In this document: piece by piece, positions 1 to 64,000 of the stretch
Layout of the letters: each line of letters opens with the position of its first letter
How positions within the stretch are numbered: the first letter of the stretch is position 1
Sequence record: NC_019401.1
Length of the DNA: 64,000 bases
Direction: 5' to 3' (one strand)
The notes under the pieces: generated by a model
Told to the model about the DNA's origin: nothing
Database searches by the model: none
The model's input: the letters and a program-made list of their open reading frames with translations, nothing else
Made by a program: the position numbers and the translations under genes

Positions 1-36
1 TTCTAAATCAGACAATTTTAAATTTATCATTTTCAT
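1..36 (-). CDS. 5' end of a minus-strand gene running off the window
   Basis: Reverse complement GGGGGA-atact-ATG AAA ATG ATA AAT..., open to the window edge. Confidence 0.4.
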   Translation of the reverse strand, partial: MKMINLKLSDLE

Positions 37-104
37 AGTATTCCCCCATTAGATATTTTTATTTAATGGATTGAAAATGATAAAAATATATTAAATAAGA
101 ATTA

Positions 105-277
105 TGCCGCGAACAGGTTCGATTCCTGTTCATCACTGAGAGAACGTACTAGAAAGGTGCACAGAGTAAAGTACAAGTATCAATAACGGTATTGTGATAG
201 GGTGACAAGAAGATATTCTTGAACGTCTGGTTGGCGTGTTCACCTGAGATGGGATCGACACCCATCAGCGGCTCCTA
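105..277 (+). ncRNA. candidate tRNA-like structured RNA with two T-loop hairpins
   Basis: GCCGC(106-110)/GCGGC(268-272) closing helix; GAACAGG-TTCGATT-CCTGTTC; GATGGG-ATCGACA-CCCATC; several internal helices. Confidence 0.5.
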
Positions 278-444
278 TTAATTAAGGAATGAATAATGCT
301 TCAGTACTTAAAAGAACGTGCTTGTTTTATTTTGTTCGGAATATTATTCTTATGTGTCTGCGGAATTGTTACTAATGCAATTGCAGATGGTATTCAACGT
401 AGCATCACTCAAGAAATGATTGATGATACATATCGTATTCACAG

Positions 445-657
445 GTGATAATATTCATGACATTAACTGAGATTCAAAAAGAACTTCGTAGTTCATTTCG
501 AAACGGATTATATATCCGTCGCCCATCATTCAACTGCATTGAACTTTATATTTCTAAATCTGGTAAAGTGTGGCAGATTGAAAAAAGCAATGGTAATACT
601 TTTGAAACCGAATTCATGAAATATGAATTTAACCTTGATGATTGGGAGATTGTATAA
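445..657 (+). CDS. hypothetical protein
   Basis: ORF track; tiles with neighbours; ATG at 457 is the likely start. Confidence 0.6.
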   Translation: MIIFMTLTEIQKELRSSFRNGLYIRRPSFNCIELYISKSGKVWQIEKSNGNTFETEFMKYEFNLDDWEIV

Positions 658-863
658 TGTTTCCAGGATTCAAAGGTCAAATGGTTACATCAGTACTGAT
701 TGGTGCTTTAAGTTCTACTCTTTATCCTTTTTTACATAGTGGTAAAGTTAATAGTATTGGACTTACAGTAGTCATGATTTGTATCTTTTTGATTGGATAC
801 TGGCAAGGTGAAAAAGTATCTACAATAAAAAATTCTGACAATGACGATAAGAAGAAAATGTAA
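642..863 (+). CDS. small membrane protein
   Basis: Two hydrophobic segments; tiles with neighbours. Confidence 0.6.
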   Translation: MGDCIMFPGFKGQMVTSVLIGALSSTLYPFLHSGKVNSIGLTVVMICIFLIGYWQGEKVSTIKNSDNDDKKKM

Positions 864-1060
864 TGAGCCTTTTTTTAGTTTTTATTTTCCTTTGGAGTTT
901 GTTGATGGCAGTGTCTCAATGGTCACGTGCTGTAATTCAAATATTCAAAGGTGCATATGGTGAATGGTCACTATGTGCTGGTCATGCTGTAATGTATTCT
1001 GTAGTTTGTATTGATGCGTTTTTGCGTATTTTTAGTACTTCACACACAGGGTTATGGTGA
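863..1060 (+). CDS. small membrane protein
   Basis: Hydrophobic; stop/start overlap with the upstream ORF. Confidence 0.6.
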   Translation: MSLFLVFIFLWSLLMAVSQWSRAVIQIFKGAYGEWSLCAGHAVMYSVVCIDAFLRIFSTSHTGLW

Positions 1061-1503
1061 TGCAAATTATTTCATCTGATGAAGTTCCGGTACAGGAACT
1101 TGCACAACTGGCTTTAGATTCACATTTATATCATTCACCCGGCTGGACGATCATACGTTGTTTTGAAGATGTGATTTCAGAACCTGATATTGCAGATACA
1201 TCTAAAATTCTATTACTGCAAGATGATGAACAGAAAAATATCGGTACTGTATTTTTCAATGACGATTTCAACTATAACTATTGGGGTACTAACATTCAAA
1301 TGTATGTTAAACCTGAACATCGTGGAAATGGTTATGCTAAAAAGTTGTTCATCGAGTTGAATAATCGGTTGAAAAAATGTGGATGGGATGGTATAATCTA
1401 TAGTGGTTATGGTATAGGTGGTAGCGATACATTTTGGGGTCAGATGAATTCTTTGCACGAAGAAAAACCAGATGATTTTTATAAAGTAGTTTTAACTTAT
1501 TAA
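1054..1503 (+). CDS. GNAT-family acetyltransferase
   Basis: Acetyl-CoA motif A YVKPEHRGNGYAKKL. Confidence 0.8.
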   Translation: MVMQIISSDEVPVQELAQLALDSHLYHSPGWTIIRCFEDVISEPDIADTSKILLLQDDEQKNIGTVFFNDDFNYNYWGTNIQMYVKPEHRGNGYAKKLFIELNNRLKKCGWDGIIYSGYGIGGSDTFWGQMNSLHEEKPDDFYKVVLTY

Positions 1504-1511
1504 AAACAAAT

Positions 1512-1599
1512 GCGGGTGTGGCGGTATTGGCAGTACGCACAAGACTTAAAATCTTGTAGGGGTTTCCCCTTGTGAGTTCGAATCTCATCACCCGTACCA
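1512..1599 (+). tRNA. tRNA-Leu(TAA)
   Basis: GCGGGTG/CACCCGT acceptor; CAAGA-CTTAAAA-TCTTG; long variable arm; T-loop TTCGAAT; CCA encoded. Confidence 0.95.
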
Positions 1600-1615
1600 A
1601 TTACGAGAATTAAAA

Positions 1616-1810
1616 ATGGCAATTGTATCTAATGAATCACTTGAATACTTAAAAGACCGTAGAAGAAAAGCGAAAGAAACCACTCAATATGATAGTGGCT
1701 ATCGAATAGCAATTGAAGCACTTTCAGCAGCAATCGCCCAACTCGAACAGCTTAAAACAATAACTGATGGTTTTGAAGTTTCCATTTCAATCAAAAGTGA
1801 TATAAAATGA
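1616..1810 (+). CDS. hypothetical protein
   Basis: ORF track. Confidence 0.6.
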   Translation: MAIVSNESLEYLKDRRRKAKETTQYDSGYRIAIEALSAAIAQLEQLKTITDGFEVSISIKSDIK

Positions 1811-1949
1811 TGTGAATAGGTTAGAACTAAATTGACTTGGTTGAACCAAATAGTGGGTAGTTATTACAGTGTTGATGAAGATAATTTGATGAAGGGCAGC
1901 GAAAGTATTCGTATGCCAATTTACTACTACTAAAATAAGGATTAACTAT

Positions 1950-2402
1950 ATGTCAAAAGTACTAAAGCATGTATCATTAGTAACTGAAAACTGTGAAGTT
2001 TTCACATTAAATGGTTCAGACCTTATCTGGACAGATTATCAAAAACAAGATGATATTCGCAATCCGTTTGAACGTTCTATGTCTGAAGTATTAGGTCTTT
2101 GCTTCAGTAAAGATTCTCAAATCTTACTAGAAAAATCATTTATATCATCATTGCAATTCAACAAGCGAACTGATATTACATGGGTTGAATTCGTATTCGA
2201 TAACGATGAAACTGAAATTGTTACTATATGTTGGCCTGAAGGTGAAGAAAATCGTTATCTCACTGAACATCCAGGGCAACGCTGGTTTGTTACACCAGAG
2301 GGGAACTTTATGTTTCAATCATGGTATGCAACAGACAAAGAACGCATGATAAACTTAGATGAAAGTATCTATGATTTACGTGCAATGGATAAAAAAGCAT
2401 AA
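1950..2402 (+). CDS. hypothetical protein
   Basis: 150 aa ORF with AAGGA RBS. Confidence 0.75.
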   Translation: MSKVLKHVSLVTENCEVFTLNGSDLIWTDYQKQDDIRNPFERSMSEVLGLCFSKDSQILLEKSFISSLQFNKRTDITWVEFVFDNDETEIVTICWPEGEENRYLTEHPGQRWFVTPEGNFMFQSWYATDKERMINLDESIYDLRAMDKKA

Positions 2403-2476
2403 TTCGTACTTGACAGTACTGTAACTGTATGATATAGTACTGTTTATTAAGTGAGAGAATAAAAATTGAGGCTTAA

Positions 2477-3286
2477 ATGAACGAGTTCATCGAGAAGTTT
2501 ATCACAGGTTATACTGGTTTGAGTTCTAAAACTCGTAATCATATTCGCTGTTTTAATCGCCGAATCAGTAATTACAAATATGTAATGATTCATCCGGTAC
2601 TTATTAAAGATGACTATGAACTGATGATAGGTTTTGTTAATGACAATTCCAACATCTGGCCTTTGGGTGAAGAAGAACAACGTAACGCATTTAAATTCAT
2701 TGGAAATTATGGTCATGAATTCCTGCGTACCAATGATAAATTGGATACTGAAATTTTCAATCAAACGTTGTACATTGAAACTTCTCGTTTTTCTCCAATT
2801 GCATTGGAAACTGGTTCTTGGGAGCAACTTTTGAATGCTCCGAAAATTGAAGATGGTGAGTTTGGCCTTCTAGCTGAACCGTTTAGTACTTTCTTTAATC
2901 TGGATGAACATTACGACAATGATTTTGACGTATGGGGTTTCTTCCAGGAAAAAAATAAACCGGCTGATGTAGAACTGCGGGTTGTTTGGAAAGATGTTGA
3001 CAGTGGTCATAAGTATGGGAACATTAACACGCTAATCTTTTGGCAGGGTGAATTCATCGGTTGGGTGAATAGTGGTTGTAAATGGTTAGCAACACATGTG
3101 TATAATACAGTAAATGCTGAACGGTGGGAAGCATTCATGCAGTACTTGTATGAATGCTCAGGTCAAAAACCAAAGAATACCTTACGTGGGATTAATGTGA
3201 TTGACATGAACAGCGTAACTGACGTTGAGGGTGTTATCAGTATCCCCGGATTAACCGAACCTGATTACGGTGAATGTAATGAATGA
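2477..3286 (+). CDS. hypothetical protein
   Basis: 269 aa ORF, GAGG RBS, upstream TTGACA-N17-TATGAT promoter (2410-2438 region). Confidence 0.8.
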   Translation: MNEFIEKFITGYTGLSSKTRNHIRCFNRRISNYKYVMIHPVLIKDDYELMIGFVNDNSNIWPLGEEEQRNAFKFIGNYGHEFLRTNDKLDTEIFNQTLYIETSRFSPIALETGSWEQLLNAPKIEDGEFGLLAEPFSTFFNLDEHYDNDFDVWGFFQEKNKPADVELRVVWKDVDSGHKYGNINTLIFWQGEFIGWVNSGCKWLATHVYNTVNAERWEAFMQYLYECSGQKPKNTLRGINVIDMNSVTDVEGVISIPGLTEPDYGECNE

Positions 3287-3686
3287 ACTAATTGAAACGT
3301 GGATGCACAATGTGAAAGTGTATCCACCAGCAGAAATCTTTTTTGAAAAGTACGGTAATGAAGCAAAAGCACAAAAACGTATTGAAGATATTTGCGAAGA
3401 TGTTTATCGTTTTTGTTTTCCTGAAGGTACTAAAAACCCGTTGGGTGATCTTGGTCAATCGTATCGTGAATTTGAAGTTGCATATATTATGGGCTTTGAT
3501 GGTATGAAACCAGAGTACATCACAAAAGTTAAAGATGCGTTCCTTGCTGATGTGAAATACGCAATCACTGAACTTGAAAAGATGTTCAAAAAAGACCAAA
3601 TTCTTCAGAAGTATTATGCTCCGTGGAAAGTAAAATTCGCGGATATTAACTCAGCCGTATATGATATGACGAAGGATTATGTATAA
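3270..3686 (+). CDS. hypothetical protein
   Basis: ORF track; overlaps the upstream stop. Confidence 0.7.
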   Translation: MNVMNELIETWMHNVKVYPPAEIFFEKYGNEAKAQKRIEDICEDVYRFCFPEGTKNPLGDLGQSYREFEVAYIMGFDGMKPEYITKVKDAFLADVKYAITELEKMFKKDQILQKYYAPWKVKFADINSAVYDMTKDYV

Positions 3687-3724
3687 AAAATAAATTGGAT
3701 TGGTTCTACACATAAAAAATAATA

Positions 3725-3838
3725 GTGGAGTTCGTCTAGCGGCCCAGGACACGAAAAGCGATTCTTGACTAAGAATCTTACGGCATTTATAACTTTCATT
3801 TCACGAACGTAACATGGGTTCGAATCCCATACTCCACT
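3725..3838 (+). tRNA. tRNA-Glu(TTC) interrupted by a 41-nt insertion (3754-3794) at position 28/29
   Basis: GTGGAGT/ACTCCAC acceptor; Glu-type D arm; A26-C-G|insert|TTC-ATTTCAC-GAA-CG; T arm ATGGG-TTCGAAT-CCCAT. Confidence 0.85.
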
Positions 3839-3856
3839 CAAATTGAGGAAGGTACT

Positions 3857-4150
3857 ATGAAAAGTATTCTATTTTTCCAATACGCTGCCACTGGTGAAGG
3901 TTGGACAACAGAAATTCGTTTCTGTAATCAATCCAGAATTAGTGACGAACAAGCTATTGAAGAATTCAAACAGCGTCATCACGAGTACTTTCACTGTGGT
4001 ATAGAAATGCATAACATTGATGAAGCGAAGGAAGATAAACACTTCCTACAACATTTACAAGAACATGTACCTGCTTTACATCGTTATGTTTTGGGAAATC
4101 GTGATTGTTTAATTGATATTGACTACGTGCATTACGTCAATTTTTCATAA
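3857..4150 (+). CDS. hypothetical protein
   Basis: GAGG RBS; ORF track. Confidence 0.7.
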   Translation: MKSILFFQYAATGEGWTTEIRFCNQSRISDEQAIEEFKQRHHEYFHCGIEMHNIDEAKEDKHFLQHLQEHVPALHRYVLGNRDCLIDIDYVHYVNFS

Positions 4151-4227
4151 AAATCATTGACTTGTACCGTTTGGGATGATACAATATTTTAACTGGTTTG
4201 AAATAAAAAAGTTAATGAGAGGTTATC

Positions 4228-4506
4228 ATGAGAAACGGTATTGGTATGCGTATTCAGATTATGCCAGGCGGTATCGTTATTGGTCATGTAATACCTAGTG
4301 ACCATCCTGCAAACAACGGTGTAATTGAATTAATTGAAAATCATGTATATGAATTGCGTGGCGAATCAACTTTTGACACTACATCATTTCATGATATTGG
4401 CGAAGCCGATGTGAAAATGTTTGACATAGAATCTGGTGGTTGTAGTCTGGACAAATTCATTGCTTTGGCGGGCGGCAAACATCTTACTGTGAATAACGGA
4501 AAATAA
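4228..4506 (+). CDS. hypothetical protein
   Basis: GAGG RBS; TTGACT..TACAAT promoter upstream. Confidence 0.7.
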   Translation: MRNGIGMRIQIMPGGIVIGHVIPSDHPANNGVIELIENHVYELRGESTFDTTSFHDIGEADVKMFDIESGGCSLDKFIALAGGKHLTVNNGK

Positions 4507-4508
4507 CT

Positions 4509-4706
4509 ATGAAAGTACAGTGGATTAAAATTAAAAATCCAGATGATATGCAATTCTTCGCTGGAAAGATTTATCCAAAAGATAAAGATGACTATCAATA
4601 TATCGAAGATGAATTTGGTACGCAGTACTCGGTAAGTCCTGATGGACTTAAAGAACTTCAGAATTTCGGATGGGAAATTGAGGTACAATATGAAAGTATA
4701 CATTGA
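4509..4706 (+). CDS. hypothetical protein
   Basis: ORF track; tiles with neighbours. Confidence 0.6.
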   Translation: MKVQWIKIKNPDDMQFFAGKIYPKDKDDYQYIEDEFGTQYSVSPDGLKELQNFGWEIEVQYESIH

Positions 4707-5055
4707 TGATATTCGTGATCCTCAAAAGTACTTGACTGCTGAACAAGCTGAAGGTATTGTATGGCTCAAAGAATGGTGGGAAGCAAAACGTTTTTTGATT
4801 GAACATTCTTCTGAAATTGAAGTAATTCATTTCGATCATTATATGGATGAACCAACTTTAACTGGTACTGATCTGTTTATGATGGTTGCGGGTGATTGCA
4901 TGTGGGGTGATAAAGAACATTGGCCTAATGTGAAAACCATTTATCTTCATTCTTCGGATGAAGACCATATTGAAGAATTGATGGAAAACTATGCAGAACC
5001 TATGCATAAGGCTGGTGTAGAAGTTATCAATAATAGTCAGAGGAATAATTACTGA
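4690..5055 (+). CDS. cyclic-phosphate-processing receiver (cREC-like) domain protein, copy 1
   Basis: MKVYIDDIR...W...IHFDHYM...TGTD pattern; start moved to ATG 4690 (GAGG RBS). Confidence 0.7.
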   Translation: MKVYIDDIRDPQKYLTAEQAEGIVWLKEWWEAKRFLIEHSSEIEVIHFDHYMDEPTLTGTDLFMMVAGDCMWGDKEHWPNVKTIYLHSSDEDHIEELMENYAEPMHKAGVEVINNSQRNNY

Positions 5056-5411
5056 TGAAAGTATATGTTGATGATATTCGTAATCCAGAAAACCATCTCA
5101 GTGCTGAACAGGCCGAAGGAATCCACTGGAAAAAAGAATGGTGGGAAGCAAAGAACTTTATCTTCGATAACTGCGAAGAAATTGAAACTATTCATCTGGA
5201 TAATTTCTTAGGTGATAGTACACATACTGGTGCAGATATACTTCGTATGATAACTCGTAGTTTAAAACGAGGTATGTTCCCTAAACTGAAACAAATTTAT
5301 ATTCACAGTTCTGACAAAGAAGTTGTGAATAATTTATATAACTCTCAGATCGAGCGTTGTAAAGAAGCAGGTGTTGAGTTAATAAAAAACTCACGTCCTA
5401 ATCGTACTTAA
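5055..5411 (+). CDS. cyclic-phosphate-processing receiver (cREC-like) domain protein, copy 2
   Basis: MKVYVDDIR...IHLDNFLG...TGAD...IYIHS; tandem paralogue of 4690-5055. Confidence 0.7.
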   Translation: MKVYVDDIRNPENHLSAEQAEGIHWKKEWWEAKNFIFDNCEEIETIHLDNFLGDSTHTGADILRMITRSLKRGMFPKLKQIYIHSSDKEVVNNLYNSQIERCKEAGVELIKNSRPNRT

Positions 5412-5419
5412 TAAAATAT

Positions 5420-5546
5420 GGCGAGTTAGCTCAGTGGTAGAGCACGTATGAAACCCAGGATTCCTGTACTTGAATCCCGCAGCAACTATAACTCTCAAGC
5501 CTTTTAAGCTCGTGGTCGGGGCGTTCGAATCCCCCACTCGCCGCCA
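5420..5546 (+). tRNA. tRNA-Lys(TTT) interrupted by a 51-nt insertion (5447-5497) at position 28/29
   Basis: GGCGAGT/ACTCGCC acceptor; GCTC/GAGC D stem; ACG|insert|AGC-CTTTTAA-GCT-CGT; T-loop; CCA encoded. Confidence 0.85.
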
Positions 5547-5562
5547 AATACAGGATAAAAAT

Positions 5563-5796
5563 ATGTCAATTTTTTCTGAAATTAAAAATAGTTTTTTAAA
5601 TGCTGTTAAAACTGATGTTTCTTTCGTAGATCCAGCAATTGCACGTGAGCAATCATCTAAGTCAGTAAATCCTACTACTTATGATCGCTATCAGAAGTAT
5701 CATTTTACGTCTGGAGAAATGTCTAAAATGGACAAAGTACTTGGAAATTCCATTAATGCTGTAATTGATAATATTAAAAAGGGTATCATTAGCTGA
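5563..5796 (+). CDS. hypothetical protein
   Basis: The true start is probably ATG 5563 (AGGA RBS); the 5470 start lies inside the tRNA. Confidence 0.6.
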   Translation: MSIFSEIKNSFLNAVKTDVSFVDPAIAREQSSKSVNPTTYDRYQKYHFTSGEMSKMDKVLGNSINAVIDNIKKGIIS

Positions 5797-5997
5797 TTTC
5801 AGTTATATGGTGTGAAAAATTCGCGGGTAACGCTTGACAACTGCCAAACACCCCGCTATAATAGCTGGGTGAAAATATGAAATATTTTTATGAAATTTTA
5901 ATTACGATTACAATTATCCTTTCGATTGTTGCATTCGTATCTAAAAGCTATATAATCGCAAGCATAAGCATTATCTTTTTTATTGCTGGCTGCATAA

Positions 5998-6390
5998 TTG
6001 AATTCATTCTTAACCGGAATAATTAATATGAAAACCATCTTTGCCGTTTTATTTTTTGTCGCCGCTGTAGTTTCTGTTGTGTTTGGTCAGATCCCATTTG
6101 CAATTTTCGCAGCAATGTTTTTTGTTATTTTGTTGATGGCTCATAAATCGAAAGATACAAAAACATCAGAGGAACTTCTTGTAGAAGACAGTGGAATGAT
6201 TTTGGTAGAATATGCATTCTGCTCAAATGAAGATGAAAAATTCACTGCTGAAATTCCGCACAAAAGTACTGAATCTCTGACCGAAGAAAAAGTACTTTCA
6301 GAACTGGTTGAATATATCATTGAACGCACTGGTATTCCAACTGATAGTACACGATTGAAAGTACTTTGGTATCGTGAAGTTCATGCATAA
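5998..6390 (+). CDS. membrane-anchored hypothetical protein
   Basis: N-terminal hydrophobic hairpin. Confidence 0.7.
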   Translation: MNSFLTGIINMKTIFAVLFFVAAVVSVVFGQIPFAIFAAMFFVILLMAHKSKDTKTSEELLVEDSGMILVEYAFCSNEDEKFTAEIPHKSTESLTEEKVLSELVEYIIERTGIPTDSTRLKVLWYREVHA

Positions 6391-6402
6391 TTAAATCTTG
6401 TT

Positions 6403-6424
6403 AAGCCCTTATATAAGGGCTTTT
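6403..6424 (+). terminator. intrinsic terminator
   Basis: AAGCCCTT-ATAT-AAGGGCTT followed by T run. Confidence 0.7.
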
Positions 6425-6429
6425 AAAAC

Positions 6430-6517
6430 GGGGATATGGCGAAATTGGTAGCACGCAGGAGACTCAAAATCTCCCGCCAGAGATGGCGTGTCGGTTCGAG
6501 TCCGACTATCCCCACCA
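6430..6517 (+). tRNA. tRNA-Leu(CAA)
   Basis: GGGGATA/TATCCCC; GGAGA-CTCAAAA-TCTCC; long variable arm; CCA. Confidence 0.95.
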
Positions 6518-6545
6518 ATTTTAAGTAAGAAACCAAAAATTTACC

Positions 6546-6574
6546 TTGACTTACATTTACTGAAACTGTATGAT
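6546..6574 (+). promoter_or_regulatory. sigma70-type promoter for the autotransporter
   Basis: TTGACT-N17-TATGAT. Confidence 0.7.
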
Positions 6575-6641
6575 ATATTTCAAGGCGGTAAGATGGCCGA
6601 AGCGAAGAAGTTCAATTATAAATTTACCTGTTGGTGAAAAA

Positions 6642-8375
6642 ATGAAAAAGATTCTGATAGCTGTGACGTTTTTGGGATTGTCAAGTACTTCGTTTGGGGC
6701 AACCAGTCCAAATGACTATAAAGTTTCATGTGATTCAGTTAATAGTCACGCAAGTCAGCAACAATGGTCACAAGTTGCTGCTGAATTACCACGTCTGACA
6801 AATGCGTTGGGGCGTACTCCAACTGAAACTGAAATGAAAGCCTGCGTTGGTAAATCAAATTGGGATGGTTGGCAAAATTCTTCAAGTTATGTACCTACTA
6901 CCCCTGGTGGTACAGTTTCAGTAAGTAAAGATGATTTCAAAAAAGATCAGGATCGCCAAGATGCAAATCTTGATAAAGAAACTCAAGATCGCCAAGATTC
7001 CGACCAGAAAATCGTTGATGACCAGAAAAATGTTGACGATGCTCAGAACGTAGAAATCGGCAAAAAGGCAGATCAATCAGCATTGGATCAAGAAGTTCAG
7101 GATCGTAAAGACGGAGATAAAGCCCTGTCTGATACGATTGATAAGAACAAATCTGAACAGGCAACCAAAGATGGAGAACAGGATCAAGCTATTACTGACC
7201 TTGATAAAAACAAAGTCAATAAAGATGATCAAAAAGCCGTTGATAATGCACAAAACGCCGCCATCGGTGAAAAAGCAAATCAATCAGATCTGGATAAAGA
7301 AGTAGCTAATCGTACTGATGGTGACAAAGCATTGTCCGACAGTATTCAAAAATCCAAAGATGATCAGGCTGCTATTGATGCCGCCCAAAACGTGGTAATT
7401 GATAGTAAGGCGAATCAAGCCGACCTGGAAAAAGAAGTAGCTGATCGTCAATCAGGTGATGATAAACTTCATAGTCAGATTGATCAAAATAACGCACGTG
7501 ATGATGCTCAAGATGTAGCCATAAATGGCAAAGTAGATAAATCTACCTATTCAGTTGATAAAGCTAAACAAGCTGTTCATGATGCTGTTCAGGATGCTGC
7601 GATTGTTGGTCTTGTGGTAACTAAAGCTGACAAAGCTGTTCTGGATAAAGAAGTAACTGCTCGCAAAGATGCGGATAAAGTACTGCAATCAAATATTGAT
7701 TCTGAAGCCCAAACTCGTGTTAACGCCGATATTGCGTTGAAGAACAATATTGATCAGAACAAAGCAGACCAGGCTAAAACTGACGCTAAACAAGATAAGG
7801 CTCTCAGTACTGAAACTGATAACCGTATCGCTGGAGATAATGCACTGAAAGCTAACATTGATAAAAACAAAGCTGACCAAGCCGTAACCGATTCTAATCA
7901 GGATAAGGTTATCACAACTAAAGCAAGTAAGATCGAACTGACAAGTGAAACTGCGTCCCGCAAATCTGCTGATGCGAAGTTGTCCAACCGAATCGATTCT
8001 AACGATGCTACGTTAGTCCAACATGACCAACGCATTACCAGCAATACTCAACGTATTGGTTCTGTAGAAGGTCGTGTATCCAATCTGGAACAAAGTACTA
8101 ACAAGCGTTTCTCTGATATGGACAAACGTATCGGTGATAACCGTAAAGTTGCAAGTGCAGGTATTGCTGGTGCTGGTGCAATGGCGAACATTCCCCAGGT
8201 ATCACAGGGAAGTACGTTCTCAGTCGGTGCTGGTGTCGGTGGGTATGATTCTGAACAAGCGGTTGCCGTAGGGTTTAGTGCACGTGTGAATAACAATGTC
8301 GTCACTAAAATGTCTGTAAGCACTAATACTCAGTCTGAAGTACTTTGGGGTGCAGGTGTTGGTGTAGAGTGGTAA
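6642..8375 (+). CDS. YadA-like trimeric autotransporter adhesin
   Basis: Signal peptide MKKILIAVTFLGLSSTSFGA; coiled-coil stalk with repeated ExxxRxxxDxxL; C-terminal anchor ASAGIAGAGAMANIPQ...GAGVGVEW. Confidence 0.9.
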   Translation: MKKILIAVTFLGLSSTSFGATSPNDYKVSCDSVNSHASQQQWSQVAAELPRLTNALGRTPTETEMKACVGKSNWDGWQNSSSYVPTTPGGTVSVSKDDFKKDQDRQDANLDKETQDRQDSDQKIVDDQKNVDDAQNVEIGKKADQSALDQEVQDRKDGDKALSDTIDKNKSEQATKDGEQDQAITDLDKNKVNKDDQKAVDNAQNAAIGEKANQSDLDKEVANRTDGDKALSDSIQKSKDDQAAIDAAQNVVIDSKANQADLEKEVADRQSGDDKLHSQIDQNNARDDAQDVAINGKVDKSTYSVDKAKQAVHDAVQDAAIVGLVVTKADKAVLDKEVTARKDADKVLQSNIDSEAQTRVNADIALKNNIDQNKADQAKTDAKQDKALSTETDNRIAGDNALKANIDKNKADQAVTDSNQDKVITTKASKIELTSETASRKSADAKLSNRIDSNDATLVQHDQRITSNTQRIGSVEGRVSNLEQSTNKRFSDMDKRIGDNRKVASAGIAGAGAMANIPQVSQGSTFSVGAGVGGYDSEQAVAVGFSARVNNNVVTKMSVSTNTQSEVLWGAGVGVEW

Positions 8376-8430
8376 ACACTCAGAGGGATATTCGTATCCC
8401 TCATTTTAATTGAGCCTAAAAGAGTTTATT

Positions 8431-8940
8431 ATGAATAACGAAATGTTTCCATATATTAACAAGGGATGCTCGCGTGTAGTTTATGGCATCAATGACGATA
8501 TGGTTATCAAGATCGCCAGATATTTAAACACTGATTCCAATTCATCCAATATTGCACGTTGGGGAATTGATCAATGTAAAACTGAACTCGAAACTTATCT
8601 GCGTTACGGTGATAAATTTCCTTTGTGTAAAATTTTCATTGACTTATCCAATGAACAGCGTATAGTAATGGAAAGGGTAACACCTCTTACCGATTCTCAT
8701 TTGTGTCTAGAGTTGAGTAAGATAAATGATCTTATCTATCGCCTAGCGATGGAAGAAGAACGTGATGAGCCTGATTATCTGGAATCGCTTCATCCAATGT
8801 TACAGTCATTTGCTAAAAAAATATTAGAAAGTGGCTTGACACGGCAAGAGATTCATGATATACTCGATGACGTAGAGATGAATAACGTCGGTATAAAGAA
8901 CAATGAATTAGTTATTTTAGATTACGGTTTAGTCGGCTAA
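8431..8940 (+). CDS. minimal protein-kinase-like (PKL fold) enzyme
   Basis: GCSRVVY Gly loop, VIKIA Lys, helix-C Glu, DDVEMNNVG catalytic loop, LDYG (DFG equivalent). Confidence 0.75.
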   Translation: MNNEMFPYINKGCSRVVYGINDDMVIKIARYLNTDSNSSNIARWGIDQCKTELETYLRYGDKFPLCKIFIDLSNEQRIVMERVTPLTDSHLCLELSKINDLIYRLAMEEERDEPDYLESLHPMLQSFAKKILESGLTRQEIHDILDDVEMNNVGIKNNELVILDYGLVG

Positions 8941-9089
8941 AATAATTAAAAAAGTCCTTGACTTAAAATTTAAAGTTTGATAGTATAATCAACATCGACG
9001 GATGTAAAGCGTGAGTCTGGTATATAATTATAAAATAAAGATTATAATTAATACTTTTTGAAAAATAAAATATAAGGTTTAAAAAGAGA

Positions 9090-9305
9090 ATGGCTAAGAA
9101 TATTATTACTGATATTGGCGAAGTTGAACGTACTGTGAACTACATCCAGTTCCAGATTTCTCAGGCAGATGCAATGCTTGCACCATTCGCCAACAGCGAT
9201 AAATCCAAGATCTGCTATGCACATCTTCTGGACTGGAAGAAATCATTGCAGAACGAACTGCATGAGATCCGTAAAGCTCAGCAGAAAGCACGTTACCACA
9301 AGTAA
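9090..9305 (+). CDS. hypothetical protein
   Basis: ORF track. Confidence 0.6.
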   Translation: MAKNIITDIGEVERTVNYIQFQISQADAMLAPFANSDKSKICYAHLLDWKKSLQNELHEIRKAQQKARYHK

Positions 9306-9369
9306 TGTGAAGCCACGCCGCCAACATAGTTGGCGGTACTTTTAAGTTAGGTATAAAGGAACTGGAACC

Positions 9370-9612
9370 ATGAAAAGTGCAACGGAACTTAAAAACCTTC
9401 ATAAACGTATCCAGCAATTGAAAAGTCAGCAAAAGTTATTGAATGTTGAATATGCTGAACTGGATGCTAAAGAAAAGAAAACCAAAGATGAAACTAAACA
9501 TCTTGCCGCAGTACGCAATTTGCAGTGGTCTTTGATTTACAAAATTCGTGGTCTTGAATTAACGTTTAAAGACCTAAAAGAGCAAGTTATTCTCGAAATC
9601 ATCAATTCGTAA
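9370..9612 (+). CDS. coiled-coil hypothetical protein
   Basis: ORF track; heptad pattern. Confidence 0.6.
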   Translation: MKSATELKNLHKRIQQLKSQQKLLNVEYAELDAKEKKTKDETKHLAAVRNLQWSLIYKIRGLELTFKDLKEQVILEIINS

Positions 9613-9624
9613 CTGGAGATCATA

Positions 9625-10095
9625 ATGGGTACGATTATTTTGTACGGCGTGTTTATTGCATTGGGTTTATTCATCGTATACATGTTGGTGGTAACATCAG
9701 CAATGGGTACTGAACGCCTTAAAGTACCGCAATTTTTAATGTCTTCTTTGACTTACAGTGAAGAAGCAACTGCAAAGTTGAATCTCCTTCTGGATAAGTA
9801 TGAAGCAGGACTTTTGAAAATCAAACGTACTCAAACTTCATTGCTGTTTACTGACGCAGAAACAGGCTCAAAAGCTGGCGAAATCTGGATTAAGAACAAG
9901 TACTACTCGTATGGTATTCTCCATCGTTATGGTGCAAATGATGATCGACAGTTCGCATGTAATAAACCAAACATCAAAACGTTCAAGCGTATCGTGAAGC
10001 TTGAACAAGCAATCGACAAACACTTTAAAGAGCAGACTGCAAATGCAGCACCTGCAAAACCTGCGAAAGCTGGTGAAGAAGTTGTTCTAGATTAA
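9625..10095 (+). CDS. membrane-anchored hypothetical protein
   Basis: N-terminal TM; GGAG RBS; terminator AAGGGC-GAAA-GCCCTT follows. Confidence 0.75.
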   Translation: MGTIILYGVFIALGLFIVYMLVVTSAMGTERLKVPQFLMSSLTYSEEATAKLNLLLDKYEAGLLKIKRTQTSLLFTDAETGSKAGEIWIKNKYYSYGILHRYGANDDRQFACNKPNIKTFKRIVKLEQAIDKHFKEQTANAAPAKPAKAGEEVVLD

Positions 10096-10129
10096 GGGCG
10101 AAAGCCCTTTTTTAATTGAGAGAGTAATA

Positions 10130-10549
10130 ATGGCAAAAATTATTTGTGGTTTTCCTGGAATTGGAAAAAGTACTGTAGTAAAAAATGACAGTACTGTAAT
10201 TGATTTAGATAGTGCAGCGTATAGTAAGATTAAAACTTTCCCGTTGAATTATCTAACAGCTATTCTGCAAGCTGAAGCAGATGGTTATGAGTACATACTT
10301 ATCAGTACTCACAATTCAGTAAGAAATATGTTAAAAAACATGGGTATGAAATATACTAATGTTTATCCTGAAATTGATTTGGGTGAAGAATATATCGATC
10401 GATATAGAGAACGTGGTTCTCCAGAATCTTTTATTAACTTCCTTGAAGAAAATTGGGATGATTTTATTTTTGAGTTGCAGTATGATGAATCAGATTATAT
10501 TGAACTTGAGCCAGGTCAATTCCTTTCAGATGTGATTAAAAATATTTGA
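10130..10549 (+). CDS. P-loop nucleotide-kinase-like protein
   Basis: N-terminal Walker A GFPGIGKST followed by DLDS. Confidence 0.75.
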   Translation: MAKIICGFPGIGKSTVVKNDSTVIDLDSAAYSKIKTFPLNYLTAILQAEADGYEYILISTHNSVRNMLKNMGMKYTNVYPEIDLGEEYIDRYRERGSPESFINFLEENWDDFIFELQYDESDYIELEPGQFLSDVIKNI

Positions 10550-10556
10550 AAATAAA

Positions 10557-10585
10557 TGAAACGATAAAAATTTTTGTGGTATAAT
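10557..10585 (+). promoter_or_regulatory. TGAAAC-N17-TATAAT promoter (RNA-gene class)
   Basis: TGAAAC 10557-62; TGTGG-TATAAT 10575-85. Confidence 0.75.
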
Positions 10586-10602
10586 ATAGGACATAAGGCA
10601 TC

Positions 10603-10722
10603 GGAATCTTACAGCAAAAATAATTAATTTTTGATGAAAACAAAACGACGGCGGTTCGAATCCCCACCCACGATTTGCCTTATTTAAAGTGGGAGCATGG
10701 TGCTGGATAAACAAGAGATTCC
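10603..10722 (+). ncRNA. ACAGCAA element, permuted tRNA-like form
   Basis: GGAATCT/AGATTCC outer helix, ACAGCAA, T-loop GGTTCGAATCC, CCCAC/GTGGG acceptor-like helix. Confidence 0.75.
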
Positions 10723-10745
10723 AGATTTTAATTAAGCGATTAGTT

Positions 10746-11282
10746 ATGAACATATACAAAATTGCAAAAGAATTGATGAATAAGCACAATCTACAGGATT
10801 GGTCTTTCGAAATTTATGAAAGTTCAAATAAGCGTGTTCCTGGAACAACCAATACAATTGGAATGTGCATCTATCATGAAAAAGTTATCGCCATTTTAGA
10901 AGCGGTTGCTTATAGTCGTAGTGAAGAATATGTTCGTAGTTTAATATTGCATGAAATTGCACATGCATTAGCTGGTCATGAAAATGGTCATAATGAAGTA
11001 TGGCAGAAAATTGCAATAGAAATTGGTTCTAAACATATCACATCATGTGCAAACATGATTGAGTTTTTAAACCATAAAAATACAATCCGCAATTGTACTC
11101 ATCCGTATGTTTGGAAATTTATGAAGTATTTTTCAAATACTGATGAGTTAGTATTCAACTTAAACCGTATACACGGTAAAAGTACACAGTACTGGTATAA
11201 TGAATATCTAAGGATTTTAAAGTTTCAGGAACGTTTAAAAAAACGTAAAAAAATTGAAACGAATCAAAAATTTGTGGTATAA
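10746..11282 (+). CDS. SprT-like zinc metalloprotease
   Basis: LILHEIAHAL...GHNEVWQKIA (HExxH plus GH..W); start moved to ATG 10746. Confidence 0.8.
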   Translation: MNIYKIAKELMNKHNLQDWSFEIYESSNKRVPGTTNTIGMCIYHEKVIAILEAVAYSRSEEYVRSLILHEIAHALAGHENGHNEVWQKIAIEIGSKHITSCANMIEFLNHKNTIRNCTHPYVWKFMKYFSNTDELVFNLNRIHGKSTQYWYNEYLRILKFQERLKKRKKIETNQKFVV

Positions 11283-11283
11283 T
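11255..11283 (+). promoter_or_regulatory. TGAAAC-N17-TATAAT promoter (RNA-gene class)
   Basis: TGAAAC 11255-60; TGTGG-TATAAT to 11283. Confidence 0.75.
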
Positions 11284-11300
11284 AAAAGTATTAGCAACAC

Positions 11301-11418
11301 GAAATCTTACAGCAAACAATATCTTATATTTTTTATGCGAAAAAAACGATGTGGTTCGAATCCACAACAACCATGTTGCTATGTTGGTTGTGCATGGGGC
11401 TAGAAAACAACAGATTTC
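11301..11418 (+). ncRNA. ACAGCAA element, permuted tRNA-like form
   Basis: GAAATCT/AGATTTC helix; ACAGCAA; TGTGG-TTCGAAT-CCACA; ACAACCA/TGGTTGT. Confidence 0.75.
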
Positions 11419-11604
11419 AGTTCTTTAATTAAGACAAATAGGACAACGGTAATGACCGCAGAAGAAAATTTAGAAATCCTTAGCAAAATTCTTGATGGAA
11501 TTAGTAATGGTAAATTAAATGAAGTAATGTCCGAATTAGGTTTTGACGTATCCAAAAGTACAGATAAAAGTACCGAATGGGTAAACAAAAACCAATAACA
11601 ATTA

Positions 11605-11676
11605 GTTCCCATCGTCTAGCGGCTAGGACGCTTCCCTTTCAAGGAGGAAACCGGAGTTCGATTCTCCGTGGGAACG
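11605..11676 (+). tRNA. tRNA-Glu(TTC), uninterrupted
   Basis: GTTCCCA/TGGGAAC; CTTCC-CTTTCAA-GGAGG. Confidence 0.92.
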
Positions 11677-11688
11677 CAAAGTAGTTTT

Positions 11689-11770
11689 GGGGAGTTGGCA
11701 GAGCGGTCGAATGCACCTGACTGTAAATCAGGCACACCACACCCTGGTTCGAATCCAGGACGCCCCACCA
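11689..11770 (+). tRNA. tRNA-Tyr(GTA)
   Basis: CCTGA-CTGTAAA-TCAGG; T arm CCTGG/CCAGG; CCA. Confidence 0.92.
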
Positions 11771-11771
11771 A

Positions 11772-11878
11772 AAGAATCGCACAGCAAACATAAATCTTAT
11801 ATATTTCATTTGGCGAAAAACACCTTCGGTTCAATTCCGATTTACCACTGGTTGTGGGGATAGAAAAACACGATTCTT
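11772..11878 (+). ncRNA. ACAGCAA element with Gln-like anticodon arm and T arm (permuted)
   Basis: AAGAATCG/CGATTCTT; TTTC-ATTTGGC-GAAA; TCGG-TTCAATT-CCGA. Confidence 0.7.
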
Positions 11879-11905
11879 GTTTTTAATTTAGAAAATAAAA
11901 TGACG

Positions 11906-11985
11906 GAAGTGGGATTTAAACAGCAAACTAACCCTTTACTGAAAATCATATAGTAGATGGATTACTCGGAATTTCGATTCCCTTC
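11906..11985 (+). ncRNA. ACAGCAA element, degenerate
   Basis: GAAG(T)GGGA/TCCCTTC helix; ACAGCAA at 11920. Confidence 0.5.
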
Positions 11986-12106
11986 TTAATCATTACTCGC
12001 ACAGTATTAAAACAGTGTATTGTTTAAGTTCGTCAACTTATTCAATTATCCTTTTATTAAATCCCGTATAATAAAGTACTTAAATCCTATTGGACAGTAC
12101 TTTTAT

Positions 12107-12201
12107 GGAAGATTGGCAGAGTCTGGTTTATTGCACCGCACTTGAAATGCGGCGAACTAGTAACCCTAGTTCCTACGGTTCAAATCCGTAATCTTCCTCC
12201 A
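12107..12201 (+). tRNA. tRNA-Ser(TGA)
   Basis: GGAAGAT/ATCTTCC; CCGCA-CTTGAAA-TGCGG; long variable arm; CCA. Confidence 0.95.
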
Positions 12202-12207
12202 AATCTT

Positions 12208-12330
12208 GGGAAAGTAGCTCAGTTGGTAGAGCAGGTAAGAAAACCCAAATTACTGTATTGTAATTTCACAGCAACCATACTTCATCCACTTTTAATGGCC
12301 TGGTCGTTGGTTCAAATCCAACCTTTCCCA
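12208..12330 (+). tRNA. tRNA-Lys(TTT) interrupted by a 50-nt insertion (12236-12285) at position 28/29
   Basis: GGGAAAG/CTTTCCC; GCTC/GAGC; AGG|insert|CCA-CTTTTAA-TGG-CCT; GTTGG-TTCAAAT-CCAAC. Confidence 0.85.
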
Positions 12331-12333
12331 CAC

Positions 12334-12395
12334 AGAATCTAACAGCAAACCTTATTTTATCAAACTTTTACTTTGAAACCAAAATAATAGATTCT
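12334..12395 (+). ncRNA. minimal ACAGCAA element displaying a Lys(UUU) anticodon stem-loop
   Basis: AGAATCTA/TAGATTCT; CAAA-CTTTTAC-TTTG. Confidence 0.7.
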
Positions 12396-12422
12396 AGTAC
12401 TTTTAAATTCGAGAAGAATATA

Positions 12423-12824
12423 TTGGAAAATGATGAAATTGAAAATATGTTAGTTGAAGCATTGCGTAAAATCGACACTTCATCATATGAGTTTAAATCT
12501 TCCAAAGAGATTTCGAATTCGGAATTTGGTTCTGATGGAAAGCGACAATACTTAAAACTGTTTTTTGAAAAAAGTTCAGGGGAAGTAAGTATAGAATTCA
12601 TTTATCATTCTATAAAAGATACGTTAAAATTCAGAACTCAATATGTTGACCATTGTGATGAAGATGAAGACTTTGATGAAACTAGCATATCGCAAAAAAT
12701 ACCGCGAACTGAAGAAGAATATTTTCAGTACAGCACTATCCAAAATAATATTTTTAGTTTAGAGTTTTATACTTTATTAGAAAAGATAATGTCAGAATTG
12801 CTAGTAAAGTGGAAATCTAAATAA
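12423..12824 (+). CDS. EExxFQxST-family hypothetical protein
   Basis: C-terminal RTEEEYFQYSTIQ motif shared with eight other ORFs. Confidence 0.7.
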   Translation: MENDEIENMLVEALRKIDTSSYEFKSSKEISNSEFGSDGKRQYLKLFFEKSSGEVSIEFIYHSIKDTLKFRTQYVDHCDEDEDFDETSISQKIPRTEEEYFQYSTIQNNIFSLEFYTLLEKIMSELLVKWKSK

Positions 12825-12843
12825 AGATACACGAGGAAATACA

Positions 12844-13053
12844 ATGTTTTACGATTACTACTATAAAGTAGATGGTGTGCTTCGTCGTCATACATCTTCT
12901 GAAGAACTAAGCGATGAGCAAATCAGTAGTGTTTTCGGTTCACAAAAGAAAGTAGTACTACTAGAGCCTGTAGTTTTTGAACGCAGCGTTATTGTTGATG
13001 AAAAAGCAAAAACTATAAAAGAACACGTAGGATTTATTGGTTACGTGGAATAA
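12844..13053 (+). CDS. hypothetical protein
   Basis: GAGG RBS; ORF track. Confidence 0.65.
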   Translation: MFYDYYYKVDGVLRRHTSSEELSDEQISSVFGSQKKVVLLEPVVFERSVIVDEKAKTIKEHVGFIGYVE

Positions 13054-13076
13054 TAAAGAATAACGTAACAATAATA

Positions 13077-13122
13077 AAGAATCCATACAGCATTACTTTG
13101 GTCAATAATATATTGGATTCTT
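13077..13122 (+). ncRNA. minimal ACAGCA element (possible Gln-UUG loop)
   Basis: AAGAATCC/GGATTCTT; ACAGCA; CTTTGGT loop. Confidence 0.55.
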
Positions 13123-13147
13123 GTTTTAATTAAGGTGAGATTAAAAA

Positions 13148-13372
13148 ATGGATAATCAACATAAACAAATTAAAGGATACCGAGATTTATCTCAGAAAGA
13201 GATTAATCAAATGAATGCTATTAAAGATATCGCTGCTAAAGTGGGTGATATTATTGATGCATTACAAGATGACCCTGACGTTGATCAACGATGGCTTGCA
13301 ATTGCAAAAACTGACCTTCAAAAAGGTTTTATGTCAGCAGTGCGAAGCGTAGCTAAACCGGACTCTTTTTAA
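13148..13372 (+). CDS. acb2: anti-CBASS cyclic-nucleotide sponge Acb2
   Basis: MDNQHKQIKGYRDLSQKEI...RWLAIAKTDLQKGFMSAVRSVAKPDSF matches my recollection of Acb2 at both termini. Confidence 0.9.
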   Translation: MDNQHKQIKGYRDLSQKEINQMNAIKDIAAKVGDIIDALQDDPDVDQRWLAIAKTDLQKGFMSAVRSVAKPDSF

Positions 13373-13767
13373 TGGACAAATATAATCGTTTGTACGAAAT
13401 AGGTGAAGATCACTTAATAAGTCTGATGAAAATAGAATGCCCTCGATCAATATTAGGATTTTCAAAACACATTGTATTCAATAAAAATGATTCATTTACT
13501 ATGACTGATTGGGCAATCTTCTTTCATTTGGAAGACGGCATTAATACATTTAGTGTAATGATAGAACCAAATAATACATTCAAAGCATTGTACTATGAAA
13601 CCGAAGAAGAATTTGATGAAAATTACCACTTTACATTTTACAATGTTCCATATGACATTACTGAAGAATGGCACTTTCAGTTATGTACACAAAAGTATAT
13701 GCCATTCAGTTTTGAATTTCATACAAAATTAAAAGAATTTATTGAATTATGTATTAAAATAATGTAA
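13372..13767 (+). CDS. EExxFQxST-family hypothetical protein
   Basis: ITEEWHFQLCT motif. Confidence 0.7.
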   Translation: MDKYNRLYEIGEDHLISLMKIECPRSILGFSKHIVFNKNDSFTMTDWAIFFHLEDGINTFSVMIEPNNTFKALYYETEEEFDENYHFTFYNVPYDITEEWHFQLCTQKYMPFSFEFHTKLKEFIELCIKIM

Positions 13768-13772
13768 CAAAT

Positions 13773-13846
13773 GGGAATATAGCACAATTGGTCAGTGCAC
13801 TCGCCCGATAAGCGAGATGTTACGTGTTCGAGTCACGTTATTCCCA
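13773..13846 (+). tRNA. tRNA-Ile(GAT), with C33
   Basis: GGGAATA/TATTCCC; CTCGC-CCGATAA-GCGAG. Confidence 0.88.
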
Positions 13847-13850
13847 CTAA

Positions 13851-14045
13851 GTAGTACTGTGAAATTGTCCAACACAATAGGTAGCACTTTGGATGAATCA
13901 GTAAGCCTATATCGTACTACACCGAATATGTCTGACCACGGAAAAACGCCGATGACCGTGACAAAAAATATGAAGGGAACTTTATAAGTATTATCTACTA
14001 TCATTAAGTTGATGAAGGTATTATAAAGTGGCGTCCTTCCAGACA
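13851..14045 (+). ncRNA. candidate structured RNA (two domains, possible pseudoknot)
   Basis: GTAGTAC/GTACTAC, TCCAA/TTGGA, loop ATAGG with CCTAT; TGTCTG/CAGACA multibranch domain. Confidence 0.45.
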
Positions 14046-14053
14046 ACAAATTA

Positions 14054-14192
14054 AAGAATCTAACAGCAATTCAATTGTTAACTAAAAATAGCTGCCTCGC
14101 GGCATGTAGGTTCGAATCCTACGAACTATGTCAGTACTGAATAGTGATGGTGAAACAGGTAGACACGGCTATCAACACAAACATAGATTCTT
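14054..14192 (+). ncRNA. ACAGCAA element enclosing a circularly permuted tRNA-Leu-like sequence
   Basis: 3' half (ATAGC, variable arm, GTAGG-TTCGAAT-CCTAC) precedes 5' half (ATAGTGA-TG-GTG-AAACAGGTAGA-CAC-G-GCTAT). Confidence 0.8.
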
Positions 14193-14310
14193 GTATTAAT
14201 TAAATCTACAAGAGCATACGTATATTGATTCAATAAGCTATAGACTTTATACGATGGGTAGCAGATGGCTTATCATCTGTCGGTAGTTACGCTGCGGCTA
14301 CCAACAAATT

Positions 14311-14414
14311 TGGAATTCAACAGCAATTCATACTATCCCGCCGCATGTCGCAGTTTCGAGTCCTGCCTTCACTTCGGTATGGTAGATCAGCGGCCTAAAA
14401 AGAAATAAATTCCA
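14311..14414 (+). ncRNA. ACAGCAA element enclosing a degenerate permuted tRNA
   Basis: TGGAATT/AATTCCA; GCGGC/GCCGC anticodon stem; TTCG-capped acceptor remnant; paralogue of 15460-15580. Confidence 0.7.
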
Positions 14415-14428
14415 GTATTAATTAAAAA

Positions 14429-14436
14429 TATAAATA
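14429..14436 (+). promoter_or_regulatory. T4-type late promoter
   Basis: TATAAATA about 30 nt upstream of the ART gene. Confidence 0.55.
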
Positions 14437-14466
14437 TTCCTATATAACTTTTAATGGGGTATTGTT

Positions 14467-15066
14467 GTGGAAATGAAAAAGCTGATGGAAGATATTTCTG
14501 CCATCATGGAAGGACAAATGCCAGGATACTACTATCACGGCACTAAACAACCGATTCACACTTTTAGTGATGAATTTGTTGGAAAGGGTAATGACCAATA
14601 CGGTCCAGGAATTTACTTCACAAGTAATCCTAGTACTGCATTTGGTTATACTGATAAATCACCAAATGGTGTGGTTTATCAATGCACTCTGAATATTAGA
14701 AAAGAATTGTCCAAGAAACAAAGAATTAATAAAGCAGTACTTTTGAAGTTAATGAAAAGTACTCCAGACGATGAAGCATATACCAATTGGGGTGAACACC
14801 CAAACCGTGCATATCAAAATGCTTTAAATTCATATATGGATGCAGATGATAACATGTATGATGCATTAATGAATGTATGGTATGATTGGTATAGGTATCA
14901 CGGAACAGAATTTGTAAGAAAGCTTGTTGAATTGGGTTATGATGCTTTTACACATAAATTTGAAAGCGGTGAGTTATTTGTTATAGTATATAACCCTGCA
15001 AGTATTAATGTTGTTAAATCATATACTGTAGAACAAGCTAGAAATGAACTACTTCAATCTAAATAA
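14467..15066 (+). CDS. ADP-ribosyltransferase-fold protein (ART-PolyVal-like)
   Basis: YYHGT...G...GPGIYFTS..A..Y motif. Confidence 0.7.
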   Translation: MEMKKLMEDISAIMEGQMPGYYYHGTKQPIHTFSDEFVGKGNDQYGPGIYFTSNPSTAFGYTDKSPNGVVYQCTLNIRKELSKKQRINKAVLLKLMKSTPDDEAYTNWGEHPNRAYQNALNSYMDADDNMYDALMNVWYDWYRYHGTEFVRKLVELGYDAFTHKFESGELFVIVYNPASINVVKSYTVEQARNELLQSK

Positions 15067-15092
15067 TATAGTACTAACTATGTTATAAGGGA

Positions 15093-15452
15093 TTGGGAAT
15101 GTTCAAGACTCGTTTAAAAGTTGAATTAATCAACAACGAAGGAAAGAAGTGGAAACTTATTGAAGATTTGGTTTACGAAGATAAAAAGCACGGAAGAATC
15201 ACTATTCCTGCTGGATTCGAAACTGACTTTGCAAGTGTACCTAGAATACCAGTTGTGTTTGAATTGGTAGGGGATCGTGGTCATGCAGCAGCAACACTAC
15301 ATGATTGGTTATATCATAATGATAATCTATCACGCAAAGAAGTTGATAAGATTCTACTTCAAGCTTTAAGAGATACGAATGTAGGTAAAGTTCGTTCATA
15401 TTTGATGTACTTTGGTGTACGAGGATTTGGTTGGATGTTTTTTAAGAAATAA
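15093..15452 (+). CDS. DUF1353 family protein
   Basis: IPAGFETDFASVPR...AAATLHDWLY...MYFGVRGFG. Confidence 0.85.
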   Translation: MGMFKTRLKVELINNEGKKWKLIEDLVYEDKKHGRITIPAGFETDFASVPRIPVVFELVGDRGHAAATLHDWLYHNDNLSRKEVDKILLQALRDTNVGKVRSYLMYFGVRGFGWMFFKK

Positions 15453-15459
15453 AAGAATT

Positions 15460-15580
15460 TGGAATTCAACAGCAAATCAATTCTATCCACGCAACATGTC
15501 GCAGGTTCAAGTCCTGCCAGTACTTTCGAGTACTGTAGCTCAGTTGGTAGAGCAGTCGCCTATAAAAGAAATGAATTCCA
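15460..15580 (+). ncRNA. ACAGCAA element enclosing a near-perfect circularly permuted tRNA
   Basis: GCAGG-TTCAAGT-CCTGC, CAGTACT-TTCG-AGTACTG, TA-GCTC-AGTTGGTA-GAGC; TGGAATTCA/TGAATTCCA outer helix. Confidence 0.85.
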
Positions 15581-15871
15581 GTTTTAATTTATATTGGAGA
15601 AAAATATGTCAAAAATTATTAAGTCTATTAAAAGTGATTTGGAAAAGATGGTATCTTTAGGATTAGCATCAACTGAAACGGTTAATAAAGTTATTCCAAT
15701 TTCTAATGTTTCTTCGAAGAAGAATTCTAAAAAGAAATAAATTCAAGTTTTAATCAAATTCACCAGTCGTACTATGGTTTGACACGGATAGCATGTTATC
15801 CTATTAAGGTCAGAATAGAATACGTATTAGTTCCTTGGTCGGAACTTATGTAAACTCAATTTGTACTAATT

Positions 15872-15925
15872 TAGAATCTAACAGCAATTAAAACTTCTCG
15901 GATATAGAAAAAACAATAGATTCTA
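15872..15925 (+). ncRNA. minimal ACAGCAA element
   Basis: TAGAATCTA/TAGATTCTA; TTCT-CGGATAT-AGAA hairpin. Confidence 0.7.
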
Positions 15926-15951
15926 GCTTTGATTAAACTAAAAGGTTTGAT

Positions 15952-16185
15952 ATGAAAAATATAAAAATGTATTTGTTACAGCGTGAAAATAGAGATGATG
16001 ATTACGTAGGAGTACTTAACGGTACTAACGTTATGGTCGTATCTGATTTACTAAAACATATTTGGACTAATCCTGACCGATTTATAGCAGAAAACTTAAC
16101 ATTCCCATATACATTAGAAACATATTATGGTGATGTAAATATTCTTGACACGGCTACTCTTGTATGGGAACGTGACATAGAATAA
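15952..16185 (+). CDS. hypothetical protein
   Basis: ORF track. Confidence 0.6.
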   Translation: MKNIKMYLLQRENRDDDYVGVLNGTNVMVVSDLLKHIWTNPDRFIAENLTFPYTLETYYGDVNILDTATLVWERDIE

Positions 16186-16198
16186 AAAAAAAGAATTT

Positions 16199-16262
16199 GG
16201 AATCTAACAGCAACCATATATTGAACTCAACTGTTAATTGAAAACCTCAAAAAATGGATTCC
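16199..16262 (+). ncRNA. minimal ACAGCAA element displaying an Asn(GUU) anticodon stem-loop
   Basis: GGAATCTA/TGGATTCC; TCAA-CTGTTAA-TTGA. Confidence 0.75.
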
Positions 16263-16279
16263 CGCCTTTTTAAAATAAA

Positions 16280-16308
16280 TGAAACACCACAAAAAAATGT
16301 GGTATAAT
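16280..16308 (+). promoter_or_regulatory. TGAAAC-N17-TATAAT promoter (RNA-gene class)
   Basis: Directly upstream of tRNA-Asn. Confidence 0.75.
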
Positions 16309-16324
16309 ATAAGTATAAACAAAT

Positions 16325-16397
16325 GGTTACGTAGCTCAGCGGTTAGAGCGTTCGCCTGTTAAGCGAAGGGTCGCTGGTTCAAATCCAGCCGTGATCG
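16325..16397 (+). tRNA. tRNA-Asn(GTT)
   Basis: GGTTACG/CGTGATC; TTCGC-CTGTTAA-GCGAA. Confidence 0.93.
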
Positions 16398-16401
16398 CAA
16401 A

Positions 16402-16465
16402 AAGAATCTTGCAGCAAACATATTAAACATATTTTTTGGGTAAATAAACGTTAAAACGGATTCTT
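16402..16465 (+). ncRNA. minimal GCAGCAA element displaying a Pro(UGG) anticodon stem-loop
   Basis: AAGAATCT/GGATTCTT; ATTT-TTTGGGT-AAAT. Confidence 0.7.
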
Positions 16466-16473
16466 GTTTTTTT

Positions 16474-16546
16474 AGGGGATTAGCCAAGTTGGTAAGGCAC
16501 ATGGTTTTGATCCATGTATGCGGAGGTTCGAGTCCTCCATCCCCTG
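16474..16546 (+). tRNA. tRNA-Gln(TTG)
   Basis: AGGGGAT/ATCCCCT; CATGG-TTTTGAT-CCATG. Confidence 0.93.
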
Positions 16547-16682
16547 CTAAATCACTTCCTTTGTGATTTAAGCTGGTATGATTCCCCTAGCTTGTAAAAT
16601 TATATAACGGGAACCGCGTTGCACCTGAATGGGTCGGGTCGTAAAGATCAAGTACATTCAATACTGAGAGCGGCAGTACACT

Positions 16683-16754
16683 GCATCCATCGTATATCGG
16701 CTATTATAATTGGCTTCCACCCAATAGAACGGAGTTCGACCCTCCGTGGATGCT
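16683..16754 (+). tRNA. tRNA-Gly(TCC)
   Basis: GCATCCA/TGGATGC; ATTGG-CTTCCAC-CCAAT; U73. Confidence 0.93.
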
Positions 16755-16874
16755 CAAAATTTAACAAAACAATATAAGGTAAATTATATGCTATAGAATC
16801 CTAGTACTGGTCCTCCTGATAAGTTTAATTCAGAACAAACTACTAAATTAAACAATATCAAAAAGGAACATATT

Positions 16875-17201
16875 ATGTTAAACAAAGAACAATACATTAC
16901 TGTAAAAACAACCTGGAAAAAAGTTAAAGAGCACACTGTACACGAACACATTATCTATAATGTACTTCGGGGTAAAGATGCTGATGAAGGGTTTGTAGCC
17001 TTAACCGATTGGGGTCGTTTGAACGCAAGTGATAACAATCCGTGGTTTAACTATGATAACGCAGTACGCGAAATTCATTATCAGTTGAATGCAAAGCGTT
17101 ATAGCTATGAAAATACAGTAAAACATTATTCCGATGTTTTCGGCATTGATTTAACTCCTGAACTAGTTGCAGAAGTACTACAAGCAATTAAGTTCAAGTA
17201 A
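16875..17201 (+). CDS. hypothetical protein
   Basis: AAGGA RBS. Confidence 0.75.
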   Translation: MLNKEQYITVKTTWKKVKEHTVHEHIIYNVLRGKDADEGFVALTDWGRLNASDNNPWFNYDNAVREIHYQLNAKRYSYENTVKHYSDVFGIDLTPELVAEVLQAIKFK

Positions 17202-17208
17202 CAGAATT

Positions 17209-17264
17209 TAGAATCTAACAGCAATTAAAACTCATTTGGATAATATGAAAAACAATAGATTCTA
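17209..17264 (+). ncRNA. minimal ACAGCAA element (near-copy of 15872-15925)
   Basis: TAGAATCTAACAGCAATTAAAACT...GAAAAACAATAGATTCTAG. Confidence 0.7.
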
Positions 17265-17289
17265 GTACTTTTTTAGCTAAGAGACAAAT

Positions 17290-17526
17290 ATGAAACGTGA
17301 ATTCATGCATTTTATGCCTGATCCAAAAGCGAAAGAACCAAAGAAAACAATGACTCCTGAAGAATTTGCTGATATGTTTGAAGAACAACTCAGAAAGATG
17401 ATAGAAGATGGTGAAGAATATTGTGAACTTCGAATTGATATTCCAGATAATTTAACACCTGAACAAGCGGCAACGTTTGTTGAAGAAATCATTAAACGTC
17501 TCAATGATGAGGGTGATGATGAGTAA
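17290..17526 (+). CDS. hypothetical protein
   Basis: ORF track. Confidence 0.65.
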   Translation: MKREFMHFMPDPKAKEPKKTMTPEEFADMFEEQLRKMIEDGEEYCELRIDIPDNLTPEQAATFVEEIIKRLNDEGDDE

Positions 17527-18004
17527 TACTACTGAAAGAACTTTACAGGTATTACGCATGTTCTTCAATAACAAAGAACAACTACAATCAATGGTTGACA
17601 ATGATACATTAAAATGTCATCCTTCATTAAAGTTCTATGTTAAGCATGTACTTGACGGTACTGTTGATAGTTTGGATATGCAACTATATTCACGTGACAT
17701 TAACGAGTATCACAAAATTTACTTAGACTTGAAAGAAAAGAGTAAACCAATTCACGGCAACTTCTACAATGACTTGCGTCAGCGTTATTTTGATTTGCTG
17801 AATTGTACCCCAATTGAAAACTCAAGTGAACCATTAAGTGACACTCATATTGCATGGATGTTAACTAAACTCTCAGATGATACAATGTCTGAAACTAAGA
17901 AGCATCGTTGGTTGGGATATATTCAAGGTTGCATGGCGTACCGTGGATTTATTACAGTGAATGAAGAACGCGATAACACACGTGAAGTATTCAAAGGAAA
18001 ATAA
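17519..18004 (+). CDS. hypothetical protein (C-terminal KHRWLGYIQG motif)
   Basis: Start moved to ATG 17519 (GAGGG RBS). Confidence 0.7.
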   Translation: MSNTTERTLQVLRMFFNNKEQLQSMVDNDTLKCHPSLKFYVKHVLDGTVDSLDMQLYSRDINEYHKIYLDLKEKSKPIHGNFYNDLRQRYFDLLNCTPIENSSEPLSDTHIAWMLTKLSDDTMSETKKHRWLGYIQGCMAYRGFITVNEERDNTREVFKGK

Positions 18005-18005
18005 T

Positions 18006-18209
18006 ATGAAGTACTTTGTACGATACACATACAAAGCTGATTATAACAATGAAATTCATGATTATGATCGAATCGAAGAAAGTGATATTATTAGTACTGA
18101 AGAAGAATTTGAAGATATTTACGATGTGAAAACAGTACTGAAAGGTATGTTCACATGGAAAAATCTTCAAGAAACAGATTTTGATATTATAGCTTTAACC
18201 AAGCTGTAA
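18006..18209 (+). CDS. hypothetical protein
   Basis: ATG 18006 with AAGGA RBS. Confidence 0.65.
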   Translation: MKYFVRYTYKADYNNEIHDYDRIEESDIISTEEEFEDIYDVKTVLKGMFTWKNLQETDFDIIALTKL

Positions 18210-18216
18210 TATTTTT

Positions 18217-18288
18217 GGAGCCATCGTTCAACGGTTAGGATACGGCACTGTCACTGCTGAGATGGGGTTTCGATTACCCCTGGTTCCG
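18217..18288 (+). tRNA. tRNA-Asp(GTC)
   Basis: GGAGCCA/TGGTTCC; CGGCA-CTGTCAC-TGCTG. Confidence 0.9.
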
Positions 18289-18306
18289 CAAAAAATAAAA
18301 TAATTA

Positions 18307-18537
18307 TTGGAAATTACAATGCATAAAGCAGTATTAATTTTTGAACATACCTGGTATCAATATGATGGTGATTACTCACGTACTGAAACTGAAGTACTAA
18401 CTTCTGATACCGAGCAAGGCTTAGACAAGCTGATTAAAAAAATAACTGAAAAAACTGTTCGTAATGACTATGGCGATTTTGGTTTAATGACTCATACATG
18501 CGTACTAAAAAGTACTGAAAGGTTTGAGACTAAATGA
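18307..18537 (+). CDS. hypothetical protein
   Basis: ORF track. Confidence 0.55.
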   Translation: MEITMHKAVLIFEHTWYQYDGDYSRTETEVLTSDTEQGLDKLIKKITEKTVRNDYGDFGLMTHTCVLKSTERFETK

Positions 18538-18794
18538 ACAAAAAAGCTAAGCAACGAATAATGAATAAATTAATCGAAGCTGAACCATCATTGAGTACCG
18601 ATTATAAAAGACAGAATCGTTTTAAAAAGATTATTCTGATGAGTAGTAAATGTACTGGTGATAAAATGAATGAAGAACGTATACTTAATATGTTACTTCA
18701 TAATATTGAAAACGCAAAACAGTTTCACGCAGCAATTGCGAAAAGTGCTCTCAGTAATGAAAGTTACTATGGATTGTTGTGTGGCAAACCATAA
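18534..18794 (+). CDS. hypothetical protein
   Basis: ATGA-type overlap with the upstream ORF. Confidence 0.6.
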   Translation: MNKKAKQRIMNKLIEAEPSLSTDYKRQNRFKKIILMSSKCTGDKMNEERILNMLLHNIENAKQFHAAIAKSALSNESYYGLLCGKP

Positions 18795-18872
18795 TTTCCC
18801 GAAAGGGTGACGATGTGAATAGTGCATATCACTGCTGTATGTGACAATACAGTACTATTAAAAATAATAAAA

Positions 18873-18948
18873 GTTCGTGTAGCTCAACTGGAATTAGAGC
18901 GTTCGTCTACGAAGCGAAAGGTTATAGGTTCGATCCCTATCATGAACA
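18873..18948 (+). tRNA. tRNA-Arg(ACG)
   Basis: GTTCGTG/CATGAAC; TTCGT-CTACGAA-GCGAA. Confidence 0.92.
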
Positions 18949-18970
18949 CAAAATCTAAAGGATTAAAGAA

Positions 18971-19192
18971 ATGAGTAAACTACTACATATGGTTAAAGAC
19001 AAGAACGTCAAGTTTAGCCATTATAAAGAAAATGAGTTATGGTACAGTACTGAATGCGGCTTTATGTTTCCCGTTCCCGTAGCTGATACTGGTAACGCAG
19101 AATTTAAAAATGAAGATAAAGCCACTTTCTTCATGCGTTGGATTCGTAAACACCTTGATATGATCGAGGCTGAAAGAGTTCAAGCTGAATGA
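18971..19192 (+). CDS. conserved phage hypothetical protein
   Basis: LWYSTECGFMFPVPVADTGNAEF..EDKA.FFMRWIRK pattern typical of large myophages. Confidence 0.7.
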   Translation: MSKLLHMVKDKNVKFSHYKENELWYSTECGFMFPVPVADTGNAEFKNEDKATFFMRWIRKHLDMIEAERVQAE

Positions 19193-19506
19193 GAGAACCA
19201 ATGACTGATGAGAATTGGAAAGAAGTTCATACGATAATTGAAAATTATATAAACAATGGTGTTGATACCATATTTGGATATATAACGTATGATTACTTTC
19301 CAAAGTACTGTTATATTATTGCGACTGGCTTTAGTTTTACAAATGAATATATTCATTTTAACGGAACCCGCCGTAATATAGATAAAGTGCATTCTGAAGA
19401 GTCATATTTTCAGCAAAGTACATGCCATGATTTTGGTGAAATATCACTAGAAGAAATACTGGCATTAAAAGAAATCTATGAATTTATGATAGGGGATTTT
19501 CCGTAA
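19189..19506 (+). CDS. EExxFQxST-family protein
   Basis: HSEESYFQQSTCHDFG. Confidence 0.7.
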   Translation: MREPMTDENWKEVHTIIENYINNGVDTIFGYITYDYFPKYCYIIATGFSFTNEYIHFNGTRRNIDKVHSEESYFQQSTCHDFGEISLEEILALKEIYEFMIGDFP

Positions 19507-19536
19507 GGTTAATCCCTTTTTTCGTTTAGGGATTAT

Positions 19537-19932
19537 ATGGCAAGTCTAGTACAAAAATTTAAAGCATTTACTGATTTATCAGAACATAACATATCACAGG
19601 TTTATACATCGTTGTATGTAGAAAAAAGAGTTGTGAACTTTCATCCGAACTTTGCCCTGTTCGCTGATATGGAAGATGTTCTTGTACTTGAAGTAACGCA
19701 GAAAGAAGTACTAACATTCGTTGAATTTCATGAAGAATACATGCATGTTTCAGTATCGCGAAATTTTACTGAACATGAAATTGAAGATGCTGAAGATTTT
19801 GATTTGAAATATGATGCAACACCAGAATGGTTGTTTCAATTGAGTACTGTTCATGATATGGGGTTCATAGAAGGAAGATATATGAAACACTTGAATAAGT
19901 TACATGAACTTTATAGCACGGAGTGTGAGTAA
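19537..19932 (+). CDS. EExxFQxST-family protein
   Basis: TPEWLFQLSTVHDMG. Confidence 0.7.
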   Translation: MASLVQKFKAFTDLSEHNISQVYTSLYVEKRVVNFHPNFALFADMEDVLVLEVTQKEVLTFVEFHEEYMHVSVSRNFTEHEIEDAEDFDLKYDATPEWLFQLSTVHDMGFIEGRYMKHLNKLHELYSTECE

Positions 19933-19935
19933 TTT

Positions 19936-20346
19936 ATGTTTAAAGAAATTATTGAGCAAATAGATTACAATTTAGGTAAAAAATCATTAGTTGTAGAAAA
20001 AAAGATTATAAAATATGAATTATCTGAAGTAAAAACTAATAATAAGGAATCTGATTTTCTTTTTAGAGTTAGAATATTGATGGATTTTTCACCCTCTGAC
20101 CCTGAACAGTTGATTTATTATAATTTTTATATAACTCCAAATGATGGAATTAATGTAATAGTACATGGTGGGGCTTGTAGTTTTATTTGTAGGCAGTACG
20201 TTGAAAATATTGATGATTTTGAGAGTACTGTATTACAATTTAGTACAATTATTAATATGTATGATTTAGATAAAACATATTATTCAGTACTATTAAAAAT
20301 TAGAGATGATTTCCTTGAAAAAAGAACTAAATCTAAAAATATTTGA
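19936..20346 (+). CDS. EExxFQxST-family protein
   Basis: FESTVLQFSTIINMYDLD; tandem paralogue of the next ORF. Confidence 0.65.
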   Translation: MFKEIIEQIDYNLGKKSLVVEKKIIKYELSEVKTNNKESDFLFRVRILMDFSPSDPEQLIYYNFYITPNDGINVIVHGGACSFICRQYVENIDDFESTVLQFSTIINMYDLDKTYYSVLLKIRDDFLEKRTKSKNI

Positions 20347-20734
20347 ATTATGCTCTTTACGTGCAACGTATAATTGGTTCTCAAATAAAAATTCAGTACA
20401 AGACACTAATATTAGTTTTCAATTTGAAACTAAAAAGTACCAAGGACAGGGGTTGTTAATTTTCTCTATCTATATATACGATGGAAATAGTTGCAGTATA
20501 TTTAATTTTTCATATGATGAATCTGATATACTAGGAATTTCAATTATAGAAAAGGAAAATGTAATTCATTGCTCAGAAGTTTTAAATGAAGAAGAATTTG
20601 AGGCCAGATTATTTCAAATTCAAACAATAATTGATACTTACGATTTGGATACTAATATGTATCAAACAATGCGAGACTTGTACCGCATATATTTCAGAGA
20701 GAAATATGAAACAGTTCATCAAAATATGGTATAA
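20306..20734 (+). CDS. EExxFQxST-family protein
   Basis: FEARLFQIQTIIDTYDLD. Confidence 0.65.
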   Translation: MISLKKELNLKIFELCSLRATYNWFSNKNSVQDTNISFQFETKKYQGQGLLIFSIYIYDGNSCSIFNFSYDESDILGISIIEKENVIHCSEVLNEEEFEARLFQIQTIIDTYDLDTNMYQTMRDLYRIYFREKYETVHQNMV

Positions 20735-20735
20735 T
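20707..20735 (+). promoter_or_regulatory. TGAAAC-N17-TATAAT promoter (RNA-gene class)
   Basis: Directly upstream of tRNA-Pro. Confidence 0.7.
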
Positions 20736-20754
20736 ACCATAAGAAATAAAATTT

Positions 20755-20829
20755 CGGAGTGTGGGCTAATTGGTTAGCCGCCTAGTTTGGGACTAGGAGT
20801 TTATGCAGGTTCGAGTCCTGTCTCTCCGA
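20755..20829 (+). tRNA. tRNA-Pro(TGG)
   Basis: CGGAGTG/CTCTCCG; CCTAG-TTTGGGA-CTAGG. Confidence 0.93.
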
Positions 20830-20848
20830 CAAATATAAAGGAATTGTC

Positions 20849-21049
20849 ATGAAAAACGAAAAAGTAACATTACAATTATCAGTTGAAGAATTTAAATGGT
20901 TGGAAAAGATTTGGTCAAGTCGAGTTCGCCTTGGTGAAAATATTCTTACTCGCTACGAAGAATCAGACCTTCCACCAAATTTTCATGATAATTTTGATAT
21001 TGATAAATCTATCCTAAATGAGATAGAGCGGATTAAAAATGAAACGTAA
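20849..21049 (+). CDS. hypothetical protein
   Basis: AAGGA RBS. Confidence 0.65.
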   Translation: MKNEKVTLQLSVEEFKWLEKIWSSRVRLGENILTRYEESDLPPNFHDNFDIDKSILNEIERIKNET

Positions 21050-21353
21050 CAGACAAATGATCCTCAGTACTGAATCAGAAACCGATATTAAAGTTACAAG
21101 AATAAACAATCGTTATCATGCAAGATTATTTGTGAACGGTATATTTTCTGATGAAATGGCGTGTGAATTACGTTCAGATGTTGGGTGGATATGCAGAGAA
21201 ATGTTGCGTTGGTGCGATAAATTAGGTGCAGGTAATAAACATACTGCAAGTGCTCGCCGTCGCCATAATAAAGATGATGCACCTCGCGGTAAAGTACTTT
21301 ATTACGGTGAAATCCAAAACAATATTGCTAAACACAAGGCTAAAAAGAAATGA
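21039..21353 (+). CDS. hypothetical protein
   Basis: ORF track; tiles with neighbours. Confidence 0.7.
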   Translation: MKRNRQMILSTESETDIKVTRINNRYHARLFVNGIFSDEMACELRSDVGWICREMLRWCDKLGAGNKHTASARRRHNKDDAPRGKVLYYGEIQNNIAKHKAKKK

Positions 21354-21790
21354 GATTATCCGATAAGGATCTCGAAACATTAAAAATCATGAACGAAATT
21401 GAATTTGATTTTGAGTCATGGAATTATAGTCAATATAATTTTGGGTGTTTCTTTACAAAAGATACTACTGATTTAACAATCAGCGTAAGCTTTCACAATA
21501 TGGGATCTCAAATTGATATATCTTCTCCTGGATCTGGATATAGATTGGGTGTAAGAACTTATGAACCATATCTAGGCAATAATAATGAAGTACTTTTCAG
21601 GAATAAAGTTTATGGTCTAGTATTCGGTAATATAATCATTACAGAAAATTCAGTATCTGAAATTGAATATGAATTACTTAGTAAAGTACTATCTAAACTT
21701 GATCAACATAAAGATGCATGGAAACTGTTTTGGAGAGAAGATAATGATTCTCCTGATTCGGGTTCAAGCCCAGATAGTCACACCATTTAA
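21350..21790 (+). CDS. hypothetical protein
   Basis: ATGA overlap. Confidence 0.65.
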   Translation: MRLSDKDLETLKIMNEIEFDFESWNYSQYNFGCFFTKDTTDLTISVSFHNMGSQIDISSPGSGYRLGVRTYEPYLGNNNEVLFRNKVYGLVFGNIIITENSVSEIEYELLSKVLSKLDQHKDAWKLFWREDNDSPDSGSSPDSHTI

Positions 21791-21801
21791 GAATAAAATA
21801 C

Positions 21802-22254
21802 ATGATTAACTATTTCGTTAAAGAAATTATAAATTCAATTGTTCTTTCAGTCATTCAATATGATTCAGATAGAATAATTATAAATGAAAGCTATAAATGT
21901 CCTTTACCTTTTAGTTCAATAATTAATCCTGATGGTCATTTTTGTGTAGGTGATTATATATTTGGTATATACCACGACAATATCAGTACATGTGCTGCTC
22001 GGTTGACTTACATAGAACCGTTATTTGATGGTGGTGGATGGTATAATTTAGTACCGCAAATAGTTATTGGTAATGATGAAATATGGACACCAGAATATGG
22101 AACATTACCAATTTGTACCACAGAAGAAAAGCACTTTCAAGAGATGACTCGTACTGATTTTAAAGGTTTAGAAATTGAAGACTTCCAAGAAATAAAACAT
22201 TTCAATGATATAATTTTAAGGTGGGTTTGTGAGTGTAGAAAAAATTCTAAGTAA
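21802..22254 (+). CDS. EExxFQxST-family protein
   Basis: TTEEKHFQEMT. Confidence 0.65.
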   Translation: MINYFVKEIINSIVLSVIQYDSDRIIINESYKCPLPFSSIINPDGHFCVGDYIFGIYHDNISTCAARLTYIEPLFDGGGWYNLVPQIVIGNDEIWTPEYGTLPICTTEEKHFQEMTRTDFKGLEIEDFQEIKHFNDIILRWVCECRKNSK

Positions 22255-22477
22255 AATGAGACAGAACAAAAGAGATTGGTCAATACAAAGTTTACTCACT
22301 GTAGCAAGAAAACTTAATATACCATTTTCAAACCATAGATCAAGTCATTACATATTTAAATACGAAGGTATAATTGAGAACCTGAGTATCCCGGAAAACA
22401 AAAAAGATATCCACCCGGACTACATTACAAAGTTTCTTAGATTTGTGGATAGAGTTCAGGAATTGCAAAGCGGTTGA
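22229..22477 (+). CDS. HicA-like toxin (dsRBD-fold RNase)
   Basis: EKILSKM...DWSIQSL...SSHYIF...LSIP...IHPDYITKF HicA pattern. Confidence 0.65.
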   Translation: MSVEKILSKMRQNKRDWSIQSLLTVARKLNIPFSNHRSSHYIFKYEGIIENLSIPENKKDIHPDYITKFLRFVDRVQELQSG

Positions 22478-22491
22478 TAAGCCGCTAAAAT

Positions 22492-22565
22492 GGGTCGGTA
22501 ACTCAGTTGGTCAGAGTGATACACTGAAAATGTATTGGTCGCGAGTTCGAATCTCGCCCGTCCCA
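22492..22565 (+). tRNA. tRNA-Phe(GAA)
   Basis: GGGTCGG/CCGTCCC; ATACA-CTGAAAA-TGTAT. Confidence 0.93.
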
Positions 22566-22599
22566 CAAAAAGTACTTGACATGAAATGATTTATCTGCT

Positions 22600-23085
22600 A
22601 TGATAGCACTGTTAACCTTCAAACAGGAAATAAACTTTATGCTTTGTAAAATTAAGAGTACTTTGAATTTCGTAAAAATCTGGCCCACCGAGGGTCGCCG
22701 TGAAGACACGCCCTTCGTGATCCTAAGTGACAGCCAGGAAAACGCGAATGCTGAGGTTTCTAAAGTTGTAGAAACCTGGAACAGCATCGAAAAAGATAAT
22801 GCTGGTAATATCGTATACCAATGTTATCTTAAAAACGTAAAAACTGAAGCAATCTACATTGCGTCTTCATTTAAGCCCGCACCAGGCGATGTTGTACTTG
22901 ATGATGATGCAGTACTTCGTTTTATCACCACCAACAAAGTGTATCTTGTTCCTGATGATTCATGTTGGGTAGATGAAAATGGAAATGAAGTAAATTGGGT
23001 TACCCACAAAGTTATGCTTAACAATGATGTATATAGTGGTATGTCTGTACAAGATTGTATTAACACACATATCAATAAAAAATAA
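22600..23085 (+). CDS. hypothetical protein
   Basis: ORF track; TTGACA-N17-TATGAT promoter upstream; real start probably about 22639. Confidence 0.7.
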   Translation: MIALLTFKQEINFMLCKIKSTLNFVKIWPTEGRREDTPFVILSDSQENANAEVSKVVETWNSIEKDNAGNIVYQCYLKNVKTEAIYIASSFKPAPGDVVLDDDAVLRFITTNKVYLVPDDSCWVDENGNEVNWVTHKVMLNNDVYSGMSVQDCINTHINKK

Positions 23086-23241
23086 GAACAATGGGGATAA
23101 CAAGATTTATCCCCTAACGGAAGCTTATGTTTAGCTTTTTAAAACAACTTTTTTGTAATCATTACGAGAAGAAAGAAGTTTGTAAGATACATTACTTACC
23201 TGGAATTACTGAACTCATTTATAGTAATATATGTAAAGAGT

Positions 23242-23535
23242 GTGGAAAAAAATTGGGAAAAAGTACAACTAAGCAGGTTGGTACAAATGAAAAAGAATAA
23301 AGGTCTGTCAGACTTCATTCAAAAAGCCATGAATACTCCTGATATGATTCAGCGTGGTAAGATTCATGGTTCTGATTCACCAATGCATCATAATTTATCT
23401 CGTAAAGAGATAATGAAACTTCTCGATGCTGGTGATAAAGGTACTGATACAGAGATAACTGGCAGTACTCCAGAAGAAAGAAAATCAAGTTTACGCAGTA
23501 TTCTTGATGAACAAAAAAAGAAAAAAGGTACTTAG
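23242..23535 (+). CDS. hypothetical protein
   Basis: ORF track. Confidence 0.55.
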   Translation: MEKNWEKVQLSRLVQMKKNKGLSDFIQKAMNTPDMIQRGKIHGSDSPMHHNLSRKEIMKLLDAGDKGTDTEITGSTPEERKSSLRSILDEQKKKKGT

Positions 23536-23546
23536 TACCTTTCAAT

Positions 23547-23619
23547 ACCTCGTTAACTCAGTTGGTAGAGTAACGGTCTTTTAAACCGTGAGTCGCTGGT
23601 TCGAACCCAGCACGAGGTA
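23547..23619 (+). tRNA. tRNA-Lys(TTT), uninterrupted
   Basis: ACCTCGT/ACGAGGT; ACGGT-CTTTTAA-ACCGT. Confidence 0.93.
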
Positions 23620-23637
23620 CTAATATTAAGGAATATA

Positions 23638-23820
23638 ATGAAAAGTACTGAAGAACAATTCTTAGATTTTCTATCTAAAGATACTGATGAGCATCCTGAA
23701 AATGTTCATCCAGTATCAAAAGAGTTATGGGGACACGTTAAACAATTAGTTCAGGGTGTTGAAGTTGATTTAGACGAACCATTGGAAGATGAAGATGAAA
23801 CCAGAACAATGGATAATTGA
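23638..23820 (+). CDS. hypothetical protein
   Basis: AAGGA RBS. Confidence 0.6.
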   Translation: MKSTEEQFLDFLSKDTDEHPENVHPVSKELWGHVKQLVQGVEVDLDEPLEDEDETRTMDN

Positions 23821-23889
23821 TGATATGCGAGCGATGCGAGCTATCAAAGAACGCACATATGAACAACAAGCATACCTTGATTTGCTTCA

Positions 23890-24237
23890 ATGGTACTGCT
23901 CAGTACTGAACGGGAAAGCATAATGAGTACTAATTCGGTTCTATTAATTATTGCTGGTATGCTATTAGTTACATTGATCATTATGTATTTTATTAGTAAG
24001 CGTTTAGCTAAGGATCTTTTTCTTAAAACCTTTGATCAAAATGAAAAAGAATCTACTACCCCAAGCCCTTATACGATACGTCGCGAATATATTACTTATA
24101 GTGGTCGTGATTATTATTATATCTATAAAGGCAATCAACGGGTTGACACTCAAACATTCGTAACTGCCAAAGCTGCTCAAATTTCAATGAATGAGCTTGA
24201 ACAACTTGGCGGGTATAAAAAGACGAAGGTGGTATAA
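23890..24237 (+). CDS. membrane-anchored paralogue 1 (SPY...GYK family)
   Basis: N-terminal TM; PSPY..; ELEQLGGYKKT. Confidence 0.7.
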   Translation: MVLLSTERESIMSTNSVLLIIAGMLLVTLIIMYFISKRLAKDLFLKTFDQNEKESTTPSPYTIRREYITYSGRDYYYIYKGNQRVDTQTFVTAKAAQISMNELEQLGGYKKTKVV

Positions 24238-24590
24238 TGACTGACGTACAAATTATAATTATTTGCACAGCAATTGTAGCATTTTGTGCATGGTCAATTC
24301 ATAACAGTACTAAAACAATTGCTGCTCGTTTACATTGTCGGGTAATGGGAATTCCTTACGAGGAACCTAAACAGAGCAAACCCTTACCATCAAGTCCTTA
24401 TAGTATTATTCATACGTGCTCAAATAAAGGTACTTGGGGTTTTTGTGTAACGAAGCATGGTGAGATTTACCGTTCCAGTACATATGCATCAGCACCCGTA
24501 TATCCAAAACTCGAAGCTGCTATTCAAGTAATGAATGCATACGAAAAAATCGAAGGATATAAAATAACAACTATTGAGGATGTTGAATGA
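24237..24590 (+). CDS. membrane-anchored paralogue 2
   Basis: SSPYSI; GFCVTKHGEI; EKIEGYK. Confidence 0.75.
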   Translation: MTDVQIIIICTAIVAFCAWSIHNSTKTIAARLHCRVMGIPYEEPKQSKPLPSSPYSIIHTCSNKGTWGFCVTKHGEIYRSSTYASAPVYPKLEAAIQVMNAYEKIEGYKITTIEDVE

Positions 24591-24901
24591 GTACTTTAAT
24601 CATTTGCTGTACGGTAGCTTTCTGTGTATTGTGTCTCACCGTATACAATATAAAGAAAGTATCTGCCGACCTTTATAAAAAAGTCTGCATCGATGATAAT
24701 CTACCAAAAAGTCCATATGGATTAATACGTACTAAAAATTATTTAGGAAATATGGGATATACAATCACAAAAAATGGCGAAATAATTTATATCCCTGGTA
24801 CTGATAATAAACAATATGAAGTTTATTCAAGTCTTTCAAGTGCAATTGACCATATAAACATCCTCGAAAAAATTGATGGTTATAAATTAACAGAACTATA
24901 A
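24587..24901 (+). CDS. membrane-anchored paralogue 3
   Basis: KSPYGL; GYTITKNGEI; EKIDGYK. Confidence 0.75.
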   Translation: MSTLIICCTVAFCVLCLTVYNIKKVSADLYKKVCIDDNLPKSPYGLIRTKNYLGNMGYTITKNGEIIYIPGTDNKQYEVYSSLSSAIDHINILEKIDGYKLTEL

Positions 24902-24912
24902 GGCTAAACAAA

Positions 24913-25209
24913 ATGAATGTTTTAATTTGTGTTGTAATTTGTTTTGTATCTGTTTGTATTACTATTTTCCTGAACAAAAGAACAGCGGCTAAGCTTTATC
25001 AAAGTTTAGTACTTGAAGCTGATAAACCAGAAAGCCCATACAGCGTTTCGCGTGAACATGGGCCAGGTGGTTGGGGTTACTGCATTACCAAGAATGGCGA
25101 AGTTATGTACAGTGATAATAAGTCACGTGTATTTCGTAAAATCGAAGATGCTGTAACCGAAATTAATAAGCTTGAAGGTGTACAAGGATACAAAAAAACT
25201 CGTGTCTAA
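24913..25209 (+). CDS. membrane-anchored paralogue 4
   Basis: ESPYSV; GYCITKNGEV; EGVQGYKKT. Confidence 0.75.
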   Translation: MNVLICVVICFVSVCITIFLNKRTAAKLYQSLVLEADKPESPYSVSREHGPGGWGYCITKNGEVMYSDNKSRVFRKIEDAVTEINKLEGVQGYKKTRV

Positions 25210-25396
25210 GTTATCAAAATTTTTAAACAGTTCTAAATGCTCTAAATGTGGCTGTACTGGAATTCATGCTTGCATGGGTGATATTAATCAGCCAGGGCTT
25301 GACAATCGCAATCTTGGGATTTATAATACTCTGGAAGAAGCCATCGATCACGTTCGGCGGTCAGAGGCGAAAACCAGAAGGAAGCGAAAAAAATGA
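25172..25396 (+). CDS. hypothetical protein
   Basis: ORF track; CxxCxC motif. Confidence 0.5.
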   Translation: MKVYKDTKKLVSKLSKFLNSSKCSKCGCTGIHACMGDINQPGLDNRNLGIYNTLEEAIDHVRRSEAKTRRKRKK

Positions 25397-25605
25397 CTGG
25401 AACTCTTGTAGTTGTTGAAAATTTCGAAATCGAATTTGGTGTTGAACAGAAACGTTTGTTCAAAGCATTCGAAAATATTGAAACCTTTGAAAACTATTGT
25501 CTGAACAATGGTATTCGCATTTTAAAAGGTGCATTTGGTACTAAGTACTATGACGATACCTACGGGTATATTGTAAATCACGTGGAGCTTATTAGTGAAA
25601 GTTGA
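25393..25605 (+). CDS. hypothetical protein
   Basis: ATGA overlap. Confidence 0.6.
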   Translation: MTGTLVVVENFEIEFGVEQKRLFKAFENIETFENYCLNNGIRILKGAFGTKYYDDTYGYIVNHVELISES

Positions 25606-26077
25606 AACAGGTACAGTTATTAAAAAAGGTTTTATCGTAGAAATTGAATCTTGGGAAAACGATGCAGACAATTATGGTACTGTAATTACTTCTGGCTTAA
25701 CAAAAGTAGAAGCTGATTTTCTAGTAACTATTGCTCGTGCTTTTGTATCAAAGAATGGTTCTTATAAAAATCGTTCTGCATCGGGATTTGGTAATGATGA
25801 AATCAATACTCGTGTTATTACCTTTCTGGTTAAAACAATTTGTGAACTTAACGAAGAAAGTAAAGCATCAGTACTTGAACGCTTTTCACTCACCAATTAT
25901 GAAGAATTTGATAAAGGTGACTGGATTTCGTTCTTGAATGATTTCGTAACTGGCGATCCTGTTGAATACGATTGGGATTTCTGTCGCGTAGTTGAGACGA
26001 TCACGGTGAAATATTTGGAAAACGATTTTGTTGTTCCACATATTGATATTAAAGAAATTTCGAACGAAACTATTTAA
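25595..26077 (+). CDS. hypothetical protein
   Basis: 160 aa ORF. Confidence 0.7.
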   Translation: MKVETGTVIKKGFIVEIESWENDADNYGTVITSGLTKVEADFLVTIARAFVSKNGSYKNRSASGFGNDEINTRVITFLVKTICELNEESKASVLERFSLTNYEEFDKGDWISFLNDFVTGDPVEYDWDFCRVVETITVKYLENDFVVPHIDIKEISNETI

Positions 26078-26115
26078 TATACTTAGTACTTATAACTTAA
26101 ACACTGGTAAGATAT

Positions 26116-26502
26116 ATGAAAAAAGTTCTACTACTTTTAGGGATACTGGTACTTGTAGGTTGTGAACCGTTTCCCGATAAACCTTCATCATCAAGTACTG
26201 ATTCATCTGCAAGTACTGAAAGTACGCAAAGTGCACCTGAAAGTGAAAGCGAATCCTCTGATATTTCTTATAAAGCACAGAAAAACATTCGTATTTCAGA
26301 TAACGAAGTTGTGATCTATCAAGGTTCAATGAACAATGTTCAAACAGTAAAACGTGTTGAAGATAAAGATGCGGTTTGCTGGGTTACAATGAACAGTAAA
26401 GACTGGACAAGTTCAATCAGTTGCTTACCACGTTCACAGCTATCTACGCCAGTTGAGCCAGAAACAACCAATACTGATACGAAACCAGAAGTACAACACT
26501 AA
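26116..26502 (+). CDS. lipoprotein
   Basis: MKKVLLLLGILVLVG-C lipobox; Ser-rich linker. Confidence 0.75.
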   Translation: MKKVLLLLGILVLVGCEPFPDKPSSSSTDSSASTESTQSAPESESESSDISYKAQKNIRISDNEVVIYQGSMNNVQTVKRVEDKDAVCWVTMNSKDWTSSISCLPRSQLSTPVEPETTNTDTKPEVQH

Positions 26503-26722
26503 AAGCGTAAAGTACTCCTAAATAATTAGTACAGAATAGGAGTACTTTATGTTTATTTTAAGTAAAATTTGGTCTGCCCTAAAATGTTTATGGACTGCTC
26601 TATGCGAAGAACCTGCCAATAATGTTTTAGGACAGGATTTACCACCTGATGAACCTTCAGATAATGACCAACCACCACAATAAAAACAAGGGAGCTTATG
26701 CTCCCTATTTTATAGGCACATA

Positions 26723-27226
26723 ATGAAAACAGTTTCTAATATCGAAGAAATGACAATTGAGATTATTAATCAATTTGCCAGTACTTTTAAACATGGTTTT
26801 GAACCATATAAGTATGTCTTTGAAAACGATACTATAAAAATCAATAATAATGATGGTGTAACAGTACTGTTAATAACCAAAGAATCCATAACTATCCGAG
26901 ACGTTATTCAGGATGCTATTGACGATATAAAGTATCAGCAAGATCTACAAATTGCTCAGGTGAGAAATAAAGCGTTGTTAGAAGAATTCAAAAAATATAA
27001 TTTTGATCCACTAGTATTTCAAGTATTGCAGAATAATGCAATTTATATTAGTAAACCTGAACCAAATTATAAAACATTTAAGTACTTTAATACGGAAGAA
27101 CAATGGTTTCAACAAAGTACTGTACATGAAAATGTATTACCGTATGAATCATCAAAACAAATAAACAAAATAAAGCAAGCCGTTATGAAGGACTTGTCAA
27201 TACAGTGGATAGTATACAGTGAGTGA
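26723..27226 (+). CDS. EExxFQxST-family protein
   Basis: NTEEQWFQQSTVHEN. Confidence 0.7.
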   Translation: MKTVSNIEEMTIEIINQFASTFKHGFEPYKYVFENDTIKINNNDGVTVLLITKESITIRDVIQDAIDDIKYQQDLQIAQVRNKALLEEFKKYNFDPLVFQVLQNNAIYISKPEPNYKTFKYFNTEEQWFQQSTVHENVLPYESSKQINKIKQAVMKDLSIQWIVYSE

Positions 27227-27848
27227 TTTGATTAACAGACATAATATAGTACAATTTTTTTATGATTCATTATCTGATTTAAAAATCAGTGATCAAAGTA
27301 CTGATAGTTGTATGGTATATACCATAGAAGACATTATAAAAATAGAAAGATATGTAAAAGAAAACAGATTTGTTTTTTATATGCACCTTCATGGTTTTGC
27401 AACCGAAGACGAATTTGATGTTCAATCTCATGTATATAATCCAGCCACCGGCGTAATCCATAAAGTAGAAACTGAAATCATTGGATTAGCCAAAGTTATG
27501 GAATACCATAATGGAAAACTTGATATGGTAAGTGCTGCTGAAAATGATAACTGGATTACTTACATTAAAAAACAGGTGAGTTTTCGACAACCTAATTCAT
27601 GGCAATGGGAACCAAAACTTGTTAAGGAATTTGAAACTAAATTAAATTTATCTTTCAAAAAATTACCATTGTCTGAAGAAGCACACTTTCAGCAGATAAC
27701 AATTGACCCACTTGTTCTTGAATTAGATTATTGTTTAATGGTTGATGACATTATCAACTTCTTAAATGGAACTGGATCTATCGTACAGGTTAATCCTAAT
27801 TTGAAAGTACATTTATTGTTTAACGGGAAATTTCGCAGGGATGCCTGA
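27219..27848 (+). CDS. EExxFQxST-family protein
   Basis: LSEEAHFQQIT; 3' end overlaps tRNA-Cys. Confidence 0.65.
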   Translation: MSDLINRHNIVQFFYDSLSDLKISDQSTDSCMVYTIEDIIKIERYVKENRFVFYMHLHGFATEDEFDVQSHVYNPATGVIHKVETEIIGLAKVMEYHNGKLDMVSAAENDNWITYIKKQVSFRQPNSWQWEPKLVKEFETKLNLSFKKLPLSEEAHFQQITIDPLVLELDYCLMVDDIINFLNGTGSIVQVNPNLKVHLLFNGKFRRDA

Positions 27849-27912
27849 GATGGCTTAAAGGAGCGGATTGCAAATCCGATGTTCGGGGGTTCGAATCCCC
27901 CTCCCTGCTCCA
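27835..27912 (+). tRNA. tRNA-Cys(GCA)
   Basis: GCAGGGA/TCCCTGC; CGGA-TTGCAAA-TCCG; U73 and CCA. Confidence 0.93.
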
Positions 27913-27931
27913 ATTTTATAAAGGAACGCAT

Positions 27932-28291
27932 ATGCACCATTTTAATAGTTTAAAAGAAATAGCAAAGTTTTTTGACATTAACTACTGTCATTTTCTTAGA
28001 TATGATGACCATACAATTGAATATAATGGCATTACTTATCTAATGGAACTTGATGAAACTGCTCCAGTACCGTTAGTGAAACTCGGCTATTATGATGATG
28101 AAGGTGATCTAAATCTACTACTATGCATTGTTGATTTTGGTCTTTTAATCAATACTGACATGACAGAAGATGATAAGCCAGCTATCTATGAGTACGTTGA
28201 TATTATCAAAAATGATCTATTTGATTTAGGTCTGTATGATATTGCTAGATTCAACTTTATTCTGCACCGTGCCAAGAAAGATATGGTGTAG
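27932..28291 (+). CDS. hypothetical protein
   Basis: AAGGA RBS. Confidence 0.7.
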   Translation: MHHFNSLKEIAKFFDINYCHFLRYDDHTIEYNGITYLMELDETAPVPLVKLGYYDDEGDLNLLLCIVDFGLLINTDMTEDDKPAIYEYVDIIKNDLFDLGLYDIARFNFILHRAKKDMV

Positions 28292-28406
28292 TGTGTTTTT
28301 ATACAGTGCTAATGTACTGATATAGAAGAAAAAATTTATAAAAAACGTCTTGACAGCGTGATCCATCCATGACAAAATGAATTCAACTTGATTTAGAGGA
28401 CATATC

Positions 28407-28595
28407 ATGATGATCACGCAGAAGCGATTGGGTGAAATCGAGCAAGAACTGCTGAAAATACAGCAAGAGTTGCAGCAAGTGATTGTTACCGATAAAGACG
28501 AAAATCGATTTGGTATTACTTTATTTCAAAATGATTCAGTCTTTAGCATTAGTCGTGCAAGACAACGTGTAAGAAATCTTTCAAAATTAATCTGA
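28407..28595 (+). CDS. small helical protein, tandem paralogue A
   Basis: RLGEIEQEL..QQELQQVI..QN..SI..AR shared with the next ORF. Confidence 0.7.
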   Translation: MMITQKRLGEIEQELLKIQQELQQVIVTDKDENRFGITLFQNDSVFSISRARQRVRNLSKLI

Positions 28596-28602
28596 GGTTC
28601 AT

Positions 28603-28806
28603 ATGTCCAAATTAACACCAGAACGTTTAAGTCAGATTGAAAACCAATTAATGAATCTTCAACATGAGTTACAAACTGTAATAATTGTTGATGATTCAAT
28701 TAAAAAATCAGCTTATGCATCACAAAATCATATTGTTGGGAGCATCGCTGAAGCACGTAATGAATTAAATTATTTGATTAAGTCAATCAAGGCGACATAC
28801 AATTAA
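28603..28806 (+). CDS. small helical protein, tandem paralogue B
   Basis: RLSQIENQL..QHELQTVI..QN..SI..AR. Confidence 0.7.
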   Translation: MSKLTPERLSQIENQLMNLQHELQTVIIVDDSIKKSAYASQNHIVGSIAEARNELNYLIKSIKATYN

Positions 28807-28812
28807 TTTAAT

Positions 28813-28887
28813 GGTCAGTTAGTTCAGTTGGTAGAACGTTTCACTCATAATGGAGAGGCTTCACTGGTTCAAGTCCAGTACTGACCA
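28813..28887 (+). tRNA. tRNA-Met/Ile2(CAT)
   Basis: GGTCAGT/ACTGACC; TTTCA-CTCATAA-TGGAG. Confidence 0.9.
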
Positions 28888-29628
28888 CTAATTATATTTT
28901 TCATCCCAAATACGAATTCGTTCTAAGAGTTCTTCATATGTAATACTAGATGTACTATGTTTTATAGTATTATCAGTTTGAAGCATTATAGAACAATTTG
29001 CTGGATGTTTAAGAATTGACGGGTCAACTTTATTGTAGTATCCGTCATATACTGAATACATATGATCACGAGAAACTCCTTTTGGATTTTTCTTTGGGTG
29101 GAACATGCCATGTTCTTCCAATAAAGATAAATCATATTCATCTGGATAATTTCTCAAATCATGTGTAAAATTACAGAGTCCACGGTATTCTGTTATGGTT
29201 CTACATGATGGACAAAATTCATGCTTGAAGCACCCTAATGAAATTTCTTTAATGCCACATTTAGGACAATTTCTAGTATTAACAAATTTTCGTGGGCGAT
29301 GTGGCGATATTTTAGTACTACAATCTTCACACAATTTTCTTTTTTTATCAGTGGTTGTTTTTTCATTTTCACACACTTGACAAATATAAGTATAAGTCGA
29401 TGATAAAGATTTGGAAATTGAAAGTGCTTTGGCTTGTAATTGTTCTTTAGTTCTGTTAGAATTATTGTACTTTGCTGCACACGAACTATTACAAAATTTT
29501 TTACTAGAGTGAATTAATTTTTTGCATGTTAGACATGAATTGGTTTGACACTTCTCATAATGAGATTTAATATTGCATGTAGATATTTCTTCATGACATT
29601 TTAAGCAAGAACATTTTTTATGAATCAT
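28888..29628 (-). mobile_element. free-standing HNH-type homing endonuclease with Zn-ribbon repeats
   Basis: Several CxxC pairs; C-terminal SRDHM...HPANC...DN; AGGAG RBS; lies between two CAT tRNAs. Confidence 0.75.
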
Positions 29629-29647
29629 TTTATTTTCTCCTTTTTGA

Positions 29648-29655
29648 TATTTATA
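29648..29655 (-). promoter_or_regulatory. T4-type late promoter for the endonuclease
   Basis: TATAAATA on the minus strand 20 nt upstream of ATG. Confidence 0.65.
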
Positions 29656-29710
29656 AAAAGATTGGCGATGAAGGTTCGAAATCGGTATCTAAAAAAAAAT
29701 TAAAAATTTT

Positions 29711-29739
29711 TGAAACGGTTCTAAAAAATGTGGTATAAT
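29711..29739 (+). promoter_or_regulatory. TGAAAC-N17-TATAAT promoter (RNA-gene class)
   Basis: Directly upstream of tRNA-Met. Confidence 0.75.
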
Positions 29740-29755
29740 ATACACATAAAGAAAT

Positions 29756-29835
29756 TGCGGAGTAGAGCAGTCTGGTAGCTTGCAAGGCTCATAACCTTGA
29801 GGTCGTGTTTGGTTCGAATCCCACCTCCGCATCCA
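29756..29835 (+). tRNA. tRNA-Met(CAT), initiator-like D arm
   Basis: TGCGGAG/CTCCGCA; GAGC-AGTCTGGTA-GCTT; CAAGG-CTCATAA-CCTTG; TTT bulge in T stem; CCA. Confidence 0.88.
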
Positions 29836-29851
29836 ATTTTAAGAAGTATAT

Positions 29852-29924
29852 GGGGCTATAGCTCAGTTGGGAGAGCGTCTGCCTTGCACGTAGAAGGTCA
29901 ACGGTTCGAACCCGTTTAGCTCCA
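29852..29924 (+). tRNA. tRNA-Ala(TGC)
   Basis: GGGGCTA/TAGCTCC with G3:U70; TCTGC-CTTGCAC-GTAGA. Confidence 0.95.
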
Positions 29925-30105
29925 CAAAGTACTATATACTTATCGTCTAACGTTTAACTTGCATGACAGACATTACTTGTTGTAATAGTTGAATAGGATA
30001 CTGTACTACCCGCAGATGGTAGTAAGAGATACAAGTGAAAGTCTTGTTAAGTATGCCAGTTTAAAGAAACAAAAAGTAAGTAACTAAGAAACCAATCAAA
30101 AACCA

Positions 30106-30795
30106 ATGAGGTATATCATGCAAGTTCAATTTAAAAACGCACTATTCGGTCTTAAAGATTACGATTTCGCTGTTGTTAATGATACAACTTTGAACATCGT
30201 TCTCAAAAAACGTGTTATCGAACTCGAATTCGATTCTCATGAAGAAGCAATGGCTGCACAAACCGAACTCGGTGAAGTTCTTTCTGCTGCTGAAGGTAAA
30301 TCTTTCTCTGTAACTGATCTTATCGAAGATGCCGCTGATGTTGTTAATGGTGTTCTCGGCGGTCTGTTTGGTTCAGTGAAAGCAAAAGCGTCCAAAGCTT
30401 CTACCAGCTTCGAAGAACGTGCTCAGCAAATGGCTTCTGACCTTGAAGAAGTTATCAAAACTGTAACTACTGCTGCTGAACGTACCACCAGTGCTACAGC
30501 ATCTGAAGCAAATGATGTTTTCGGTACTACTCGCAGTACTAAAGCGGCAACGGATACCGTAATTGCTGATCTATCCGACGATGCACTTCGTGCTGCAATC
30601 AACACCAAAGTTGAACAACTAATTGCAAATGATGCACGTGTTCAAGCACTTGTTGAAGAACTTCGTAGCTTCTACAGTGATGCACAGGTACAAGAAATCA
30701 TCGATCTTCGCAAAGAGCAAGTGTTTGATATTGCTCGTCAGAACGATGACCTAACTGTTACCGAAGTACTTGCTCGTATTCTTCGTAGCATCTAA
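30106..30795 (+). CDS. helical hypothetical protein
   Basis: 229 aa; highly biased codon use; GAGG RBS before ATG 30118. Confidence 0.8.
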   Translation: MRYIMQVQFKNALFGLKDYDFAVVNDTTLNIVLKKRVIELEFDSHEEAMAAQTELGEVLSAAEGKSFSVTDLIEDAADVVNGVLGGLFGSVKAKASKASTSFEERAQQMASDLEEVIKTVTTAAERTTSATASEANDVFGTTRSTKAATDTVIADLSDDALRAAINTKVEQLIANDARVQALVEELRSFYSDAQVQEIIDLRKEQVFDIARQNDDLTVTEVLARILRSI

Positions 30796-30850
30796 GTTAA
30801 AGTTTTAAAATTAAGGCAGCCATTGGCTGCCTTTTGTCGTTTGGAGTTAT

Positions 30851-31393
30851 ATGAAAGTAACAGAACAGTACCGAAAGATCGGTGTACAAGAATACTATAA
30901 AGATAGAAATACTCAACAAAACTATATCAATCCACATGCTGAATATGTTAATGAAAGCCTCCTGAATGCATTCTATGGGTACTTTACAGAAGATGCTACC
31001 GTACTGGATTTGTGCTGCGGTAATGGCCTGGTAAGCTCTGTATTGAAGTCTTGTGGAGTATTGAATATAGAAGGTGCTGACAAATATATGTTCGAACGGT
31101 ACACCGAAGAAACAGGATTTAACTGTTACCATTATTCATTCGAAGATATAGCAGACTTTAATTGTATGTTTGATAAGTATTATGATGTTATCATTTGTAG
31201 CTATGCATTTGATATAGTTCCTGAATCTTACAGAAACAAGTTGCTATACGCTTTAAGTACTTATACTGATACGTTGATACTAATAAGACCTAACTCACAT
31301 GAAATCAATTCTGAACTATGGGAGTTGATGTATAAGAATAAAGTACATAAAAGTACTGCTACAATATATAAGAAAAAAGAAAGGCACTCATAA
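30851..31393 (+). CDS. class I SAM-dependent methyltransferase
   Basis: VLDLCCGNG motif I; GAD acidic motif II. Confidence 0.8.
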   Translation: MKVTEQYRKIGVQEYYKDRNTQQNYINPHAEYVNESLLNAFYGYFTEDATVLDLCCGNGLVSSVLKSCGVLNIEGADKYMFERYTEETGFNCYHYSFEDIADFNCMFDKYYDVIICSYAFDIVPESYRNKLLYALSTYTDTLILIRPNSHEINSELWELMYKNKVHKSTATIYKKKERHS

Positions 31394-31405
31394 GAGTGCC
31401 TTTTT
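31381..31405. terminator. bidirectional terminator
   Basis: AAGGCACTC-ATAA-GAGTGCCTT with A and T runs between convergent genes. Confidence 0.75.
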
Positions 31406-31407
31406 AA

Positions 31408-32541
31408 TTATATTTTACCTGCTATAACAACTTTACCAGTAAAATTATCATTACTAACTAACGTTATATTATCAGAGTCATCAATTATAATCATTATAGA
31501 TACAAGTTTAGTTGTATCATAAACGGATAATGATGGATTAATCTTATTATGAGTACTGAATGGTATTACCATTTTATACGCGGAACCATCCAACACCCAA
31601 GCTAGTGGAGAACTGTAAACAGTATTTTGATTGGTTGGACCAATAATAACTACATCCATATCTTGTGCAGAATCTTGTGTAATTGTTATATTACCATTTG
31701 AATCTACAGATACATCTGGATTATAAATTACCCCATTTGGATTCTGAATTTGAATTACTAAGTCAGTGCCGCGATTATGCTCTGTTTCGGTTAATGTATA
31801 GCTAAAAGTACCGTCACCATTGGCTACGAACTGACTAGCAGATACTGGAACATTAGTCGCGAAATCCGTTTCTTCTCCTGCTGGATGTACTTCGAATGGT
31901 ACAGTTGCAGTATTATAATGCGGAGACGTTATAGTGATTGTTCCCATACCAGGTTCAACAAACTGAACGTTAGTAAATCTAAAGACTCTATTAAGAACTG
32001 TAGTTGTATACTCAGTACCGTCAGGAGTAGTTAAAGTTACTATCATCCCATCTTCATTTAGAACACCACTTATAGCACTTACAGAACCAGTGACAGTTGT
32101 ACTATCAACAGTTACTGTATTAACTACAATGGTTCCTAAATCTGGTGTAGGGATATTACATTCAGGTGTATACATATCATATAGATATATACCGTTACTA
32201 AGAACGACTTTATTATACAAGAAACGGATCACGAACCCGTACTGAGACATAACATCATTATATCCACGAACGAAAAATGAATTGACAGGAATAACTTCCA
32301 GCAATTCATCATTCGAAAGACTATAATCTAATACTCTGTTATTTGTGTTATAACCAGTTAATTGTACTTTCTGATATATCACATTGGAAACAGGATCAAT
32401 GAGGTCGAATACATTTATAGAACGTTGTTTATAGATTCTTACATTCTTCAACTTAGTTCCATTTTTAAGTAATGCACCGTCCACAACAAACCCACATACA
32501 CCATATGGATAATCATTTGTACCAGCGATTGGTTTTGCCAT
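31408..32541 (-). CDS. probable virion structural protein (beta-rich, Ig-like)
   Basis: 377 aa, Thr/Val-rich beta pattern; minus-strand late-type orientation; GGGAG RBS. Confidence 0.6.
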   Translation of the reverse strand: MAKPIAGTNDYPYGVCGFVVDGALLKNGTKLKNVRIYKQRSINVFDLIDPVSNVIYQKVQLTGYNTNNRVLDYSLSNDELLEVIPVNSFFVRGYNDVMSQYGFVIRFLYNKVVLSNGIYLYDMYTPECNIPTPDLGTIVVNTVTVDSTTVTGSVSAISGVLNEDGMIVTLTTPDGTEYTTTVLNRVFRFTNVQFVEPGMGTITITSPHYNTATVPFEVHPAGEETDFATNVPVSASQFVANGDGTFSYTLTETEHNRGTDLVIQIQNPNGVIYNPDVSVDSNGNITITQDSAQDMDVVIIGPTNQNTVYSSPLAWVLDGSAYKMVIPFSTHNKINPSLSVYDTTKLVSIMIIIDDSDNITLVSNDNFTGKVVIAGKI

Positions 32542-32718
32542 ATATCACTCCCTAGTTATTTCTAGTATTTATTTTAACATCTCTAATTTTCCTTGACTTT
32601 TTCCGCATGTTCCAGTACTCTATTAGTTGAGGAAAAACAAGCTCCTAGAGAAGATTTTTATTTGACAGAGAGCAAAAATTTTGATACAATGAAGTACAAT
32701 TTAATTGAGGTATTTTTT

Positions 32719-33297
32719 ATGACACGTCTAGTTATTCGTGAAGACAAAATGAAGATTCGTTTGCACCAGGATGAGGCAGAATCTTTTATGGCGAAGGCCG
32801 CAGCAAAAGCTGAAAAATACAATAAACTCGCTCCAGGCAATCAGTCACCTTATGGCTTTAATCATGCTCACTCTCACTTAGTTGGTATGGCAGCAGAACA
32901 TGCTTCATGGATACTCTTTAATGAGATTGAAGCATTGACCGGAACTCATCTGAATATAGATCCCGCATATCAAGATGACCGTCGCGAAGGTGAATGTGAT
33001 CTTTATGTTGCGGGAATGCGAATTGAAGTTAAAGGCATCAAGTATGGCTCGTGGTTACGTTTCGGGCCGTGCATCAGTGCTCGCCAGCTTCCAAAAATTA
33101 AAAAGAAAGCTGACATTGTACTGTGGGCGTTGTATAATGAACGGGTTCAGGAATTTACGTTCGAGGGTTATAATTTCGTACATGAAATTGAAACTCTGGA
33201 AACAGTACTGACTGGTGCAGAAGGTCGCCCGAAGATTGAAAACTATCCCGTTATGTCAATCATCAAACCACTGCAAGATCTTAAACTCGCAAGCTAA
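32719..33297 (+). CDS. PD-(D/E)XK nuclease-like protein
   Basis: GMAAEHA helix, D...D, IEVK; start moved to ATG 32719 (GAGG RBS). Confidence 0.55.
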   Translation: MTRLVIREDKMKIRLHQDEAESFMAKAAAKAEKYNKLAPGNQSPYGFNHAHSHLVGMAAEHASWILFNEIEALTGTHLNIDPAYQDDRREGECDLYVAGMRIEVKGIKYGSWLRFGPCISARQLPKIKKKADIVLWALYNERVQEFTFEGYNFVHEIETLETVLTGAEGRPKIENYPVMSIIKPLQDLKLAS

Positions 33298-33307
33298 GAG
33301 GCGTAAA

Positions 33308-33610
33308 ATGAAATTAATTGGTATTATTTTTCTGGCATTCGTGGGATATATTGTGTTTATCGCATATGCAGAAGGAAGTACTTTACCAACTAATAAATTT
33401 GCATATTGTTCAGGTTATGCAGGTAAGATGCATGAAATATATCGGTTAAAACATTATCAAAAGATGCAAGATTTTTTTGAGAAACAAATCGGTAATAATA
33501 AAGATGAATTCACATCTGAGTACTATCAGTCTGGTGCGGAGTTTGTTAAAACTGGCGTAGCCATTAAACAAAACATCAACGATAAGTGCGAGGTTCTTTT
33601 TAAAGGCTAA
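33308..33610 (+). CDS. secreted or membrane-anchored hypothetical protein
   Basis: ATG 33308 with GAGG RBS; N-terminal hydrophobic segment. Confidence 0.65.
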   Translation: MKLIGIIFLAFVGYIVFIAYAEGSTLPTNKFAYCSGYAGKMHEIYRLKHYQKMQDFFEKQIGNNKDEFTSEYYQSGAEFVKTGVAIKQNINDKCEVLFKG

Positions 33611-33613
33611 ACT

Positions 33614-34096
33614 ATGTTCTTATTTGTAGTGTTTTTTATCGCATTCCAACTATTTTTTGCAGTTGCCAGTGGTGGGGTTGCTCCACGACTGATGTATGCT
33701 TTGACAGTATCTAATGGGTTTTTAAACTTCTTACAGAACTATGCGTTATCATATCAAGTTTCGTATGATCAAATTCATAGTACTGAAAAGTTTCTTCCTG
33801 AAGTTAATTCAAAGCTGGAAAGACTTTTATCACTGGTATTAATTGGTAAAGCAAATGTTGGTATAAGTGTAGATTATCGTTTCAGTATTAATGGAAGGAT
33901 ACTCCGCATTGAAAAACCACATTTCTTTGATGGAAGTCGTAGCACCGTTCATTTTCATATGGATACTGGTACTATAGACGGAACAAAAAAATATGCATTG
34001 TCACCGACTGTCTTTATACTTGCAGAAAAAGTGTACAAAATGCAGACAATGAAAGAAAGTCAAAAAGAACTTGAACAGAAAAGAAATATAATTTAA
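33614..34096 (+). CDS. membrane-anchored hypothetical protein
   Basis: ORF track. Confidence 0.65.
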   Translation: MFLFVVFFIAFQLFFAVASGGVAPRLMYALTVSNGFLNFLQNYALSYQVSYDQIHSTEKFLPEVNSKLERLLSLVLIGKANVGISVDYRFSINGRILRIEKPHFFDGSRSTVHFHMDTGTIDGTKKYALSPTVFILAEKVYKMQTMKESQKELEQKRNII

Positions 34097-34141
34097 TTGA
34101 CTTCTTTTTATTTTCAAGTAAAATGCTTTTAAAATATAAAC

Positions 34142-34684
34142 ATGCGAGAGGTTTACATGTCATCAGTACTAGCAACTAAAATCACCAAATCAATGATTAA
34201 CCGTGCAGGTTATATTCCAATTGAAAGTACTATGGAAGACGGTGGTTTTCTGGGGATCATGGATGATGACTTTATGTATTATACTTTTAAAGATTGTCTG
34301 AAAGTTAATACAACAGATTTCCATAAGTGGATCTGTTATTGGGATAATTACCCCTTCGCAATTATCTGTGATGTAAAAGCAGACAAACTTGCAAATGGTT
34401 ATACTAAAGTTGCAGTTCTAAGTAAAACTGTAGTACCTGTGTCTGAAGTAGGTGAATATCCGTCTAAACGTAATCACTTCTTCGGTTATCTGGTAAACGG
34501 AAAACTACGAACTTCCCAGGGTTTACAGCAGTTTGTAACTGACAGTATGGGTAATGTCGATGTGGCAGTATCACGTCCGGTCGCTCGCAGTACAGATAAA
34601 AAAGAAAAGACTGTACTTTCAAATGAGCAGATCAAAAACCTTAAAGAAGAAATGCAACGTAATTGGGGCGTTACTTTAAAATAA
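34142..34684 (+). CDS. hypothetical protein
   Basis: Own TTGACT-N17-TAAAAT promoter; GAGG RBS. Confidence 0.75.
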   Translation: MREVYMSSVLATKITKSMINRAGYIPIESTMEDGGFLGIMDDDFMYYTFKDCLKVNTTDFHKWICYWDNYPFAIICDVKADKLANGYTKVAVLSKTVVPVSEVGEYPSKRNHFFGYLVNGKLRTSQGLQQFVTDSMGNVDVAVSRPVARSTDKKEKTVLSNEQIKNLKEEMQRNWGVTLK

Positions 34685-34731
34685 AAACAAGGGGAGTTAT
34701 TATATTCCCCTAATACTTTAAAGAGATAATT

Positions 34732-35190
34732 ATGAAACGTTCTACCTTTGCTGGAATTACATTTGTACTGGTATTGATTGAGATTGTATATGCAATTGCT
34801 CAATTAAATGAAATGCATCATTGGTTCAATGGTGTATTACAACAGAAGTACTATGTATTATGCTTAATACTTTATATTGCTTTTGTAGTTTCTAGTTTTT
34901 GTTATTTTATGTTCAGTGTTCCAGAACTACAATACAAAAGATCTATACATATTCACTTCGGTGAAATATACGGAGAAAAACATTTCAACTTGTTATATTC
35001 GTATCATTTTCTAGCATTCGCCGCCGTCTGTTTTTATGTTGATTCATGGCATTATTTCTTTATGTCAGTTGGTGCTTGGGTATTATGGAATTGGGTTCGT
35101 ACTAAGCAAAATTCTTTTGCTGATGAGTATCAGTTAGAACGTAAAAAAGAAGAAGCAAAGAAAAAAACTACAGTAGTACTTGATGACTGA
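34732..35190 (+). CDS. multi-pass membrane protein
   Basis: Three to four hydrophobic segments. Confidence 0.7.
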   Translation: MKRSTFAGITFVLVLIEIVYAIAQLNEMHHWFNGVLQQKYYVLCLILYIAFVVSSFCYFMFSVPELQYKRSIHIHFGEIYGEKHFNLLYSYHFLAFAAVCFYVDSWHYFFMSVGAWVLWNWVRTKQNSFADEYQLERKKEEAKKKTTVVLDD

Positions 35191-35211
35191 TGAACTTTAA
35201 GAAAATATCAG

Positions 35212-35514
35212 TTGACACGCCTCGTGTTAACTGATATACTTACATTAATTCGGGATGGAGTAATAAAAATGAACCAGCAAGAAATTGTACAAAACATCAA
35301 AGATAAAGAAGTATTAGTAGAAGAACATCGTATTCGTATTAACGATCTATACGAACAAATCACTTCTGGATTGCAACATTCAGGCGGTGTACGTACTTCC
35401 GAAGTAGATGAAAAGTACAAAAAGATCGATGCTGCATTTGGTGCTAAAGCAAAACTCGAAGGTGAAGTTCGCAACCTCAAAAAAGAATTGCTGGGGATGT
35501 TACTTGATGAATAA
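35212..35514 (+). CDS. coiled-coil hypothetical protein
   Basis: Likely start ATG about 35269 (GGAG RBS). Confidence 0.65.
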   Translation: MTRLVLTDILTLIRDGVIKMNQQEIVQNIKDKEVLVEEHRIRINDLYEQITSGLQHSGGVRTSEVDEKYKKIDAAFGAKAKLEGEVRNLKKELLGMLLDE

Positions 35515-36235
35515 TGGCAACATTGAAACAGTACTGTATAACCTTAGTGCTGTAAAATATAGTTTCGCATTGGTGTGTGAAACTTCTTTAGAACAACTGA
35601 ACCATTATTTTTGTACAATAGGTAATGGAATTGATTATGACAGTGTTCACGGTTTACTGGATACTGATTATTCAAGGAACCATTTTTTCATTACCAAAGA
35701 ACACAACTTCGATTTTACGCCTATCCAGGATAAGTATAAAAAATCATGCGATGTACTACAAAAACAATATGACAGCATGAAAGAAATTTTTGGTGAAAAT
35801 GTTCCTGACCAAATTAAATCTTTATATGTGGATGAGATTGAAAAACTGAAAAAACCGTTCGAAGTTATGGACGAATCATATTTTTTCAGTTATAATGATA
35901 TTGCACACGAGATGATTGAAGCAGTACGTAAAAGTACTCGGTCAGATCGACACAACCGATTGCAGATCCGTACACCTTCAATGATTGATGAGCAGTACTC
36001 AATCATTTATAAAGTGAAAAGTTCTGACAATCCGGTGATGGTAAAGTTAGCTCTTGCCATGTGTAAAGCCTGGATTGTAGTACTGGAATATTATGTGCAA
36101 GCTGAATGGTACTTTACTGAAGAAGAAGTTCAAAAGTATCAAGGTGCATCGCACTGTTATTCACTAAATTACATCAATACATGTATTGATACATTTAAAA
36201 GCATCATTGAAGCTCTGGAGATTCATCATGATTAA
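35408..36235 (+). CDS. hypothetical protein
   Basis: Likely start about 35507. Confidence 0.7.
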   Translation: MKSTKRSMLHLVLKQNSKVKFATSKKNCWGCYLMNNGNIETVLYNLSAVKYSFALVCETSLEQLNHYFCTIGNGIDYDSVHGLLDTDYSRNHFFITKEHNFDFTPIQDKYKKSCDVLQKQYDSMKEIFGENVPDQIKSLYVDEIEKLKKPFEVMDESYFFSYNDIAHEMIEAVRKSTRSDRHNRLQIRTPSMIDEQYSIIYKVKSSDNPVMVKLALAMCKAWIVVLEYYVQAEWYFTEEEVQKYQGASHCYSLNYINTCIDTFKSIIEALEIHHD

Positions 36236-36279
36236 GCCAATTATTCTTCTGATCGTAGTACTCGGTATTGGTGCAGTAG

Positions 36280-36795
36280 GTGGTTATTTCGTTGGTACAA
36301 AACACCCGTCCGTTGGTGATTGTGTCAATTCGGTTATCGGGAGCTAAAATGAAAGTTACCATCAGTCGCAGTTCATGGCATTACCGTATGACCGAAGGTG
36401 TATGGGGAGTGTTCAATAAAGATCCTGGTAATTCCCTGTGCACCTATTTCTGGCAAGCAGTACTTTCACCAGTAATTGCATTAGGATTGACCATTTTTGC
36501 GTTAATATTTATTGTTAGCCTTATCTCTTTTCTTTTCTATGCGATAGGTGATTTTATCAGTCACGGATTATGGTATTTAAACATACTTCCTGATACGTTT
36601 AATACTGAGAAGGTTTTCAACTGGCGGTTTATCATTGTATCAGTTTTGTTTGATGCAGCAGTGATGGCGTTGATAGCATTCAATGAACTGGTATTGAAAA
36701 GTAAAAGTACTAAAACTAAAAGCACAAACGTGGTCGTGGCATTCGTCAAAGCAAAGAAAAATAAAATTTGTCCAATCATTGAGTATAAAGATTAA
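36280..36795 (+). CDS. membrane protein
   Basis: Two TM segments; likely start about 36349. Confidence 0.65.
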   Translation: MVISLVQNTRPLVIVSIRLSGAKMKVTISRSSWHYRMTEGVWGVFNKDPGNSLCTYFWQAVLSPVIALGLTIFALIFIVSLISFLFYAIGDFISHGLWYLNILPDTFNTEKVFNWRFIIVSVLFDAAVMALIAFNELVLKSKSTKTKSTNVVVAFVKAKKNKICPIIEYKD

Positions 36796-36809
36796 GAAAG
36801 GGTGTTATT

Positions 36810-37346
36810 ATGTTTGATGTAGATGACTGGATAATTCTTGTGAACGAATCCGCATTTGTTGAAATGCATAATCAAAATGGTGATATTGCTCGCCGGATTC
36901 GCAATAAAAAACTAAGGATTGTGGAATCAACATCTGATGGTTCTGTTCGTAAACTGGTTGATAAGAACGGCGATTATTATGAAGTGGGTTTGTACGCACG
37001 TGAACTAAGTCGCTGTTTTGAAAAAACAGACCATCCTGATAGTACACCAAAATTTGGTGCTTTTAAAATCATCATCACTTATGTTGAAAATGGTGAAACG
37101 ATTGAAGAAGAAGGTGTAACTAATATTCATATTACGGATAGTACTGTAGAATACAAATACAATCGTAAGAAGCTTGGCTTCCTGAAGTATAGTGGTGAAG
37201 TTAAATTGGAGATTGCTGATCTGAAACAAATCACTATCAGTACTCCACAAAATGAGCGTGTGTACCATATTCAAAATGGCGTCATTGTACGTGAACATAT
37301 CATGTATGATGAAGAACGTAAGTTTACAAACTTTAAAATCGGATAA
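36810..37346 (+). CDS. hypothetical protein
   Basis: 178 aa ORF. Confidence 0.75.
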   Translation: MFDVDDWIILVNESAFVEMHNQNGDIARRIRNKKLRIVESTSDGSVRKLVDKNGDYYEVGLYARELSRCFEKTDHPDSTPKFGAFKIIITYVENGETIEEEGVTNIHITDSTVEYKYNRKKLGFLKYSGEVKLEIADLKQITISTPQNERVYHIQNGVIVREHIMYDEERKFTNFKIG

Positions 37347-37351
37347 TAAAA

Positions 37352-37657
37352 ATGAATTCTCTTTCTAATAAAACACCATTACAACAATACTTTGTTGTAC
37401 AAATGGGTTCTGAATATATGGCTATCGATCAACAAAGCGGTGGTTATCCGTATAGTACTTCATTAGACCGTGCTCAACGCTATTCGACGTTAGAAAAAGC
37501 AATTGAAGCTCGCGGCATCAGTAATGACAGTACTGGTATTATTCATTGTAAAGTTTATGGTGAAGCCGTTATGCCTGAAGAAATTAAAAATCAGCTTCGC
37601 CGTTCTGCTATGGCTAAACTGAGCCGTGAGGAATTACGTGCATTAGGGTTAATCTAA
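37352..37657 (+). CDS. hypothetical protein
   Basis: ORF track. Confidence 0.7.
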   Translation: MNSLSNKTPLQQYFVVQMGSEYMAIDQQSGGYPYSTSLDRAQRYSTLEKAIEARGISNDSTGIIHCKVYGEAVMPEEIKNQLRRSAMAKLSREELRALGLI

Positions 37658-38040
37658 TGTTGGGTTCATTGGGATTGTTCTGGAGTGATGAAGATGGTAC
37701 TATGATCCTAGCACCATGCGATGAATCACCCCAGGAGCAACAGGTGGCATATTTTTATATCCAAGTTGAAACAGATTCTGAATATAAACATATCCGAATG
37801 GATAAGTGGGATACACCAGTACGAACTAATGATCATTTCAAATGTACACGGTTCAATACATATGAAGAAGCATTAGAAGTAGTTAATAAGTTCAATCTTG
37901 TCAGTACTGGTCACGTACATAAAATCCGTCTCGCTCGCGTCACTGGTACGCATATGTGGGATGATATTGTGTACGCTCATTGCTCCTTGAAAAATCTAGG
38001 GAATGGCAAATTTGGCCTTGCAGTCAGCGAACGCATGTGA
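37657..38040 (+). CDS. hypothetical protein
   Basis: TAATG overlap. Confidence 0.65.
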   Translation: MLGSLGLFWSDEDGTMILAPCDESPQEQQVAYFYIQVETDSEYKHIRMDKWDTPVRTNDHFKCTRFNTYEEALEVVNKFNLVSTGHVHKIRLARVTGTHMWDDIVYAHCSLKNLGNGKFGLAVSERM

Positions 38041-38116
38041 TACAGTGTTTGCATAGAGAGGGGATAATGGCTCCCCTCATATTAAGTGAGAAAGTTAAAA
38101 TAGTTTCAAAAAATTC

Positions 38117-38233
38117 TTGACAGTACTAAGTAGTGTGTTATACTGATAAGGTTCAAGCGGAAAGACAAGTTTAAAAAATCTTCTCGCTAAAAGTTAAAAA
38201 GTACTTGACAGCCACTTCGCTAGATAGTAAAAT
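38117..38233 (+). promoter_or_regulatory. tandem sigma70-type promoters
   Basis: TTGACA(38117)-N16-TATACT and TTGACA(38205)-N17-TAAAAT. Confidence 0.8.
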
Positions 38234-38239
38234 GTAATC

Positions 38240-39280
38240 TCTTGATAAGGAACGTAATGTTCCGAACTGCTGATAAAGAATACAGTGTGTTTAACAGATT
38301 ATGAGGATTGAACGCAAATGTAACAGATTAATTTAAATTTTATAATTATTGATCTTAAACTAAATGAATTTGCGGCTCTGAATGAGCAAAAAGTACAGTA
38401 CTACAGCGTGTAGACTGTTGTGTAGAACCTAGCGGGAGCTGCGTTGCCCCGCGAACCGGAACTATAGGAGAACGCCATCATGAAGTAATTAATTGATTCA
38501 AACCTTTTACTTATAAAATGATGCGAGTTCTTTACTACCGAGGTGCGTTAAGCAAATACGTATGACTCTGAAAGTAGTAAGAACTGACAAATTGCAAATG
38601 AACGTTGGACACTATGAGATCCAAGGTGGAGATGAAGTTGGGCGATGCCCGATATAGAATCTGTGAAACCTGTTCATGTCTGACTTGACCCTGGAATAGT
38701 AAGGGCTTAGGAGTTCCGAGAAGTGGAGAATATTTCCGGTATAATTGGGGTGACTGATTATGGCGTCGATACCACAACTCGGATATACAATACCCCACCA
38801 GATCGGGAACGGGGAATTGCGAAATCTGTAGTAACATTGCGGGAAGTGTACGCTTGGTCGGAATCGCATTATGGGCTTAGTGCCAATTGATGGTTCCGAA
38901 GGGGTTTACCAATCGCATTATGGAGTAGAAACACGACTAACTGAGCACGGTTAGATGAAGCTGAAGTAAAAGCTTTCCCTTCAATTGGGTACGGTCGATT
39001 TTTTTATCAAGCCGTGAGTGTTTCAAACATGCATTATCTGTATAGCGTAGATACAGAACTCTTTCGAGAGAAGCTTGATTAGCGGTGCATGTGGAACTTT
39101 CCGAACAAAGTTCAGATCGAATTGCAGTACTACGAAGTTGTGTGTTATAATCAGTTCGGTGATGACTAACACACAGCGAATCATTATTAACCTTTAGTTA
39201 AGGTAGGTATCCTCCGGGATGTGCAAAGACACAGGATGCCGTAACATGGGTAAGAGTCATGTTATCTCCCGGATCTTTTA
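38240..39280 (+). ncRNA. candidate large (about 1 kb) structured non-coding RNA
   Basis: No credible ORF; raised GC; many long helices; tandem promoters at the 5' end; hairpin plus T tract at the 3' end. Confidence 0.75.
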
Positions 39281-39310
39281 ATTGAGCCTAATTGTTAAGT
39301 GAGAATTATA

Positions 39311-39541
39311 ATGAACGATTCAATCAAGAAACAACTTTTCAGTACTATCAAAGGTGTAGTTGCAGAAAAAAACATGTCTCAACGTGACTTGGCTAAAACA
39401 TTGCAAGTCTCTCAGCCTCGTGTGTCTAACCTGATGGATGAACGTAAAGATCTGTTCAGCATCGATAAACTGCTTGAATTCGTTGATACTCTAGGGTATG
39501 ATGTTCAAATCAAAGCAGAGAAAAAGGAAGAAGCACTATGA
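39311..39541 (+). CDS. XRE/HigA-like helix-turn-helix regulator
   Basis: MSQRDLAKTLQVSQPRVSNLM...FSIDKLLEFVDTLGYDVQI. Confidence 0.85.
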   Translation: MNDSIKKQLFSTIKGVVAEKNMSQRDLAKTLQVSQPRVSNLMDERKDLFSIDKLLEFVDTLGYDVQIKAEKKEEAL

Positions 39542-39781
39542 AAGAGTATATCGTAGAGTACTTCATGAAAGGTGGTTCGAACCCCTTAGCGACTCGCCAG
39601 TTCGCTCACAATGAAGCGATGGCACGTAAAAACGCACAACTCGAAAAAGGTCAGGATATTGTTATCCGCAGCGTTCGACCAGCATAATTTTAAGTTAGTT
39701 GAAAATTGAAAAAAGCCAGCCTAAGCTCTGGCTTTTTTTATTGGTAAATTTTGGTTGTTGTTAATTTGTACGGAGATAAAT

Positions 39782-40777
39782 GTGAGTCCAAAGAAATTAA
39801 ACTTAGATGCAATTCAGGACGAAATTCTTGATGAATGTTTTGAAGCAGAAGAAAAAACAATTGAATCACTTGATGTTGATGATTCAGAATTAGAAGAAGA
39901 TTCTGCTAGTACTGATGATGTACATCACGGTTTAACAATGGATAAAATAAAAACTACTATCAAATCTGATCAGTACATTAGCAACGAAGAATTAGTTCGT
40001 AAAGTACAATCTGGTATTGACGTAGAAGAATCCAAAAAACTACTAGTAATGTACAACAGCGGATTAGTTTACAACGAAGCAAAAAACTGTACTTGTAATA
40101 TCCCATTCCAGGATAAAGTACAATATGGTTTCGAAGGTCTAATGAAAGCTATCTACGGATTTAACACTTCATTCCGTACATTGTTTAGTACTTACGCTAC
40201 TACAACAATTCGTCAGCATATGTACCGAAATGGTAATAATGACGTTCGTATGGTTGCCCTACCTGAACATCTGTCTGTTAACAATATTCGTATACAATCT
40301 TTTATTGAACGTTATATGAATGATAATACTGGTTATCCAAGTAATGAACAAATTGCAGAAGCTACTGGTATTGATATTCGTTCAGTAAAACGTATCATGA
40401 ACTACAACAGTAATACTTTTAGTATCGATACACCAATGAACAAAGGTGACGAAGGTTCTGAACAAACACTAAAAGATATTATCGCTGGTGAAAGTGCTGA
40501 TTATGTGGTTGATGAACGTTGTGTTGCAAAAGACTTTGTAAGTACAATGGAAGAAATCATGAATGAACTTGAAGAACATGAACGTGTTCTACTTGGGTTA
40601 GTTCACGGTTTAGATGGTTATCGTATTCATACGTTTGATGAAATTATTAACACTGGATACATTGATGGTAAAGGAAAGTTCGTAACTTCTAAAGCTACAC
40701 TATCTCGTCGTTACAATGATATGATGGATAAAGTACGTCGTATTGTTGAACGTAAACAAATCAACTTTGATCTTTAA
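39782..40777 (+). CDS. sigma70-like RNA polymerase sigma factor
   Basis: Region 2 (DKVQYGFEGLMKAIYGF...FSTYATTTIRQ) and region 3 (PSNEQIAEATG, SIDTP); GTG start with GGAG RBS. Confidence 0.85.
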   Translation: MSPKKLNLDAIQDEILDECFEAEEKTIESLDVDDSELEEDSASTDDVHHGLTMDKIKTTIKSDQYISNEELVRKVQSGIDVEESKKLLVMYNSGLVYNEAKNCTCNIPFQDKVQYGFEGLMKAIYGFNTSFRTLFSTYATTTIRQHMYRNGNNDVRMVALPEHLSVNNIRIQSFIERYMNDNTGYPSNEQIAEATGIDIRSVKRIMNYNSNTFSIDTPMNKGDEGSEQTLKDIIAGESADYVVDERCVAKDFVSTMEEIMNELEEHERVLLGLVHGLDGYRIHTFDEIINTGYIDGKGKFVTSKATLSRRYNDMMDKVRRIVERKQINFDL

Positions 40778-40789
40778 AGGGTATACATA

Positions 40790-41299
40790 GTGCTTCCATC
40801 ACAAGAAGAATTAAAACGTATATTTGATTATGATGAAAGTACTGGTGCTTTAACGTGGAAGTACCGTGAAGATGCAGAACCTGAATGGAACACCCGTTAT
40901 GCAGGTAAGCCAGCATTAACAACGGTTCACGCCAAAGGTTATCTTTATGGTACACTTTTAAATAAATCGGTACGTGCACATCGTGTTATATGGAAATTGT
41001 TGTATGGCGTTGAACCAAACAAAATTGATCATATAAACGGAGTACGTGATGATAATAGAAAGGAAAATTTAAGAAGCGTTACTACCCAGGAAAATCAAAA
41101 AAATTTAAAGAAACGTTCCGATAACAAATCTGGTTATTCAGGAGTTCAATACAGAAAAGATATTGGAAAATATCGTGCTTATATCACCGTTGATAAAAAG
41201 CAAGTTAGCTTAGGTGTATTTGAAACAATTGAAGAAGCTATAAAAATTCGGAAAGAAGCAGAAATTAAATATAACTTTCATCCTAATCATGGTAGGTAA
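40790..41299 (+). mobile_element. HNH-AP2 homing endonuclease
   Basis: AHRVIW...DHINGVRDDNRKENLR...EN; C-terminal AP2 domain SGYSGVQY...YRAYI...LGVF. Confidence 0.9.
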
Positions 41300-41301
41300 T
41301 T

Positions 41302-42009
41302 ATGTCAGCAGATAAACGTTCAGTAACAACAGATGCATTACATTCACTTGGAATGATTCATTGGCAAGAAGAAAAACGTGATGCAATTCACTTGGGTGTA
41401 GAACCGGTTGTAGCAGGTGAGGATATTGCAGTTGGTGCAAATATTGGTATTGATAAGGATGGCTTTGCATATGCTACCGATTATCGTACAGATATTAAAC
41501 CAGTTGGTATTTCTGATCCGTTCCTCAAAGAACGAATCCAAAAAGGTGAGTCTTTCTGGTTAGTAGTATATCCACGACAGATTACTTCGTTACGCCATTG
41601 TTGGGAACATCCTGATTTTGATAATACAGAAGAACCGAAAGTACTTGACATTTCAGAAATTTCTAGTGATGATCTGATGGTGGAGATCCAACGCCGTTTA
41701 GCTACTAACAACGTTGTACAAACGGTTCAGGAACCGAGCCAGGATGCTACTGAAGCAGCCAAAAAAAGTAAGGCGTGGCAGTGGATTCATAATTACGCAG
41801 ACGGCTTAGGGCTTGATGTAGACGAGCTAATGGAGTACGCCGATATGTGGGTTTCATCTGAACGTCGCGGTGGATACGGTGAGTATCTATGTAAAGGCGG
41901 CGATCTCGAAGGTGAATATGTATCCGACGAGTTTTGGGATAATTATGATATTGTCCGTGATGAACGTACTGATAATGAACGTGGATCGTTCTTTACCTGT
42001 TCATGCTAA
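41302..42009 (+). CDS. conserved phage hypothetical protein
   Basis: 235 aa; RDAIHLGVEPV motif. Confidence 0.75.
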   Translation: MSADKRSVTTDALHSLGMIHWQEEKRDAIHLGVEPVVAGEDIAVGANIGIDKDGFAYATDYRTDIKPVGISDPFLKERIQKGESFWLVVYPRQITSLRHCWEHPDFDNTEEPKVLDISEISSDDLMVEIQRRLATNNVVQTVQEPSQDATEAAKKSKAWQWIHNYADGLGLDVDELMEYADMWVSSERRGGYGEYLCKGGDLEGEYVSDEFWDNYDIVRDERTDNERGSFFTCSC

Positions 42010-42017
42010 GGTGAAGA

Positions 42018-42209
42018 ATGAAAAAAGAACATAAAGGCATAGTTTCTGCTGGTAAGATTTTAAATCGTAATCTATTTGGTTTAAAAGGTAGTCGTCAAGG
42101 TTTTGGTAGTATTGGTTTAGAGAACTTCAAAACTGAAACTATCGTCGATACTACAAAGATGACATCAGAAGAAAAGAAAGAATACTTAAAAAATTTCAAT
42201 AAACAATAA
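42018..42209 (+). CDS. hypothetical protein
   Basis: ORF track. Confidence 0.6.
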   Translation: MKKEHKGIVSAGKILNRNLFGLKGSRQGFGSIGLENFKTETIVDTTKMTSEEKKEYLKNFNKQ

Positions 42210-42264
42210 ATTTAAGGGTTGACTTAGGTCAGCCCTTTATTTTAATTAAAATTTTATAATTGTC

Positions 42265-43239
42265 ATGGCTGCCAAGTTTACGCAAAAAGAAGTTGAAAAG
42301 AAAGTTAAAAATAAATGTAAAAAAATGAATTATAAAGTTGAAAAGTTTGTATATACAACTGCGAAGAAAACTAAACTATTACTTACATGCGAGCATGGAC
42401 ATACTTGGAATAGTACTTCTGTTGAAAACTTTTTAAGAACTTCTACTGGATGCCCCAAATGTAGTGGTACTAAGAAGTTGACTCAAGATGAAGCAGTAGA
42501 GAATGTTACCTCAAAATGTTTAGAACTTAACTATAAATTTGAGCCATTCATTTATATATGTGCTAAAAAAACTTTATTGACATTGACTTGTAATAATGGT
42601 CATACTTGGAATACTACCACATATCATAAATTACTCCAGGCTAACAAAAATTATGGCTGTTGCAAAAAATGTGGTTCTATGAAGGCTTCTGAAAAACAAA
42701 GATTCCCATCAGAAGAAGTTATAGAAAAAGTTCAATTACGGTGTGAAGAATTGAATTATAAATGCGAACCATTTGAATATATCAGCAGCGTTAAAACAAA
42801 ACTACATTTGACCTGCGATAAAGGGCATTCATGGAATACTACAATATGTAGAGACTTCTTAAATGGTTCATCATGTCCTATTTGTAAAGGACATTCACAA
42901 ACGATTGCATACATTAATCTAATAAATGATGGTGATATTTCTATAGGATTAAAATATGGAATTGAAAGCACAAAAGGTCGCCGTTCCAAACAGCAAAATT
43001 ATAGTACTGCTTTTGAAATAAAAAGAATTAAGAGTTTCAAATTTGGTTCAGTCGATTCTTGTAAAAATGCAGAAAGCGAATGTAAAAAGATTTTTCAAGA
43101 AGAAAATATAAGGTGTTGTAAAAAGAAAGGAATTCTATCAAAAAAAGAACTTCCTGATGGATATACAGAAACTACTTATATTAAAAATATAGACAAGATT
43201 ATAGAAATATATAAAAAACATGGTGGTGTTGAAATATGA
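42265..43239 (+). mobile_element. putative homing endonuclease with three Zn-ribbon repeats and a GIY-YIG-like C-terminus
   Basis: 3x C..GHxW...GC..C repeats; AYINLI...LKYGI...RR..Q. Confidence 0.65.
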
Positions 43240-43466
43240 AATATTTCCAATGGTTTCTTATTGCAGTGATGAGTATACTATGTGTACTTTTGATTTGTGC
43301 ATTGTTTCTTGAAGAACCTCAACCAAAGGTAACTGAGTATAAGCCACAAAGTACTAGCACTGTAAAACAAGAATATGAAGACGATTGTACATATACTATG
43401 TGTAATGCGTTTGGTGGTGGCATTGCTGGTGATACCTTAGCAATACAATTTATGAATGGTGATTAA
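43236..43466 (+). CDS. small membrane protein
   Basis: N-terminal TM. Confidence 0.6.
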   Translation: MKYFQWFLIAVMSILCVLLICALFLEEPQPKVTEYKPQSTSTVKQEYEDDCTYTMCNAFGGGIAGDTLAIQFMNGD

Positions 43467-43641
43467 TATGAAAGATAAAGAAGTTAAAAAAGGTTTAGTA
43501 GTTTCTATTAGTGTAGTAGTTAGTATTGACCCCATCAAAACGAAAGTCAAAACAGTACTATTTGAAGATGTTGAAGAAGGTCGTGAGTTCGCAAAGAATC
43601 ACACCACTATTAGTAAAGAGATTGTACAGTTCGTTAAATGA
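43456..43641 (+). CDS. hypothetical protein
   Basis: ORF track. Confidence 0.5.
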   Translation: MVINMKDKEVKKGLVVSISVVVSIDPIKTKVKTVLFEDVEEGREFAKNHTTISKEIVQFVK

Positions 43642-43645
43642 AAAA

Positions 43646-43679
43646 AAGGCTTGACTTCGGTCAGCCTTTTTAGTATCAT
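43646..43679 (+). promoter_or_regulatory. composite terminator/promoter
   Basis: AAGGCTTGAC-TTCG-GTCAGCCTTTTT; TTGACT-N17-TATCAT. Confidence 0.75.
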
Positions 43680-43696
43680 AGCACCATATTAATTAA

Positions 43697-43951
43697 ATGA
43701 AGGTAAATTATATGACCATGCAGGAAATTAAATGGAAAAGCTTTAACGGTACTGAATCAGCATGTGATTCACTGTATTCCAATCCTTCTTATGAAGATTC
43801 TTTCAAGTTTAAAACAATTAACGATGATATATTCACTGGAAATATAGCATGGGAACAAGGCCGTAATAACAATTATCGGTTCTACGCAGGAGAACATGGT
43901 TCATCCCAAATCTATTTCCCTGATCAAGTTACACACATCGAAGAAAAATAA
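43697..43951 (+). CDS. hypothetical protein
   Basis: ORF track. Confidence 0.6.
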
Positions 43952-43955
43952 AACC

Positions 43956-44396
43956 ATGACACGTATTAATTTAGTACCAGTACAAGAATTAGCTGATCAG
44001 CATTTGATGGCAGAATACCGTGAATTGCCACGTGTATTTGGTGCAGTACAAAAACACATCGATGCAGGGAAAAAGATTAAAGATTTTAAAATCAGCCCAA
44101 CGTACATTCTCGGTACTGGTCATGTGACTTTCTTCTACGACAAATTACTGTACCTTAGTAACAGGCATGAACAAATAGTACTTGAATGTCTAAAACGTGG
44201 AATCAATATAAGTAATATCGAAAAGTACAATATTTCACATTTTCCGTCAGTATGGTGTAATGATTATGAACCATCTGAACAAGAGATTGAAATTTCTCGT
44301 GCACGTTTGATTGAAAAACTTATTTTGAAACCAAAATGGTATAAGTTTAGTACTGACTCCGTTCCAAAGTACTACGAAGATATGCTGAATTTTTGA
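43956..44396 (+). CDS. denV: pyrimidine-dimer DNA glycosylase / endonuclease V
   Basis: MTRINL...[21 protein letters not shown]...[13 protein letters not shown], closely matching T4 DenV. Confidence 0.95.
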
Positions 44397-44452
44397 CATT
44401 TCGTTAACACGGTCTACTATATAATTTCCTTACATAAAACAGTAGGTGAATT

Positions 44453-44638
44453 ATGATAAGCCAGTATATGGTAGACCGTCTGAAGGAGAAAGGATTTCAC
44501 ATTATCAGCCATGATGATAGTGAAGTAGTGGTTAAAGGTACACGTAAAAGTATTAACGAACGTGACTGGACAGCAGAAGATGATGTACCTTTGTACAGTG
44601 ATCGCGAAATACGCAGGTTCCTGGAAGTACACGGTTAA
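44453..44638 (+). CDS. hypothetical protein
   Basis: ORF track. Confidence 0.6.
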   Translation: MISQYMVDRLKEKGFHIISHDDSEVVVKGTRKSINERDWTAEDDVPLYSDREIRRFLEVHG

Positions 44639-44648
44639 TTTCAAAAAA

Positions 44649-44681
44649 GGGTTGACTTGGGTCAACCCTTTTTGCTATCAT
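44649..44681 (+). promoter_or_regulatory. composite terminator/promoter
   Basis: GGGTTGAC-TTGG-GTCAACCC-TTTTT; TTGACT-N18-TATCAT. Confidence 0.7.
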
Positions 44682-45115
44682 TAGAGCATACCGAAACTGT
44701 AGAGATGAACAAAATGGAAAATGCTTATCCTGAGAACTTATTGAAAATTCGTGCAGTAATTACTATTAATTATATTCCTACACAGCCTGAAAGCGAACTG
44801 TTTAATGAAGTTCAGGATGCACTTCGCATTTTAATTGAGAGTTACGCTAAGCGTAACAATTCGGAAAAAGATCATGAATATTATGCATTCATGACAGAAA
44901 CATTTTTAACAGATTTTCAAAAGTACGACGATGATGTTTTTATATGGTTCATCCGTGAACTTACTGCTTCGAATGTTTGCATCAAGTATAAAGATGTTCC
45001 AATGTTCAAATCTGTTGTACAGCATTATGGACCGATTTTGCGTAGTGCTCGGTGCATGAATATTAAACCGCACGAGTTAGAAGAATACATGTTCCGGCGG
45101 AATCTTATGCAATGA
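44657..45115 (+). CDS. hypothetical protein
   Basis: Real start probably ATG about 44705. Confidence 0.65.
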   Translation: MGQPFLLSLEHTETVEMNKMENAYPENLLKIRAVITINYIPTQPESELFNEVQDALRILIESYAKRNNSEKDHEYYAFMTETFLTDFQKYDDDVFIWFIRELTASNVCIKYKDVPMFKSVVQHYGPILRSARCMNIKPHELEEYMFRRNLMQ

Positions 45116-45309
45116 CCGCCACACAACGACAAGATTTGTGTTTCTTTGGTGGTTTAGCTATTGCAGTACTAATTCTGTTAATCGGTGCGGTTCTTACAGT
45201 ACTGTATAACAAGGAATGGATACTTCCAGTAACGGGAATCATTGCAATAGCATTATCTTTCCTGTATATTGAACTGATATTAAAATTCGTAAAGGTGAAG
45301 CTAAAATGA
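45112..45309 (+). CDS. small two-TM protein
   Basis: Hydrophobic; ATGA overlap. Confidence 0.6.
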   Translation: MTATQRQDLCFFGGLAIAVLILLIGAVLTVLYNKEWILPVTGIIAIALSFLYIELILKFVKVKLK

Positions 45310-45539
45310 TTTATCAATACGCAATTGTTGACGAAGAATCAGAAGAAGTAATCGGTAAGTATGTGAACACTATCAAACCGTTCAAAATGCGTAATATCGA
45401 ATACACGTTGAAATCGCCCGATGGCGAAATACTGGCACATGGTAAAGCCTTTCTTTCTCGGACTCAGCGTTTTTGGGATGAAGTGAAAGATCCTTTATTC
45501 AGTGCTAAACTTGAAAACAACTTGGTAATTGAGGGATAA
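45306..45539 (+). CDS. hypothetical protein
   Basis: ATGA overlap. Confidence 0.6.
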   Translation: MIYQYAIVDEESEEVIGKYVNTIKPFKMRNIEYTLKSPDGEILAHGKAFLSRTQRFWDEVKDPLFSAKLENNLVIEG

Positions 45540-46002
45540 AATGAACACACCTCAGCAACATACGTTGGAACAAGCAAAAGCCCTGCTGGATAGTGCAGAT
45601 CATGGTGATCCACTTCATTGGGAACTCGCAAAATATCTGTTCCGTAACATGAATTCAGTTGAATTCGCAATCAAATCTGGATGGCTTCAGAATTCATCAG
45701 ACGATGACAAAGAATTCTCTGAAAAATTTGTTTCGTTGCGTGACCAATACCAACAGTTGTTCGAAGATGAATCGGGTACTGCATCTGTACCAGAATATTG
45801 CACTGAAGTAATTCCAGATATTCTGGATTACTACGACTTTAGTACTGAAGCGGGTCAAATCATTCTCAACATGATTAAGACACATGTCGCTCAGAACTAT
45901 GCGGCTGGTATGGAAAACAATCCAGATGAGTACGCTAAACTGAATCAGGAGATTCAGGGAAAGATCGAAAAAATTGACCAAAATATGAAACCACAAAATT
46001 AA
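45529..46002 (+). CDS. hypothetical protein
   Basis: GAGGG RBS before ATG 45541. Confidence 0.7.
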   Translation: MRDKMNTPQQHTLEQAKALLDSADHGDPLHWELAKYLFRNMNSVEFAIKSGWLQNSSDDDKEFSEKFVSLRDQYQQLFEDESGTASVPEYCTEVIPDILDYYDFSTEAGQIILNMIKTHVAQNYAAGMENNPDEYAKLNQEIQGKIEKIDQNMKPQN

Positions 46003-46014
46003 TTGTGGTATAAT
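45986..46014 (+). promoter_or_regulatory. TGAAAC-N17-TATAAT promoter (RNA-gene class)
   Basis: Directly upstream of an ORF-less structured region. Confidence 0.75.
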
Positions 46015-46020
46015 CATATA

Positions 46021-46500
46021 GACAATCCTGTTTGATAGGGAGGGTTAAACCTCCCTAATGATTTGCACCCACTTCAATGAAAATGTAATTGATGGATGAG
46101 AAGTTCAAGCAGTTCGCAGAGCAAAAGAAACCCGTCAGGATTCGGCATAGTTTGTACCGACCACGGCAATGCGGCTCTATAAAGAAGTACATCTAATCGT
46201 TATCAGTACTTCCTCGATAGACATATAAGTGCAACCTTACCAAAACGATAAGGGAGAATATGCACCGATTTTGTACAATATAGATCCGTCCAAAATTTGT
46301 GAATCATATTCAAGTACTTTGTTTGATTGTATAGACAAGTATTAAGTGAGCTAAGACCTCGACCGTTGTTAGAACTGAAATAGGAAGAAACAGGACAACC
46401 CGCTTCCGTGCTGCAAAGCAATTTTCAATACAATTGCCGACGACTATCATCGTCAGTTTTCATCCTCCAGCGGGGGGATGAAAATGCCTCAACAAATCTC
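46021..46500 (+). ncRNA. candidate structured non-coding RNA (about 0.48 kb)
   Basis: RNA-class promoter; helices AATCCTG/CAGGATT, TAGGGAGG/CCTCCCTA, GAAGTAC/GTACTTC, TTTTCATCC/GGATGAAAA. Confidence 0.65.
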
Positions 46501-46653
46501 GTCAGTAATAAATGTGTTTAACGTGGTACAGTTGAATTTTAAATAAATGATTTTCTTGCGGCGAAGCGTAAGAAAATCCTTGACTTGCGACAGCAAGGCG
46601 AGTACGATACATTCATTCACACAGAATAACTACTTTTCATTTAGGGGTATTAC

Positions 46654-47454
46654 ATGGGTACTATCTATCTTGCTGCGGATCTCAGTGACGTTACTGAAGA
46701 TAATGTTTCAGACTTTTGTTTTGATAAAATTGAATGTTCTGAACTTGAGAATATTCCCAACATTGATGCTGTTCGTGCAGTTCTTGTAAAATCTAATATC
46801 TCTCGCGAGATGCAAGATCACCTGAACAGTCTTCGCCAATTAAGTAAGGAAGAATGTCTTTCTATTTTAGAACATTCTGATAGGGTATATACCTCTCGCA
46901 TTTTACAACACCAGTACGATCTCGATGTGATTTATAAGTACCTCGATAAACTGGACATTTGTTACGTAGAAACACAAGATTCTCTTGACGCTCAATTCGT
47001 TGAGAAGTACTATGACGATATGGATATGTCTGGTTTTGTCAAGTACCGTGCACAGCTTGGCGACATTGATAAGTTCATGAACATTCCAATGGTGTGGAAT
47101 TATTATGCGAAACGTGTGTTGAACTATGATACACCGATTGAAGAAGTTGAACAGTACATTCGTCGTCTGAATCCGAATGTGAACGTTGATGTAATGCACA
47201 CTGTACTTAATAAATTGTACTTAACTCCAGTTAACGCTACTACGTTAGCAGCGGCATATTCTAATCGTAATCGTTCGAGCCATTCTGTCGATACAGTTGT
47301 TAATTATTACAACCGTAATCATGGCAACTCGTATGAAAACTGGTTCGCATATGTTGCTGATGGGGAGCGTCAAAATGAAACTGCGTTGATTGATGTGTGG
47401 TTCAAAGATCATTTCATGCCTGAACTTCGCGAACTGGCTAACGTTCAAAACTAA
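46654..47454 (+). CDS. helical-repeat family protein 1
   Basis: FVEKYYDDMD repeat motif. Confidence 0.8.
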   Translation: MGTIYLAADLSDVTEDNVSDFCFDKIECSELENIPNIDAVRAVLVKSNISREMQDHLNSLRQLSKEECLSILEHSDRVYTSRILQHQYDLDVIYKYLDKLDICYVETQDSLDAQFVEKYYDDMDMSGFVKYRAQLGDIDKFMNIPMVWNYYAKRVLNYDTPIEEVEQYIRRLNPNVNVDVMHTVLNKLYLTPVNATTLAAAYSNRNRSSHSVDTVVNYYNRNHGNSYENWFAYVADGERQNETALIDVWFKDHFMPELRELANVQN

Positions 47455-47513
47455 TTTTAACTGTGTGGTACATGTTACCACACATTACATACTTTAAAAT
47501 AAGGTATTAAAAA

Positions 47514-48512
47514 ATGTTAACTATTAAGTCCGATAAAACTTCTCTGCTGGATTTGAGCATTGCAGAACTTCGTCGTGTTGCATGGAAACATATTGACGTT
47601 CGTGAATTTTTGGATGAGTTGGCTGATCCAAAACTACTTACTCGTTTGATGTATGGTTCTGGTAAACAAATCCTGGTAGAAATGACTTCTTACGATCAAT
47701 ATCTTCGGTATTGTCATGAAGATACCATTGCTAAAATGATCGATGCTATGATTGCATTAGGTAATACCTATATCATCGACTCGTCCATGTTCTATGACGG
47801 TAAACAGTACTCGATTGAATTTCTGACAAAATATGCAGATTATATTGCATTGAATTATGTTGAACGTCAGAAATCATTGACTCCAGAATTTGTCGCAAAA
47901 TATAGCCATAAAATGGATATGGAAGATTTCTGGATGCGTTTTGATCGTACCATTGGTATTTCTAATATCAAGCAATTCATCGATTACAATAACGGTATGT
48001 TCCGCGACGAAATTATGGACAGCGAGATTCTACAGTACTGTACTCGTTCGGATCTTATTTCTCTTGATATGGAAGTGCCGGATTTTTATGATACGGTAAT
48101 GACTGAACAGCGTGTGATGAGTGGTGATCCATGTAATGATGGTCAGCGGTCATATGCTATCTGGTTACGCAAATATCGCCGTGTGTTTAATGATCCAGAA
48201 GGTTTCCCAACTTGGAATAATTTACTGGAACTTTATAAAAAGTATCCAAGTATGAATAAAAATTCATATGTTGATTGGCTTTACAGTCGTGCAGTTCATA
48301 ATAGTGAAGAATATGTTTCTGAGTTCGACGAACATTTGTCTTATAATGTTGGAGAAATTTCAGTACATACATATCAGAATATTACTGATACTGAAAATAG
48401 TAATGAAGCACAAGAAGCATTCTTGGTTGAATTTAGTGATGTTCTTACGCCTACACCACGCCGCACACCCGCACGTGATCCGGCAACAGGTCGCTTCGTA
48501 TCGAGCAACTAA
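47514..48512 (+). CDS. helical-repeat family protein 2
   Basis: FVAKYSHKMD repeats; C-terminal DPCNDG domain. Confidence 0.8.
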   Translation: MLTIKSDKTSLLDLSIAELRRVAWKHIDVREFLDELADPKLLTRLMYGSGKQILVEMTSYDQYLRYCHEDTIAKMIDAMIALGNTYIIDSSMFYDGKQYSIEFLTKYADYIALNYVERQKSLTPEFVAKYSHKMDMEDFWMRFDRTIGISNIKQFIDYNNGMFRDEIMDSEILQYCTRSDLISLDMEVPDFYDTVMTEQRVMSGDPCNDGQRSYAIWLRKYRRVFNDPEGFPTWNNLLELYKKYPSMNKNSYVDWLYSRAVHNSEEYVSEFDEHLSYNVGEISVHTYQNITDTENSNEAQEAFLVEFSDVLTPTPRRTPARDPATGRFVSSN

Positions 48513-48577
48513 AGTTAAAAAATTATACTTCCTAATGCCAAACAACTAGTTTGGCATTTTTTATTAAAAGGTAATAT

Positions 48578-49102
48578 ATGTCTACTGTTAAAGCTTCAAA
48601 GCGAGTTTCAATTAATAGCGTTTCAGAACTAATTGCAGCAATTCATACTTATGGCTCTGAGAATGTACGAACTCACGATTCATATGAAATAATTTCATAT
48701 GCATATTGTAATGGTGTTAATACTTCAGAGTGGGTTGAACTTATCAATATTGCTGATGATAGTATCGTTACTAATGCTATTTCTACGTTGTTTTCTGTAG
48801 AAAACTATCTGGATGCGTTTGTTAAAGCGTTTGGTGTATCCAAAGAACAATTCGTACATCATATGAATAACATTGCACTTGAACGGAAGTTATCATTATC
48901 TCGTCTGCACGAAAGTACTTCTCTTGAACAGTTAAACGCACTTGCTGATGCTGGTCTAGCACCTTTGTATTATGTTGAAGTAGTATCTTCAATTGATACT
49001 GATTTCGTTCGTAAGTATTACGACCGAATGGACTTATGTGCACTAGCTCGCCATACATCAAGTCAAGCAGTTCGTGAACTTGCAAATCAACTTAACGATT
49101 AA
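48578..49102 (+). CDS. helical-repeat family protein 3
   Basis: FVRKYYDRMD motif. Confidence 0.75.
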   Translation: MSTVKASKRVSINSVSELIAAIHTYGSENVRTHDSYEIISYAYCNGVNTSEWVELINIADDSIVTNAISTLFSVENYLDAFVKAFGVSKEQFVHHMNNIALERKLSLSRLHESTSLEQLNALADAGLAPLYYVEVVSSIDTDFVRKYYDRMDLCALARHTSSQAVRELANQLND

Positions 49103-49111
49103 GGATTATAA

Positions 49112-49915
49112 ATGGCTGTTATCCATATTACTAATAATTACGATGTGAAAGAAGTAGCTCGTGAACTAAACGATTTCAACTTTAATGATGATATTAGTTT
49201 AAATGATTTTTCTGCTTTAGTCGAAGAAGTTGATCCAAGCGAATATCGTAAATTGCTGTATGCTGGAGTACTATCTTGTGTTAAAGAAGAAGTACCACAA
49301 GAACTGGCAGAAGTACTGGTATCATCCAATATTTCATACGATGAAATTATTCGTTCATTAACTTTGTCTGATTCAATGATTAATAACATCATTACCAATC
49401 ACTTGGATAAAGTAGATGGTGAAGTCTTAATGCGTCAACAAGGAATTACTGATGAACAGTTCGTACATATCATAAACTATGGTTATCAAATTTATCCTGG
49501 TTCTCTAGGTGAATGTATTGGTGAATTGCGTAACGTTGAATATGCTAAGTACATTATCAATAACTGGAATTCAATTCCAAGTTTGTGTGATAATGATATT
49601 AATGACTTCCGCTATGCACTATTCAATCGTTTTGGTTCAGTACTGTTATCGAACGATGAATCTATGACCTTGTTTGGACAAGTTCGTCCTGAACTTAGCT
49701 CAGAAGAATTGCGTAACTATGAACCATGTGCAGAAGGTTGGAAACGCACTTACAAATGGGCGGGTCGTTCTGATAAGAAATACTCCTGGAATGAATTCAT
49801 TGCAAGGCATGTTCTTGCAAATCAGGATAATGTCGATGGTGCAAAATCTGATCTCGAATGGTTAGCAGAAACTCTTTCTGATGAACACGATTATTTTTAC
49901 CATACTAACTGGTAA
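49112..49915 (+). CDS. helical-repeat family protein 4
   Basis: C-terminal LRNYEPCAEGW domain. Confidence 0.75.
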   Translation: MAVIHITNNYDVKEVARELNDFNFNDDISLNDFSALVEEVDPSEYRKLLYAGVLSCVKEEVPQELAEVLVSSNISYDEIIRSLTLSDSMINNIITNHLDKVDGEVLMRQQGITDEQFVHIINYGYQIYPGSLGECIGELRNVEYAKYIINNWNSIPSLCDNDINDFRYALFNRFGSVLLSNDESMTLFGQVRPELSSEELRNYEPCAEGWKRTYKWAGRSDKKYSWNEFIARHVLANQDNVDGAKSDLEWLAETLSDEHDYFYHTNW

Positions 49916-49982
49916 TAATTTTAGGGTTGACTTTTTGTACAGCCCTTGATAAAATGGACTCTTACAATAGAATGGAGTCCAT

Positions 49983-50480
49983 ATGATTAAGTCAGAAGAA
50001 GCTTACCGCAATACATGTTGTATGTGTTGTGGTATTCCTTTAAAAAATGGGAAGTACTTTGAAAAAGAAGATGGTACGTTAGTGCGTTGCACCGTTGACC
50101 ACGTATTACTTAGATCTCTTAACGGTCCAAATACCATCGATAATTTAGTACTTATGTGTCATGATTGTAACCAGCTTCGTGGTAATTTATTTGCTGAATT
50201 GGATCAATTTATTGAATGGTACTGGAGCGATGAACCTTTACCAAAAGAAAAGAATTTTTCATATATACGCAAACAACAACGCCACAAATATACATTTTGT
50301 GATAATAACTTTGTAAAGTCATCATCTAAAGTTAAACAAAATGTTTACAAAGAAGTAATTCCAGTACTTGAACCAACAAGTTCAAAATCAATCTTACTTG
50401 GTACGGTTGAACTTAATGGCTATAAGTACAATCAATATAAACATCCATTATTTGGTACAAGTCTGGTAAAGGTGGAATAA
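49983..50480 (+). CDS. HNH endonuclease
   Basis: CxxC...VDHVLLRSLNGPNTIDNLVLMCHDCNQLRGN. Confidence 0.85.
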   Translation: MIKSEEAYRNTCCMCCGIPLKNGKYFEKEDGTLVRCTVDHVLLRSLNGPNTIDNLVLMCHDCNQLRGNLFAELDQFIEWYWSDEPLPKEKNFSYIRKQQRHKYTFCDNNFVKSSSKVKQNVYKEVIPVLEPTSSKSILLGTVELNGYKYNQYKHPLFGTSLVKVE

Positions 50481-50482
50481 AC

Positions 50483-50800
50483 ATGACTATGTTCGGTTTT
50501 ATGGTTGGTACAGTATTAGTTAACACATTGTTTGCATTCGATGTGTTTATTTCCAAATACCAACGCCGGGCTTCTCTGTGGGGAAGTACTATGATTTTTG
50601 TTGTTGAAAATTATAGTGTTTATACTGTAACACCACTGTGGACACTTGTTTGTCTGTGGCTCGGTGGGTTATTGTTTGGAAATACCGTTAACCCTTTCCA
50701 GATACTTATTTGTGCATGTTTTTGGGCATATATGATTTCTTTGTATATCACAAGCACGTACTATTACTATAAGTGGAAAGTGCCGGAGATGAAAAAATAG
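50483..50800 (+). CDS. membrane protein
   Basis: Three hydrophobic segments. Confidence 0.65.
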   Translation: MTMFGFMVGTVLVNTLFAFDVFISKYQRRASLWGSTMIFVVENYSVYTVTPLWTLVCLWLGGLLFGNTVNPFQILICACFWAYMISLYITSTYYYYKWKVPEMKK

Positions 50801-52011
50801 TGAATGCTTTTACATTCATGGGTCAAACAGTTACATTCAGAGGTCAAACATTTAAATTTACCACATCAATTAAAGTAGATCCTGATGCAACAAAAAATCA
50901 TGTCGTAGATACCACACCAATACCTGTAATTAAAAGGAATAATATGATTGTTTCAGAAGAAGTACGTGAGCAAATCTCTGATATAGCACGTGCAAGTTTA
51001 AAATATGCTAATAGCTTACATTTCCGTGATGTGGTTCGCTATAAGCTCGCAGAGCAGTTGATCAATACTCATAGTGATACCGAATACTATGTTAATGATA
51101 ATGAAAAAGAAGGAAAGAAAACCTTCAAACAAGTAGTTAGTTCTTTCTGTGAAAAACACAATCTCGGTACTATCAGTATGGGATTCCAGGAACTAATTTT
51201 CAACGAAAAACACGTTGTTGGTTCAGCTACGTTTATTCATTATACTGATAAAACATTCGGTTTTAGTTTTGTACTGGATGAAACATTAGTTGAAGATTTT
51301 AAAGAATGTATTAAGAACCGTGAGAATTGTAACAACACTCCGATTCTTAGTCGTTTAAGTCTAGATGGTATGGGTCGCATGAATGAGAATAATATTCTGT
51401 TCAATGCACCTAAAATTAATATGCCATCTAATATCATGTATCCGTGGTTTGAATTCAGTCCTGAAGAACTTGCACAACAGTTCATGGATAGTACTGCAAA
51501 CGTATTAGTACTGTACGGCGATCCAGGTACTGGTAAAACTACATTCATTAAGCGTATGCTAATGGGTGTTGGCTTCGCTGATAATCGCTCTATCAGTGTG
51601 GTGGATACACCAGCAGTAATGCAATCACCAGAACTGGTGAATAACATTTATACATCTAAACATAAAGATATTTTTATCTTTGAAGATGTTGATCGTCATC
51701 TTTATTCCCGCGAAGAAGGTAACGATATTATGGCTGGTCTACTTAACGCAGCAGAAGGTTTAGCTTCACCTGATGTTAAAATCATTATCAGTACTAACAT
51801 CAAAAATCTTTCTGATATTGATAGTGCGTTGATTCGTCCTGGCCGCTGTTTCAAAACTCTTGAGTTCGTTAAACTCAATAAAGAACAGCAGATCGATGTT
51901 CGTGAGTTCTTACAGATGGAAACTGATTCCTGTACTGATGATGAAAAATCTCTTGCAGAAGTTATGAATGATACTGTAACTGATGGTATGAGCGGTTCTG
52001 GCTTTTTATAA
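50773..52011 (+). CDS. AAA+ ATPase
   Basis: Walker A GDPGTGKT, Walker B FIFEDVD, STN sensor, IDSALIRPGR SRH. Confidence 0.9.
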   Translation: MESAGDEKIVNAFTFMGQTVTFRGQTFKFTTSIKVDPDATKNHVVDTTPIPVIKRNNMIVSEEVREQISDIARASLKYANSLHFRDVVRYKLAEQLINTHSDTEYYVNDNEKEGKKTFKQVVSSFCEKHNLGTISMGFQELIFNEKHVVGSATFIHYTDKTFGFSFVLDETLVEDFKECIKNRENCNNTPILSRLSLDGMGRMNENNILFNAPKINMPSNIMYPWFEFSPEELAQQFMDSTANVLVLYGDPGTGKTTFIKRMLMGVGFADNRSISVVDTPAVMQSPELVNNIYTSKHKDIFIFEDVDRHLYSREEGNDIMAGLLNAAEGLASPDVKIIISTNIKNLSDIDSALIRPGRCFKTLEFVKLNKEQQIDVREFLQMETDSCTDDEKSLAEVMNDTVTDGMSGSGFL

Positions 52012-52063
52012 TAATTAGGGATGCTACGGCATCCCTTTTTCACTTGACATTAGGGATTATTTT

Positions 52064-52249
52064 ATGGTACAGTATAAAGTAGTACTCAAAGGTTTGAAAG
52101 ATGGTGAAGATGTATATGAAACTATCGAACTAAATATTGAAGGGAAAACTGAATCAGATGTTGATGCATTGATCCAAGATGCAATCTATCAGGTTCGTCT
52201 GGATAATATGTATTATAAAATGAAATACGTATCGAAGGTAAAATGCTAA
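52064..52249 (+). CDS. hypothetical protein
   Basis: ORF track. Confidence 0.6.
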   Translation: MVQYKVVLKGLKDGEDVYETIELNIEGKTESDVDALIQDAIYQVRLDNMYYKMKYVSKVKC

Positions 52250-52515
52250 TGAGTATGAGTATCCAATCTTATTTGAACCGTTGTAAAGCATCATGGAAAA
52301 CACGTCAGGATGTTAACAGTACCATCAAACAATTACAAGATAAATTGAACTGTCTGATGAAGACTCGCTCAAAAGATTTAAGGAACTCTAAGAATCTGGA
52401 CGAGAAGGTTGTAGTACGTAATCGATACGATAATGATATTAAGTTCTATGATTACCTTCTGTACGTTATTAAGTTAGAGTATTACGATATTATTGGGAAG
52501 CTTAAAAATGTTTAG
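52243..52515 (+). CDS. hypothetical protein
   Basis: ORF track. Confidence 0.55.
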   Translation: MLMSMSIQSYLNRCKASWKTRQDVNSTIKQLQDKLNCLMKTRSKDLRNSKNLDEKVVVRNRYDNDIKFYDYLLYVIKLEYYDIIGKLKNV

Positions 52516-52684
52516 TAAAGAAACATTCAATGAATTAAATCGCATTCTGGAAGAAGATGATTTCTTCGAAATGCCGTCTGGTTTGTCCAGAGAAGAAATG
52601 CGACAGTTCATAATTGATTGTGCTGAAGGTAAAATTGAACCATCGACGAAAGGAAGTAAGCGTGATTTATCAAATGATTGTTAA
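52493..52684 (+). CDS. hypothetical protein
   Basis: ORF track. Confidence 0.5.
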   Translation: MGSLKMFSKETFNELNRILEEDDFFEMPSGLSREEMRQFIIDCAEGKIEPSTKGSKRDLSNDC

Positions 52685-52829
52685 GGCATTAAAAGAGATG
52701 CAGGAATACGGTACTGATATTGGTAACGCAGTGAAGTACTGTTCAGAGAATGCATTTGATTTGGTTCAGAAATACGAAGAAGGCACAGCATTGGAAGAAT
52801 TGTTAAGCATTTGTTTGGATAATAAATAA
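52614..52829 (+). CDS. hypothetical protein
   Basis: ORF track; true start probably downstream. Confidence 0.45.
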   Translation: MIVLKVKLNHRRKEVSVIYQMIVKALKEMQEYGTDIGNAVKYCSENAFDLVQKYEEGTALEELLSICLDNK

Positions 52830-52862
52830 ATGAAAGGAAATCATTCAATAAGGATATAAATC

Positions 52863-53135
52863 ATGATTCATCCAAATATGAACGTCATAAAGAAATGGAA
52901 TTCTATCAAGATTTCTAAACTTGGTGACTTGCTTAAATCACAAGGTTTTCACTTTGTTAAAGCTTTTAGTACTGATGAGCACAGAATTTTCGTCAGCGAG
53001 GACAACTCACTGATGATTATTTTTGAACGCAATGTTGGTAAAGTATACAACACAAAAGACCGCAAAAGTCCTTTACATTCTTTCAGCGTCATCGCTGAGG
53101 GGCCAAAGTTAAATGACGTAAAGCGTGGAATTTAA
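52863..53135 (+). CDS. hypothetical protein
   Basis: AAGGA RBS; terminator follows. Confidence 0.65.
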   Translation: MIHPNMNVIKKWNSIKISKLGDLLKSQGFHFVKAFSTDEHRIFVSEDNSLMIIFERNVGKVYNTKDRKSPLHSFSVIAEGPKLNDVKRGI

Positions 53136-53180
53136 ACAATAAAGCTCAACTATGTTGGGCTTTTATTTTAACTAAAAATA

Positions 53181-53960
53181 ATGAATACAAAAATCTGCTC
53201 CACTTGTAAACTTTCTAAAAGTATTGATGAATTCTATTATTTGAAATCTGAAAATCGTTACCGAAGTAATTGCAAAAAATGCTCTAATATTTCTTCTAAA
53301 TTAACTCGTAAAGTAAAAGATAAAACAAACTTTAATACGTTGTTAGAGAAAAAAGAATATAATAGAAAATTAATACATCGAATAAAAGTACTGAAAGGAT
53401 GCTATGTTTGTGGTGTCAAGTTCAGTGAGTGCTTAGATCTACATCACGTCAATAAAGACGAAAAGGAAATGACTCCATCTGCAATGACATCTAAAAGTAC
53501 TGAATTTGTTAGAAGTGAATTACGTAAATGTGTTGTGTTATGCACTAATCATCATCGTATGGTTCATTCAGGTAGGATTGAAATATATAAAAAATGGTTG
53601 ACTTGGGTCAGCCATTTTGCTATTGTAGAAGTAATGAAATGTCTGACTGAGGTCAATAAAATGAACGTTAAAATCGAACTGAACCAGATCTTTACAAAAG
53701 AACGCCTTATCAAAGAGCTTAAACATATCGTTGAAAATATCGAACGTTTCGACCGTTATGACCCAATTCGCCATGTTCCAATTCAAGGTACTGTTACAGT
53801 GGCGAAGGAAGGTGAATTCGCCAAGTACGCATTGTTAGATCGCCGGAATGATCGGGTCATTCGTTACTACTCTGACGACGAATATAAAAATGGCTCAATT
53901 GAACAATACGATCATGTTACCCAATGTTTGATTGAAATCGAAACCAACACGATAGTATAA
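53181..53960 (+). CDS. HNH endonuclease reading in frame into a separate downstream gene (ATG 53661)
   Basis: CxxC..CxxC, CYVCG..LDLHH..C..LC.NHHRMVH; internal terminator/promoter at 53595-53626 and GAGG-ATG at 53661. Confidence 0.7.
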   Translation: MNTKICSTCKLSKSIDEFYYLKSENRYRSNCKKCSNISSKLTRKVKDKTNFNTLLEKKEYNRKLIHRIKVLKGCYVCGVKFSECLDLHHVNKDEKEMTPSAMTSKSTEFVRSELRKCVVLCTNHHRMVHSGRIEIYKKWLTWVSHFAIVEVMKCLTEVNKMNVKIELNQIFTKERLIKELKHIVENIERFDRYDPIRHVPIQGTVTVAKEGEFAKYALLDRRNDRVIRYYSDDEYKNGSIEQYDHVTQCLIEIETNTIV

Positions 53961-54015
53961 AAATCTATTTTGAACCTTCAACATCACGTTTAAAAGTTTA
54001 AAGAATAAAGAAAAA

Positions 54016-54048
54016 GGGGTTGACTTCGGTCAGCCCTTTTGATATTCT
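54016..54048 (+). promoter_or_regulatory. composite terminator/promoter
   Basis: GGGGTTGAC-TTCG-GTCAGCCC-TTTT; TTGACT-N17-TATTCT. Confidence 0.75.
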
Positions 54049-54100
54049 TCTGTCATTGAATAGAGCTAATACTTAACACTTTAATGTAGGAACGAAAAAC

Positions 54101-54559
54101 ATGACTCATATCGTCTATAACACCCTTTTTAATAGTTTAAACAAACCGTTGGTTAACATTACTGTAGAAGATGAAGCTCTACAATATGCACTCGAAACAA
54201 ATTCAGCAATTGGTGGGATGGCTCCTTTTGTTTTCAGTAAACTACTTTTAAAAGATAAAAATCCATCGATTGTTGAACATGGAAAAGGTCTATGCATTAC
54301 TATTCCGGGTGATAATAAAAAGTATAAATGCATCATCTATTCAAATGAATCTGGTTCTTTGAATGATACTAAGATGCGTAGTAAATTGATCAATCAGGGT
54401 TTTCATAAACTTAATATTGATGGTGATACTTCATCTCTTTCACCTATTAAAGACGGTGATGTTTTCTTAATTGCACATTATACATCGAAAGATAAAAATT
54501 TAAAATACGCTGGTGAATTTTCAGTGGAATCTATTTTAAAGGTTGTTGATAAAAAATGA
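54101..54559 (+). CDS. hypothetical protein, first gene of the DUF262 operon (possibly PUA/SRA-like)
   Basis: AGGA RBS; ATGA overlap with DUF262; C-terminal KYAGEFSV. Confidence 0.65.
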   Translation: MTHIVYNTLFNSLNKPLVNITVEDEALQYALETNSAIGGMAPFVFSKLLLKDKNPSIVEHGKGLCITIPGDNKKYKCIIYSNESGSLNDTKMRSKLINQGFHKLNIDGDTSSLSPIKDGDVFLIAHYTSKDKNLKYAGEFSVESILKVVDKK

Positions 54560-55740
54560 AAAACATTGTTCAAGATTGTAAAATGGTGAGTATTCGTGAA
54601 TTAATGGATATTAAACTTACAATTCCTCACTATCAGCGTGAAAACACATGGAGTATTAAACAGAAGCAGTTCTTGTTAGATTCAATAATTAAAGGTTATC
54701 CAATAACTTCGTTTCTTTTATGTAAATCTAATGAAGAACTAAGTTTTGATTTAGTTGATGCGAAGCATCGTTATCAGACTATTTGTGAATTTAAAAATAA
54801 TAAACTACCATACACATTTTATAACGATGATGGTAAGCGTATAAACCTGTTTTATGGGACTGATGATGAATCTGAAAAAGAGATTATATACAATTCGTAT
54901 AATAATGTATCTATCATGAGTTCTGATATGCGGGCGGCGTTTGATTCTTACAATATTATTTTACAAATATTCAGTTCCGAAGATTACGAAGTTAATGCGG
55001 AAATTTTCAAGCGTGTAAACACATCAGGTAAAAAAGCAAATAAAGCTGAAATCAAAGCCAGCCAAACATCTGGATCTGACTATCATGTAATGCTAAACAG
55101 CATTTTAAAAGCTTCTGAAAATATTTCACCTAACCTTAAATTGAAAGTATTAAACTTCTTTGAGTGTTTAGATAAAGAAAAAACTGGAACAACTGACCTA
55201 CGTTATAGTCGTTTAACTAACGATAAAAGTATTAAAAGTTTGAAATATAGCAATATTTTTCATAAAATTGAAGTGTATTGTAGTATTGCTAAGAATATCG
55301 TGGAACACATCTCTGAACCATATGATAAATTGATTTTTAAAATACCGAATATTAATTTGGCAATCGATGAAATTATTGATTCAAAGTTTGAATTATCTGA
55401 AATGGACGCGATCCATGATTTTAATACTATGTACAATGATTTATTAAAGGCTGTTGGATATTTCGGAGGGAAGTTTTCCATTAATAAGAAAACTTTCAAT
55501 GAAACAATGATGTGTGTGTTTACTGCTTTGGTCAAAGAACGTTCAAGTGAAATTGGTCCAATGTTTAGTTCTTATTGGATAAAGAACCTTGATACTATGT
55601 GCAAACAGGCAGAGACTTATTTTCCGCATAAATCACTTGACAGTGCTGGTAGTATAGTTCGTGCATTTAAATTCGTAAACGAATATTTTGATTATGCAAT
55701 TAATAAAGTTGAAATCGGCGGTGACGAGGTGGGAAAGTAG
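54556..55740 (+). CDS. DUF262 (GmrS/ParB-like) domain protein
   Basis: IPHYQR..W...LLDSIIKGYPI...VDAKHR (variant of DGQQR). Confidence 0.8.
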   Translation: MKNIVQDCKMVSIRELMDIKLTIPHYQRENTWSIKQKQFLLDSIIKGYPITSFLLCKSNEELSFDLVDAKHRYQTICEFKNNKLPYTFYNDDGKRINLFYGTDDESEKEIIYNSYNNVSIMSSDMRAAFDSYNIILQIFSSEDYEVNAEIFKRVNTSGKKANKAEIKASQTSGSDYHVMLNSILKASENISPNLKLKVLNFFECLDKEKTGTTDLRYSRLTNDKSIKSLKYSNIFHKIEVYCSIAKNIVEHISEPYDKLIFKIPNINLAIDEIIDSKFELSEMDAIHDFNTMYNDLLKAVGYFGGKFSINKKTFNETMMCVFTALVKERSSEIGPMFSSYWIKNLDTMCKQAETYFPHKSLDSAGSIVRAFKFVNEYFDYAINKVEIGGDEVGK

Positions 55741-55964
55741 AAAAGAGGCGTTCACTTTATAACTTAAAATCGTTGCTGTTATTGAGTCATAAATATTGTT
55801 ATCTGTGTGATTTAAAATTCAAACCCACTGATTCAATAAATGTTGACCACTTTATTTCTCTTGCAATTGGTGGTTCAAACAAAATAACGAACTTGCGACC
55901 TACACATGAACGATGTAATAAAATAAAAGGAATTAGGATAATCAATTTAAAGGGAATTATATGA
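55725..55964 (+). CDS. HNH domain in the -1 frame (no good independent start)
   Basis: CYLC...VDHFISLAIGGSNKITNLRPTHERCNKIKG; frame opens after TGA at 55722-24. Confidence 0.75.
   Translation, partial: RGGKVEKRRSLYNLKSLLLLSHKYCYLCDLKFKPTDSINVDHFISLAIGGSNKITNLRPTHERCNKIKGIRIINLKGII
55731..55737 (+). promoter_or_regulatory. candidate -1 ribosomal frameshift heptamer G-GGA-AAG
   Basis: In the correct register immediately before TAG; the -1 frame is open into the HNH domain. Confidence 0.6.
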
Positions 55965-56794
55965 GTATTAAAAATAAGTTGGATCAGTACTACACAAATC
56001 CAGATTATGCAAAATATTGTTTCGATATAAGTCAATCAATTATATCTGAAAAGATGAATGTTGAATCATGTTTCTATTTGGAACCTTGTGTCGGTACTGG
56101 TTCTTTTTATAAACTCTTTCCAGAGGGTAGAAAATTTGGGTTCGATATTGAACCTGTTTATGTTGACGATAATGTGATAAAAGCTGACTTTTTAGAAGAA
56201 ATGTTTGTGAACCAGAAATGTCCAAACTCTGATATGATTGTTATTAGTAACCCACCATTCGGGCGGCTATCATCGCTTGCAGTTAAATTCTTTAATAAAT
56301 GTGCAAATATTAAAGAAGTAAAATATATTTCATTCATAGTACCTATGACTTTTAGAAAGGTTGCAACTCAGAATAAATTACATGAGAATTTTCATTTAAT
56401 CTACGATGAGATTTCACCGCATGATTCGTTTATACTACATGGAGAACCTCATCATGTACCATGTGTTCTACAAATTTGGGAACGCAGGGATCATGAAATT
56501 CGTGCTAAACATAAAATAAAAAATGAATCCGAATATTTCACATACTGTACAAAAGATGAAGCGGATTTATACATTAAGCGTGTCGGAACTAAAGCGGGAG
56601 AAATAGCAGAACCAGGAACAGAACATAAAGACGCTAGTATGTACTACATAAAAACAGATCATAAAGATAAAATATATCAAATTATGAACAGTGCATCTTA
56701 CTTAACTGATATTAAAGCTATTCGCCAAACGACTGCTGGCGTATACTGTGTTTCAAAGTCTGAACTTGTTATAAACATTGAAAAATACTGGTAA
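55961..56794 (+). CDS. N6-adenine DNA methyltransferase
   Basis: DQYYT, LEPCVGTG motif I, DFL, NPPF motif IV; ATGA overlap with HNH. Confidence 0.85.
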   Translation: MSIKNKLDQYYTNPDYAKYCFDISQSIISEKMNVESCFYLEPCVGTGSFYKLFPEGRKFGFDIEPVYVDDNVIKADFLEEMFVNQKCPNSDMIVISNPPFGRLSSLAVKFFNKCANIKEVKYISFIVPMTFRKVATQNKLHENFHLIYDEISPHDSFILHGEPHHVPCVLQIWERRDHEIRAKHKIKNESEYFTYCTKDEADLYIKRVGTKAGEIAEPGTEHKDASMYYIKTDHKDKIYQIMNSASYLTDIKAIRQTTAGVYCVSKSELVINIEKYW

Positions 56795-56805
56795 TTTAGA
56801 AAAAA

Positions 56806-56838
56806 GGGGTTGACTTCGGTCAGCCCTTTTGTTATTAT
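56806..56838 (+). promoter_or_regulatory. composite terminator/promoter
   Basis: GGGGTTGAC-TTCG-GTCAGCCC-TTTT; TTGACT-N17-TATTAT. Confidence 0.75.
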
Positions 56839-56880
56839 GGAAGGACTGAAGCAAAAAATAACTTTTAAGAGAGAAAAAAG

Positions 56881-57795
56881 ATGAAAGTGCTGAACTGTCG
56901 TAATGTTAAATTCAAAGGTGAATTCGTTCTGAATAACATCACTTCATTACGTAAGAATTATAAATTTAATTCTGGAGTTTTGGCTTTGATCGAAGTAGCT
57001 AAACGTGATGGATTGAAATGTGATACCTGTGGGAACTGCGACATACACTTTAAATTAATTCCCGAATCCGGTATGGCTATGTTTATGGGTAAGGTTCGTA
57101 TGACACGTGACCATGACCTTCTGAATTCTCTGAATGGCTCAGATGATGTTGATAACCAGCATCTTCTTTGTGAGGACTGCAATCAACTACGTGGCAATCG
57201 ATTTGCTCAGTATAAAGAATTTAAAGACTGGTATGAAAGCGTCATTGCTGAAGGAAAAGATCCTAAAAAAGTAGTTAATAAATTAAATCGTAATTTTTCA
57301 TATACAGATTATGAAAAGAATGGTTACTCTAATAAAAACCCAATTCAAATAGTTCAAAAAGATGTTATGCCTGATTATCTTAAAGAAGGATTAACTAAAC
57401 ACTTCTTAAAACATAATGCATTTCGTGTAACAAAAGATTTTTATAGTCTCAGTACTATGTATTCATATACAGAAAAAGCCTGGGATGACTTTCTTAACGA
57501 ACTTATGGTACTTGTAGTTAAACATCGTACTAATAAAATTACACCAGTAAACAACAATAAATTTAGTGTTTATAAGTACAAGAAGTCTAATAAGTCTTTA
57601 GAAACATTCCTGCTCCATCTTAACACTGCGTTTAAAAAAGAATATCAAGAACGCAAAAAGGTAGCAGTCGATGTTACTGAACAGAGTTTTACTGTAATTC
57701 CAGTTCAAGAAGAACAATCAATCGCTAAGGTATCAGTATTCAGTAATATACTGCAACGGTTTAAAAATATGTTCCAGACATTTGTGGCAGCATAA
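56881..57795 (+). CDS. HNH-domain protein (paralogue of 49983-50480)
   Basis: CDTCG...RDHDLLNSLNGSDDVDNQHLLCEDCNQLRGN. Confidence 0.8.
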   Translation: MKVLNCRNVKFKGEFVLNNITSLRKNYKFNSGVLALIEVAKRDGLKCDTCGNCDIHFKLIPESGMAMFMGKVRMTRDHDLLNSLNGSDDVDNQHLLCEDCNQLRGNRFAQYKEFKDWYESVIAEGKDPKKVVNKLNRNFSYTDYEKNGYSNKNPIQIVQKDVMPDYLKEGLTKHFLKHNAFRVTKDFYSLSTMYSYTEKAWDDFLNELMVLVVKHRTNKITPVNNNKFSVYKYKKSNKSLETFLLHLNTAFKKEYQERKKVAVDVTEQSFTVIPVQEEQSIAKVSVFSNILQRFKNMFQTFVAA

Positions 57796-58061
57796 TAACA
57801 AAGGAACCGCAGATGCGTTACGACAAATTTTAAACGATTGATTCACCATATTAACAGTTTTAGGTGTGTCAATTTACGTAAACTTTGGTTCCAGTAGTTT
57901 TTACATCTATTTGATAAGTTACTGAATACTGATTGAGTTAATGCTTTGTTGTATACAAATAGACGTGGAAGCGGTAGCATGTATTAACTCCTAATATTTT
58001 TGGTTTACCCCTTGACTTCACTCATTTTTTTTGGTATTCTATGGGTGTTGAGTAGGAGGGG

Positions 58062-58850
58062 TTGTGTATGATTAATCGACGTGATGTACTAAAACTGCGT
58101 ATCGCTGAAAACTTCGAAGCGATGATGGATACATTAGAATGTATCCTTGATCCATTGAACCCTATCAAGGCTATGACCGTGACAGGAGCGAGTGGTATTG
58201 GTAAATCGTATAACCTGATTAAACGGTTAGAAGATGCACATGATCGTGGATATTGTAACTACCACTACCTGAACGGTAAATGTACTGGCTTAGGTTTATA
58301 TCAGGCATTGTATAATGCACGTGAATTAGGCTCAGTACTGTTAATGGATGACGTTGATGTATTCGATACAGAAGATAAACTGAACCTTCTGAAAGCATCA
58401 CTGGAATCTGATGATACTCGTATCATTACCTATATGAGTTCATCACGCCATTTGGCTGACAATGGCATACCTACACAATTTGAATTCTGCGGCAAAGTTA
58501 TTTTCATCACTAACAAAGACCTGGTGAAAATCTCTGATGCGAATTCAGCATTGTCTCCACATGTCGATGCATTGATGACTCGTGGTGTGTTCATCGATCT
58601 GGAAATCCATGATAACGAAAGTATTATGATTCATATCGAAAACATCATGCGTAATACTAATATTGTTAAAGGTCTTGGTGTTCCTTCTGACGGGGCAGAA
58701 CAGATCCTCAACTTTATGCTGAAAAATAGTGCGAACCTGCGAAAGCCATCACTACGTATGCCAGTACAGTTAGCAGGGCTGTACTTACAATTTCCCGAAA
58801 AATGGGAGCAACATGCAATGAAAGTATGCGTAAAATCAAATAAGGTATAA
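58062..58850 (+). CDS. P-loop AAA-type ATPase
   Basis: GASGIGKS Walker A; LLMDDVD Walker B; IFITN. Confidence 0.85.
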   Translation: MCMINRRDVLKLRIAENFEAMMDTLECILDPLNPIKAMTVTGASGIGKSYNLIKRLEDAHDRGYCNYHYLNGKCTGLGLYQALYNARELGSVLLMDDVDVFDTEDKLNLLKASLESDDTRIITYMSSSRHLADNGIPTQFEFCGKVIFITNKDLVKISDANSALSPHVDALMTRGVFIDLEIHDNESIMIHIENIMRNTNIVKGLGVPSDGAEQILNFMLKNSANLRKPSLRMPVQLAGLYLQFPEKWEQHAMKVCVKSNKV

Positions 58851-58851
58851 T

Positions 58852-59175
58852 ATGGTAGAAATGATAATTCAAATCCTGGCAGTGGTGAACATTATTACCA
58901 TTCTTGTAATGTTTATCGGGTACTGGACGTATGCTGATTACTACACGAATATGGATGGTAGTAACCGCTATTTGTACTGGCTGATTACTGGATTCACCCT
59001 TGGTATCTGTATAGAATGTGCTATCATCGCAGACCACGAAAGGCTGTTAACAATACTTACGCGAATTTTTGCAATACAAGCTGCATTAATTATTTCGTAC
59101 TTTGTATTATCAGTAATTATTATTAATTTCGTTAAGTCCAGAAAGTACTTCGGGCAAAAACGAAATAAACTATGA
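58852..59175 (+). CDS. three-TM family protein 1
   Basis: W.YADYY...YFGQKRNK. Confidence 0.7.
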   Translation: MVEMIIQILAVVNIITILVMFIGYWTYADYYTNMDGSNRYLYWLITGFTLGICIECAIIADHERLLTILTRIFAIQAALIISYFVLSVIIINFVKSRKYFGQKRNKL

Positions 59176-59186
59176 GATATTAATTT

Positions 59187-59546
59187 ATGATTGATATTTT
59201 CGTATACACAAATGCAATAATCTGGTTCGTCGGTGGTGTAGTACTTCTTGTCGGCAATCTTACATACGCGAATTACTATACTAAAATCAAATCCTCAAGT
59301 ATGGAAGCTTTTTGGATGGTTTATACAATCGCAGTTGGTCTTGCGTTGTTCAACTTCTTGATTGCATTTACTGTTAATCACTTTGCTGAAGCAAGTGTAC
59401 CACAAAAACCATCTGCATCCTATTATGGTATGGCTATACTTGCGGGTGAATCAGTAATTATATACTTTGTACTTTCTTGTATGATGCTAATTTCTGGATT
59501 CATTAAACTAAAACAATATTTCGGTCGCAAACGTAATAAAATTTAA
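59187..59546 (+). CDS. three-TM family protein 2
   Basis: TYANYY...YFGRKRNK. Confidence 0.7.
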   Translation: MIDIFVYTNAIIWFVGGVVLLVGNLTYANYYTKIKSSSMEAFWMVYTIAVGLALFNFLIAFTVNHFAEASVPQKPSASYYGMAILAGESVIIYFVLSCMMLISGFIKLKQYFGRKRNKI

Positions 59547-59557
59547 GGTACATAAAA

Positions 59558-60322
59558 ATGATCAAACTCTGCTTCGAAGATAAAACTCTGAAAGACCTGG
59601 ATGCTAACCTTCTTCCGTTTGTCCAGTGGAAATCTGTAACAGTTGCTGATACCGAAGGCGTACCAACTGAAGTACTGTCAAAGTATGTGTTCGAAATGGC
59701 TAAACCAGTAATGAAATCACTGGTTAAAAATAATCGCATCGATCTGTCAAATCTGAATACTAAACAGTGGATTGACCTGATTGATGAGGCAAACCGCGAC
59801 GGGTACAGTATTTTTGATTTAGTCCAGGTTCCGTATGGTGTTATTATGGAAATTATGAATGATGGCACACGTCGCCGCCGTCATGCATCGAAAATCGCAC
59901 GTACTCAAAACCAAATGCCAGTAGAGCTTGCACTTAAACACCTTGATACGTATAGTATCAAAGACGTTATGCGTACTGGATCTAATATGGCATTGCTGGA
60001 TTATATGTTCAGCGATGAAGGTGTTTCCATTCTTAAACTGGAACACAATGTGAATCACTTTACTTATGTGACTTCAGCAGAAGCGGCGAAACTCGGTTTA
60101 AAAATTAAAAATCGTACAATCAGTACTGGAGTTCTTCGCCGTGCTGGTGCGTGTAGTAATGGTATGTCGTACTGTACTAAAATTCTTAAAGAACTGAACG
60201 TCGATTCAATCACGTGGGATGATGCAATTAAAACAATTCGCAGTAATCCTAAACTTCAAAACCGTGCATCATTGTTTGAGTATATGGATTGGATCGTTGC
60301 TCACTCCCGCCGCATGGATTAA
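59558..60322 (+). CDS. protein with C-terminal LRRAGACSNG domain
   Basis: Shares the PC/AC..G domain with 47514-48512 and 49112-49915. Confidence 0.75.
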   Translation: MIKLCFEDKTLKDLDANLLPFVQWKSVTVADTEGVPTEVLSKYVFEMAKPVMKSLVKNNRIDLSNLNTKQWIDLIDEANRDGYSIFDLVQVPYGVIMEIMNDGTRRRRHASKIARTQNQMPVELALKHLDTYSIKDVMRTGSNMALLDYMFSDEGVSILKLEHNVNHFTYVTSAEAAKLGLKIKNRTISTGVLRRAGACSNGMSYCTKILKELNVDSITWDDAIKTIRSNPKLQNRASLFEYMDWIVAHSRRMD

Positions 60323-60367
60323 TAACATTATACTTTAAACTCCCTTCGGGGAGTTTTTGAGGTTTAT

Positions 60368-60721
60368 ATGATACCTGATTGGCTATATTATGTAGCATTC
60401 ACTTGCTATTTGTTGAACGCTTCTTCAGTAATAGTACTTTTTATCGGTTGGTTAACACACGCTGGGTACTACTATAAATTAATGAACAAGGTAGATGAAA
60501 TACTTTTTTCTGCGTTAATGATCACTAATCTTTGTGTAATTTTCGCTGGAGTCATCGTGTACATAATCGATAATAGTTATGACAAAACAGAATTCAAGAT
60601 GATATGCATGATGAACGCTTTTATAGTTTTATGCGTCCTTGTATGTATCGTGGTCAAATATGTTATCGGATTTGTGCTAAAATTACACAACTATTTCGGA
60701 GAAAAACGGGGAATTAAATGA
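60368..60721 (+). CDS. three-TM family protein 3
   Basis: WLTHAGYY...YFGEKRG. Confidence 0.7.
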   Translation: MIPDWLYYVAFTCYLLNASSVIVLFIGWLTHAGYYYKLMNKVDEILFSALMITNLCVIFAGVIVYIIDNSYDKTEFKMICMMNAFIVLCVLVCIVVKYVIGFVLKLHNYFGEKRGIK

Positions 60722-61056
60722 GCGAAATTATTGACTTCATCAAAGAGTATGCAGTATTTTATGCCATTCCATTTTATGCAGTATGTATATTTTATGTAAT
60801 GCTCTTGCTGGGATGGTTTTTCAGTACTGATTATTATGATAGCATTTATGAAGCATTTGATACAGGTGATGATGATTTTCATGCTGTCCATATTGCATGT
60901 TTAATCATTATCGCGATTGAATCCTGTGCTATATACTTTGGTGGTATTCAATGCAATGGTTCAATACTATTGAATAGTTTTCTATGGGCTTTTCTTGGAG
61001 CACCAGCATTGTATACATTAAGGTTATATCTGCGTCAGAAACGAGGTAAGTTATGA
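60718..61056 (+). CDS. three-TM family protein 4
   Basis: WFFSTDYY...YLRQKRGK. Confidence 0.7.
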   Translation: MSEIIDFIKEYAVFYAIPFYAVCIFYVMLLLGWFFSTDYYDSIYEAFDTGDDDFHAVHIACLIIIAIESCAIYFGGIQCNGSILLNSFLWAFLGAPALYTLRLYLRQKRGKL

Positions 61057-61400
61057 ATTCATGGGATAAGTTTATGAGCTTCGCGTTTTATATTTCATTC
61101 CCTACGCAAGCTTATATCGTGTTTTACATTTTTATGCTTGTTATGTGGTTGTTTGCAACGGATTTATATGATAAGTTCCGAGATGCCTTTTTAAATGATG
61201 ACTCTAAGTTTCTTTTTTTGGTATTTTTAGGGTTGTCGGTTATCAACGTTATACTCGGATATTTCATCACATGGGAAAATCCAATTAACTACATACTGAA
61301 TATTGTTATGGTAATATATCTAACAATACTCATTGGTATATTCATTTACGAAAAACTACAAACATTCCACAACTATTGTCGAAGGAAACGCGGAAAATGA
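61053..61400 (+). CDS. three-TM family protein 5
   Basis: WLFATDLY...YCRRKRGK. Confidence 0.7.
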   Translation: MNSWDKFMSFAFYISFPTQAYIVFYIFMLVMWLFATDLYDKFRDAFLNDDSKFLFLVFLGLSVINVILGYFITWENPINYILNIVMVIYLTILIGIFIYEKLQTFHNYCRRKRGK

Positions 61401-61741
61401 CATTCACAATTTTATGCCATATAGTCAATGGCCTTGTATTACTTTTAGCAGTACTGTGTGTACTGGACTGGACACTTGCTAAGGATAAACTAAATCCTGC
61501 AATTGAAAAATTCTGTGAAAAACATATCAGTCCAGAATATGCATGTCCAATCTTTGGCTGTATTTTCATAGCACTATTATCAGCTATTGGGTATCTTGTA
61601 TTCGGTGGGTTATTTTTCAGTACAATGTACCTAGTCAGTACTGGTACTGCAATGGTAATGGTAGTGATCGTATTAGTGTTTATGGCACTAACAAAAGGGC
61701 TATCCAGTATCCGAAAATATATTCTTTCCAAGAAAAAATAA
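61376..61741 (+). CDS. membrane protein
   Basis: Three hydrophobic segments; likely start ATG 61397. Confidence 0.65.
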   Translation: MSKETRKMTFTILCHIVNGLVLLLAVLCVLDWTLAKDKLNPAIEKFCEKHISPEYACPIFGCIFIALLSAIGYLVFGGLFFSTMYLVSTGTAMVMVVIVLVFMALTKGLSSIRKYILSKKK

Positions 61742-61810
61742 TAATTTTCCTTGACTTATACTTACAAATACCTCATAATAGTGGTATCAAATAAACAATA
61801 AGGTTTAAAA

Positions 61811-62089
61811 ATGAAAAAAGATATTGTTGTTACAATCGCTAAACGTACTATGACTGAAGTCAAAGAACAACTGTCCGAAGTTCCATTTATTGCTCAGTGT
61901 TGGGCTATTATGGGATTGCTTCTCGTAAGCTGGGGTGTGATGTTTCTTTGCGTAGTACTACAACTTTTCTTTATCGCGTATGAACAGTACAAAGAAGTAC
62001 TTTCTGAAATCGAAGATGGTACTGAAGAATTCGAAACTCAGAAAAAAGTTAATACTTCTGTACCTGAAGAAGAAAAGAAAGAACAATAA
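61811..62089 (+). CDS. single-TM protein
   Basis: Own promoter; central TM. Confidence 0.65.
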   Translation: MKKDIVVTIAKRTMTEVKEQLSEVPFIAQCWAIMGLLLVSWGVMFLCVVLQLFFIAYEQYKEVLSEIEDGTEEFETQKKVNTSVPEEEKKEQ

Positions 62090-62142
62090 TACAGTACTTA
62101 CCCACGTTTAATTAGGTGGGTTTTTAATTGCGAGGAAAACAA

Positions 62143-62766
62143 ATGAAACGTACTAAGAACATTAATAAAGATCGTTTCCGCAAAGTACATTCATTCTGGA
62201 AATACAGTGCACTGTTCGTTGCAATGAGTGCCGCTTCAATGTTCCTGACTGGATGTGATGAACCGGAAAATGTATCCGTGTACCAAACTATCCAGGACTG
62301 CGAACGTTCAGCAGAAAACGATGCAGCTAAGCAAAAATGTGCTCTCGATTACCAGAACGCATTAGCTCAGAATAAAAGTACTGCACCCAAATACAGTTCA
62401 CAACGTGATTGTGAAGATGAATTCGGCGTAAATCAATGTACCACAACTAACAGTACTCATAGCTCTTTGATGTGGTTCCCATTGATGAGCGGCTATAGTT
62501 CTTCTCATTCGAACTATCAAAGCCAGCCATTGTATTCCAGTACTCGCTATAACTCACCGTTCCACGGTAAGTTCGTTGATGCAAATGGTAATTCATTCGG
62601 TTCATTTAAACCATCTGGAACTGCTTCTGTATCTAAGTCTGCATTAGCAAGTAAGCCAGCAGTAACCACTACTACAACTCGTGGTGGATTTGGCAGTACT
62701 GTATCATCCCATGCAGCAAAAAGTTCTTCCTTCCATTCATCAGGCAGTCGTAGCTTCGGTGGATAA
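62143..62766 (+). CDS. DUF1190/UPF0441 lipoprotein (YgiB-like)
   Basis: MKRTKNI...FRK, LTGC lipobox, TAPKY...DC..EFG..QC, W.PLM.GY, TTTRGGFG, SRSFGG all parallel enterobacterial YgiB. Confidence 0.9.
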   Translation: MKRTKNINKDRFRKVHSFWKYSALFVAMSAASMFLTGCDEPENVSVYQTIQDCERSAENDAAKQKCALDYQNALAQNKSTAPKYSSQRDCEDEFGVNQCTTTNSTHSSLMWFPLMSGYSSSHSNYQSQPLYSSTRYNSPFHGKFVDANGNSFGSFKPSGTASVSKSALASKPAVTTTTTRGGFGSTVSSHAAKSSSFHSSGSRSFGG

Positions 62767-62770
62767 AACA

Positions 62771-62792
62771 AAAGCCCCTATATAGGGGCTTT
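62771..62792. terminator. bidirectional terminator
   Basis: AAAGCCCCTA-TA-TAGGGGCTTT between convergent genes. Confidence 0.8.
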
Positions 62793-62794
62793 TA

Positions 62795-63448
62795 TTATTG
62801 TGATATTGGAGAAAGCGGTGCTGTCGGTACTGTGATAGTACTTGTGGCTGGATTATATAATGCCATGTTCGTAATACGTATCTGGTCAATGTACGATAAC
62901 GAACTAGATTCATATCCGCCTATGCGTAATGGCGTATTTAAATCACCCCATATATCTCCTGTAAGAGTTATACGTTTTGTTCCACCAATGTAAAAATAAA
63001 CATTACCACCAGTTTGCATTATACAAAAATGTGTCCACGTATTTAATGGTATCAATGAACTCGCAACTAGGCCACCTTTGGTTCTTCCCTGTAAATATAA
63101 GCTCCCACTGTAAATTTTTAAACCACTTGTAGTACCAGTACCTGAACTTACATACCAGTTGTTAGAACTGTTGTTAGTACAATATCCGTACCATTCAAAT
63201 GTGAAATCCGAACTAGTACCAATGTTTGTCTTTGCACGATCAGCAGCAGAAATAATCAAATATCCCGATCTGCAATCATAACTTTTATTAACTAATGCTG
63301 GTGTTGATGCTAGTGGTACAACGCCCGATGTAGTAATTGGCGTTTGACTTGCTAAATCAACAATTCCATTTTCAGCATGAAGTAATATTTTTGTGACGTA
63401 ATTTACAATCACAACACCAAATTTTATAATCCTTGCGAAAGGTAACAT
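62795..63448 (-). CDS. LamG/concanavalin-A-like virion protein
   Basis: DFTFEWY...NTWTHFCI...GNVYFYIGG...LRIGG...YIDQIRIT; N-terminus MLPFAR. Confidence 0.75.
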   Translation of the reverse strand: MLPFARIIKFGVVIVNYVTKILLHAENGIVDLASQTPITTSGVVPLASTPALVNKSYDCRSGYLIISAADRAKTNIGTSSDFTFEWYGYCTNNSSNNWYVSSGTGTTSGLKIYSGSLYLQGRTKGGLVASSLIPLNTWTHFCIMQTGGNVYFYIGGTKRITLTGDIWGDLNTPLRIGGYESSSLSYIDQIRITNMALYNPATSTITVPTAPLSPISQ

Positions 63449-63457
63449 AATACATCC

Positions 63458-64000
63458 TTATTTTATTTCAGTTATTTTTAATTTAGCAAGTGACCCCGTA
63501 AAATAAAAAGGTGCACCACCAACTTCAGCACTAACGTATGAACCACCAATAGAAAGATTTGTACCCATACCAAATCCATATGCAGGAAATGTTTGAGTAC
63601 TATTATAGTACTGACTCTTTACTGTAATACCTGAGTTTTTAATGTAAGTAATTGTCACCGTGTCCCATGCTAATGGGTTTACACCATTCATTAGTACTCT
63701 ATTATAATTACCATTGTCCATAAACCACTGAAAATATGTTGATGGGTATTGGTTAATTGAATTGTTAATACCATATATTCTACGAGAACTCCAGTTTCCT
63801 GTTTCCCAAATATCTTGTATCTGTGATGTTGTAGTGGCCTTAAACTGTAACACTACCTCAAAACTTTTATTCGTTAAATCTAATCTAGTTCCAGAATAAA
63901 TTGGTGGTGACTTATAATATCCAGCACCACTAAATTTGAAAACATTCTTACCTAATGTTGAATCGTATTGCACTATTCCCGCTGTACCAATTAAACTAAA
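63458..64000 (-). CDS. LamG-like virion protein, 5' truncated by the window
   Basis: Frame open to 64000; SFEVVLQFK...IWETG...LSIGGSY...FTGSL jellyroll pattern. Confidence 0.7.
   Translation of the reverse strand, partial: FSLIGTAGIVQYDSTLGKNVFKFSGAGYYKSPPIYSGTRLDLTNKSFEVVLQFKATTTSQIQDIWETGNWSSRRIYGINNSINQYPSTYFQWFMDNGNYNRVLMNGVNPLAWDTVTITYIKNSGITVKSQYYNSTQTFPAYGFGMGTNLSIGGSYVSAEVGGAPFYFTGSLAKLKITEIK

What the first reader, a model, noticed from the sequence alone, without database searches (positions are those of the whole stretch)
3725..17264. Sixteen-copy ACAGCAA RNA element family: tRNA introns, permuted tRNAs and anticodon-display mini-RNAs
SEEN: one motif recurs 16 times in the tRNA cluster. 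It is an A-rich linker ending AAAC(N), a helix with strands (R)GATTC and GAATC(Y), then NN-ACAGCAA (variants GCAGCAA, ACGGCAT). In three copies it is a hairpin inside a tRNA gene at the same position, 28/29 (3754-3794, 5447-5497, 12236-12285). In 13 copies the same strands appear in reverse order (GAATC-ACAGCAA ... AAAC-GATTC), an exact circular permutation. These enclose either permuted tRNA halves (10603, 11301, 11772, 14054, 14311, 15460) or only a small hairpin, often an anticodon stem-loop (11906, 12334, 13077, 15872, 16199, 16402, 17209). The helix sequence varies between copies while pairing is kept. ESTABLISHED: bacterial and phage tRNA introns are group I/II and far larger. Small non-canonical-position introns and permuted tRNA genes matured via circular intermediates are known from archaea and algae such as Cyanidioschyzon, where BHB motifs are used. 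The permuted intron-exon layout yields circular RNA. INFERENCE: this may be a new small splicing or processing module, either self-cleaving or recognised by a phage nuclease/ligase. It would make mature tRNAs from interrupted genes and circular tRNA-like RNAs from permuted ones, perhaps to evade or decoy host anticodon nucleases. I do not recognise it as a named family.
Basis: partly seen in the sequence, partly recalled or inferred. Interest (0 to 1): 0.95.

Follow-up and report, generated by a model that had tools for sequence, protein, structure and literature searches.

The report
Phage Y-RNA-like tRNA mimics
The sixteen repeats are real structured RNAs, but they are probably not introns or split tRNA genes: they look like a new kind of "Y RNA" (tRNA look-alikes with a docking stem) that partners a Ro60-like ring protein encoded by this and hundreds of other phages.

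Summary
The window is the right end of Cronobacter jumbo phage GAP32. All 16 copies are present. Thirteen have an open terminal helix (P1) followed by ACAGCAA. Three have the same module as a capped hairpin inside tRNA-shaped genes. P1 keeps pairing while its sequence changes, and no further copy lies elsewhere in the window.

The "permuted tRNA halves" have acceptor stems closed by a loop. That is the layout of bacterial YrlA Y RNAs; Rfam YrlA scores 44.7 bits against a cut-off of 69. The Ro60-binding CGAA motif is absent and no ribozyme family matches.

The same P1+ACAGCAA RNAs lie directly beside a DUF2828/DUF7788 gene in 9 of 10 unrelated loci examined. These include Listeria, Enterococcus, Staphylococcus, Mycobacterium, Campylobacter, Klebsiella and E. 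coli phages. GAP32 encodes this protein (GAP32_176) next to an RNA ligase, and its predicted fold matches only Ro60 over its full length.

Best reading: these are partner RNAs of a Ro60-like protein that display tRNA or anticodon-arm mimics, probably in the conflict over tRNA cleavage and repair. Splicing or circularisation is not supported, but it is not excluded. I found no description of this pairing.

The parts
3725..3838 (+). tRNA-shaped gene (loop ATTTCAC, Glu-type) carrying the module as an extra arm
   Evidence: Read from the sequence. Conserved with covarying acceptor stem in CBB, XbC2, Kaldavass and BF. Annotated tRNA-OTHER in CBB and Kaldavass.
3754..3794 (+). Hairpin-type module: A-rich stretch, P1 hairpin 3760-3777, TT, core ACGGCAT 3780-3786, linker
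   Evidence: P1 changes with pairing kept in XbC2 and Kaldavass (GATTCC/GGAATC).
5420..5546 (+). tRNA-shaped gene (loop CTTTTAA, Lys-type, CCA encoded) carrying the module
   Evidence: GenBank lists it as a 127-nt tRNA-Lys. Orthologues exist in all four relatives; the lower anticodon stem covaries in BF (AGC/GCT to ACA/TGT).
5447..5497 (+). Hairpin-type module: P1 hairpin 5458-5477, core GCAGCAA 5479-5485
12208..12330 (+). tRNA-shaped gene (loop CTTTTAA, Lys-type) carrying the module
   Evidence: Rfam tRNA 49.5 bits with a long insert.
12236..12285 (+). Hairpin-type module: P1 hairpin 12247-12266 (AAATTAC/GTAATTT), core ACAGCAA 12268-12274
10556..10585 (+). Promoter-like site 18 nt before element 10603
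   Evidence: ATGAAA-18-TATAAT with TG. It matches the phage-specific promoter type described for CBB and GAP32 (PMC5259590).
10603..10722 (+). Open-type element: T-arm-like hairpin, capped acceptor-like hairpin, small D-like hairpin
   Evidence: model R1 21.5 bits, E 0.031; orthologues.
11254..11283 (+). Promoter-like site 18 nt before element 11301
   Evidence: TTGAAA-18-TATAAT with TG.
11301..11418 (+). Open-type element: perfect T arm (TGTGG TTCGAAT CCACA) and a 7-bp capped acceptor-like stem
11772..11878 (+). Open-type element: T-arm-like hairpin plus a second hairpin
   Evidence: R1 37.2 bits, E 9e-6, full length. P1 is AAGAATCG/CGATTCTT here and AGGATTCG/CGAATCCT in BF.
11908..12067 (+). 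Large open-type element (~155 nt) with a body of unknown fold
   Evidence: P1 is GGGATTTAA/TTAAATCCC. Orthologues have GGATTCAG/TTGAATCC, GGATTCT/AGAATCC and GGATTTAT/ATAAATCC. It is only weakly seen by R1.
12334..12395 (+). Small open-type element showing a Lys-type anticodon arm (TCAAA CTTTTAC TTTGA)
   Evidence: R1 55.8 bits (seed member).
13077..13122 (+). Smallest open-type element (core ACAGCAT), no clear inner hairpin
   Evidence: R1 25.5 bits, E 0.004.
14054..14192 (+). Open-type element with a class-II tRNA-like body: 7-bp inner stem, variable arm, T arm, capped acceptor, 3-bp D stem
14310..14415 (+). Open-type element, a degraded-looking paralogue of 15459
   Evidence: R1 24.4 bits, E 0.007.
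15459..15581 (+). Open-type element with a complete tRNA-like body (T arm, CAGTACT-TTCG-AGTACTG capped acceptor, D arm)
   Evidence: Rfam YrlA 44.7 bits, E 3e-9, cut-off 69.
15871..15926 (+). Small open-type element (inner hairpin TTCT CGGATAT AGAA)
   Evidence: R1 55.4 bits (seed).
16199..16262 (+). Small open-type element showing an Asn-type anticodon arm (TCAA CTGTTAA TTGA), 60 nt before tRNA-Asn
   Evidence: The loop is conserved in CBB, XbC2, Kaldavass, BF and two metagenome contigs.
16402..16465 (+). Small open-type element (core GCAGCAA)
   Evidence: R1 48.1 bits (seed).
17208..17265 (+). Small open-type element (inner hairpin TCAT ... ATGA)
   Evidence: R1 59.6 bits (seed).

Best explanation
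The 16 elements are a family of small non-coding RNAs built like Y RNAs.

The docking module is constant. It consists of helix P1, the single-stranded ACAGCAA at its inner end, and an A-rich opposite strand. I infer that it binds the phage's own Ro60-like ring protein, GAP32_176. That protein has Pfam DUF2828 + DUF7788/vWA domains and is encoded about 190 kb away, beside an RNA ligase.

The variable part is a display domain. It is one of three things:
- a whole tRNA mimic (T arm, D arm, acceptor stem closed by a loop);
- a tRNA 'top half';
- only an anticodon-arm-like hairpin.

In three genes the chain is broken at the acceptor end instead of at P1. The same module then appears as an extra arm on an otherwise normal-looking tRNA.

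The resulting particle would couple a Ro-type RNA-handling ring to tRNA-shaped baits. Its most likely arena is the fight over tRNA cleavage and repair. It could act as a decoy for host anticodon nucleases. Alternatively it could be an adaptor for tRNA-binding enzymes such as the neighbouring ligase or host PNPase.

Shown: the RNA anatomy, helix covariation, YrlA-like topology, genomic linkage to the protein in many phages, and the protein's Ro60 fold.
Inferred: physical binding and the biological role.
For: - Structure. P1 covaries in 8 of 8 pairs and the T stem in 3 of 5.
- Topology. tRNA-like copies hit Rfam YrlA below threshold in GAP32 (44.7 bits), EFDG1 (44.9 and 34.2), Snenia (39.3) and a Klebsiella phage (36.4 and 34.3).
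- Linkage. P1+ACAGCAA elements lie 13-340 nt from the DUF2828 gene, on the same strand. This holds in Listeria A511, Enterococcus EFDG1, E. coli wV8, mycobacteriophage Snenia, Campylobacter PC14, Klebsiella phi1_175008, Staphylococcus SEP9, a metagenome scaffold and a Fischerella contig.
- Enrichment. There are 22 elements in 21 kb of such flanks, against 3.2 per 100 kb of strand in 97 unrelated loci.
- Relatives. GAP32, CBB, XbC2, Kaldavass, BF and fHe-Yen9-04 all carry both the RNA family and the protein.
- Protein. GAP32_176 is DUF2828 (1e-32) plus DUF7788 (9e-43). Its AlphaFold model has pLDDT 87.8. The eight best PDB matches are all Ro60/TROVE over the full length, with E 7e-9 to 7e-7 and TM 0.46-0.59.
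- Neighbour. An RNA ligase gene sits next to it in GAP32 and CBB.
- Virions. The CBB orthologue CBB_183 was found in virions by mass spectrometry (PMC5259590).
- Context. Anti-defence genes (Acb2-like, ART-PolyVal) are interleaved with the RNAs.
- Loops. Anticodon-type loops are over-represented in the small copies: 11 of 45 against 1.7 +/- 1.3 in shuffles.
- Precedent. Phage TROVE Ro60 binds adjacent Y-like RNAs (PMC12135203; PMC4201824).
Against: - No binding or expression data exist.
- In GAP32 itself the RNAs are not next to the protein gene.
- One DUF2828 locus (Vibrio phage nt-1) gave no clear element.
- The known Ro60 motif GNCGAAN0-1G is absent from all 16 copies.
- The protein has no significant sequence match to Ro60, so the analogy rests on fold and gene neighbourhood.
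- DUF2828 genes often sit in tRNA clusters, which could create some of the linkage indirectly.
- The elements were collected with a pattern that fixes four core positions, so the invariance of those positions is partly built in.
- Many of the anticodon-type loops are orthologues of one another.
- The split anticodon stems of the three tRNA-shaped genes would also fit an excised insert.
Confidence: 0.65

Rival explanations
1. First reader's model. The module marks a small intron or processing unit. It is cut out of the three tRNA genes, which restores the anticodon stem. In the open-type copies, cutting releases a body that is circularised. The cutting would be done by a ribozyme or a phage nuclease, and the joining by phage ligases.
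For: - The 5-bp anticodon stems of four independent genes (three in GAP32, one in BF) are complete only without the insert.
- The insert borders lie at similar distances from the module in three of the four: about 11 nt on each side. This holds although the BF insert sits after position 31 instead of 28.
- GAP32 encodes RnlA, PseT kinase/phosphatase and a second RNA ligase.
- P1 brings the two ends of the open-type RNAs together.
Against: - No Rfam ribozyme or intron family matches at E <= 10.
- No bulge-helix-bulge can be drawn and the splice-site sequences are not conserved.
- Acceptor stems of the 'permuted' copies are capped by short loops without CCA.
- Applying the 11/11 spacing to copy 15459 gives a 5-nt loop.
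- The CBB orthologue of gene 12208 would have a 10-nt loop even if spliced. XbC2 and Kaldavass orthologues of gene 3725 would have an 8-nt loop.
- Standard tRNA-Lys and tRNA-Glu genes are present.
- The same module occurs beside DUF2828 genes in phages where it encloses no tRNA part.
Confidence: 0.12
2. The repeats are expression punctuation, not RNAs with a function of their own. P1 plus the following U-rich tail would act as a terminator or as an RNase processing site. Such sites would separate tRNAs from small early genes.
For: - The P1 3' strand is followed by G/T-rich 'TTTTAATT'-type tails. Two ordinary terminator hairpins in the window have similar tails.
- The elements sit between genes and tRNAs.
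Against: - ACAGCAA is kept across Actinobacteria, Firmicutes and Proteobacteria phages while P1 changes completely.
- The bodies carry conserved tRNA-like domains.
- Two copies have their own promoters 18 nt upstream.
- The linkage is to one protein family, not to gene boundaries in general.
Confidence: 0.06
3. The repeats act at the DNA level (a miniature inverted-repeat element or homing-endonuclease target), or they are decaying tRNA pseudogenes.
For: - Inverted repeats flank variable inserts.
- HNH endonuclease genes occur in these tRNA clusters.
- Copy 14310 looks like a degraded 15459.
- An orphan 3' end lies near 15722-15760.
Against: - All copies are on the tRNA strand.
- Orthologous copies are syntenic in five phages that are only 74-86% identical. 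Their compensatory changes keep pairing.
- T-arm and D-arm features are conserved.
- The core motif is asymmetric and sits on one side only.
Confidence: 0.04

Closest known systems
YrlA / bacterial Y RNAs bound by Ro60 (Rsr); Rfam RF02553 (Chen et al. 2014, PMC4201824)
   Same: A modular RNA in which the 5' and 3' ends pair in a stem that carries a short conserved single-strand motif on the 5' strand. The rest is a tRNA-like domain in the order T arm, loop-capped acceptor stem, D arm. It is encoded beside the gene of a ring protein made of HEAT repeats plus a vWA domain, on the same strand, often with several RNAs per locus.
   Different: - The scores are 34-45 bits against a cut-off of 69.
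- The motif is ACAGCAA, not GNCGAAN0-1G.
- The partner gene is Pfam DUF2828/DUF7788, not TROVE, and is related to Ro60 only at the fold level.
- Many copies carry only an anticodon-arm-like hairpin.
- GAP32 has 16 copies scattered through its tRNA cluster, far from the protein gene.
- Three copies are embedded in tRNA-shaped genes.
Thermus phage phiLo Ro60 with Yrl1/Yrl2 (PMC12135203)
   Same: A phage-encoded Ro60-fold protein with small stem-bulge-stem RNAs encoded just upstream. It is the best structural match to GAP32_176 (9kop, E 7e-9).
   Different: phiLo Ro60 is a TROVE-family protein. Its RNAs use a CGAA motif and have no tRNA-like domain reported. Binding has been shown there and not here.
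   Same: In six copies the 3' part of a tRNA-like body precedes the 5' part. Three genes have small inserts at a non-canonical position in the anticodon stem.
   Different: There is no bulge-helix-bulge. No splicing endonuclease was seen in the regions read. The acceptor ends are capped rather than processable. Joining does not reliably give a normal anticodon loop.
Phage tRNAs that replace or evade host anticodon-nuclease targets (PMC10264068)
   Same: The elements sit in a phage tRNA cluster. The displayed loops are of Lys, Asn, Glu, Ile, Cys and Ser types, which overlap known nuclease targets.
   Different: These are not decoding tRNAs. They are mimics tied to a protein-docking module.

Membership tests
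YrlA (Rfam RF02553) | Reaches the family's gathering score (69 bits) | tested here: not met
   The best window copy (15473-15581) scores 44.7 bits, E 3e-9. Relatives score 34-45 bits. The other 15 copies give no hit at E <= 10.
YrlA (Rfam RF02553) | tRNA-like domain (T arm, capped acceptor stem, D arm) with the 5' and 3' ends paired in a terminal stem | tested here: met
   Met fully by 14054, 14310 and 15459. Met in part (T arm plus capped stem) by 10603, 11301 and 11772. Not met by the seven small or large copies without a T arm.
YrlA (Rfam RF02553) | GNCGAAN0-1G (CGAA) Ro60-binding motif near the 5' end (PMC4201824) | tested here: not met
   The full motif is in 0 of 16 copies. A GNCGAA string occurs once, internally, at 11812.
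YrlA (Rfam RF02553) | Encoded within a few kb of a Ro60 (TROVE) gene on the same strand | tested here: not met
   There is no TROVE gene near the elements in the window. The related DUF2828 gene of GAP32 lies about 190 kb away. In nine other loci the elements do lie within 13-340 nt of the DUF2828 gene.
Ro60/TROVE protein family (for the proposed partner GAP32_176) | HEAT-repeat ring plus C-terminal vWA domain; sequence membership in Pfam TROVE | tested here: inconclusive
   The fold test is met: the top 8 PDB matches are all Ro60, over the full length. Sequence membership is not met: Pfam gives DUF2828 + DUF7788 and only a weak VWA_2, and profile searches of PDB sequences reach E 0.62 at best.
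Bulge-helix-bulge tRNA introns / permuted tRNA genes | Two 3-nt bulges separated by a 4-bp helix at the exon-intron borders | tested here: not met
   Inspection of the three insert borders and the orthologues found no such pairing and no conserved border sequence.
Bulge-helix-bulge tRNA introns / permuted tRNA genes | Removal or joining yields a standard tRNA (7-nt anticodon loop, free acceptor end with CCA or a site for it) | tested here: inconclusive
   This is met on paper for the three GAP32 insert genes. It is not met for the CBB orthologue (10-nt loop) or the XbC2/Kaldavass orthologues (8-nt loop). It is not met for the open-type copies, which have capped acceptors and would give a 5-nt loop for 15459.
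Bulge-helix-bulge tRNA introns / permuted tRNA genes | Spliced or circular RNA products | not testable with these tools
   No RNA data are available.
Known self-cleaving ribozymes and group I/II introns (Rfam) | Match to a family covariance model | tested here: not met
   cmscan of 3000-18500 at E <= 10 lists only tRNA, one YrlA hit and chance-level matches.

The most novel reading that the evidence does not exclude
The Ro60-like ring and its neighbouring RNA ligase might form a protein-based RNA end-joining machine that reads the P1+ACAGCAA module. It would close the open-type RNAs into exonuclease-proof circles. It would also excise the module from the three tRNA-shaped genes. That would be a small-intron and circular-RNA pathway with no precedent in bacteria or phages.
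Probability: 0.08. Interest if true: 0.95.

Novelty: new variant of a known kind. Interest (0 to 1): 0.72.

Why it matters
DUF2828 proteins occur in more than 700 sequenced phage genomes. They also occur in thousands of metagenome sequences. Their function is unknown.

Tying them to a recognisable RNA partner gives the family a testable role. The partner has an invariant ACAGCAA beside a covarying stem and carries tRNA or anticodon-arm mimics.

The link also extends the Ro60/Y-RNA principle to a second, sequence-unrelated protein family. It explains many 'tRNA-OTHER', 'pseudo-tRNA' and over-long tRNA annotations in jumbo phages. It points to tRNA mimicry as a phage tool in the conflict over tRNA cleavage and repair.

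Finally, it supplies a search handle for annotating these RNAs in phage genomes.

Tried and rejected
- T4 stable RNAs. T4 rnaC and rnaD in the T4 tRNA cluster lack the module.
- Rfam. Ribozymes and introns give no match.
- Strand test. Counting G-U against A-C pairs in P1 gave 5 against 5, which is uninformative. The strand assignment rests on the tRNA features, promoters and gene orientation.
- Alignment A4. A MAFFT alignment of all small copies misaligned the 3' strands and was not used.
- PDB sequence searches. Sequence and profile searches with the protein gave no significant Ro60 hit. Only the fold search did.
- A 17th copy. The candidate at 58480-58548 (core GCGGCAA) is not seen by the model and is taken as chance.
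- IMG/VR 14-mer scan. Most matches of the exact 14-mer were chance. They were re-used as background.
- Vibrio phage nt-1. The locus is ambiguous.
- An '11 nt / 11 nt' cutting rule. It gives a 7-nt loop for copy 14054 but a 5-nt loop for 15459, so I dropped it.
- Literature. Searches for YrlA+phage, GAP32+tRNA, permuted tRNA+phage, DUF2828, Ro-like and TROVE+bacteriophage found no description of this RNA or this pairing.
- Paper not held. Burroughs & Aravind 2016 could not be read.

Disclosure. All comparisons rest on Rfam searches and on text read from papers.

Full report
**Source and observation**

The window is the last 64 kb of Cronobacter jumbo phage vB_CsaM_GAP32. It corresponds to NC_019401.1 294664-358663 at 100% identity. 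ARAGORN and Rfam find 18-19 ordinary tRNA genes.

ACAGCAA occurs 20 times, against 9.8 +/- 3.05 in shuffles. Twelve of these lie on the + strand between 10.6 and 17.3 kb.

A script looked for a helix strand ending 0-3 nt before the core and for its partner.

The core is ACAGCAA in 12 copies, GCAGCAA in 2, ACAGCAT in 1 and ACGGCAT in 1. The stretch before the 3' strand is A-rich but does not always read AAAC.

A covariance model was built from 20 small copies of nine phages or contigs. It finds ten copies in the window at E < 0.05. All are on the + strand between 10.6 and 17.3 kb. Nothing else scores better than E = 0.18. Five window copies were in the seed, so their scores are by construction.

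**It is RNA, and the helix is real**

The family is syntenic in the related phages CBB, XbC2, Kaldavass and BF, which are 74-86% identical in DNA. It is also present in several jumbo metagenome contigs.

Orthologous copies change both strands of P1 together. One copy has AAGAATCG/CGATTCTT in GAP32 and AGGATTCG/CGAATCCT in BF. Another has GGGATTTAA/TTAAATCCC, with GGATTCT/AGAATCC and GGATTTAT/ATAAATCC in its orthologues.

In a MAFFT alignment of 14 tRNA-like copies, RNAalifold predicts P1 and the T stem on its own. All 8 P1 pairs show double changes, and 93.8% of cells are paired. No shuffle out of 500 reached the covariation score, and slid controls drop to 28-50% paired. Twenty small copies give the same picture.

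**What the bodies are**

Copies 15459, 14054 and 14310 have this order of parts: an inner stem, an optional variable arm, a T arm, an acceptor stem closed by a short loop, then a D arm. In 15459 the capped acceptor reads CAGTACT-TTCG-AGTACTG.

Copies 10603, 11301 and 11772 keep a T arm and a capped stem only.

This is the topology of bacterial YrlA Y RNAs. Copy 15459 hits Rfam YrlA at 44.7 bits (E 3e-9). That is below the 69-bit cut-off. The motif that defines YrlA, GNCGAAN0-1G (PMC4201824), is absent from all 16 copies. No ribozyme or intron family matches at E <= 10.

Of the small copies, 12334 shows a Lys-type loop (CTTTTAC on a 5-bp stem). Copy 16199 shows an Asn-type loop (CTGTTAA), which is conserved in all relatives. 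The other small copies have non-canonical loops.

Across 45 small copies from many phages, 11 have a stem with a 7-nt anticodon-type loop. Shuffles give 1.7 +/- 1.3. Many of the 11 are orthologues. Independent cases include:
- an Ile-type loop in Campylobacter phage PC14;
- a Ser-type loop in mycobacteriophage Snenia;
- Cys-type loops in metagenome contigs.

**The three tRNA-shaped genes**

In 3725-3838, 5420-5546 and 12208-12330 the module sits between positions 28 and 29. The anticodon stem is complete only across the insert.

All three genes are conserved in the four relatives, with covarying acceptor stems and covarying P1. Several observations argue against decoding tRNAs that need splicing:
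- The CBB orthologue of 12208 has a 10-nt loop.
- The XbC2 and Kaldavass orthologues of 3725 have an 8-nt loop.
- Normal Lys(UUU) and Glu(UUC) genes exist at 23547 and 11605.
- A Klebsiella phage has an open-type copy with the same cyclic order of parts: D arm, A-rich strand, P1, core, linker, anticodon arm, T arm, acceptor.

The insert genes are therefore best seen as the same RNA with the chain break moved to the acceptor end.

Still, the insert borders lie about 11 nt from the module on each side in three of four genes. One of these is a BF gene whose insert follows position 31. Excision therefore cannot be excluded.

**The lead that changes the reading**

An exact 14-mer scan of viral contigs gave mostly chance hits. 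It also gave copies with quite different P1 sequences and the same core.

One such contig is an Enterococcus phage of the EFDG1 type. In EFDG1 the elements lie immediately upstream of a 510-aa 'RNA-binding protein', on the same strand. That protein is Pfam DUF2828 + DUF7788 with a weak vWA signal.

tblastn finds this protein in about 710 phage records. I fetched ten loci. Nine have one to four P1+ACAGCAA elements within 13-340 nt of the gene, on its strand:
- A511, EFDG1, wV8, Snenia, PC14, Klebsiella phi1_175008 and SEP9;
- a metagenome scaffold, and a contig labelled Fischerella.

Vibrio phage nt-1 is unclear.

That makes 22 elements in 21 kb of flank. Ninety-seven unrelated loci give 3.2 per 100 kb of strand. 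The tRNA-like copies of these phages also hit YrlA below threshold.

**The protein in GAP32**

GAP32_176 (record 105937-107451) is a DUF2828/DUF7788 protein. It lies directly after the RNA ligase GAP32_175, which has PHA02142 OB and RNA_ligase domains. There is no element beside it.

Sequence and profile searches of PDB sequences find nothing significant.

An AlphaFold model built from a 30-sequence alignment has pLDDT 87.8 and pTM 0.86. Its eight best Foldseek matches in the PDB are all Ro60/TROVE proteins: phage phiLo, Xenopus, human and Deinococcus. They align over the whole length, with E 7e-9 to 7e-7. The next matches are isolated vWA domains at E > 1e-3.

All five phages that share the RNA family encode the orthologue. 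In CBB the orthologue is CBB_183. Its authors detected it in virions with 8 peptides, and it lies two genes from RNA ligase CBB_181 (PMC5259590).

GAP32 also encodes RnlA and the PseT kinase/phosphatase.

**Mechanism proposed**

Ro60 binds the terminal stem of Y RNAs through a short motif on the 5' strand (PMC4201824, PMC12135203). By analogy, P1 with ACAGCAA and the opposite A-rich strand would be the docking site for the DUF2828 ring. The variable tRNA-like or anticodon-arm domain would be the displayed part.

Two copies have their own promoter-like sites 18 nt upstream. P1 is followed by the same U-rich tail type as two ordinary terminators. The neighbouring genes include an Acb2/Tad1-type sponge and an ART-PolyVal domain.

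I therefore place the particle in counter-defence around tRNA cleavage and repair. It would act as a decoy or an adaptor. Binding and function are inferences.

**Novelty**

Phage Ro60 with adjacent Y-like RNAs is known for TROVE proteins and CGAA-motif RNAs. I found nothing on DUF2828 proteins paired with ACAGCAA RNAs, on the anticodon-arm display, or on the tRNA-embedded form. One relevant review could not be read. I rate the finding a new variant of a known kind.

**Limits**

- The collecting pattern fixes four core positions.
- Linkage could be inflated because DUF2828 genes often sit in tRNA clusters.
- No RNA or binding data exist.

Noticed in passing
window 13148-13372 and 14467-15066: Small genes between the RNA elements carry anti-defence-type domains: Acb2/Tad1 hairpin (PF24729, 4e-21) and ART-PolyVal (PF18760, 3e-11). 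A SprT-like protein lies at 10746-11282.
   Followed up: partly
window 12223-12342 and 16619-16777: Annotated CDS GAP32_431A lies inside the tRNA-shaped gene 12208-12330. GAP32_439A overlaps tRNA-Gly 16683-16755. Both are probably spurious ORF calls.
   Followed up: no
window about 15722-15760: An orphan copy of an element's 3' end (A-rich stretch, AAATTCAAG, TTTTAATCAAATTC) follows ORF GAP32_438. It matches the 3' end of the XbC2/Kaldavass orthologue of element 15459. It looks like a duplication around an inserted ORF and is unexplained.
   Followed up: no
L003 12505-12582, L004 11652-11728, L005 about 10840-10960: XbC2 and Kaldavass have a tRNA-shaped RNA whose anticodon arm is a long UUCG-capped hairpin. 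At the same place BF has a tRNA-shaped gene with the module inserted after position 31 and a CTGTAAA (Tyr-type) loop.
   Followed up: partly
L002 8861-8970 and L004 4641-4749: 110-nt 'tRNA-Val/Arg' annotations in CBB and Kaldavass. They have a long structured extra region and no ACAGCAA module.
   Followed up: no
L124 1974-2324; L126 2498-3049: Enterococcus phage EFDG1 carries a tmRNA gene (140.6 bits). Listeria phage A511 has a ROOL-like RNA (87.5 bits, cut-off 99.1). Both lie in the tRNA region next to the DUF2828 locus.
   Followed up: no
window 10556-10585, 11254-11283, 16279-16308: Three promoter-like sites share a TGAAAC(G) box and an extended -10. This is the phage-specific type reported for CBB and GAP32. 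Two precede RNA elements and one precedes tRNA-Asn.
   Followed up: partly
L136 2238-3752 (CBB_183); L125 19504-22452: The DUF2828 protein of CBB is listed among virion proteins found by mass spectrometry. In both CBB and GAP32 an RNA ligase gene lies just upstream.
   Followed up: partly
L133 2365-8002: On a 76-kb metagenome scaffold the DUF2828 gene and its ACAGCAA RNA lie among PARP, WGR and T4 Rnl1-type ligase genes.
   Followed up: no
window 4690-5055 and 5055-5411: Two adjacent paralogous ORFs (GAP32_420 and GAP32_421) lie just before the tRNA-shaped gene 5420-5546.
   Followed up: no

What the first reader, a model, noticed from the sequence alone, without database searches (positions are those of the whole stretch)
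3725..3838. tRNA-Glu(UUC) with a 41-nt insertion in the anticodon stem
SEEN: removing 3754-3794 (AAAAGC-GATTCTT-GACT-AAGAATC-TTACGGCATTTATAACT) restores a complete cloverleaf with stem CGTTC/GAACG. This is the shortest and most divergent insert (ACGGCAT), so it helps define the minimal element. An intact tRNA-Glu(UUC) also exists at 11605. INFERENCE: the interrupted copy may be conditionally activated by splicing.
Basis: partly seen in the sequence, partly recalled or inferred. Interest (0 to 1): 0.82.

Follow-up and report, generated by a model that had tools for sequence, protein, structure and literature searches.

The report
tRNA gene carrying Y-RNA-like arm
The 41-base "insert" in this phage tRNA-Glu gene is real, but it is one copy of a conserved RNA module that also occurs in at least 13 non-tRNA small RNAs nearby and sits beside Ro-like protein genes in unrelated phages, so the gene looks more like a tRNA/Y-RNA hybrid than a tRNA waiting to be spliced.

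Summary
The window is the tRNA region of Cronobacter jumbo phage GAP32. Window 3725-3838 is a tRNA-Glu(UUC)-shaped gene, and deleting exactly 3754-3794 restores a canonical cloverleaf.

The insert has three parts: an A-rich strand, a covarying hairpin (P2), and a C-N-G-C-A strand. Two tRNA-Lys genes in the window (5420-5546, 12208-12331) carry the same kind of insert at the same position, 28/29. Every relative examined keeps the insert, and there it is better conserved than the anticodon loop.

The same module also occurs in an "open", circularly permuted form in 13 intergenic RNAs at 10.6-17.3 kb. Seven of these contain a T-arm. One (15459-15581) is a complete permuted cloverleaf that gives a sub-threshold YrlA (Y RNA-like) match.

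Helix+ACAGCAA elements lie in tandem within about 1 kb of the DUF2828/vWA "Ro-like RNA-binding protein" gene, or in the adjoining tRNA array, in 7 of 8 unrelated phage lineages tested. GAP32 has this gene (gp176) directly after an RNA ligase gene.

Best reading: the gene encodes a tRNA/Y-RNA chimera whose arm binds the Ro-like protein. Splicing is not excluded and no mechanism for it was found. I found no Rfam family and no paper describing the module.

The parts
3725..3838 (+). tRNA-Glu-shaped gene carrying the module (family A). Not annotated in the GAP32 record.
   Evidence: Orthologues with the insert are in CBB, XbC2, Kaldavass, fHe-Yen9-03/04, BF, the pEa_SNUABM phages and IMG/VR contigs.
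3725..3753 (+). 5' tRNA part: acceptor 5' strand, D-arm (U11-A24, U13-G22, as in E. coli tRNA-Glu), A26, C27, G28.
   Evidence: read. Acceptor pairs covary.
3754..3759 (+). A-rich strand of the module (AAAAGC).
3760..3777 (+). P2 hairpin: GATTCTT / GACT / AAGAATC.
   Evidence: Covariation. P2 forms in the minimum-free-energy fold.
3778..3794 (+). 3' strand of the module, with the C-N-G-C-A core (CGGCA at 3781-3785).
3795..3838 (+). 3' tRNA part: 29-31 TTC, loop ATTTCAC (anticodon TTC at 3800-3802), GAA-CG, 4-nt variable loop, T-arm, acceptor 3' strand, discriminator T.
5420..5546 (+). tRNA-Lys(UUU)-shaped gene with a 51-nt module at 28/29 (module 5447-5497); family B.
12208..12331 (+). tRNA-Lys(UUU)-shaped gene with a 50-nt module at 28/29 (module 12236-12285); family C.
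15459..15581 (+). Open-module RNA enclosing a complete, circularly permuted cloverleaf whose acceptor stem is closed by UUCG (YrlA-like).
10603..10722 (+). Open-module RNA with a T-arm.
11301..11418 (+). Open-module RNA with a T-arm.
11772..11878 (+). Open-module RNA with a T-arm, directly after tRNA-Tyr.
11910..12066 (+). Long open-module RNA (GGGATTTAA ... TTAAATCCC).
12334..12395 (+). Short open-module RNA.
13077..13122 (+). Short open-module RNA (CAGCAT variant).
14054..14192 (+). Open-module RNA with a T-arm.
14310..14415 (+). Open-module RNA with a T-arm-like hairpin.
15871..15926 (+). Short open-module RNA.
16199..16262 (+). Short open-module RNA with an anticodon-loop-like hairpin (TCAA CTGTTAA TTGA).
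16402..16465 (+). Short open-module RNA.
17208..17265 (+). Short open-module RNA, paralogue of 15871-15926.
11605..11677 (+). Uninterrupted tRNA-Glu(UUC), so the interrupted copy is not needed for decoding.
23547..23620 (+). Uninterrupted tRNA-Lys(UUU).

Best explanation
The 41 bases are not an ordinary intron. They are the hairpin-capped ("closed") form of a conserved RNA module made of an A-rich strand, helix P2, and a 3' strand with the core C-N-G-C-A(A). The same module, with P2 formed by the two ends of the RNA, closes a family of Y-RNA-like small RNAs of this phage, several of which contain tRNA-like domains. I therefore read 3725-3838 as a tRNA/Y-RNA chimera: a tRNA-Glu-shaped body with an extra protein-binding arm leaving the anticodon stem between positions 28 and 29.

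The arm most likely binds the phage's Ro-like DUF2828/vWA protein (GAP32_176, outside the window). The tRNA-shaped body and anticodon hairpin would then engage tRNA-handling proteins, by analogy with bacterial Y RNAs that tether Ro60. Because gp176 directly follows an RNA ligase gene, the likely setting is tRNA repair or quality control during infection, or protection from or decoying of host tRNA-cutting defences.

Shown: the module, its hairpin covariation, its position, its conservation, its occurrence outside tRNAs, and its genomic association with DUF2828 genes. Inferred: binding by gp176, that the RNA is stable without splicing, and the biological role.
For: 1. Three tRNA-shaped genes in the window carry the module at the same tRNA position. 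About 30 more do in Mimasvirus, Eneladusvirus, KVP40-like vibriophages, phage S13 and uncultured jumbo contigs.
2. P2 covaries: 8 of 8 pairs changed on both sides, 0 of 500 shuffles reached the observed value, and slid controls are far lower.
3. In family A the module is nearly invariant. The acceptor and T stems change with compensation, and the anticodon loop drifts: UUC, UCA, 8-nt loops. Family E (D479 c15759, KVP40 c4701) has the module in place of the anticodon loop.
4. Open, permuted copies: the strict scan finds 16 hits on the + strand and 1 on the - strand, against 2.15 in shuffles. Thirteen are in intergenic spaces at 10.6-17.3 kb and seven hold a T-arm.
5. 15459-15581 is a whole permuted cloverleaf with a closed acceptor stem. 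It matches Rfam YrlA at 44.7 bits, below the gathering score of 69. Its BF orthologue has compensatory changes at 28:42 and 30:40.
6. A sequence-only model built from open copies in other phages, with no GAP32 and no tRNA-embedded sequence, gives 14 top hits in the window. All are on the + strand: 12 open copies plus the inserts of the two tRNA-Lys genes, at ranks 12 and 14.
7. Helix+ACAGCAA elements lie in tandem within about 1 kb of the DUF2828 gene, or in the adjoining tRNA array, in S13, mycobacteriophage Finnry, Listeria LP-124, Felix-O1-like momo, Staphylococcus S-CoN_Ph11, Campylobacter F358 and Bacillus Chewbecca. The background in 30 unrelated viral loci is 0.27 hits per 10 kb.
8. In S13, two closed-module tRNAs follow the DUF2828 gene within 0.5-0.75 kb on the same strand.
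9. GAP32 encodes the protein (DUF2828 + DUF7788/vWA) directly after an RNA ligase gene. CBB, BF and KVP40-like phages have it too.
10. Chen et al. 2014 (PMC4201824) place the Ro60-binding motif GNCGAA near the 5' end of YrlA RNAs. CNGCAA sits at the corresponding place here.
Against: No direct evidence of RNA-protein binding, or even of expression. In GAP32, CBB and BF the DUF2828 gene is about 190 kb from these RNAs. One of the eight DUF2828 loci tested (Pseudomonas phage Astolliot) showed no module within +/-3 kb. The hairpin model R1 found nothing in the Felix-O1-like phage; the copies there were found by eye and by the pattern scan. This particular insert has CGGCAU instead of CAGCAA and is not found by the independent model R2. 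Its membership rests on architecture, on R1 (for which it was a seed), and on bridging relatives such as D479 c15895. That DUF2828 is Ro-like comes from record annotations and from Iyer et al. 2021 (PMC7824862). Pfam gives only DUF2828/DUF7788 and a weak vWA match, and a sequence search of PDB gives nothing. In most members precise removal of the module gives a canonical anticodon arm, which a never-spliced RNA would not obviously need. An arm at 28/29 would probably prevent use on the ribosome (my inference from ribosome-tRNA contacts).
Confidence: 0.55

Rival explanations
1. It is a true protein-dependent tRNA intron. The module is the recognition signal for an unidentified endonuclease. The nick left in the anticodon stem at 28/29 is sealed by a phage RNA ligase (for example GAP32_175, whose gene is next to the Ro-like protein gene), giving a functional spare tRNA-Glu. 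The open copies would then be processing stems for other small RNAs, as bulge-helix-bulge motifs serve both tRNA introns and rRNA processing stems in archaea.
For: Precise removal gives a 5-bp stem and a 7-nt loop with U33 and a purine at 37 in most members. The resulting anticodons are Lys UUU, Glu UUC, Gln UUG, Asn GUU, Asp GUC, Ile GAU and Tyr GUA. The tRNA-Glu identity features U11-A24, U13-G22 and a 4-nt variable loop are kept (identity rules from my own knowledge). The insert position varies (27/28, 28/29, 29/30, 31/32), as expected if the module itself is what gets recognised. An RNA ligase gene lies next to the DUF2828 gene in GAP32, and an RtcB gene lies 1.3 kb from it in Listeria phage LP-124. 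A nick inside a duplex is the preferred substrate of Rnl2-type ligases (my own knowledge).
Against: No endonuclease candidate and no bulge-helix-bulge geometry (inspection). No ribozyme or intron family matches. Thirteen copies in the window have no exons to join. Family E has no anticodon loop left. Orthologues carry 8-nt or 10-nt loops, or UCA. Uninterrupted Glu-UUC and Lys-UUU genes exist in the same genome.
Confidence: 0.25
2. The module is a general RNA-processing or stability element, for example a nuclease entry site or a protective cap for a polycistronic tRNA/small-RNA precursor. It would be unrelated to the DUF2828 protein, and the interrupted tRNAs would be by-products.
For: All copies lie on the transcribed strand inside the tRNA array, often abutting tRNA ends, for example 11772 directly after tRNA-Tyr.
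Against: This does not explain the tandem copies next to DUF2828 genes in phages of Gram-positive, Gram-negative and actinobacterial hosts. It also does not explain the precise placement inside anticodon stems.
Confidence: 0.1
3. It is a decayed tRNA pseudogene interrupted by a small selfish DNA repeat (a MITE-like element with terminal inverted repeats), with no RNA-level function.
For: The open copies look like short elements with 7-10-bp terminal inverted repeats, and some are near-identical paralogues (15871 and 17208). Annotators have called the orthologues pseudo-tRNA or tRNA-OTHER.
Against: Strand bias is 16:1. There are no target-site duplications. The helix sequence covaries while the asymmetric flanks (ACAGCAA on one side, A-rich on the other) stay fixed across phyla. 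The insert is kept at orthologous loci, with no empty sites in 20 related genomes. The module is more conserved than the surrounding tRNA.
Confidence: 0.05
4. The insert carries a sigma-70 promoter (TTGACT-N17-TATAAC at 3765-3793) that drives the downstream gene GAP32_417.
For: 5/6 + 5/6 matches at the ideal spacing, read.
Against: It is not conserved in orthologues (CACAAC in Yen9-04; no -35 hexamer in XbC2) or in families B and C. Promoter-like sites in the region are at chance level: 34 found against 34.7 expected.
Confidence: 0.03

Closest known systems
Bacterial Y RNAs of the YrlA type (Rfam RF02553) with their Ro60/Rsr partner
   Same: A tRNA-like domain is joined, where the anticodon stem would be, to a helix with a short conserved motif next to its 5' strand. 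Several RNAs occur per locus, both long tRNA-like and short (compare YrlA and YrlB). They are encoded beside a Ro-like TROVE/vWA-type protein gene on the same strand, with RNA ligase genes nearby. YrlA-like RNAs were already reported next to Ro genes in 22 phages (PMC4201824).
   Different: The motif is CNGCAA, not GNCGAA. The protein is DUF2828/DUF7788, not Pfam TROVE. In the finding itself the helix is capped by a loop and inserted into a real, open-ended tRNA cloverleaf that keeps an anticodon hairpin. The copy number is very high (16 in this window). In GAP32 the protein gene is about 190 kb away.
Archaeal and eukaryotic tRNA introns (bulge-helix-bulge, EndA/TSEN plus ligase), including non-canonical positions and permuted tRNA genes
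   Same: A short intervening sequence in the anticodon arm, sometimes at positions other than 37/38. Precise removal restores the cloverleaf. The same motif occurs in closed form (inside tRNA) and open form (processing stem, permuted gene).
   Different: There are no two 3-nt bulges around a 4-bp helix. No splicing endonuclease is known in these phages or their hosts. The junctions lie 5-12 nt and 17-22 nt from the helix.
Group I introns in bacterial and phage tRNA genes
   Same: They interrupt tRNA genes of bacteria.
   Different: Those are more than 200 nt long, have a P1-P9 catalytic core, and sit in the anticodon loop. This insert is 41-53 nt with one hairpin and sits in the stem. There is no Rfam hit.
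Engineered tRNA scaffolds, and tmRNA-like or other tRNA-like chimeras
   Same: A tRNA body is used as a stable, correctly processed carrier for another RNA element placed in the anticodon arm.
   Different: This one is natural, keeps the anticodon hairpin beside the insert, and belongs to a protein-linked family.

Membership tests
tRNA (RF00005 / ARAGORN cloverleaf) | Continuous cloverleaf with a 5-bp anticodon stem and a 7-nt loop | tested here: not met
   As encoded it is not found by default ARAGORN or by the Rfam tRNA model, even at E<=10. It is met only after deleting 3754-3794.
tRNA (RF00005 / ARAGORN cloverleaf) | Acceptor stem, D-arm and T-arm with the conserved T-loop | tested here: met
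   (acceptor and T stems covary among orthologues)
Bulge-helix-bulge tRNA intron | Two 3-nt bulges on opposite strands separated by a 4-bp helix, with the splice sites in the bulges | tested here: not met
   Inspection of the junctions. The first intron bases cannot form a 4-bp helix with the first bases of the 3' exon.
Bulge-helix-bulge tRNA intron | A splicing endonuclease (EndA family) encoded by the phage or host | not tested
   The whole genome was not searched. Nothing of the kind is annotated in the parts read.
Group I intron | Catalytic core P3-P9, length above about 200 nt, match to the Rfam Intron_gpI model | tested here: not met
   41 nt with a single hairpin. No match.
Small self-cleaving ribozymes (hammerhead, twister, pistol, hatchet, hairpin, HDV-like) | Match to the family covariance model | tested here: not met
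   (E up to 10)
YrlA / Y RNA | Rfam RF02553 score at or above the gathering score of 69 | tested here: not met
   The finding itself gives no hit. The related RNA at 15473-15581 scores 44.7 bits. Finnry scores 39.5 bits.
YrlA / Y RNA | tRNA-like domain (T- and D-arms) joined to a stem at the anticodon-stem position | tested here: met
   In the finding the tRNA domain is a full, open-ended cloverleaf.
YrlA / Y RNA | GNCGAAN0-1G Ro-binding motif near the 5' end (PMC4201824) | tested here: not met
   The motif here is C-N-G-C-A-A (CGGCAU in the finding), at the corresponding place.
YrlA / Y RNA | Encoded within about 4 kb of the Ro-type protein gene on the same strand | tested here: inconclusive
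   Not met in GAP32 (about 190 kb away). Met for related RNAs in S13, Finnry, LP-124, momo, S-CoN_Ph11, F358 and Chewbecca.
YrlA / Y RNA | Bound by the Ro-type protein | not testable with these tools
   Needs immunoprecipitation or a gel-shift assay.
MITE-like DNA repeat | Terminal inverted repeats with target-site duplication, both orientations, presence/absence polymorphism | tested here: not met
   Strand bias 16:1. No empty sites in relatives. No duplications seen.

The most novel reading that the evidence does not exclude
Phages of many lineages carry a ribonucleoprotein system in which a Ro-like DUF2828 protein recognises a helix+CNGCAA module. When that module sits inside the anticodon stem of a tRNA gene, it is excised and the stem nick is sealed by the linked phage RNA ligase. 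This would be the first protein-dependent tRNA splicing (or programmed cut-and-repair) pathway in bacterial viruses. It would give the phage a protected reserve of exactly those tRNAs (Lys, Glu, Gln, Asn, Asp, Tyr, Ile) that host anticodon nucleases attack.
Probability: 0.15. Interest if true: 0.92.

Novelty: new variant of a known kind. Interest (0 to 1): 0.78.

Why it matters
If the reading holds, three things follow. First, dozens of "pseudo", "undetermined" or mis-typed long tRNAs in jumbo and T4-like phage genomes are a coherent class of tRNA/Y-RNA hybrids. Second, a widespread phage protein of unknown function (DUF2828, found in 711 of about 50,000 phage records) gains a candidate RNA ligand with a simple, testable motif. 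Third, it links phage tRNA arrays, Ro-like proteins and RNA ligases into one system. That bears on the open question of how phages protect translation from tRNA-cutting defences. It also gives annotators a concrete signature: a helix, 1-3 nt, then CAGCAA, with an A-rich strand opposite.

Tried and rejected
- **Bulge-helix-bulge, group I and small ribozyme readings.** Nothing fits the geometry, and Rfam is silent.
- **Promoter inside the insert.** Not conserved, and promoter-like sites are at chance level.
- **Pairing of the two ends of the insert (P1).** It is strong in D479 c16043 but not consistent across families (inspection), so I left it out of the model.
- **Alternative pairing TTACG/CGTAA** proposed by RNAalifold and RNAfold. 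The pairs are nearly invariant, break in the divergent members, and show no covariation.
- **The "RNA ligase" near the D479 interrupted tRNAs.** It is Acb1, an anti-CBASS phosphodiesterase, and is irrelevant.
- **The hairpin model R1 on the Felix-O1-like phage.** It found nothing. The open copies there needed a different search.
- **A loose open-module scan.** It was as noisy as the shuffles, about 54 hits, and I replaced it with a stricter one.
- **Literature searches** for phage tRNA introns, GAP32, KVP40 or Eneladusvirus tRNAs, and DUF2828. None described the element.
- **Sequence search of PDB with gp176.** No hit.

Full report
**What the window is.** The window is identical to Cronobacter phage vB_CsaM_GAP32 (358,663 bp, genus Mimasvirus). 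Window base 1 is record base 294,664. It covers the phage's tRNA region. Default ARAGORN finds 18 tRNAs.

**The observation.** Window 3725-3838 reads as acceptor stem, D-arm, A26, C27, G28, then 41 bases, then TTC-ATTTCAC-GAA-CG, a 4-nt variable loop, T-arm and acceptor 3' strand. Default ARAGORN and the Rfam tRNA model do not see it. I tried every single deletion (start 22-47, length 25-65). Among the products that ARAGORN accepts with a fully paired anticodon stem, only the deletion of 3754-3794 both removes the module and uses the downstream hairpin as the anticodon arm, giving tRNA-Glu(UUC) with stem CGTTC/GAACG and loop AUUUCAC. The other accepted products re-use module sequence as the anticodon arm. 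An uninterrupted tRNA-Glu(UUC) lies at 11605-11677.

**It is one of a family.**
- ARAGORN with introns allowed finds two more interrupted genes, 5420-5546 (annotated tRNA-Lys in GenBank) and 12208-12331.
- Parsed by hand and by the deletion scan, both are tRNA-Lys(UUU) with 51- and 50-nt inserts between positions 28 and 29, the same place as in the tRNA-Glu gene.
- All three inserts share one plan: an A-rich strand, a 6-9-bp hairpin (P2) usually capped by a GNNA-type loop, and a 17-22-nt strand that begins with C-N-G-C-A.
- The finding's insert is the shortest and has CGGCAU where the others have CAGCAA.

**Conservation.**
- blastn finds the interrupted Glu-type gene, with the match running through the insert, in 20 related records: CBB, XbC2, Kaldavass, fHe-Yen9-03/04, BF, six pEa_SNUABM phages and the distant Vibrio phage D479. 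It sits at a syntenic site, and no relative has an empty site.
- A pattern scan of IMG/VR, plus ARAGORN on the loci fetched, brought the set to 37 distinct interrupted tRNA-shaped genes. These include five in D479, six in KVP40 and several in uncultured jumbo contigs.
- Precise removal gives canonical anticodon arms for Lys UUU, Glu UUC, Gln UUG, Asn GUU, Asp GUC, Ile GAU and Tyr GUA in most of them. The insert sits at 27/28, 28/29, 29/30 or 31/32.
- Not all are canonical. Family A orthologues have UUC, UCA, or the 8-nt loops AUUCAUAA/AUUCAUAC. The CBB orthologue of 12208 has a 10-nt loop. In one family (D479 c15759, KVP40 c4701) the module replaces the anticodon loop altogether.
- In the family A alignment the module is almost invariant. 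The acceptor and T stems change with compensation, and the anticodon loop changes freely.
- Selection is therefore acting on the module at least as strongly as on decoding.

**Structure.**
- On a 28-sequence alignment, all eight P2 pairs show changes on both sides (61 cells). None of 500 shuffles reaches the observed values, and sliding the partner by 1-3 columns collapses the signal.
- I found no consistent pairing of the two ends of the insert.
- There is no bulge-helix-bulge geometry and no match to any Rfam family, including ribozymes and introns.
- The single-sequence fold forms the acceptor stem, D-arm, P2 and T-arm. Its z-score of -1.65 is unremarkable.

**The turn: the module is not confined to tRNAs.**
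- A covariance model of the closed module (R1) recovers the three inserts and also gives weaker hits in intergenic DNA.
- Reading those places shows the same parts in circularly permuted order: 5'-[P2 strand]-N1-3-CAGCAA...-[inner RNA]-...A-rich-[complementary P2 strand]-3'.
- A strict scan finds 16 such elements on the + strand and 1 on the - strand, against 2.15 in shuffles. The scan required a helix of at least 7 bp, a 1-3-nt gap, CAGCA[ACT], and a partner strand within 175 nt preceded by at least 4 A in 8.
- Thirteen are convincing, all between 10.6 and 17.3 kb in the gaps between tRNA genes. Seven of the longer ones contain a T-arm.
- The one at 15459-15581 is a complete cloverleaf in permuted order. 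It runs 39-43, variable loop, T-arm, a 7-bp acceptor stem closed by UUCG, D-arm, 27-31, then a 7-nt loop. It matches Rfam YrlA (Y RNA-like) at 44.7 bits, below the curated 69.
- Its orthologue in Serratia phage BF keeps the architecture, with compensatory changes at 28:42 and 30:40.
- As a check that does not depend on GAP32 or on tRNA-embedded copies, I built a sequence-only model from 38 open-form half-modules of other phages. Its 14 best hits in the window are all on the + strand: 12 open copies plus the inserts of the two tRNA-Lys genes, at ranks 12 and 14.
- The tRNA-Glu insert is too divergent for that model. It is tied to the family by its architecture, by R1, and by bridging relatives with Glu-type bodies and a CAGCAA core (D479 c15895, L034, S13).

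**Link to a protein.**
- Near the interrupted tRNAs, D479 encodes an "RNA-binding protein" with Pfam domains DUF2828 and DUF7788 (vWA-like).
- tblastn finds homologues in 711 phage records, including KVP40-like phages, BF and CBB. It also finds them in Felixounavirus, S13, and mycobacteriophages (where the gene is annotated "Ro-like RNA binding protein"). Listeria, Staphylococcus, Campylobacter and Bacillus phages have it as well.
- GAP32 has it as gp176 (record 105,937-107,451), immediately after gp175, an RNA ligase with PF09414 and an OB domain.
- I then looked next to the gene in eight unrelated phages:
  - S13: two closed-module tRNAs and one open tRNA-like RNA within 0.5-0.9 kb downstream.
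  - Finnry: three open modules within 300 nt downstream, one with a partial YrlA match.
  - Listeria LP-124: three within 400 nt upstream, and RtcB 1.3 kb downstream.
  - Felix-O1-like momo: four in the tRNA array that starts 170 nt after the gene, one enclosing a permuted tRNA-like domain.
  - Staphylococcus S-CoN_Ph11: three ACAGCAA sites directly downstream. Campylobacter F358: two upstream. Bacillus Chewbecca: three in the adjoining tRNA array.
  - Pseudomonas phage Astolliot: none.
- The background in 30 unrelated viral loci (292 kb) is 0.27 hits per 10 kb.
- The helix sequence differs by lineage (GGAATC, AGACC, TGGAC, AGACAC ...), while ACAGCAA and its spacing stay fixed.
- Chen et al. 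2014 (PMC4201824) found YrlA RNAs beside Ro60 genes in 254 bacteria and 22 phages, with the presumed Ro-binding motif GNCGAA near the 5' end. CNGCAA occupies the corresponding place here.

**Interpretation.** The best-supported reading is that the 41 bases are the closed form of the protein-binding stem of a phage Y-RNA-like family, and that 3725-3838 encodes a tRNA/Y-RNA chimera. Binding by gp176 is inferred from genomic association only. The role is inferred by analogy with bacterial Ro/Y RNA and from the neighbouring ligase: tethering the Ro-like protein, and perhaps the ligase, to tRNA-handling factors, tRNA repair or surveillance, or decoying tRNA-cutting defences.

The main rival is that the module is a splicing signal and the ligase seals the stem nick. 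That rival is favoured by two facts: removal so often gives a perfect anticodon arm, and the tRNA species involved are those that known anticodon nucleases target (the second point is my own knowledge). It is weakened by four others: the many copies with nothing to splice, the family without an anticodon loop, the drifting loops, and the lack of any endonuclease or known motif. Minor rivals (a general processing element, a MITE, a promoter) are treated in the rivals section.

**Comparison and novelty.** The element works most like a Y RNA, but it fails three of the defining tests for YrlA membership: the Rfam score, the GNCGAA motif, and adjacency in GAP32. It fails the tests for bulge-helix-bulge and group I introns. 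I found no Rfam family and no paper that describes the module, the tRNA inserts or RNA partners of DUF2828. YrlA-like RNAs in Ro-encoding mycobacteriophages were reported in 2014. I therefore rate this a new variant of a known kind rather than categorically new.

**Limits.** Everything rests on sequence. Expression, size of the mature RNA, binding and phenotype are untested. The Ro-like nature of DUF2828 was not tested here. The association test covers eight hand-picked lineages, not a census.

Noticed in passing
window 15459-15581: A complete cloverleaf in circularly permuted order, with its acceptor stem closed by a UUCG loop. It gives a sub-threshold Rfam YrlA hit (44.7 bits against 69) and is not annotated in the GAP32 record. 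The orthologue in Serratia phage BF (L023 ~9535-9656) has compensatory changes.
   Followed up: yes
window 12223-12342 and 16619-16777: The annotated hypothetical CDSs GAP32_431A and GAP32_439A overlap RNA genes on the same strand and are probably spurious. GAP32_431A overlaps the interrupted tRNA-Lys at 12208-12331 and the start of an open-module RNA. GAP32_439A overlaps tRNA-Gly(UCC) at 16683-16755, which the record does not annotate.
   Followed up: partly
record NC_019401 104503-107451 (L060 8504-11452), outside the window: An RNA ligase gene (PF09414 with an N-terminal PHA02142 OB domain) lies directly upstream of the DUF2828/vWA "RNA-binding protein" gene. This pairing is reminiscent of bacterial rsr-rtcB RNA repair operons.
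   Followed up: partly
L058 971-1522 (Listeria phage LP-124): A ROOL-like large RNA (87.4 bits, gathering score 99.1) sits about 1 kb upstream of the DUF2828 gene. It lies among tRNAs and upstream of three open-module RNAs.
   Followed up: no
L003/L043 (Yen9-04), L015, L004 (XbC2), L007 (Kaldavass), L033 (KVP40): Orthologues of the interrupted Glu-type gene carry anticodon UCA, or an 8-nt loop AUUCAUAA that recurs in KVP40. I cannot say whether these act as opal or frameshift suppressors or are simply not decoding.
   Followed up: partly
L027 c2836-2955 (363-kb IMG/VR contig): A tRNA-Trp(CCA)-shaped gene has a 46-nt insert in or just after the 3' part of the anticodon loop (ARAGORN-accepted cuts between 35/36 and 38/39). 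The insert lacks the module, so it may be a different kind of intervening sequence.
   Followed up: no
L008 c16043-16167 (Vibrio phage D479): The acceptor stem of one interrupted tRNA is extended to about 17 bp by leader-trailer pairing (GTCTTATTGCCGGCGGG / CCCGCCGGCAATAAGAC). This may be a processing stem.
   Followed up: no
window 3765-3793: TTGACT-N17-TATAAC, a near-consensus sigma-70 promoter, lies inside the insert. It is not conserved in orthologues.
   Followed up: yes
L056, L061-L064 and others: In every lineage examined, the DUF2828 gene lies beside or inside the phage's tRNA array. That positional link is conserved from mycobacteriophages to Felix-O1-like and Bacillus phages.
   Followed up: partly
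window 9485-9510: Inside CDS GAP32_427 there is a hairpin followed by CCGCA and preceded by AAGAAAACCA, which resembles the 5' strand of the tRNA-Lys insert. It is probably chance: neither model picked it up.
   Followed up: partly

What the first reader, a model, noticed from the sequence alone, without database searches (positions are those of the whole stretch)
5420..5546. tRNA-Lys(UUU) with a 51-nt insertion at 28/29, hidden under a spurious ORF start
SEEN: deleting 5447-5497 (TATGAAACCCA-GGATTC-CTGTACTT-GAATCC-CGCAGCAA-CTATAACTCTCA) gives ACG-AGC-CTTTTAA-GCT-CGT, a perfect anticodon arm, with CCA encoded. The T stem has a bulged C. The ORF caller starts 5470..5796 inside it, so automated annotation would probably miss it. 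ESTABLISHED: tRNA-Lys(UUU) is the target of PrrC and of PARIS AriB, and phage T5 escapes PARIS with a variant tRNA-Lys.
Basis: partly seen in the sequence, partly recalled or inferred. Interest (0 to 1): 0.85.

Follow-up and report, generated by a model that had tools for sequence, protein, structure and literature searches.

The report
tRNA-shaped Y-like RNA of a phage
The "tRNA-Lys with an intron" is real sequence, but its 51-base insert is a conserved RNA module that in many phages sits next to a Ro60-like protein gene, so it is more likely a tRNA-shaped Y-RNA-like partner of that protein than a spliced tRNA.

Summary
Window 5420-5546 (Cronobacter jumbo phage GAP32) is a complete tRNA-Lys(UUU) cloverleaf with encoded CCA and a 51-nt insert between positions 28 and 29. 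GenBank already annotates it as tRNA-Lys, so it is not hidden.

The insert is not a one-off. It is a conserved module: an A-rich segment, a 6-9 bp covarying hairpin, the motif ACAGCAA and a U-rich tail. The same module interrupts Lys, Glu, Asp, Asn, Pro and other tRNAs in dozens of phage contigs. The window holds two more such genes (3725-3837 and 12208-12330).

The module also occurs "opened". Its stem is then formed by the two RNA ends, around a permuted tRNA-like body or a small hairpin. The window has about 12 of these. That is the topology of bacterial YrlA Y RNAs, and such forms cannot be introns.

The module lies beside genes for a DUF2828 protein that models as a Ro60 ring, even where no tRNA is nearby. 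GAP32 encodes one, next to an RNA ligase.

Best reading (about 0.6): a tRNA/Y-RNA chimera bound by the phage Ro-like protein. Protein-dependent splicing remains a rival (about 0.2). No RNA or binding data exist here.

The parts
5420..5546 (+). Whole RNA gene: tRNA-Lys(UUU)-shaped RNA carrying the inserted module ('closed' form); = GenBank tRNA-Lys 300083-300209
5420..5446 (+). 5' tRNA part: acceptor 5' strand 5420-5426, D arm 5429-5443, A26, C27-G28 (upper anticodon stem)
   Evidence: helices 1-3
5447..5457 (+). A-rich 5' segment of the module (UAUGAAACCCA)
   Evidence: family-wide A-rich segment, usually starting UA after exon CG
5458..5477 (+). Module hairpin GGAUUC / CUGUACUU / GAAUCC
   Evidence: covariation; CM R1 hit 5453-5488, 23.3 bits
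5478..5486 (+). Spacer CG plus conserved motif CAGCAAC (family consensus A-C-A-G-C-A-A)
   Evidence: invariant C/G/C/A columns
5487..5497 (+). Pyrimidine/U-rich tail of the module (UAUAACUCUCA)
5498..5512 (+). Lower anticodon stem AGC/GCU with loop CUUUUAA (anticodon UUU), then C42-G43 pairing back to 5445-5446 across the insert
   Evidence: 85 of 96 cells paired against 46 in shuffles, helices 3 and 5
5513..5546 (+). Variable loop, T arm with bulged C5522, acceptor 3' strand, G73, encoded CCA
   Evidence: (the extra C is absent from the CBB orthologue)
3725..3837 (+). Second 'closed' member: tRNA-Glu(UUC) body with a 41-nt module at 28/29 (3754-3794); unannotated in GenBank
   Evidence: (R1 32.1 bits)
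12208..12330 (+). Third 'closed' member: tRNA-Lys(UUU) body with a 50-nt module; lies under a 'putative membrane protein' CDS in GenBank
   Evidence: (Rfam tRNA 49.5 bits)
10603..10722 (+). 'Open' member: end stem GGAAUCUU/GAGAUUCC, ACAGCAAAA, permuted tRNA-like body
   Evidence: orthologues in CBB and BF
11301..11418 (+). 'Open' member: GAAAUCU-UACAGCAAAC ... T arm, closed acceptor-like stem ... AGAUUUC
11772..11878 (+). 'Open' member starting 2 nt after tRNA-Tyr: AAGAAUCG-CACAGCAAAC ... CGAUUCUU. The BF orthologue AGGAUUCG/CGAAUCCU shows two compensatory changes
11912..12064 (+). 'Open' member: GGAUUUAA-ACAGCAAAC ... UUAAAUCC (BF: GGAUUUAU/AUAAAUCC)
12334..12395 (+). Mini 'open' member (62 nt) right after 12208-12330: AGAAUCUA-ACAGCAAAC, hairpin UCAAA-CUUUUAC-UUUGA (copy of a Lys anticodon loop), A-rich segment, UAGAUUCU
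13078..13121 (+). Tiny 'open' member (44 nt): AGAAUCCA-U-ACAGCAUUA ... UGGAUUCU
14055..14191 (+). 'Open' member with permuted tRNA-like body
   Evidence: CBB orthologue GGAAUCUA/UGGAUUCC
14310..14415 (+). 'Open' member with T-arm-like element
15461..15579 (+). Clean permuted tRNA-like 'open' member: T arm, acceptor stem closed by UUCG, D arm; ends GGAAUUCA/UGAAUUCC (YrlA topology)
15873..15924 (+). Mini 'open' member (52 nt)
16199..16262 (+). Mini 'open' member (64 nt) with hairpin UCAA-CUGUUAA-UUGA (copy of an Asn anticodon loop)
17210..17263 (+). Mini 'open' member (54 nt)
4642..5055 (+). ORF GAP32_420, cREC_REC (PF20274, predicted cyclic-phosphate RNA-end processing)
   Evidence: E 1e-9; syntenic in CBB, BF and Yen9-03 only
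5055..5411 (+). ORF GAP32_421, cREC_REC paralogue, ends 8 nt before the RNA
   Evidence: E 5e-12
5563..5796 (+). Annotated CDS GAP32_422. The TTG start at 5470 inside the RNA is only an artefact of the mechanical ORF list
23547..23620 (+). Canonical, uninterrupted phage tRNA-Lys(UUU): makes the insert-bearing copies redundant for decoding
11605..11677 (+). Canonical phage tRNA-Glu(UUC), redundant with 3725-3837

Best explanation
Window 5420-5546 encodes a stable non-coding RNA that is a chimera of a tRNA and a Y-RNA-like module.

Shown:
- It folds as a tRNA-Lys(UUU) cloverleaf.
- Its anticodon stem is split after C27-G28 by a three-way junction that carries a conserved module: an A-rich strand, a covarying hairpin, ACAGCAA and a U-rich tail.
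- The module is one family that exists in three arrangements: inserted in tRNAs, permuted with the module stem formed by the RNA ends, and as small RNAs.
- The module is genetically linked to phage DUF2828 genes, whose product models as a Ro60 ring plus a vWA domain.
- GAP32 encodes such a protein (GAP32_176) next to an RNA ligase.

Inferred:
- The RNA is cut out of the transcript by RNase P and 3' processing, like its tRNA neighbours.
- It is not spliced.
- Its module binds the Ro-like ring, as the conserved stem and motif of Y RNAs bind Ro60.
- The tRNA body and anticodon loop then act as a tRNA mimic. They would tether or bait tRNA-directed enzymes such as anticodon nucleases, repair ligase and end-healing enzymes, or PNPase.
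- This would serve tRNA damage control or counter-defence during infection.
For: (1) Structure. The cloverleaf plus extra hairpin is supported by covariation among 11 orthologues and paralogues. The long-range pairs 27-43 and 28-42 across the insert are kept in 85 of 96 cells, against 46 +/- 4 in shuffles, over 48 family members. The hairpin covaries over 38 members.

(2) Family. More than 45 distinct insert-bearing tRNAs of many isotypes were found in IMG/VR and isolate genomes.

(3) Forms that cannot be introns.
- Permuted tRNA-like RNAs in L308, whose ends form the module stem and whose acceptor stem is closed by GAAA. They are hit by Rfam YrlA at 39 and 30 bits, E 7e-7 and 4e-4.
- About 12 open forms in the window, with orthologues in CBB and BF that carry compensatory changes.
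- At least 4 open forms in Felixounavirus VpaE1.

(4) Link to the Ro-like protein.
- A DUF2828+DUF7788 gene lies within 4 kb (7 of them under 300 nt) of insert-bearing tRNAs in 10 of about 24 independent contigs. Only 711 of 50,697 phage records carry the gene.
- The module model R1, run on 80 DUF2828-centred loci, gave 21 hits. All 21 are on the gene strand, and 15 lie 20-400 nt downstream of the stop codon.
- Twelve of those loci contain no tRNA gene.

(5) DUF2828 models with mean pLDDT 82. Its only full-length Foldseek matches are Ro60 of Thermus phage phiLo (E 7e-9).

(6) GAP32, CBB and D479 all encode DUF2828. In GAP32 it is adjacent to an RNA ligase.

(7) Redundancy and drift.
- GAP32 and D479 have canonical tRNAs for the same anticodons.
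- Close orthologues keep the body but change the anticodon: UUU to GAU in Yen9-03/04, UUC to UCA in Yen9-03.
- GAP32_a has a bulged T stem.

(8) Precedent.
- YrlA Y RNAs are tRNA mimics encoded beside Ro60 in bacteria and phages (PMC4201824).
- A phage Ro60 binds phage Y-like RNAs (PMC12135203).
- Bas63 gp130, a Ro60-like protein, counters a defence system, and its authors guessed that some phage 'tRNAs' are Y RNAs (bioRxiv 10.1101/2024.10.10.617714).
Against: - No expression, end-mapping or binding data were available.
- In GAP32 the DUF2828 gene lies about 190 kb from these RNAs, and no module is found beside it.
- The motif ACAGCAA differs from the Ro-binding GNCGAAN0-1G/CGAA of known Y RNAs. 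Rfam YrlA does not hit anything in the window.
- Removing the insert restores a perfect 5-bp stem, a 7-nt loop with U33, and the gene keeps an intact acceptor stem and CCA. That is what one expects of a gene whose product is spliced and used in translation.
- RNA-end-healing (cREC) genes flank this RNA, and a ligase gene sits beside the DUF2828 gene elsewhere in the genome; both would fit a cut-and-seal pathway equally well.
- The sets used for some covariation counts were chosen by scripts that demanded a hairpin, which inflates the percentage paired.
Confidence: 0.6

Rival explanations
1. A true tRNA intron of a new, protein-dependent kind. An endonuclease, or self-cleavage, cuts at both junctions. 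The two exon ends are then held as a nick in the anticodon stem by the 39-43 strand. They are healed (cREC or a kinase-phosphatase) and sealed by a phage RNA ligase, giving a functional tRNA-Lys(UUU). The Ro-like protein could act as the chaperone or recognition subunit.
For: - In-silico removal yields canonical tRNAs that ARAGORN accepts.
- The stem halves across the insert covary.
- The insert usually follows exon 'CG' and starts 'UA'.
- An intact acceptor stem and CCA are encoded.
- cREC genes lie 8 nt upstream.
- GAP32 and CBB encode RNA ligases, one of them next to DUF2828.
- 'Enigmatic' tRNA introns have been reported in Lak megaphages (PMC6784885), which also carry a DUF2828 homologue (H112).
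Against: - The same module occurs in permuted and mini RNAs that cannot be spliced into tRNAs, and beside DUF2828 genes in loci without tRNAs.
- The 3' junction is not conserved, and the insert position drifts between 27/28 and 31/32 or later.
- No splicing-endonuclease or ribozyme signature was found: Rfam gave nothing, and a reading by eye found no BHB or hammerhead core.
- The insert-bearing copies are redundant with canonical tRNAs.
- Anticodons drift between close orthologues while the body is kept.
- The cREC linkage is confined to one phage lineage.
Confidence: 0.2
2. A tRNA pseudogene disrupted by a small selfish DNA element. This would be a MITE-like insertion with short terminal inverted repeats and no RNA-level function.
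For: - The open forms look like 44-153-bp units bounded by 8-bp inverted repeats.
- There are many copies in one genome region.
- Some members have degenerate loops, for example CBB_t15 and the bulged T stem of this copy.
- Several databases label relatives 'pseudo'.
Against: - Orientation is strict. All 6 ACAGCAAMC hits and all module hits are on the tRNA or DUF2828 strand.
- Stems keep pairing through compensatory and G.U changes across genera.
- The interrupted anticodon stem still covaries after the insertion.
- The RNA is conserved from Mimasvirus to T4-like vibriophages and Felixounavirus.
- No target-site duplications were seen.
Confidence: 0.07
3. An anticodon-nuclease decoy acting on its own, without any Ro-like partner. 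This is the spirit of the reader's PrrC/PARIS idea: the unspliced RNA soaks up or resists tRNA-Lys-cleaving defences.
For: - Lys(UUU) and Glu(UUC) anticodon loops are kept in several copies.
- Mini forms retain just the module plus a Lys-like or Asn-like anticodon hairpin.
- tRNA-Lys is the PrrC and PARIS target (own knowledge, not tested here).
Against: - Isotypes are broad: Pro, Thr, Ile, Ser, Ala and more.
- Several open forms have no anticodon-like hairpin at all.
- This reading does not explain the conserved module or its linkage to DUF2828.
Confidence: 0.1

Closest known systems
YrlA Y RNAs (Rfam RF02553; Chen et al. 2014, PMC4201824)
   Same: - A non-coding RNA with a tRNA-like domain (D arm, T arm, acceptor stem) joined through the anticodon-stem position to a protein-binding stem with a short conserved motif.
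- Encoded on the same strand next to a Ro60-type gene.
- Found in bacteria and phages.
- The 'open' relatives of this RNA (L308; window 15461-15579) have exactly the YrlA topology, and two L308 copies score 39 and 30 bits with the YrlA model.
   Different: - 5420-5546 is not permuted. It has free acceptor ends with CCA, and the module is closed by a loop.
- It keeps a genuine anticodon stem-loop.
- The motif is ACAGCAA, not GNCGAAN0-1G.
- The partner is DUF2828, which is Ro60-like only at the fold level.
- No YrlA hit was found in the window.
- In GAP32 the protein gene is far away.
Yrl1/Yrl2 of Thermus phage phiLo with phage Ro60 (PMC12135203; PDB 9KOP, 9L5Y)
   Same: A phage-encoded Ro60-type ring with phage-encoded Y-like RNAs next to its gene. 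This is the best structural match to the DUF2828 model.
   Different: The phiLo RNAs were defined by a CGAA motif and a stem-bulge-stem fold, not by a tRNA body. The phiLo protein is a TROVE-family member with about 16-17% identity to DUF2828.
'Enigmatic' tRNA introns of Lak megaphages (PMC6784885)
   Same: Over-long phage tRNA genes that bacterial tRNA finders mis-call. They are conserved, and their mechanism is unknown. Lak-B3 also encodes a DUF2828 homologue.
   Different: The Lak inserts were placed by the eukaryotic mode of tRNAscan, and one contains a tRNA-like sequence. I did not test whether they carry the hairpin+ACAGCAA module.
Archaeal non-canonical (BHB) tRNA introns and permuted tRNA genes of Cyanidioschyzon (own knowledge)
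   Same: Short inserts at positions other than 37/38, including the anticodon stem. Permuted gene versions exist alongside them.
   Different: No bulge-helix-bulge could be drawn at the junctions. No splicing endonuclease is known in these hosts or phages. The permuted forms here have acceptor stems closed by tetraloops without leader, trailer or CCA.
Group I introns in bacterial and phage tRNA genes (PMC3984707)
   Same: An interrupted tRNA gene in a bacterial virus.
   Different: Group I introns exceed 200 nt, sit in the anticodon loop and have a catalytic core. This insert is 51 nt, sits in the stem, and has no Rfam intron hit.
T4 stable RNAs species 1 and 2 (rnaC, rnaD)
   Same: Stable RNAs of 119-139 nt and unknown function in a phage tRNA cluster, one of them with a T arm.
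   Different: No hairpin+ACAGCAA module and no recognisable cloverleaf with an insert. No similarity to this RNA was seen.

Membership tests
tRNA (RF00005) | Cloverleaf: 7-bp acceptor stem, D arm, T arm with the TTCRA loop | tested here: met
   Sequence; covariation. The T stem has one bulged C (5522).
tRNA (RF00005) | Continuous 5-bp anticodon stem with a 7-nt loop | tested here: not met
   The stem is split after position 28 by 51 nt. The loop CUUUUAA is intact.
tRNA (RF00005) | Reaches the curated score or is called by tRNA finders | tested here: inconclusive
   Not reported by Rfam at gathering score or by ARAGORN. Called by tRNAscan-SE in GenBank. Called Lys(ttt) by ARAGORN after in-silico removal of the insert. 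The paralogue 12208-12330 reaches 49.5 bits.
tRNA (RF00005) | Aminoacylated and used in translation | not testable with these tools
   No data. Redundancy with 23547-23620 and anticodon drift in orthologues argue against a decoding role.
Spliced tRNA intron (group I or BHB type) | Group I catalytic core, or a bulge-helix-bulge at the junctions | tested here: not met
   No Rfam intron or ribozyme hit at E<=10. The insert is 51 nt. MFE folds show no BHB (junctions inspected by eye).
Spliced tRNA intron (group I or BHB type) | A mature spliced product exists | not testable with these tools
   Needs RNA data.
Spliced tRNA intron (group I or BHB type) | Intron-less alleles of the same gene define exact boundaries | tested here: not met
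   No uninterrupted orthologue was found among 50,697 phage records.
Y RNA / YrlA (RF02553) | tRNA-like domain attached through the anticodon-stem position to a protein-binding stem and motif | tested here: met
   (junction at 28/29); module conserved.
Y RNA / YrlA (RF02553) | The 5' and 3' ends of the RNA form the protein-binding stem (permuted relative to tRNA) | tested here: not met
   In 5420-5546 the stem is a closed hairpin and the ends are at the acceptor stem. The feature is met by its 'open' relatives in the window, L308 and VpaE1.
Y RNA / YrlA (RF02553) | Ro-binding motif GNCGAAN0-1G / CGAA | tested here: not met
   The motif here is ACAGCAA.
Y RNA / YrlA (RF02553) | Encoded within a few kb of a Ro60 orthologue, on the same strand | tested here: inconclusive
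   Met at family level. Not met for GAP32 itself: DUF2828 is at record 105937-107451, about 190 kb away.
Y RNA / YrlA (RF02553) | Reaches the Rfam gathering score (69 bits) | tested here: not met
   No YrlA hit in the window at E<=5-10. The L308 permuted relatives score 39 and 30 bits.
Y RNA / YrlA (RF02553) | Bound by the Ro60-type protein | not testable with these tools
   Inferred from gene linkage only.
Ro60/TROVE protein (for the partner DUF2828) | HEAT-repeat ring plus a C-terminal vWA domain with MIDAS | tested here: met
   AlphaFold model with pLDDT 82 and pTM 0.78. Foldseek gives 9kop and 9l5y full length, E 7e-9 and 4e-7, TM 0.52-0.57. Pfam gives DUF2828+DUF7788/VWA. Sequence-level similarity to TROVE is only E 0.02.

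The most novel reading that the evidence does not exclude
A widespread and so far unrecognised class of phage non-coding RNAs is defined by a stem+ACAGCAA module. It comes in three arrangements: inserted in real tRNA bodies, permuted YrlA-like, and as small RNAs. This class is the missing RNA partner of the DUF2828 Ro60-like proteins carried by at least 711 sequenced phages. On this reading, many 'pseudo', 'undetermined' or over-long phage tRNA genes, and many 'empty' gaps in phage tRNA arrays, are Y-like RNAs that work with the Ro-like ring in tRNA damage control or counter-defence. A still bolder variant that is not excluded: the closed forms are genuine protein-dependent stem introns, sealed as nicks by a phage RNA ligase.
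Probability: 0.55. Interest if true: 0.8.

Novelty: new variant of a known kind. Interest (0 to 1): 0.68.

Why it matters
- It would give a sequence signature and an RNA partner to a Ro60-like protein family found in hundreds of phages, including Felixounavirus, A511-like Listeria phages, mycobacteriophages, KVP40-like phages and Rak2-like jumbo phages. One member of that family (Bas63 gp130) has been reported to counter a bacterial defence system.
- It would explain a recurrent annotation problem: 110-130-nt 'tRNA-Pseudo', 'tRNA-Undet' or mis-typed tRNAs in jumbo phages.
- It would reveal about 15 unannotated RNA genes in the GAP32 tRNA cluster alone.
- It would show that Y-RNA-type tRNA mimicry can be built by inserting the protein-binding module into an otherwise complete tRNA.
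- If the rival is right instead, it would be the first protein-dependent tRNA splicing pathway in a bacterial system.

Tried and rejected
- Rfam at gathering and at E-value threshold found no family for the insert.
- Known small ribozymes (hammerhead, hairpin, pistol, twister) and a BHB were compared by eye from memory and do not fit. These are leads, not formal tests.
- MFE folds suggested that the ACNGC motif pairs with the 3' anticodon strand or variable loop. The pairing was not consistent between members, so I dropped it.
- A search for an uninterrupted orthologue to fix the boundaries found none.
- T4 rnaC and rnaD were checked as possible relatives and show no module.
- The cREC genes looked like a functional link. 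They are adjacent only in the Mimasvirus/Eneladusvirus lineage, so this is weak evidence.
- The neighbours of DUF2828 in 80 IMG/VR loci show no recurrent RNA-repair gene.
- My strict long-tRNA scanner found insert-bearing tRNAs in only 1 of 80 DUF2828-centred loci. The link became visible only with a model of the module alone.
- The G.U (27) against A.C (3) count in the hairpin is biased by how the set was chosen and is not used as evidence.
- The first IMG/VR pattern scan returned mostly chance hits: 6 of 103 lay in a tRNA context.
Full report
**Identity of the window.** The 64-kb window is the last 64 kb of Cronobacter phage vB_CsaM_GAP32 (JN882285, 358,663 bp; Mimasvirus, a Rak2-like jumbo phage). 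Window position 5420 is record position 300083. This region is the phage's tRNA cluster: ARAGORN finds 18 ordinary tRNAs.

**The observation.**
- Positions 5420-5546 read as GGCGAGT-TA-GCTC-AGTGGTA-GAGC-A-CG, then 51 nt, then AGC-CTTTTAA-GCT-CG-TGGTC-GGGG(C)G-TTCGAAT-CCCCC-ACTCGCC-G-CCA.
- ARAGORN and Rfam at gathering score do not report it.
- After in-silico removal of the insert ARAGORN calls tRNA-Lys(ttt). With its intron option on the unspliced sequence it gives inconsistent calls.
- The GenBank record already annotates exactly this interval as 'tRNA-Lys, tRNAscan-SE', and starts the next CDS at window 5563. The feature is therefore not hidden.

**Not chance, and not alone.**
- The RNA is conserved in 15 further phage records: CBB, Serratia BF, six Erwinia pEa_SNUABM phages, Yersinia fHe-Yen9-03/04 and Vibrio phage D479. 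It is annotated there variously as tRNA-Lys, tRNA-Phe, tRNA-OTHER, tRNA-Pseudo or tRNA-Undet.
- On an alignment of 11 orthologues and paralogues, the cloverleaf plus an extra hairpin is 96.6% paired against 78% in column shuffles. The covariation score is 0.50 against 0.16 in shuffles and at most 0.12 when partners are slid.
- Every helix except the invariant D stem has changes on both sides. That includes the two pairs 27-43 and 28-42 that bridge the insert, the insert's own hairpin, and the lower anticodon stem. The structure was derived from the first sequence, which favours it somewhat.
- The window contains two further genes of the same build. One has a tRNA-Glu(UUC) body with a 41-nt insert (3725-3837). 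The other is a second tRNA-Lys(UUU) with a 50-nt insert (12208-12330).
- Neither is annotated as RNA in GenBank.

**A family of inserts.**
- A scan for over-long tRNA frames in isolate genomes and in IMG/VR loci fetched by pattern found more than 45 distinct insert-bearing tRNAs.
- The inserts are 40-56 nt. Most lie at 28/29, some at 27/28 or 29/30, and a few at 31/32 or later.
- They share one anatomy:
  - the exon usually ends CG;
  - an A-rich segment follows, usually starting UA;
  - then a 6-9-bp hairpin with a semi-conserved apex;
  - then 2-4 nt ending in A;
  - then C-A-G-C-A-A (C, G, C and A are invariant in 38 aligned members);
  - then a 7-16-nt U-rich tail.
- The hairpin covaries: 89.7% paired against 57.7% in shuffles, score 0.85 against 0.25 in shuffles and 0.10-0.22 in the slid controls. 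The set was picked by a script that required a hairpin of at least 5 bp.
- The first two nucleotides after position 26 pair with the two before the variable loop in 85 of 96 cells, against 46 +/- 4 in shuffles and a maximum of 61 in 2000 shuffles. The pair types seen are CG/CG, AC/GU, CC/GG, CU/AG, AU/AU, GC/GC and GG/CC.
- Host tRNA bodies include Lys, Glu, Asp, Asn, Pro, Thr, Ile, Ser, Ala, Met and Leu.

**Why I do not think it is simply an intron.**
1. The same module occurs 'opened'.
   - In IMG/VR locus L308 the RNA begins with the 3' arm of the module stem, followed by UUACAGCAAC and the tail. It then runs through the anticodon hairpin, variable loop, T arm and acceptor 3' strand, a GAAA tetraloop, and the acceptor 5' strand. 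It continues through the D arm, CG and the A-rich segment, and ends with the 5' arm of the stem. This is the topology of bacterial YrlA Y RNAs. The Rfam YrlA model hits two such copies at 39 and 30 bits (E 7e-7 and 4e-4; the gathering score is 69).
   - In the window, about 12 further units of 44-153 nt have an 8-bp stem formed by their two ends, for example AGAAUCUA...UAGAUUCU, with ACAGCAA directly after the 5' arm. Some enclose a permuted tRNA-like body; the clearest is 15461-15579, whose acceptor stem is closed by UUCG. Others enclose only a short hairpin.
   - In two cases that hairpin is a copy of an anticodon loop: CUUUUAC at 12334-12395 and CUGUUAA at 16199-16262.
   - Orthologues in CBB and BF keep the end stems through compensatory changes, for example AAGAAUCG/CGAUUCUU against AGGAUUCG/CGAAUCCU.
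   - ACAGCAAMC occurs 6 times in the window, all on the + strand and all within 11.3-16.2 kb, against 0.9 expected.
   - The three arrangements keep the same circular order of parts. They differ only in where the chain is open and in whether a tRNA body is present.
2. The insert-bearing copies are redundant. GAP32 has ordinary tRNA-Lys(UUU) and tRNA-Glu(UUC) genes, and D479 has a full canonical set.
3. Close orthologues keep the tRNA body but change the anticodon: UUU to GAU in Yen9-03/04, UUC to UCA in Yen9-03, and C33 in D479. Some loops are degenerate. This is unexpected for decoding tRNAs.
4. The 3' junction is not conserved. No ribozyme, group I or BHB signature was found.

**Link to a Ro60-like protein.**
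- In 10 of about 24 independent contigs that carry insert-bearing tRNAs, a ~500-aa protein is encoded within 4 kb; in 7 of the 10 it is less than 300 nt away. It is Pfam DUF2828+DUF7788.
- Only 711 of 50,697 phage records encode it. They include GAP32 (GAP32_176), CBB and D479, where it is often annotated 'Ro-like RNA binding protein'.
- An AlphaFold model built from 18 homologues has mean pLDDT 82. Its only full-length Foldseek matches in the PDB are the Ro60 of Thermus phage phiLo (9kop and 9l5y; E 7e-9 and 4e-7; TM 0.52-0.57). Sequence-only similarity is marginal.
- A covariance model of the module alone (R1) was run on 80 IMG/VR loci centred on DUF2828 genes. It gave 21 hits at E<=5. All 21 are on the strand of the gene, and 15 lie 20-400 nt downstream of its stop codon. 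Twelve of those loci contain no tRNA gene at all. The module therefore follows the Ro-like gene, not tRNA arrays as such.
- In Felixounavirus VpaE1 the tRNA array directly downstream of the DUF2828 gene contains at least four unannotated open-form RNAs. Their stem sequence is different (AGACCRU/AYGGUCU) but they carry the same UUACAGCAAA.
- In GAP32 the DUF2828 gene lies about 190 kb from the RNAs and next to an RNA ligase, pfam09414. No module is found beside it.

**Literature.**
- YrlA Y RNAs are tRNA mimics encoded beside Ro60 in 254 bacteria and 22 phages. Their Ro motif is GNCGAAN0-1G (PMC4201824).
- A phage Ro60 was shown in 2025 to bind two phage Y-like RNAs and host PNPase (PMC12135203).
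- A 2024 preprint found that Bas63 gp130 is Ro60-like and counters the 'ppl' defence. Its authors remarked that some Bas63 'tRNA genes are possibly Y RNAs' (10.1101/2024.10.10.617714).
- Lak megaphages were reported to have 'enigmatic' tRNA introns (PMC6784885).
- I found nothing that describes the hairpin+ACAGCAA module, the insert-in-tRNA arrangement, or an RNA partner for DUF2828. The searched library lacks most subscription journals.

**Interpretation.**
- The best-supported reading (about 0.6) is that 5420-5546 is a stable tRNA/Y-RNA chimera. The module would be the binding site for the phage Ro-like ring. The tRNA-Lys body and anticodon loop would be the mimic part.
- The fold, the family, its three arrangements, the gene linkage and the Ro60-like fold of the partner are shown. 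Binding, absence of splicing, and the role in tRNA damage control or counter-defence are inferred.
- The main rival (about 0.2) is a new protein-dependent stem intron, in which the exon ends are held as a nick by the opposite strand and sealed by a phage ligase. The perfect restored stem, the encoded CCA, the two cREC (cyclic-phosphate end-processing) genes that end 8 nt upstream and the ligase next to DUF2828 fit it. The open forms, the redundancy and the anticodon drift do not.
- A selfish-DNA or pseudogene reading (about 0.07) is contradicted by the strict strand bias and the compensatory changes.
It was not tested.

**Limits.**
- There are no RNA or binding data.
- Several family sets were selected by my own scripts.
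- E-values from the short model are rough.
- IMG/VR loci may be phylogenetically clustered.
- The comparison with small ribozymes and with BHB was by eye.

Noticed in passing
window 3725-3837: An unannotated tRNA-Glu(UUC)-shaped gene with a 41-nt module insert (3754-3794) at 28/29. It is the best CM hit in the window (32.1 bits).
   Followed up: yes
window 12208-12330: A second tRNA-Lys(UUU)-shaped gene with a 50-nt insert. Rfam tRNA gives 49.5 bits, yet in GenBank it is not annotated as RNA and lies under a 'putative membrane protein' CDS that is probably spurious.
   Followed up: yes
window 10603-17263 (12 intervals listed under parts): About 12 unannotated 44-153-nt units with an 8-bp stem formed by their ends, followed by ACAGCAA. 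Several start a few nt after the 3' end of a tRNA (11772 after tRNA-Tyr, 12334 after 12208-12330), as if released by tRNA processing.
   Followed up: partly
window 4642-5411: Two tandem paralogous ORFs (GAP32_420 and GAP32_421) match Pfam cREC_REC, a predicted 2',3'-cyclic-phosphate RNA-end processing domain. They are syntenic with the Lys-type RNA in CBB, BF and Yen9-03 but are not found near the family elsewhere.
   Followed up: partly
GAP32 record 104503-107451 (locus L309 504-3452; outside the window): An RNA ligase (pfam09414) lies immediately upstream of the DUF2828 Ro60-like gene. This pairing resembles bacterial rsr-rtcB repair operons.
   Followed up: partly
L039 3391-3528 (-), L092 526-663 (-), L183 8073-8214 (+): Other kinds of over-long phage tRNA genes. 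One type is 138 nt with a 68-nt insert in or near the anticodon loop. Another is 142 nt, and its 71-nt insert itself contains a T-arm-like element, reminiscent of the Lak-phage 'intron encoding a tRNA'. Neither carries the ACAGCAA module.
   Followed up: no
L003 34-146 (Yersinia phage fHe-Yen9-03): The orthologue of the Glu-type RNA has anticodon UCA, which would read the opal stop codon, in an otherwise conserved body. BF and CBB also annotate suppressor-like tRNAs (tRNA-Sup, 'tRNA-Pyl CTA') in this cluster.
   Followed up: no
L252 7430-7530, L230 3826-3930, L262 7714-7805: The RNA downstream of DUF2828 in several uncultured phages carries two ACAGCAA motifs. One follows the 5' arm of a long-range stem, the other follows a small internal hairpin.
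   Followed up: partly
L310 5336-5420 and 6256-6340 (Felixounavirus VpaE1): The gaps between annotated tRNAs contain further unannotated tRNA-like sequences with T arms and CCA ends, in addition to the module RNAs.
   Followed up: no
window 6570-8375: A 601-aa ORF annotated as a YadA-like adhesin with long coiled-coil repeats sits inside the tRNA cluster.
   Followed up: no
window 5522: The bulged C in the T stem is specific to GAP32. CBB and all other orthologues lack it.
   Followed up: yes
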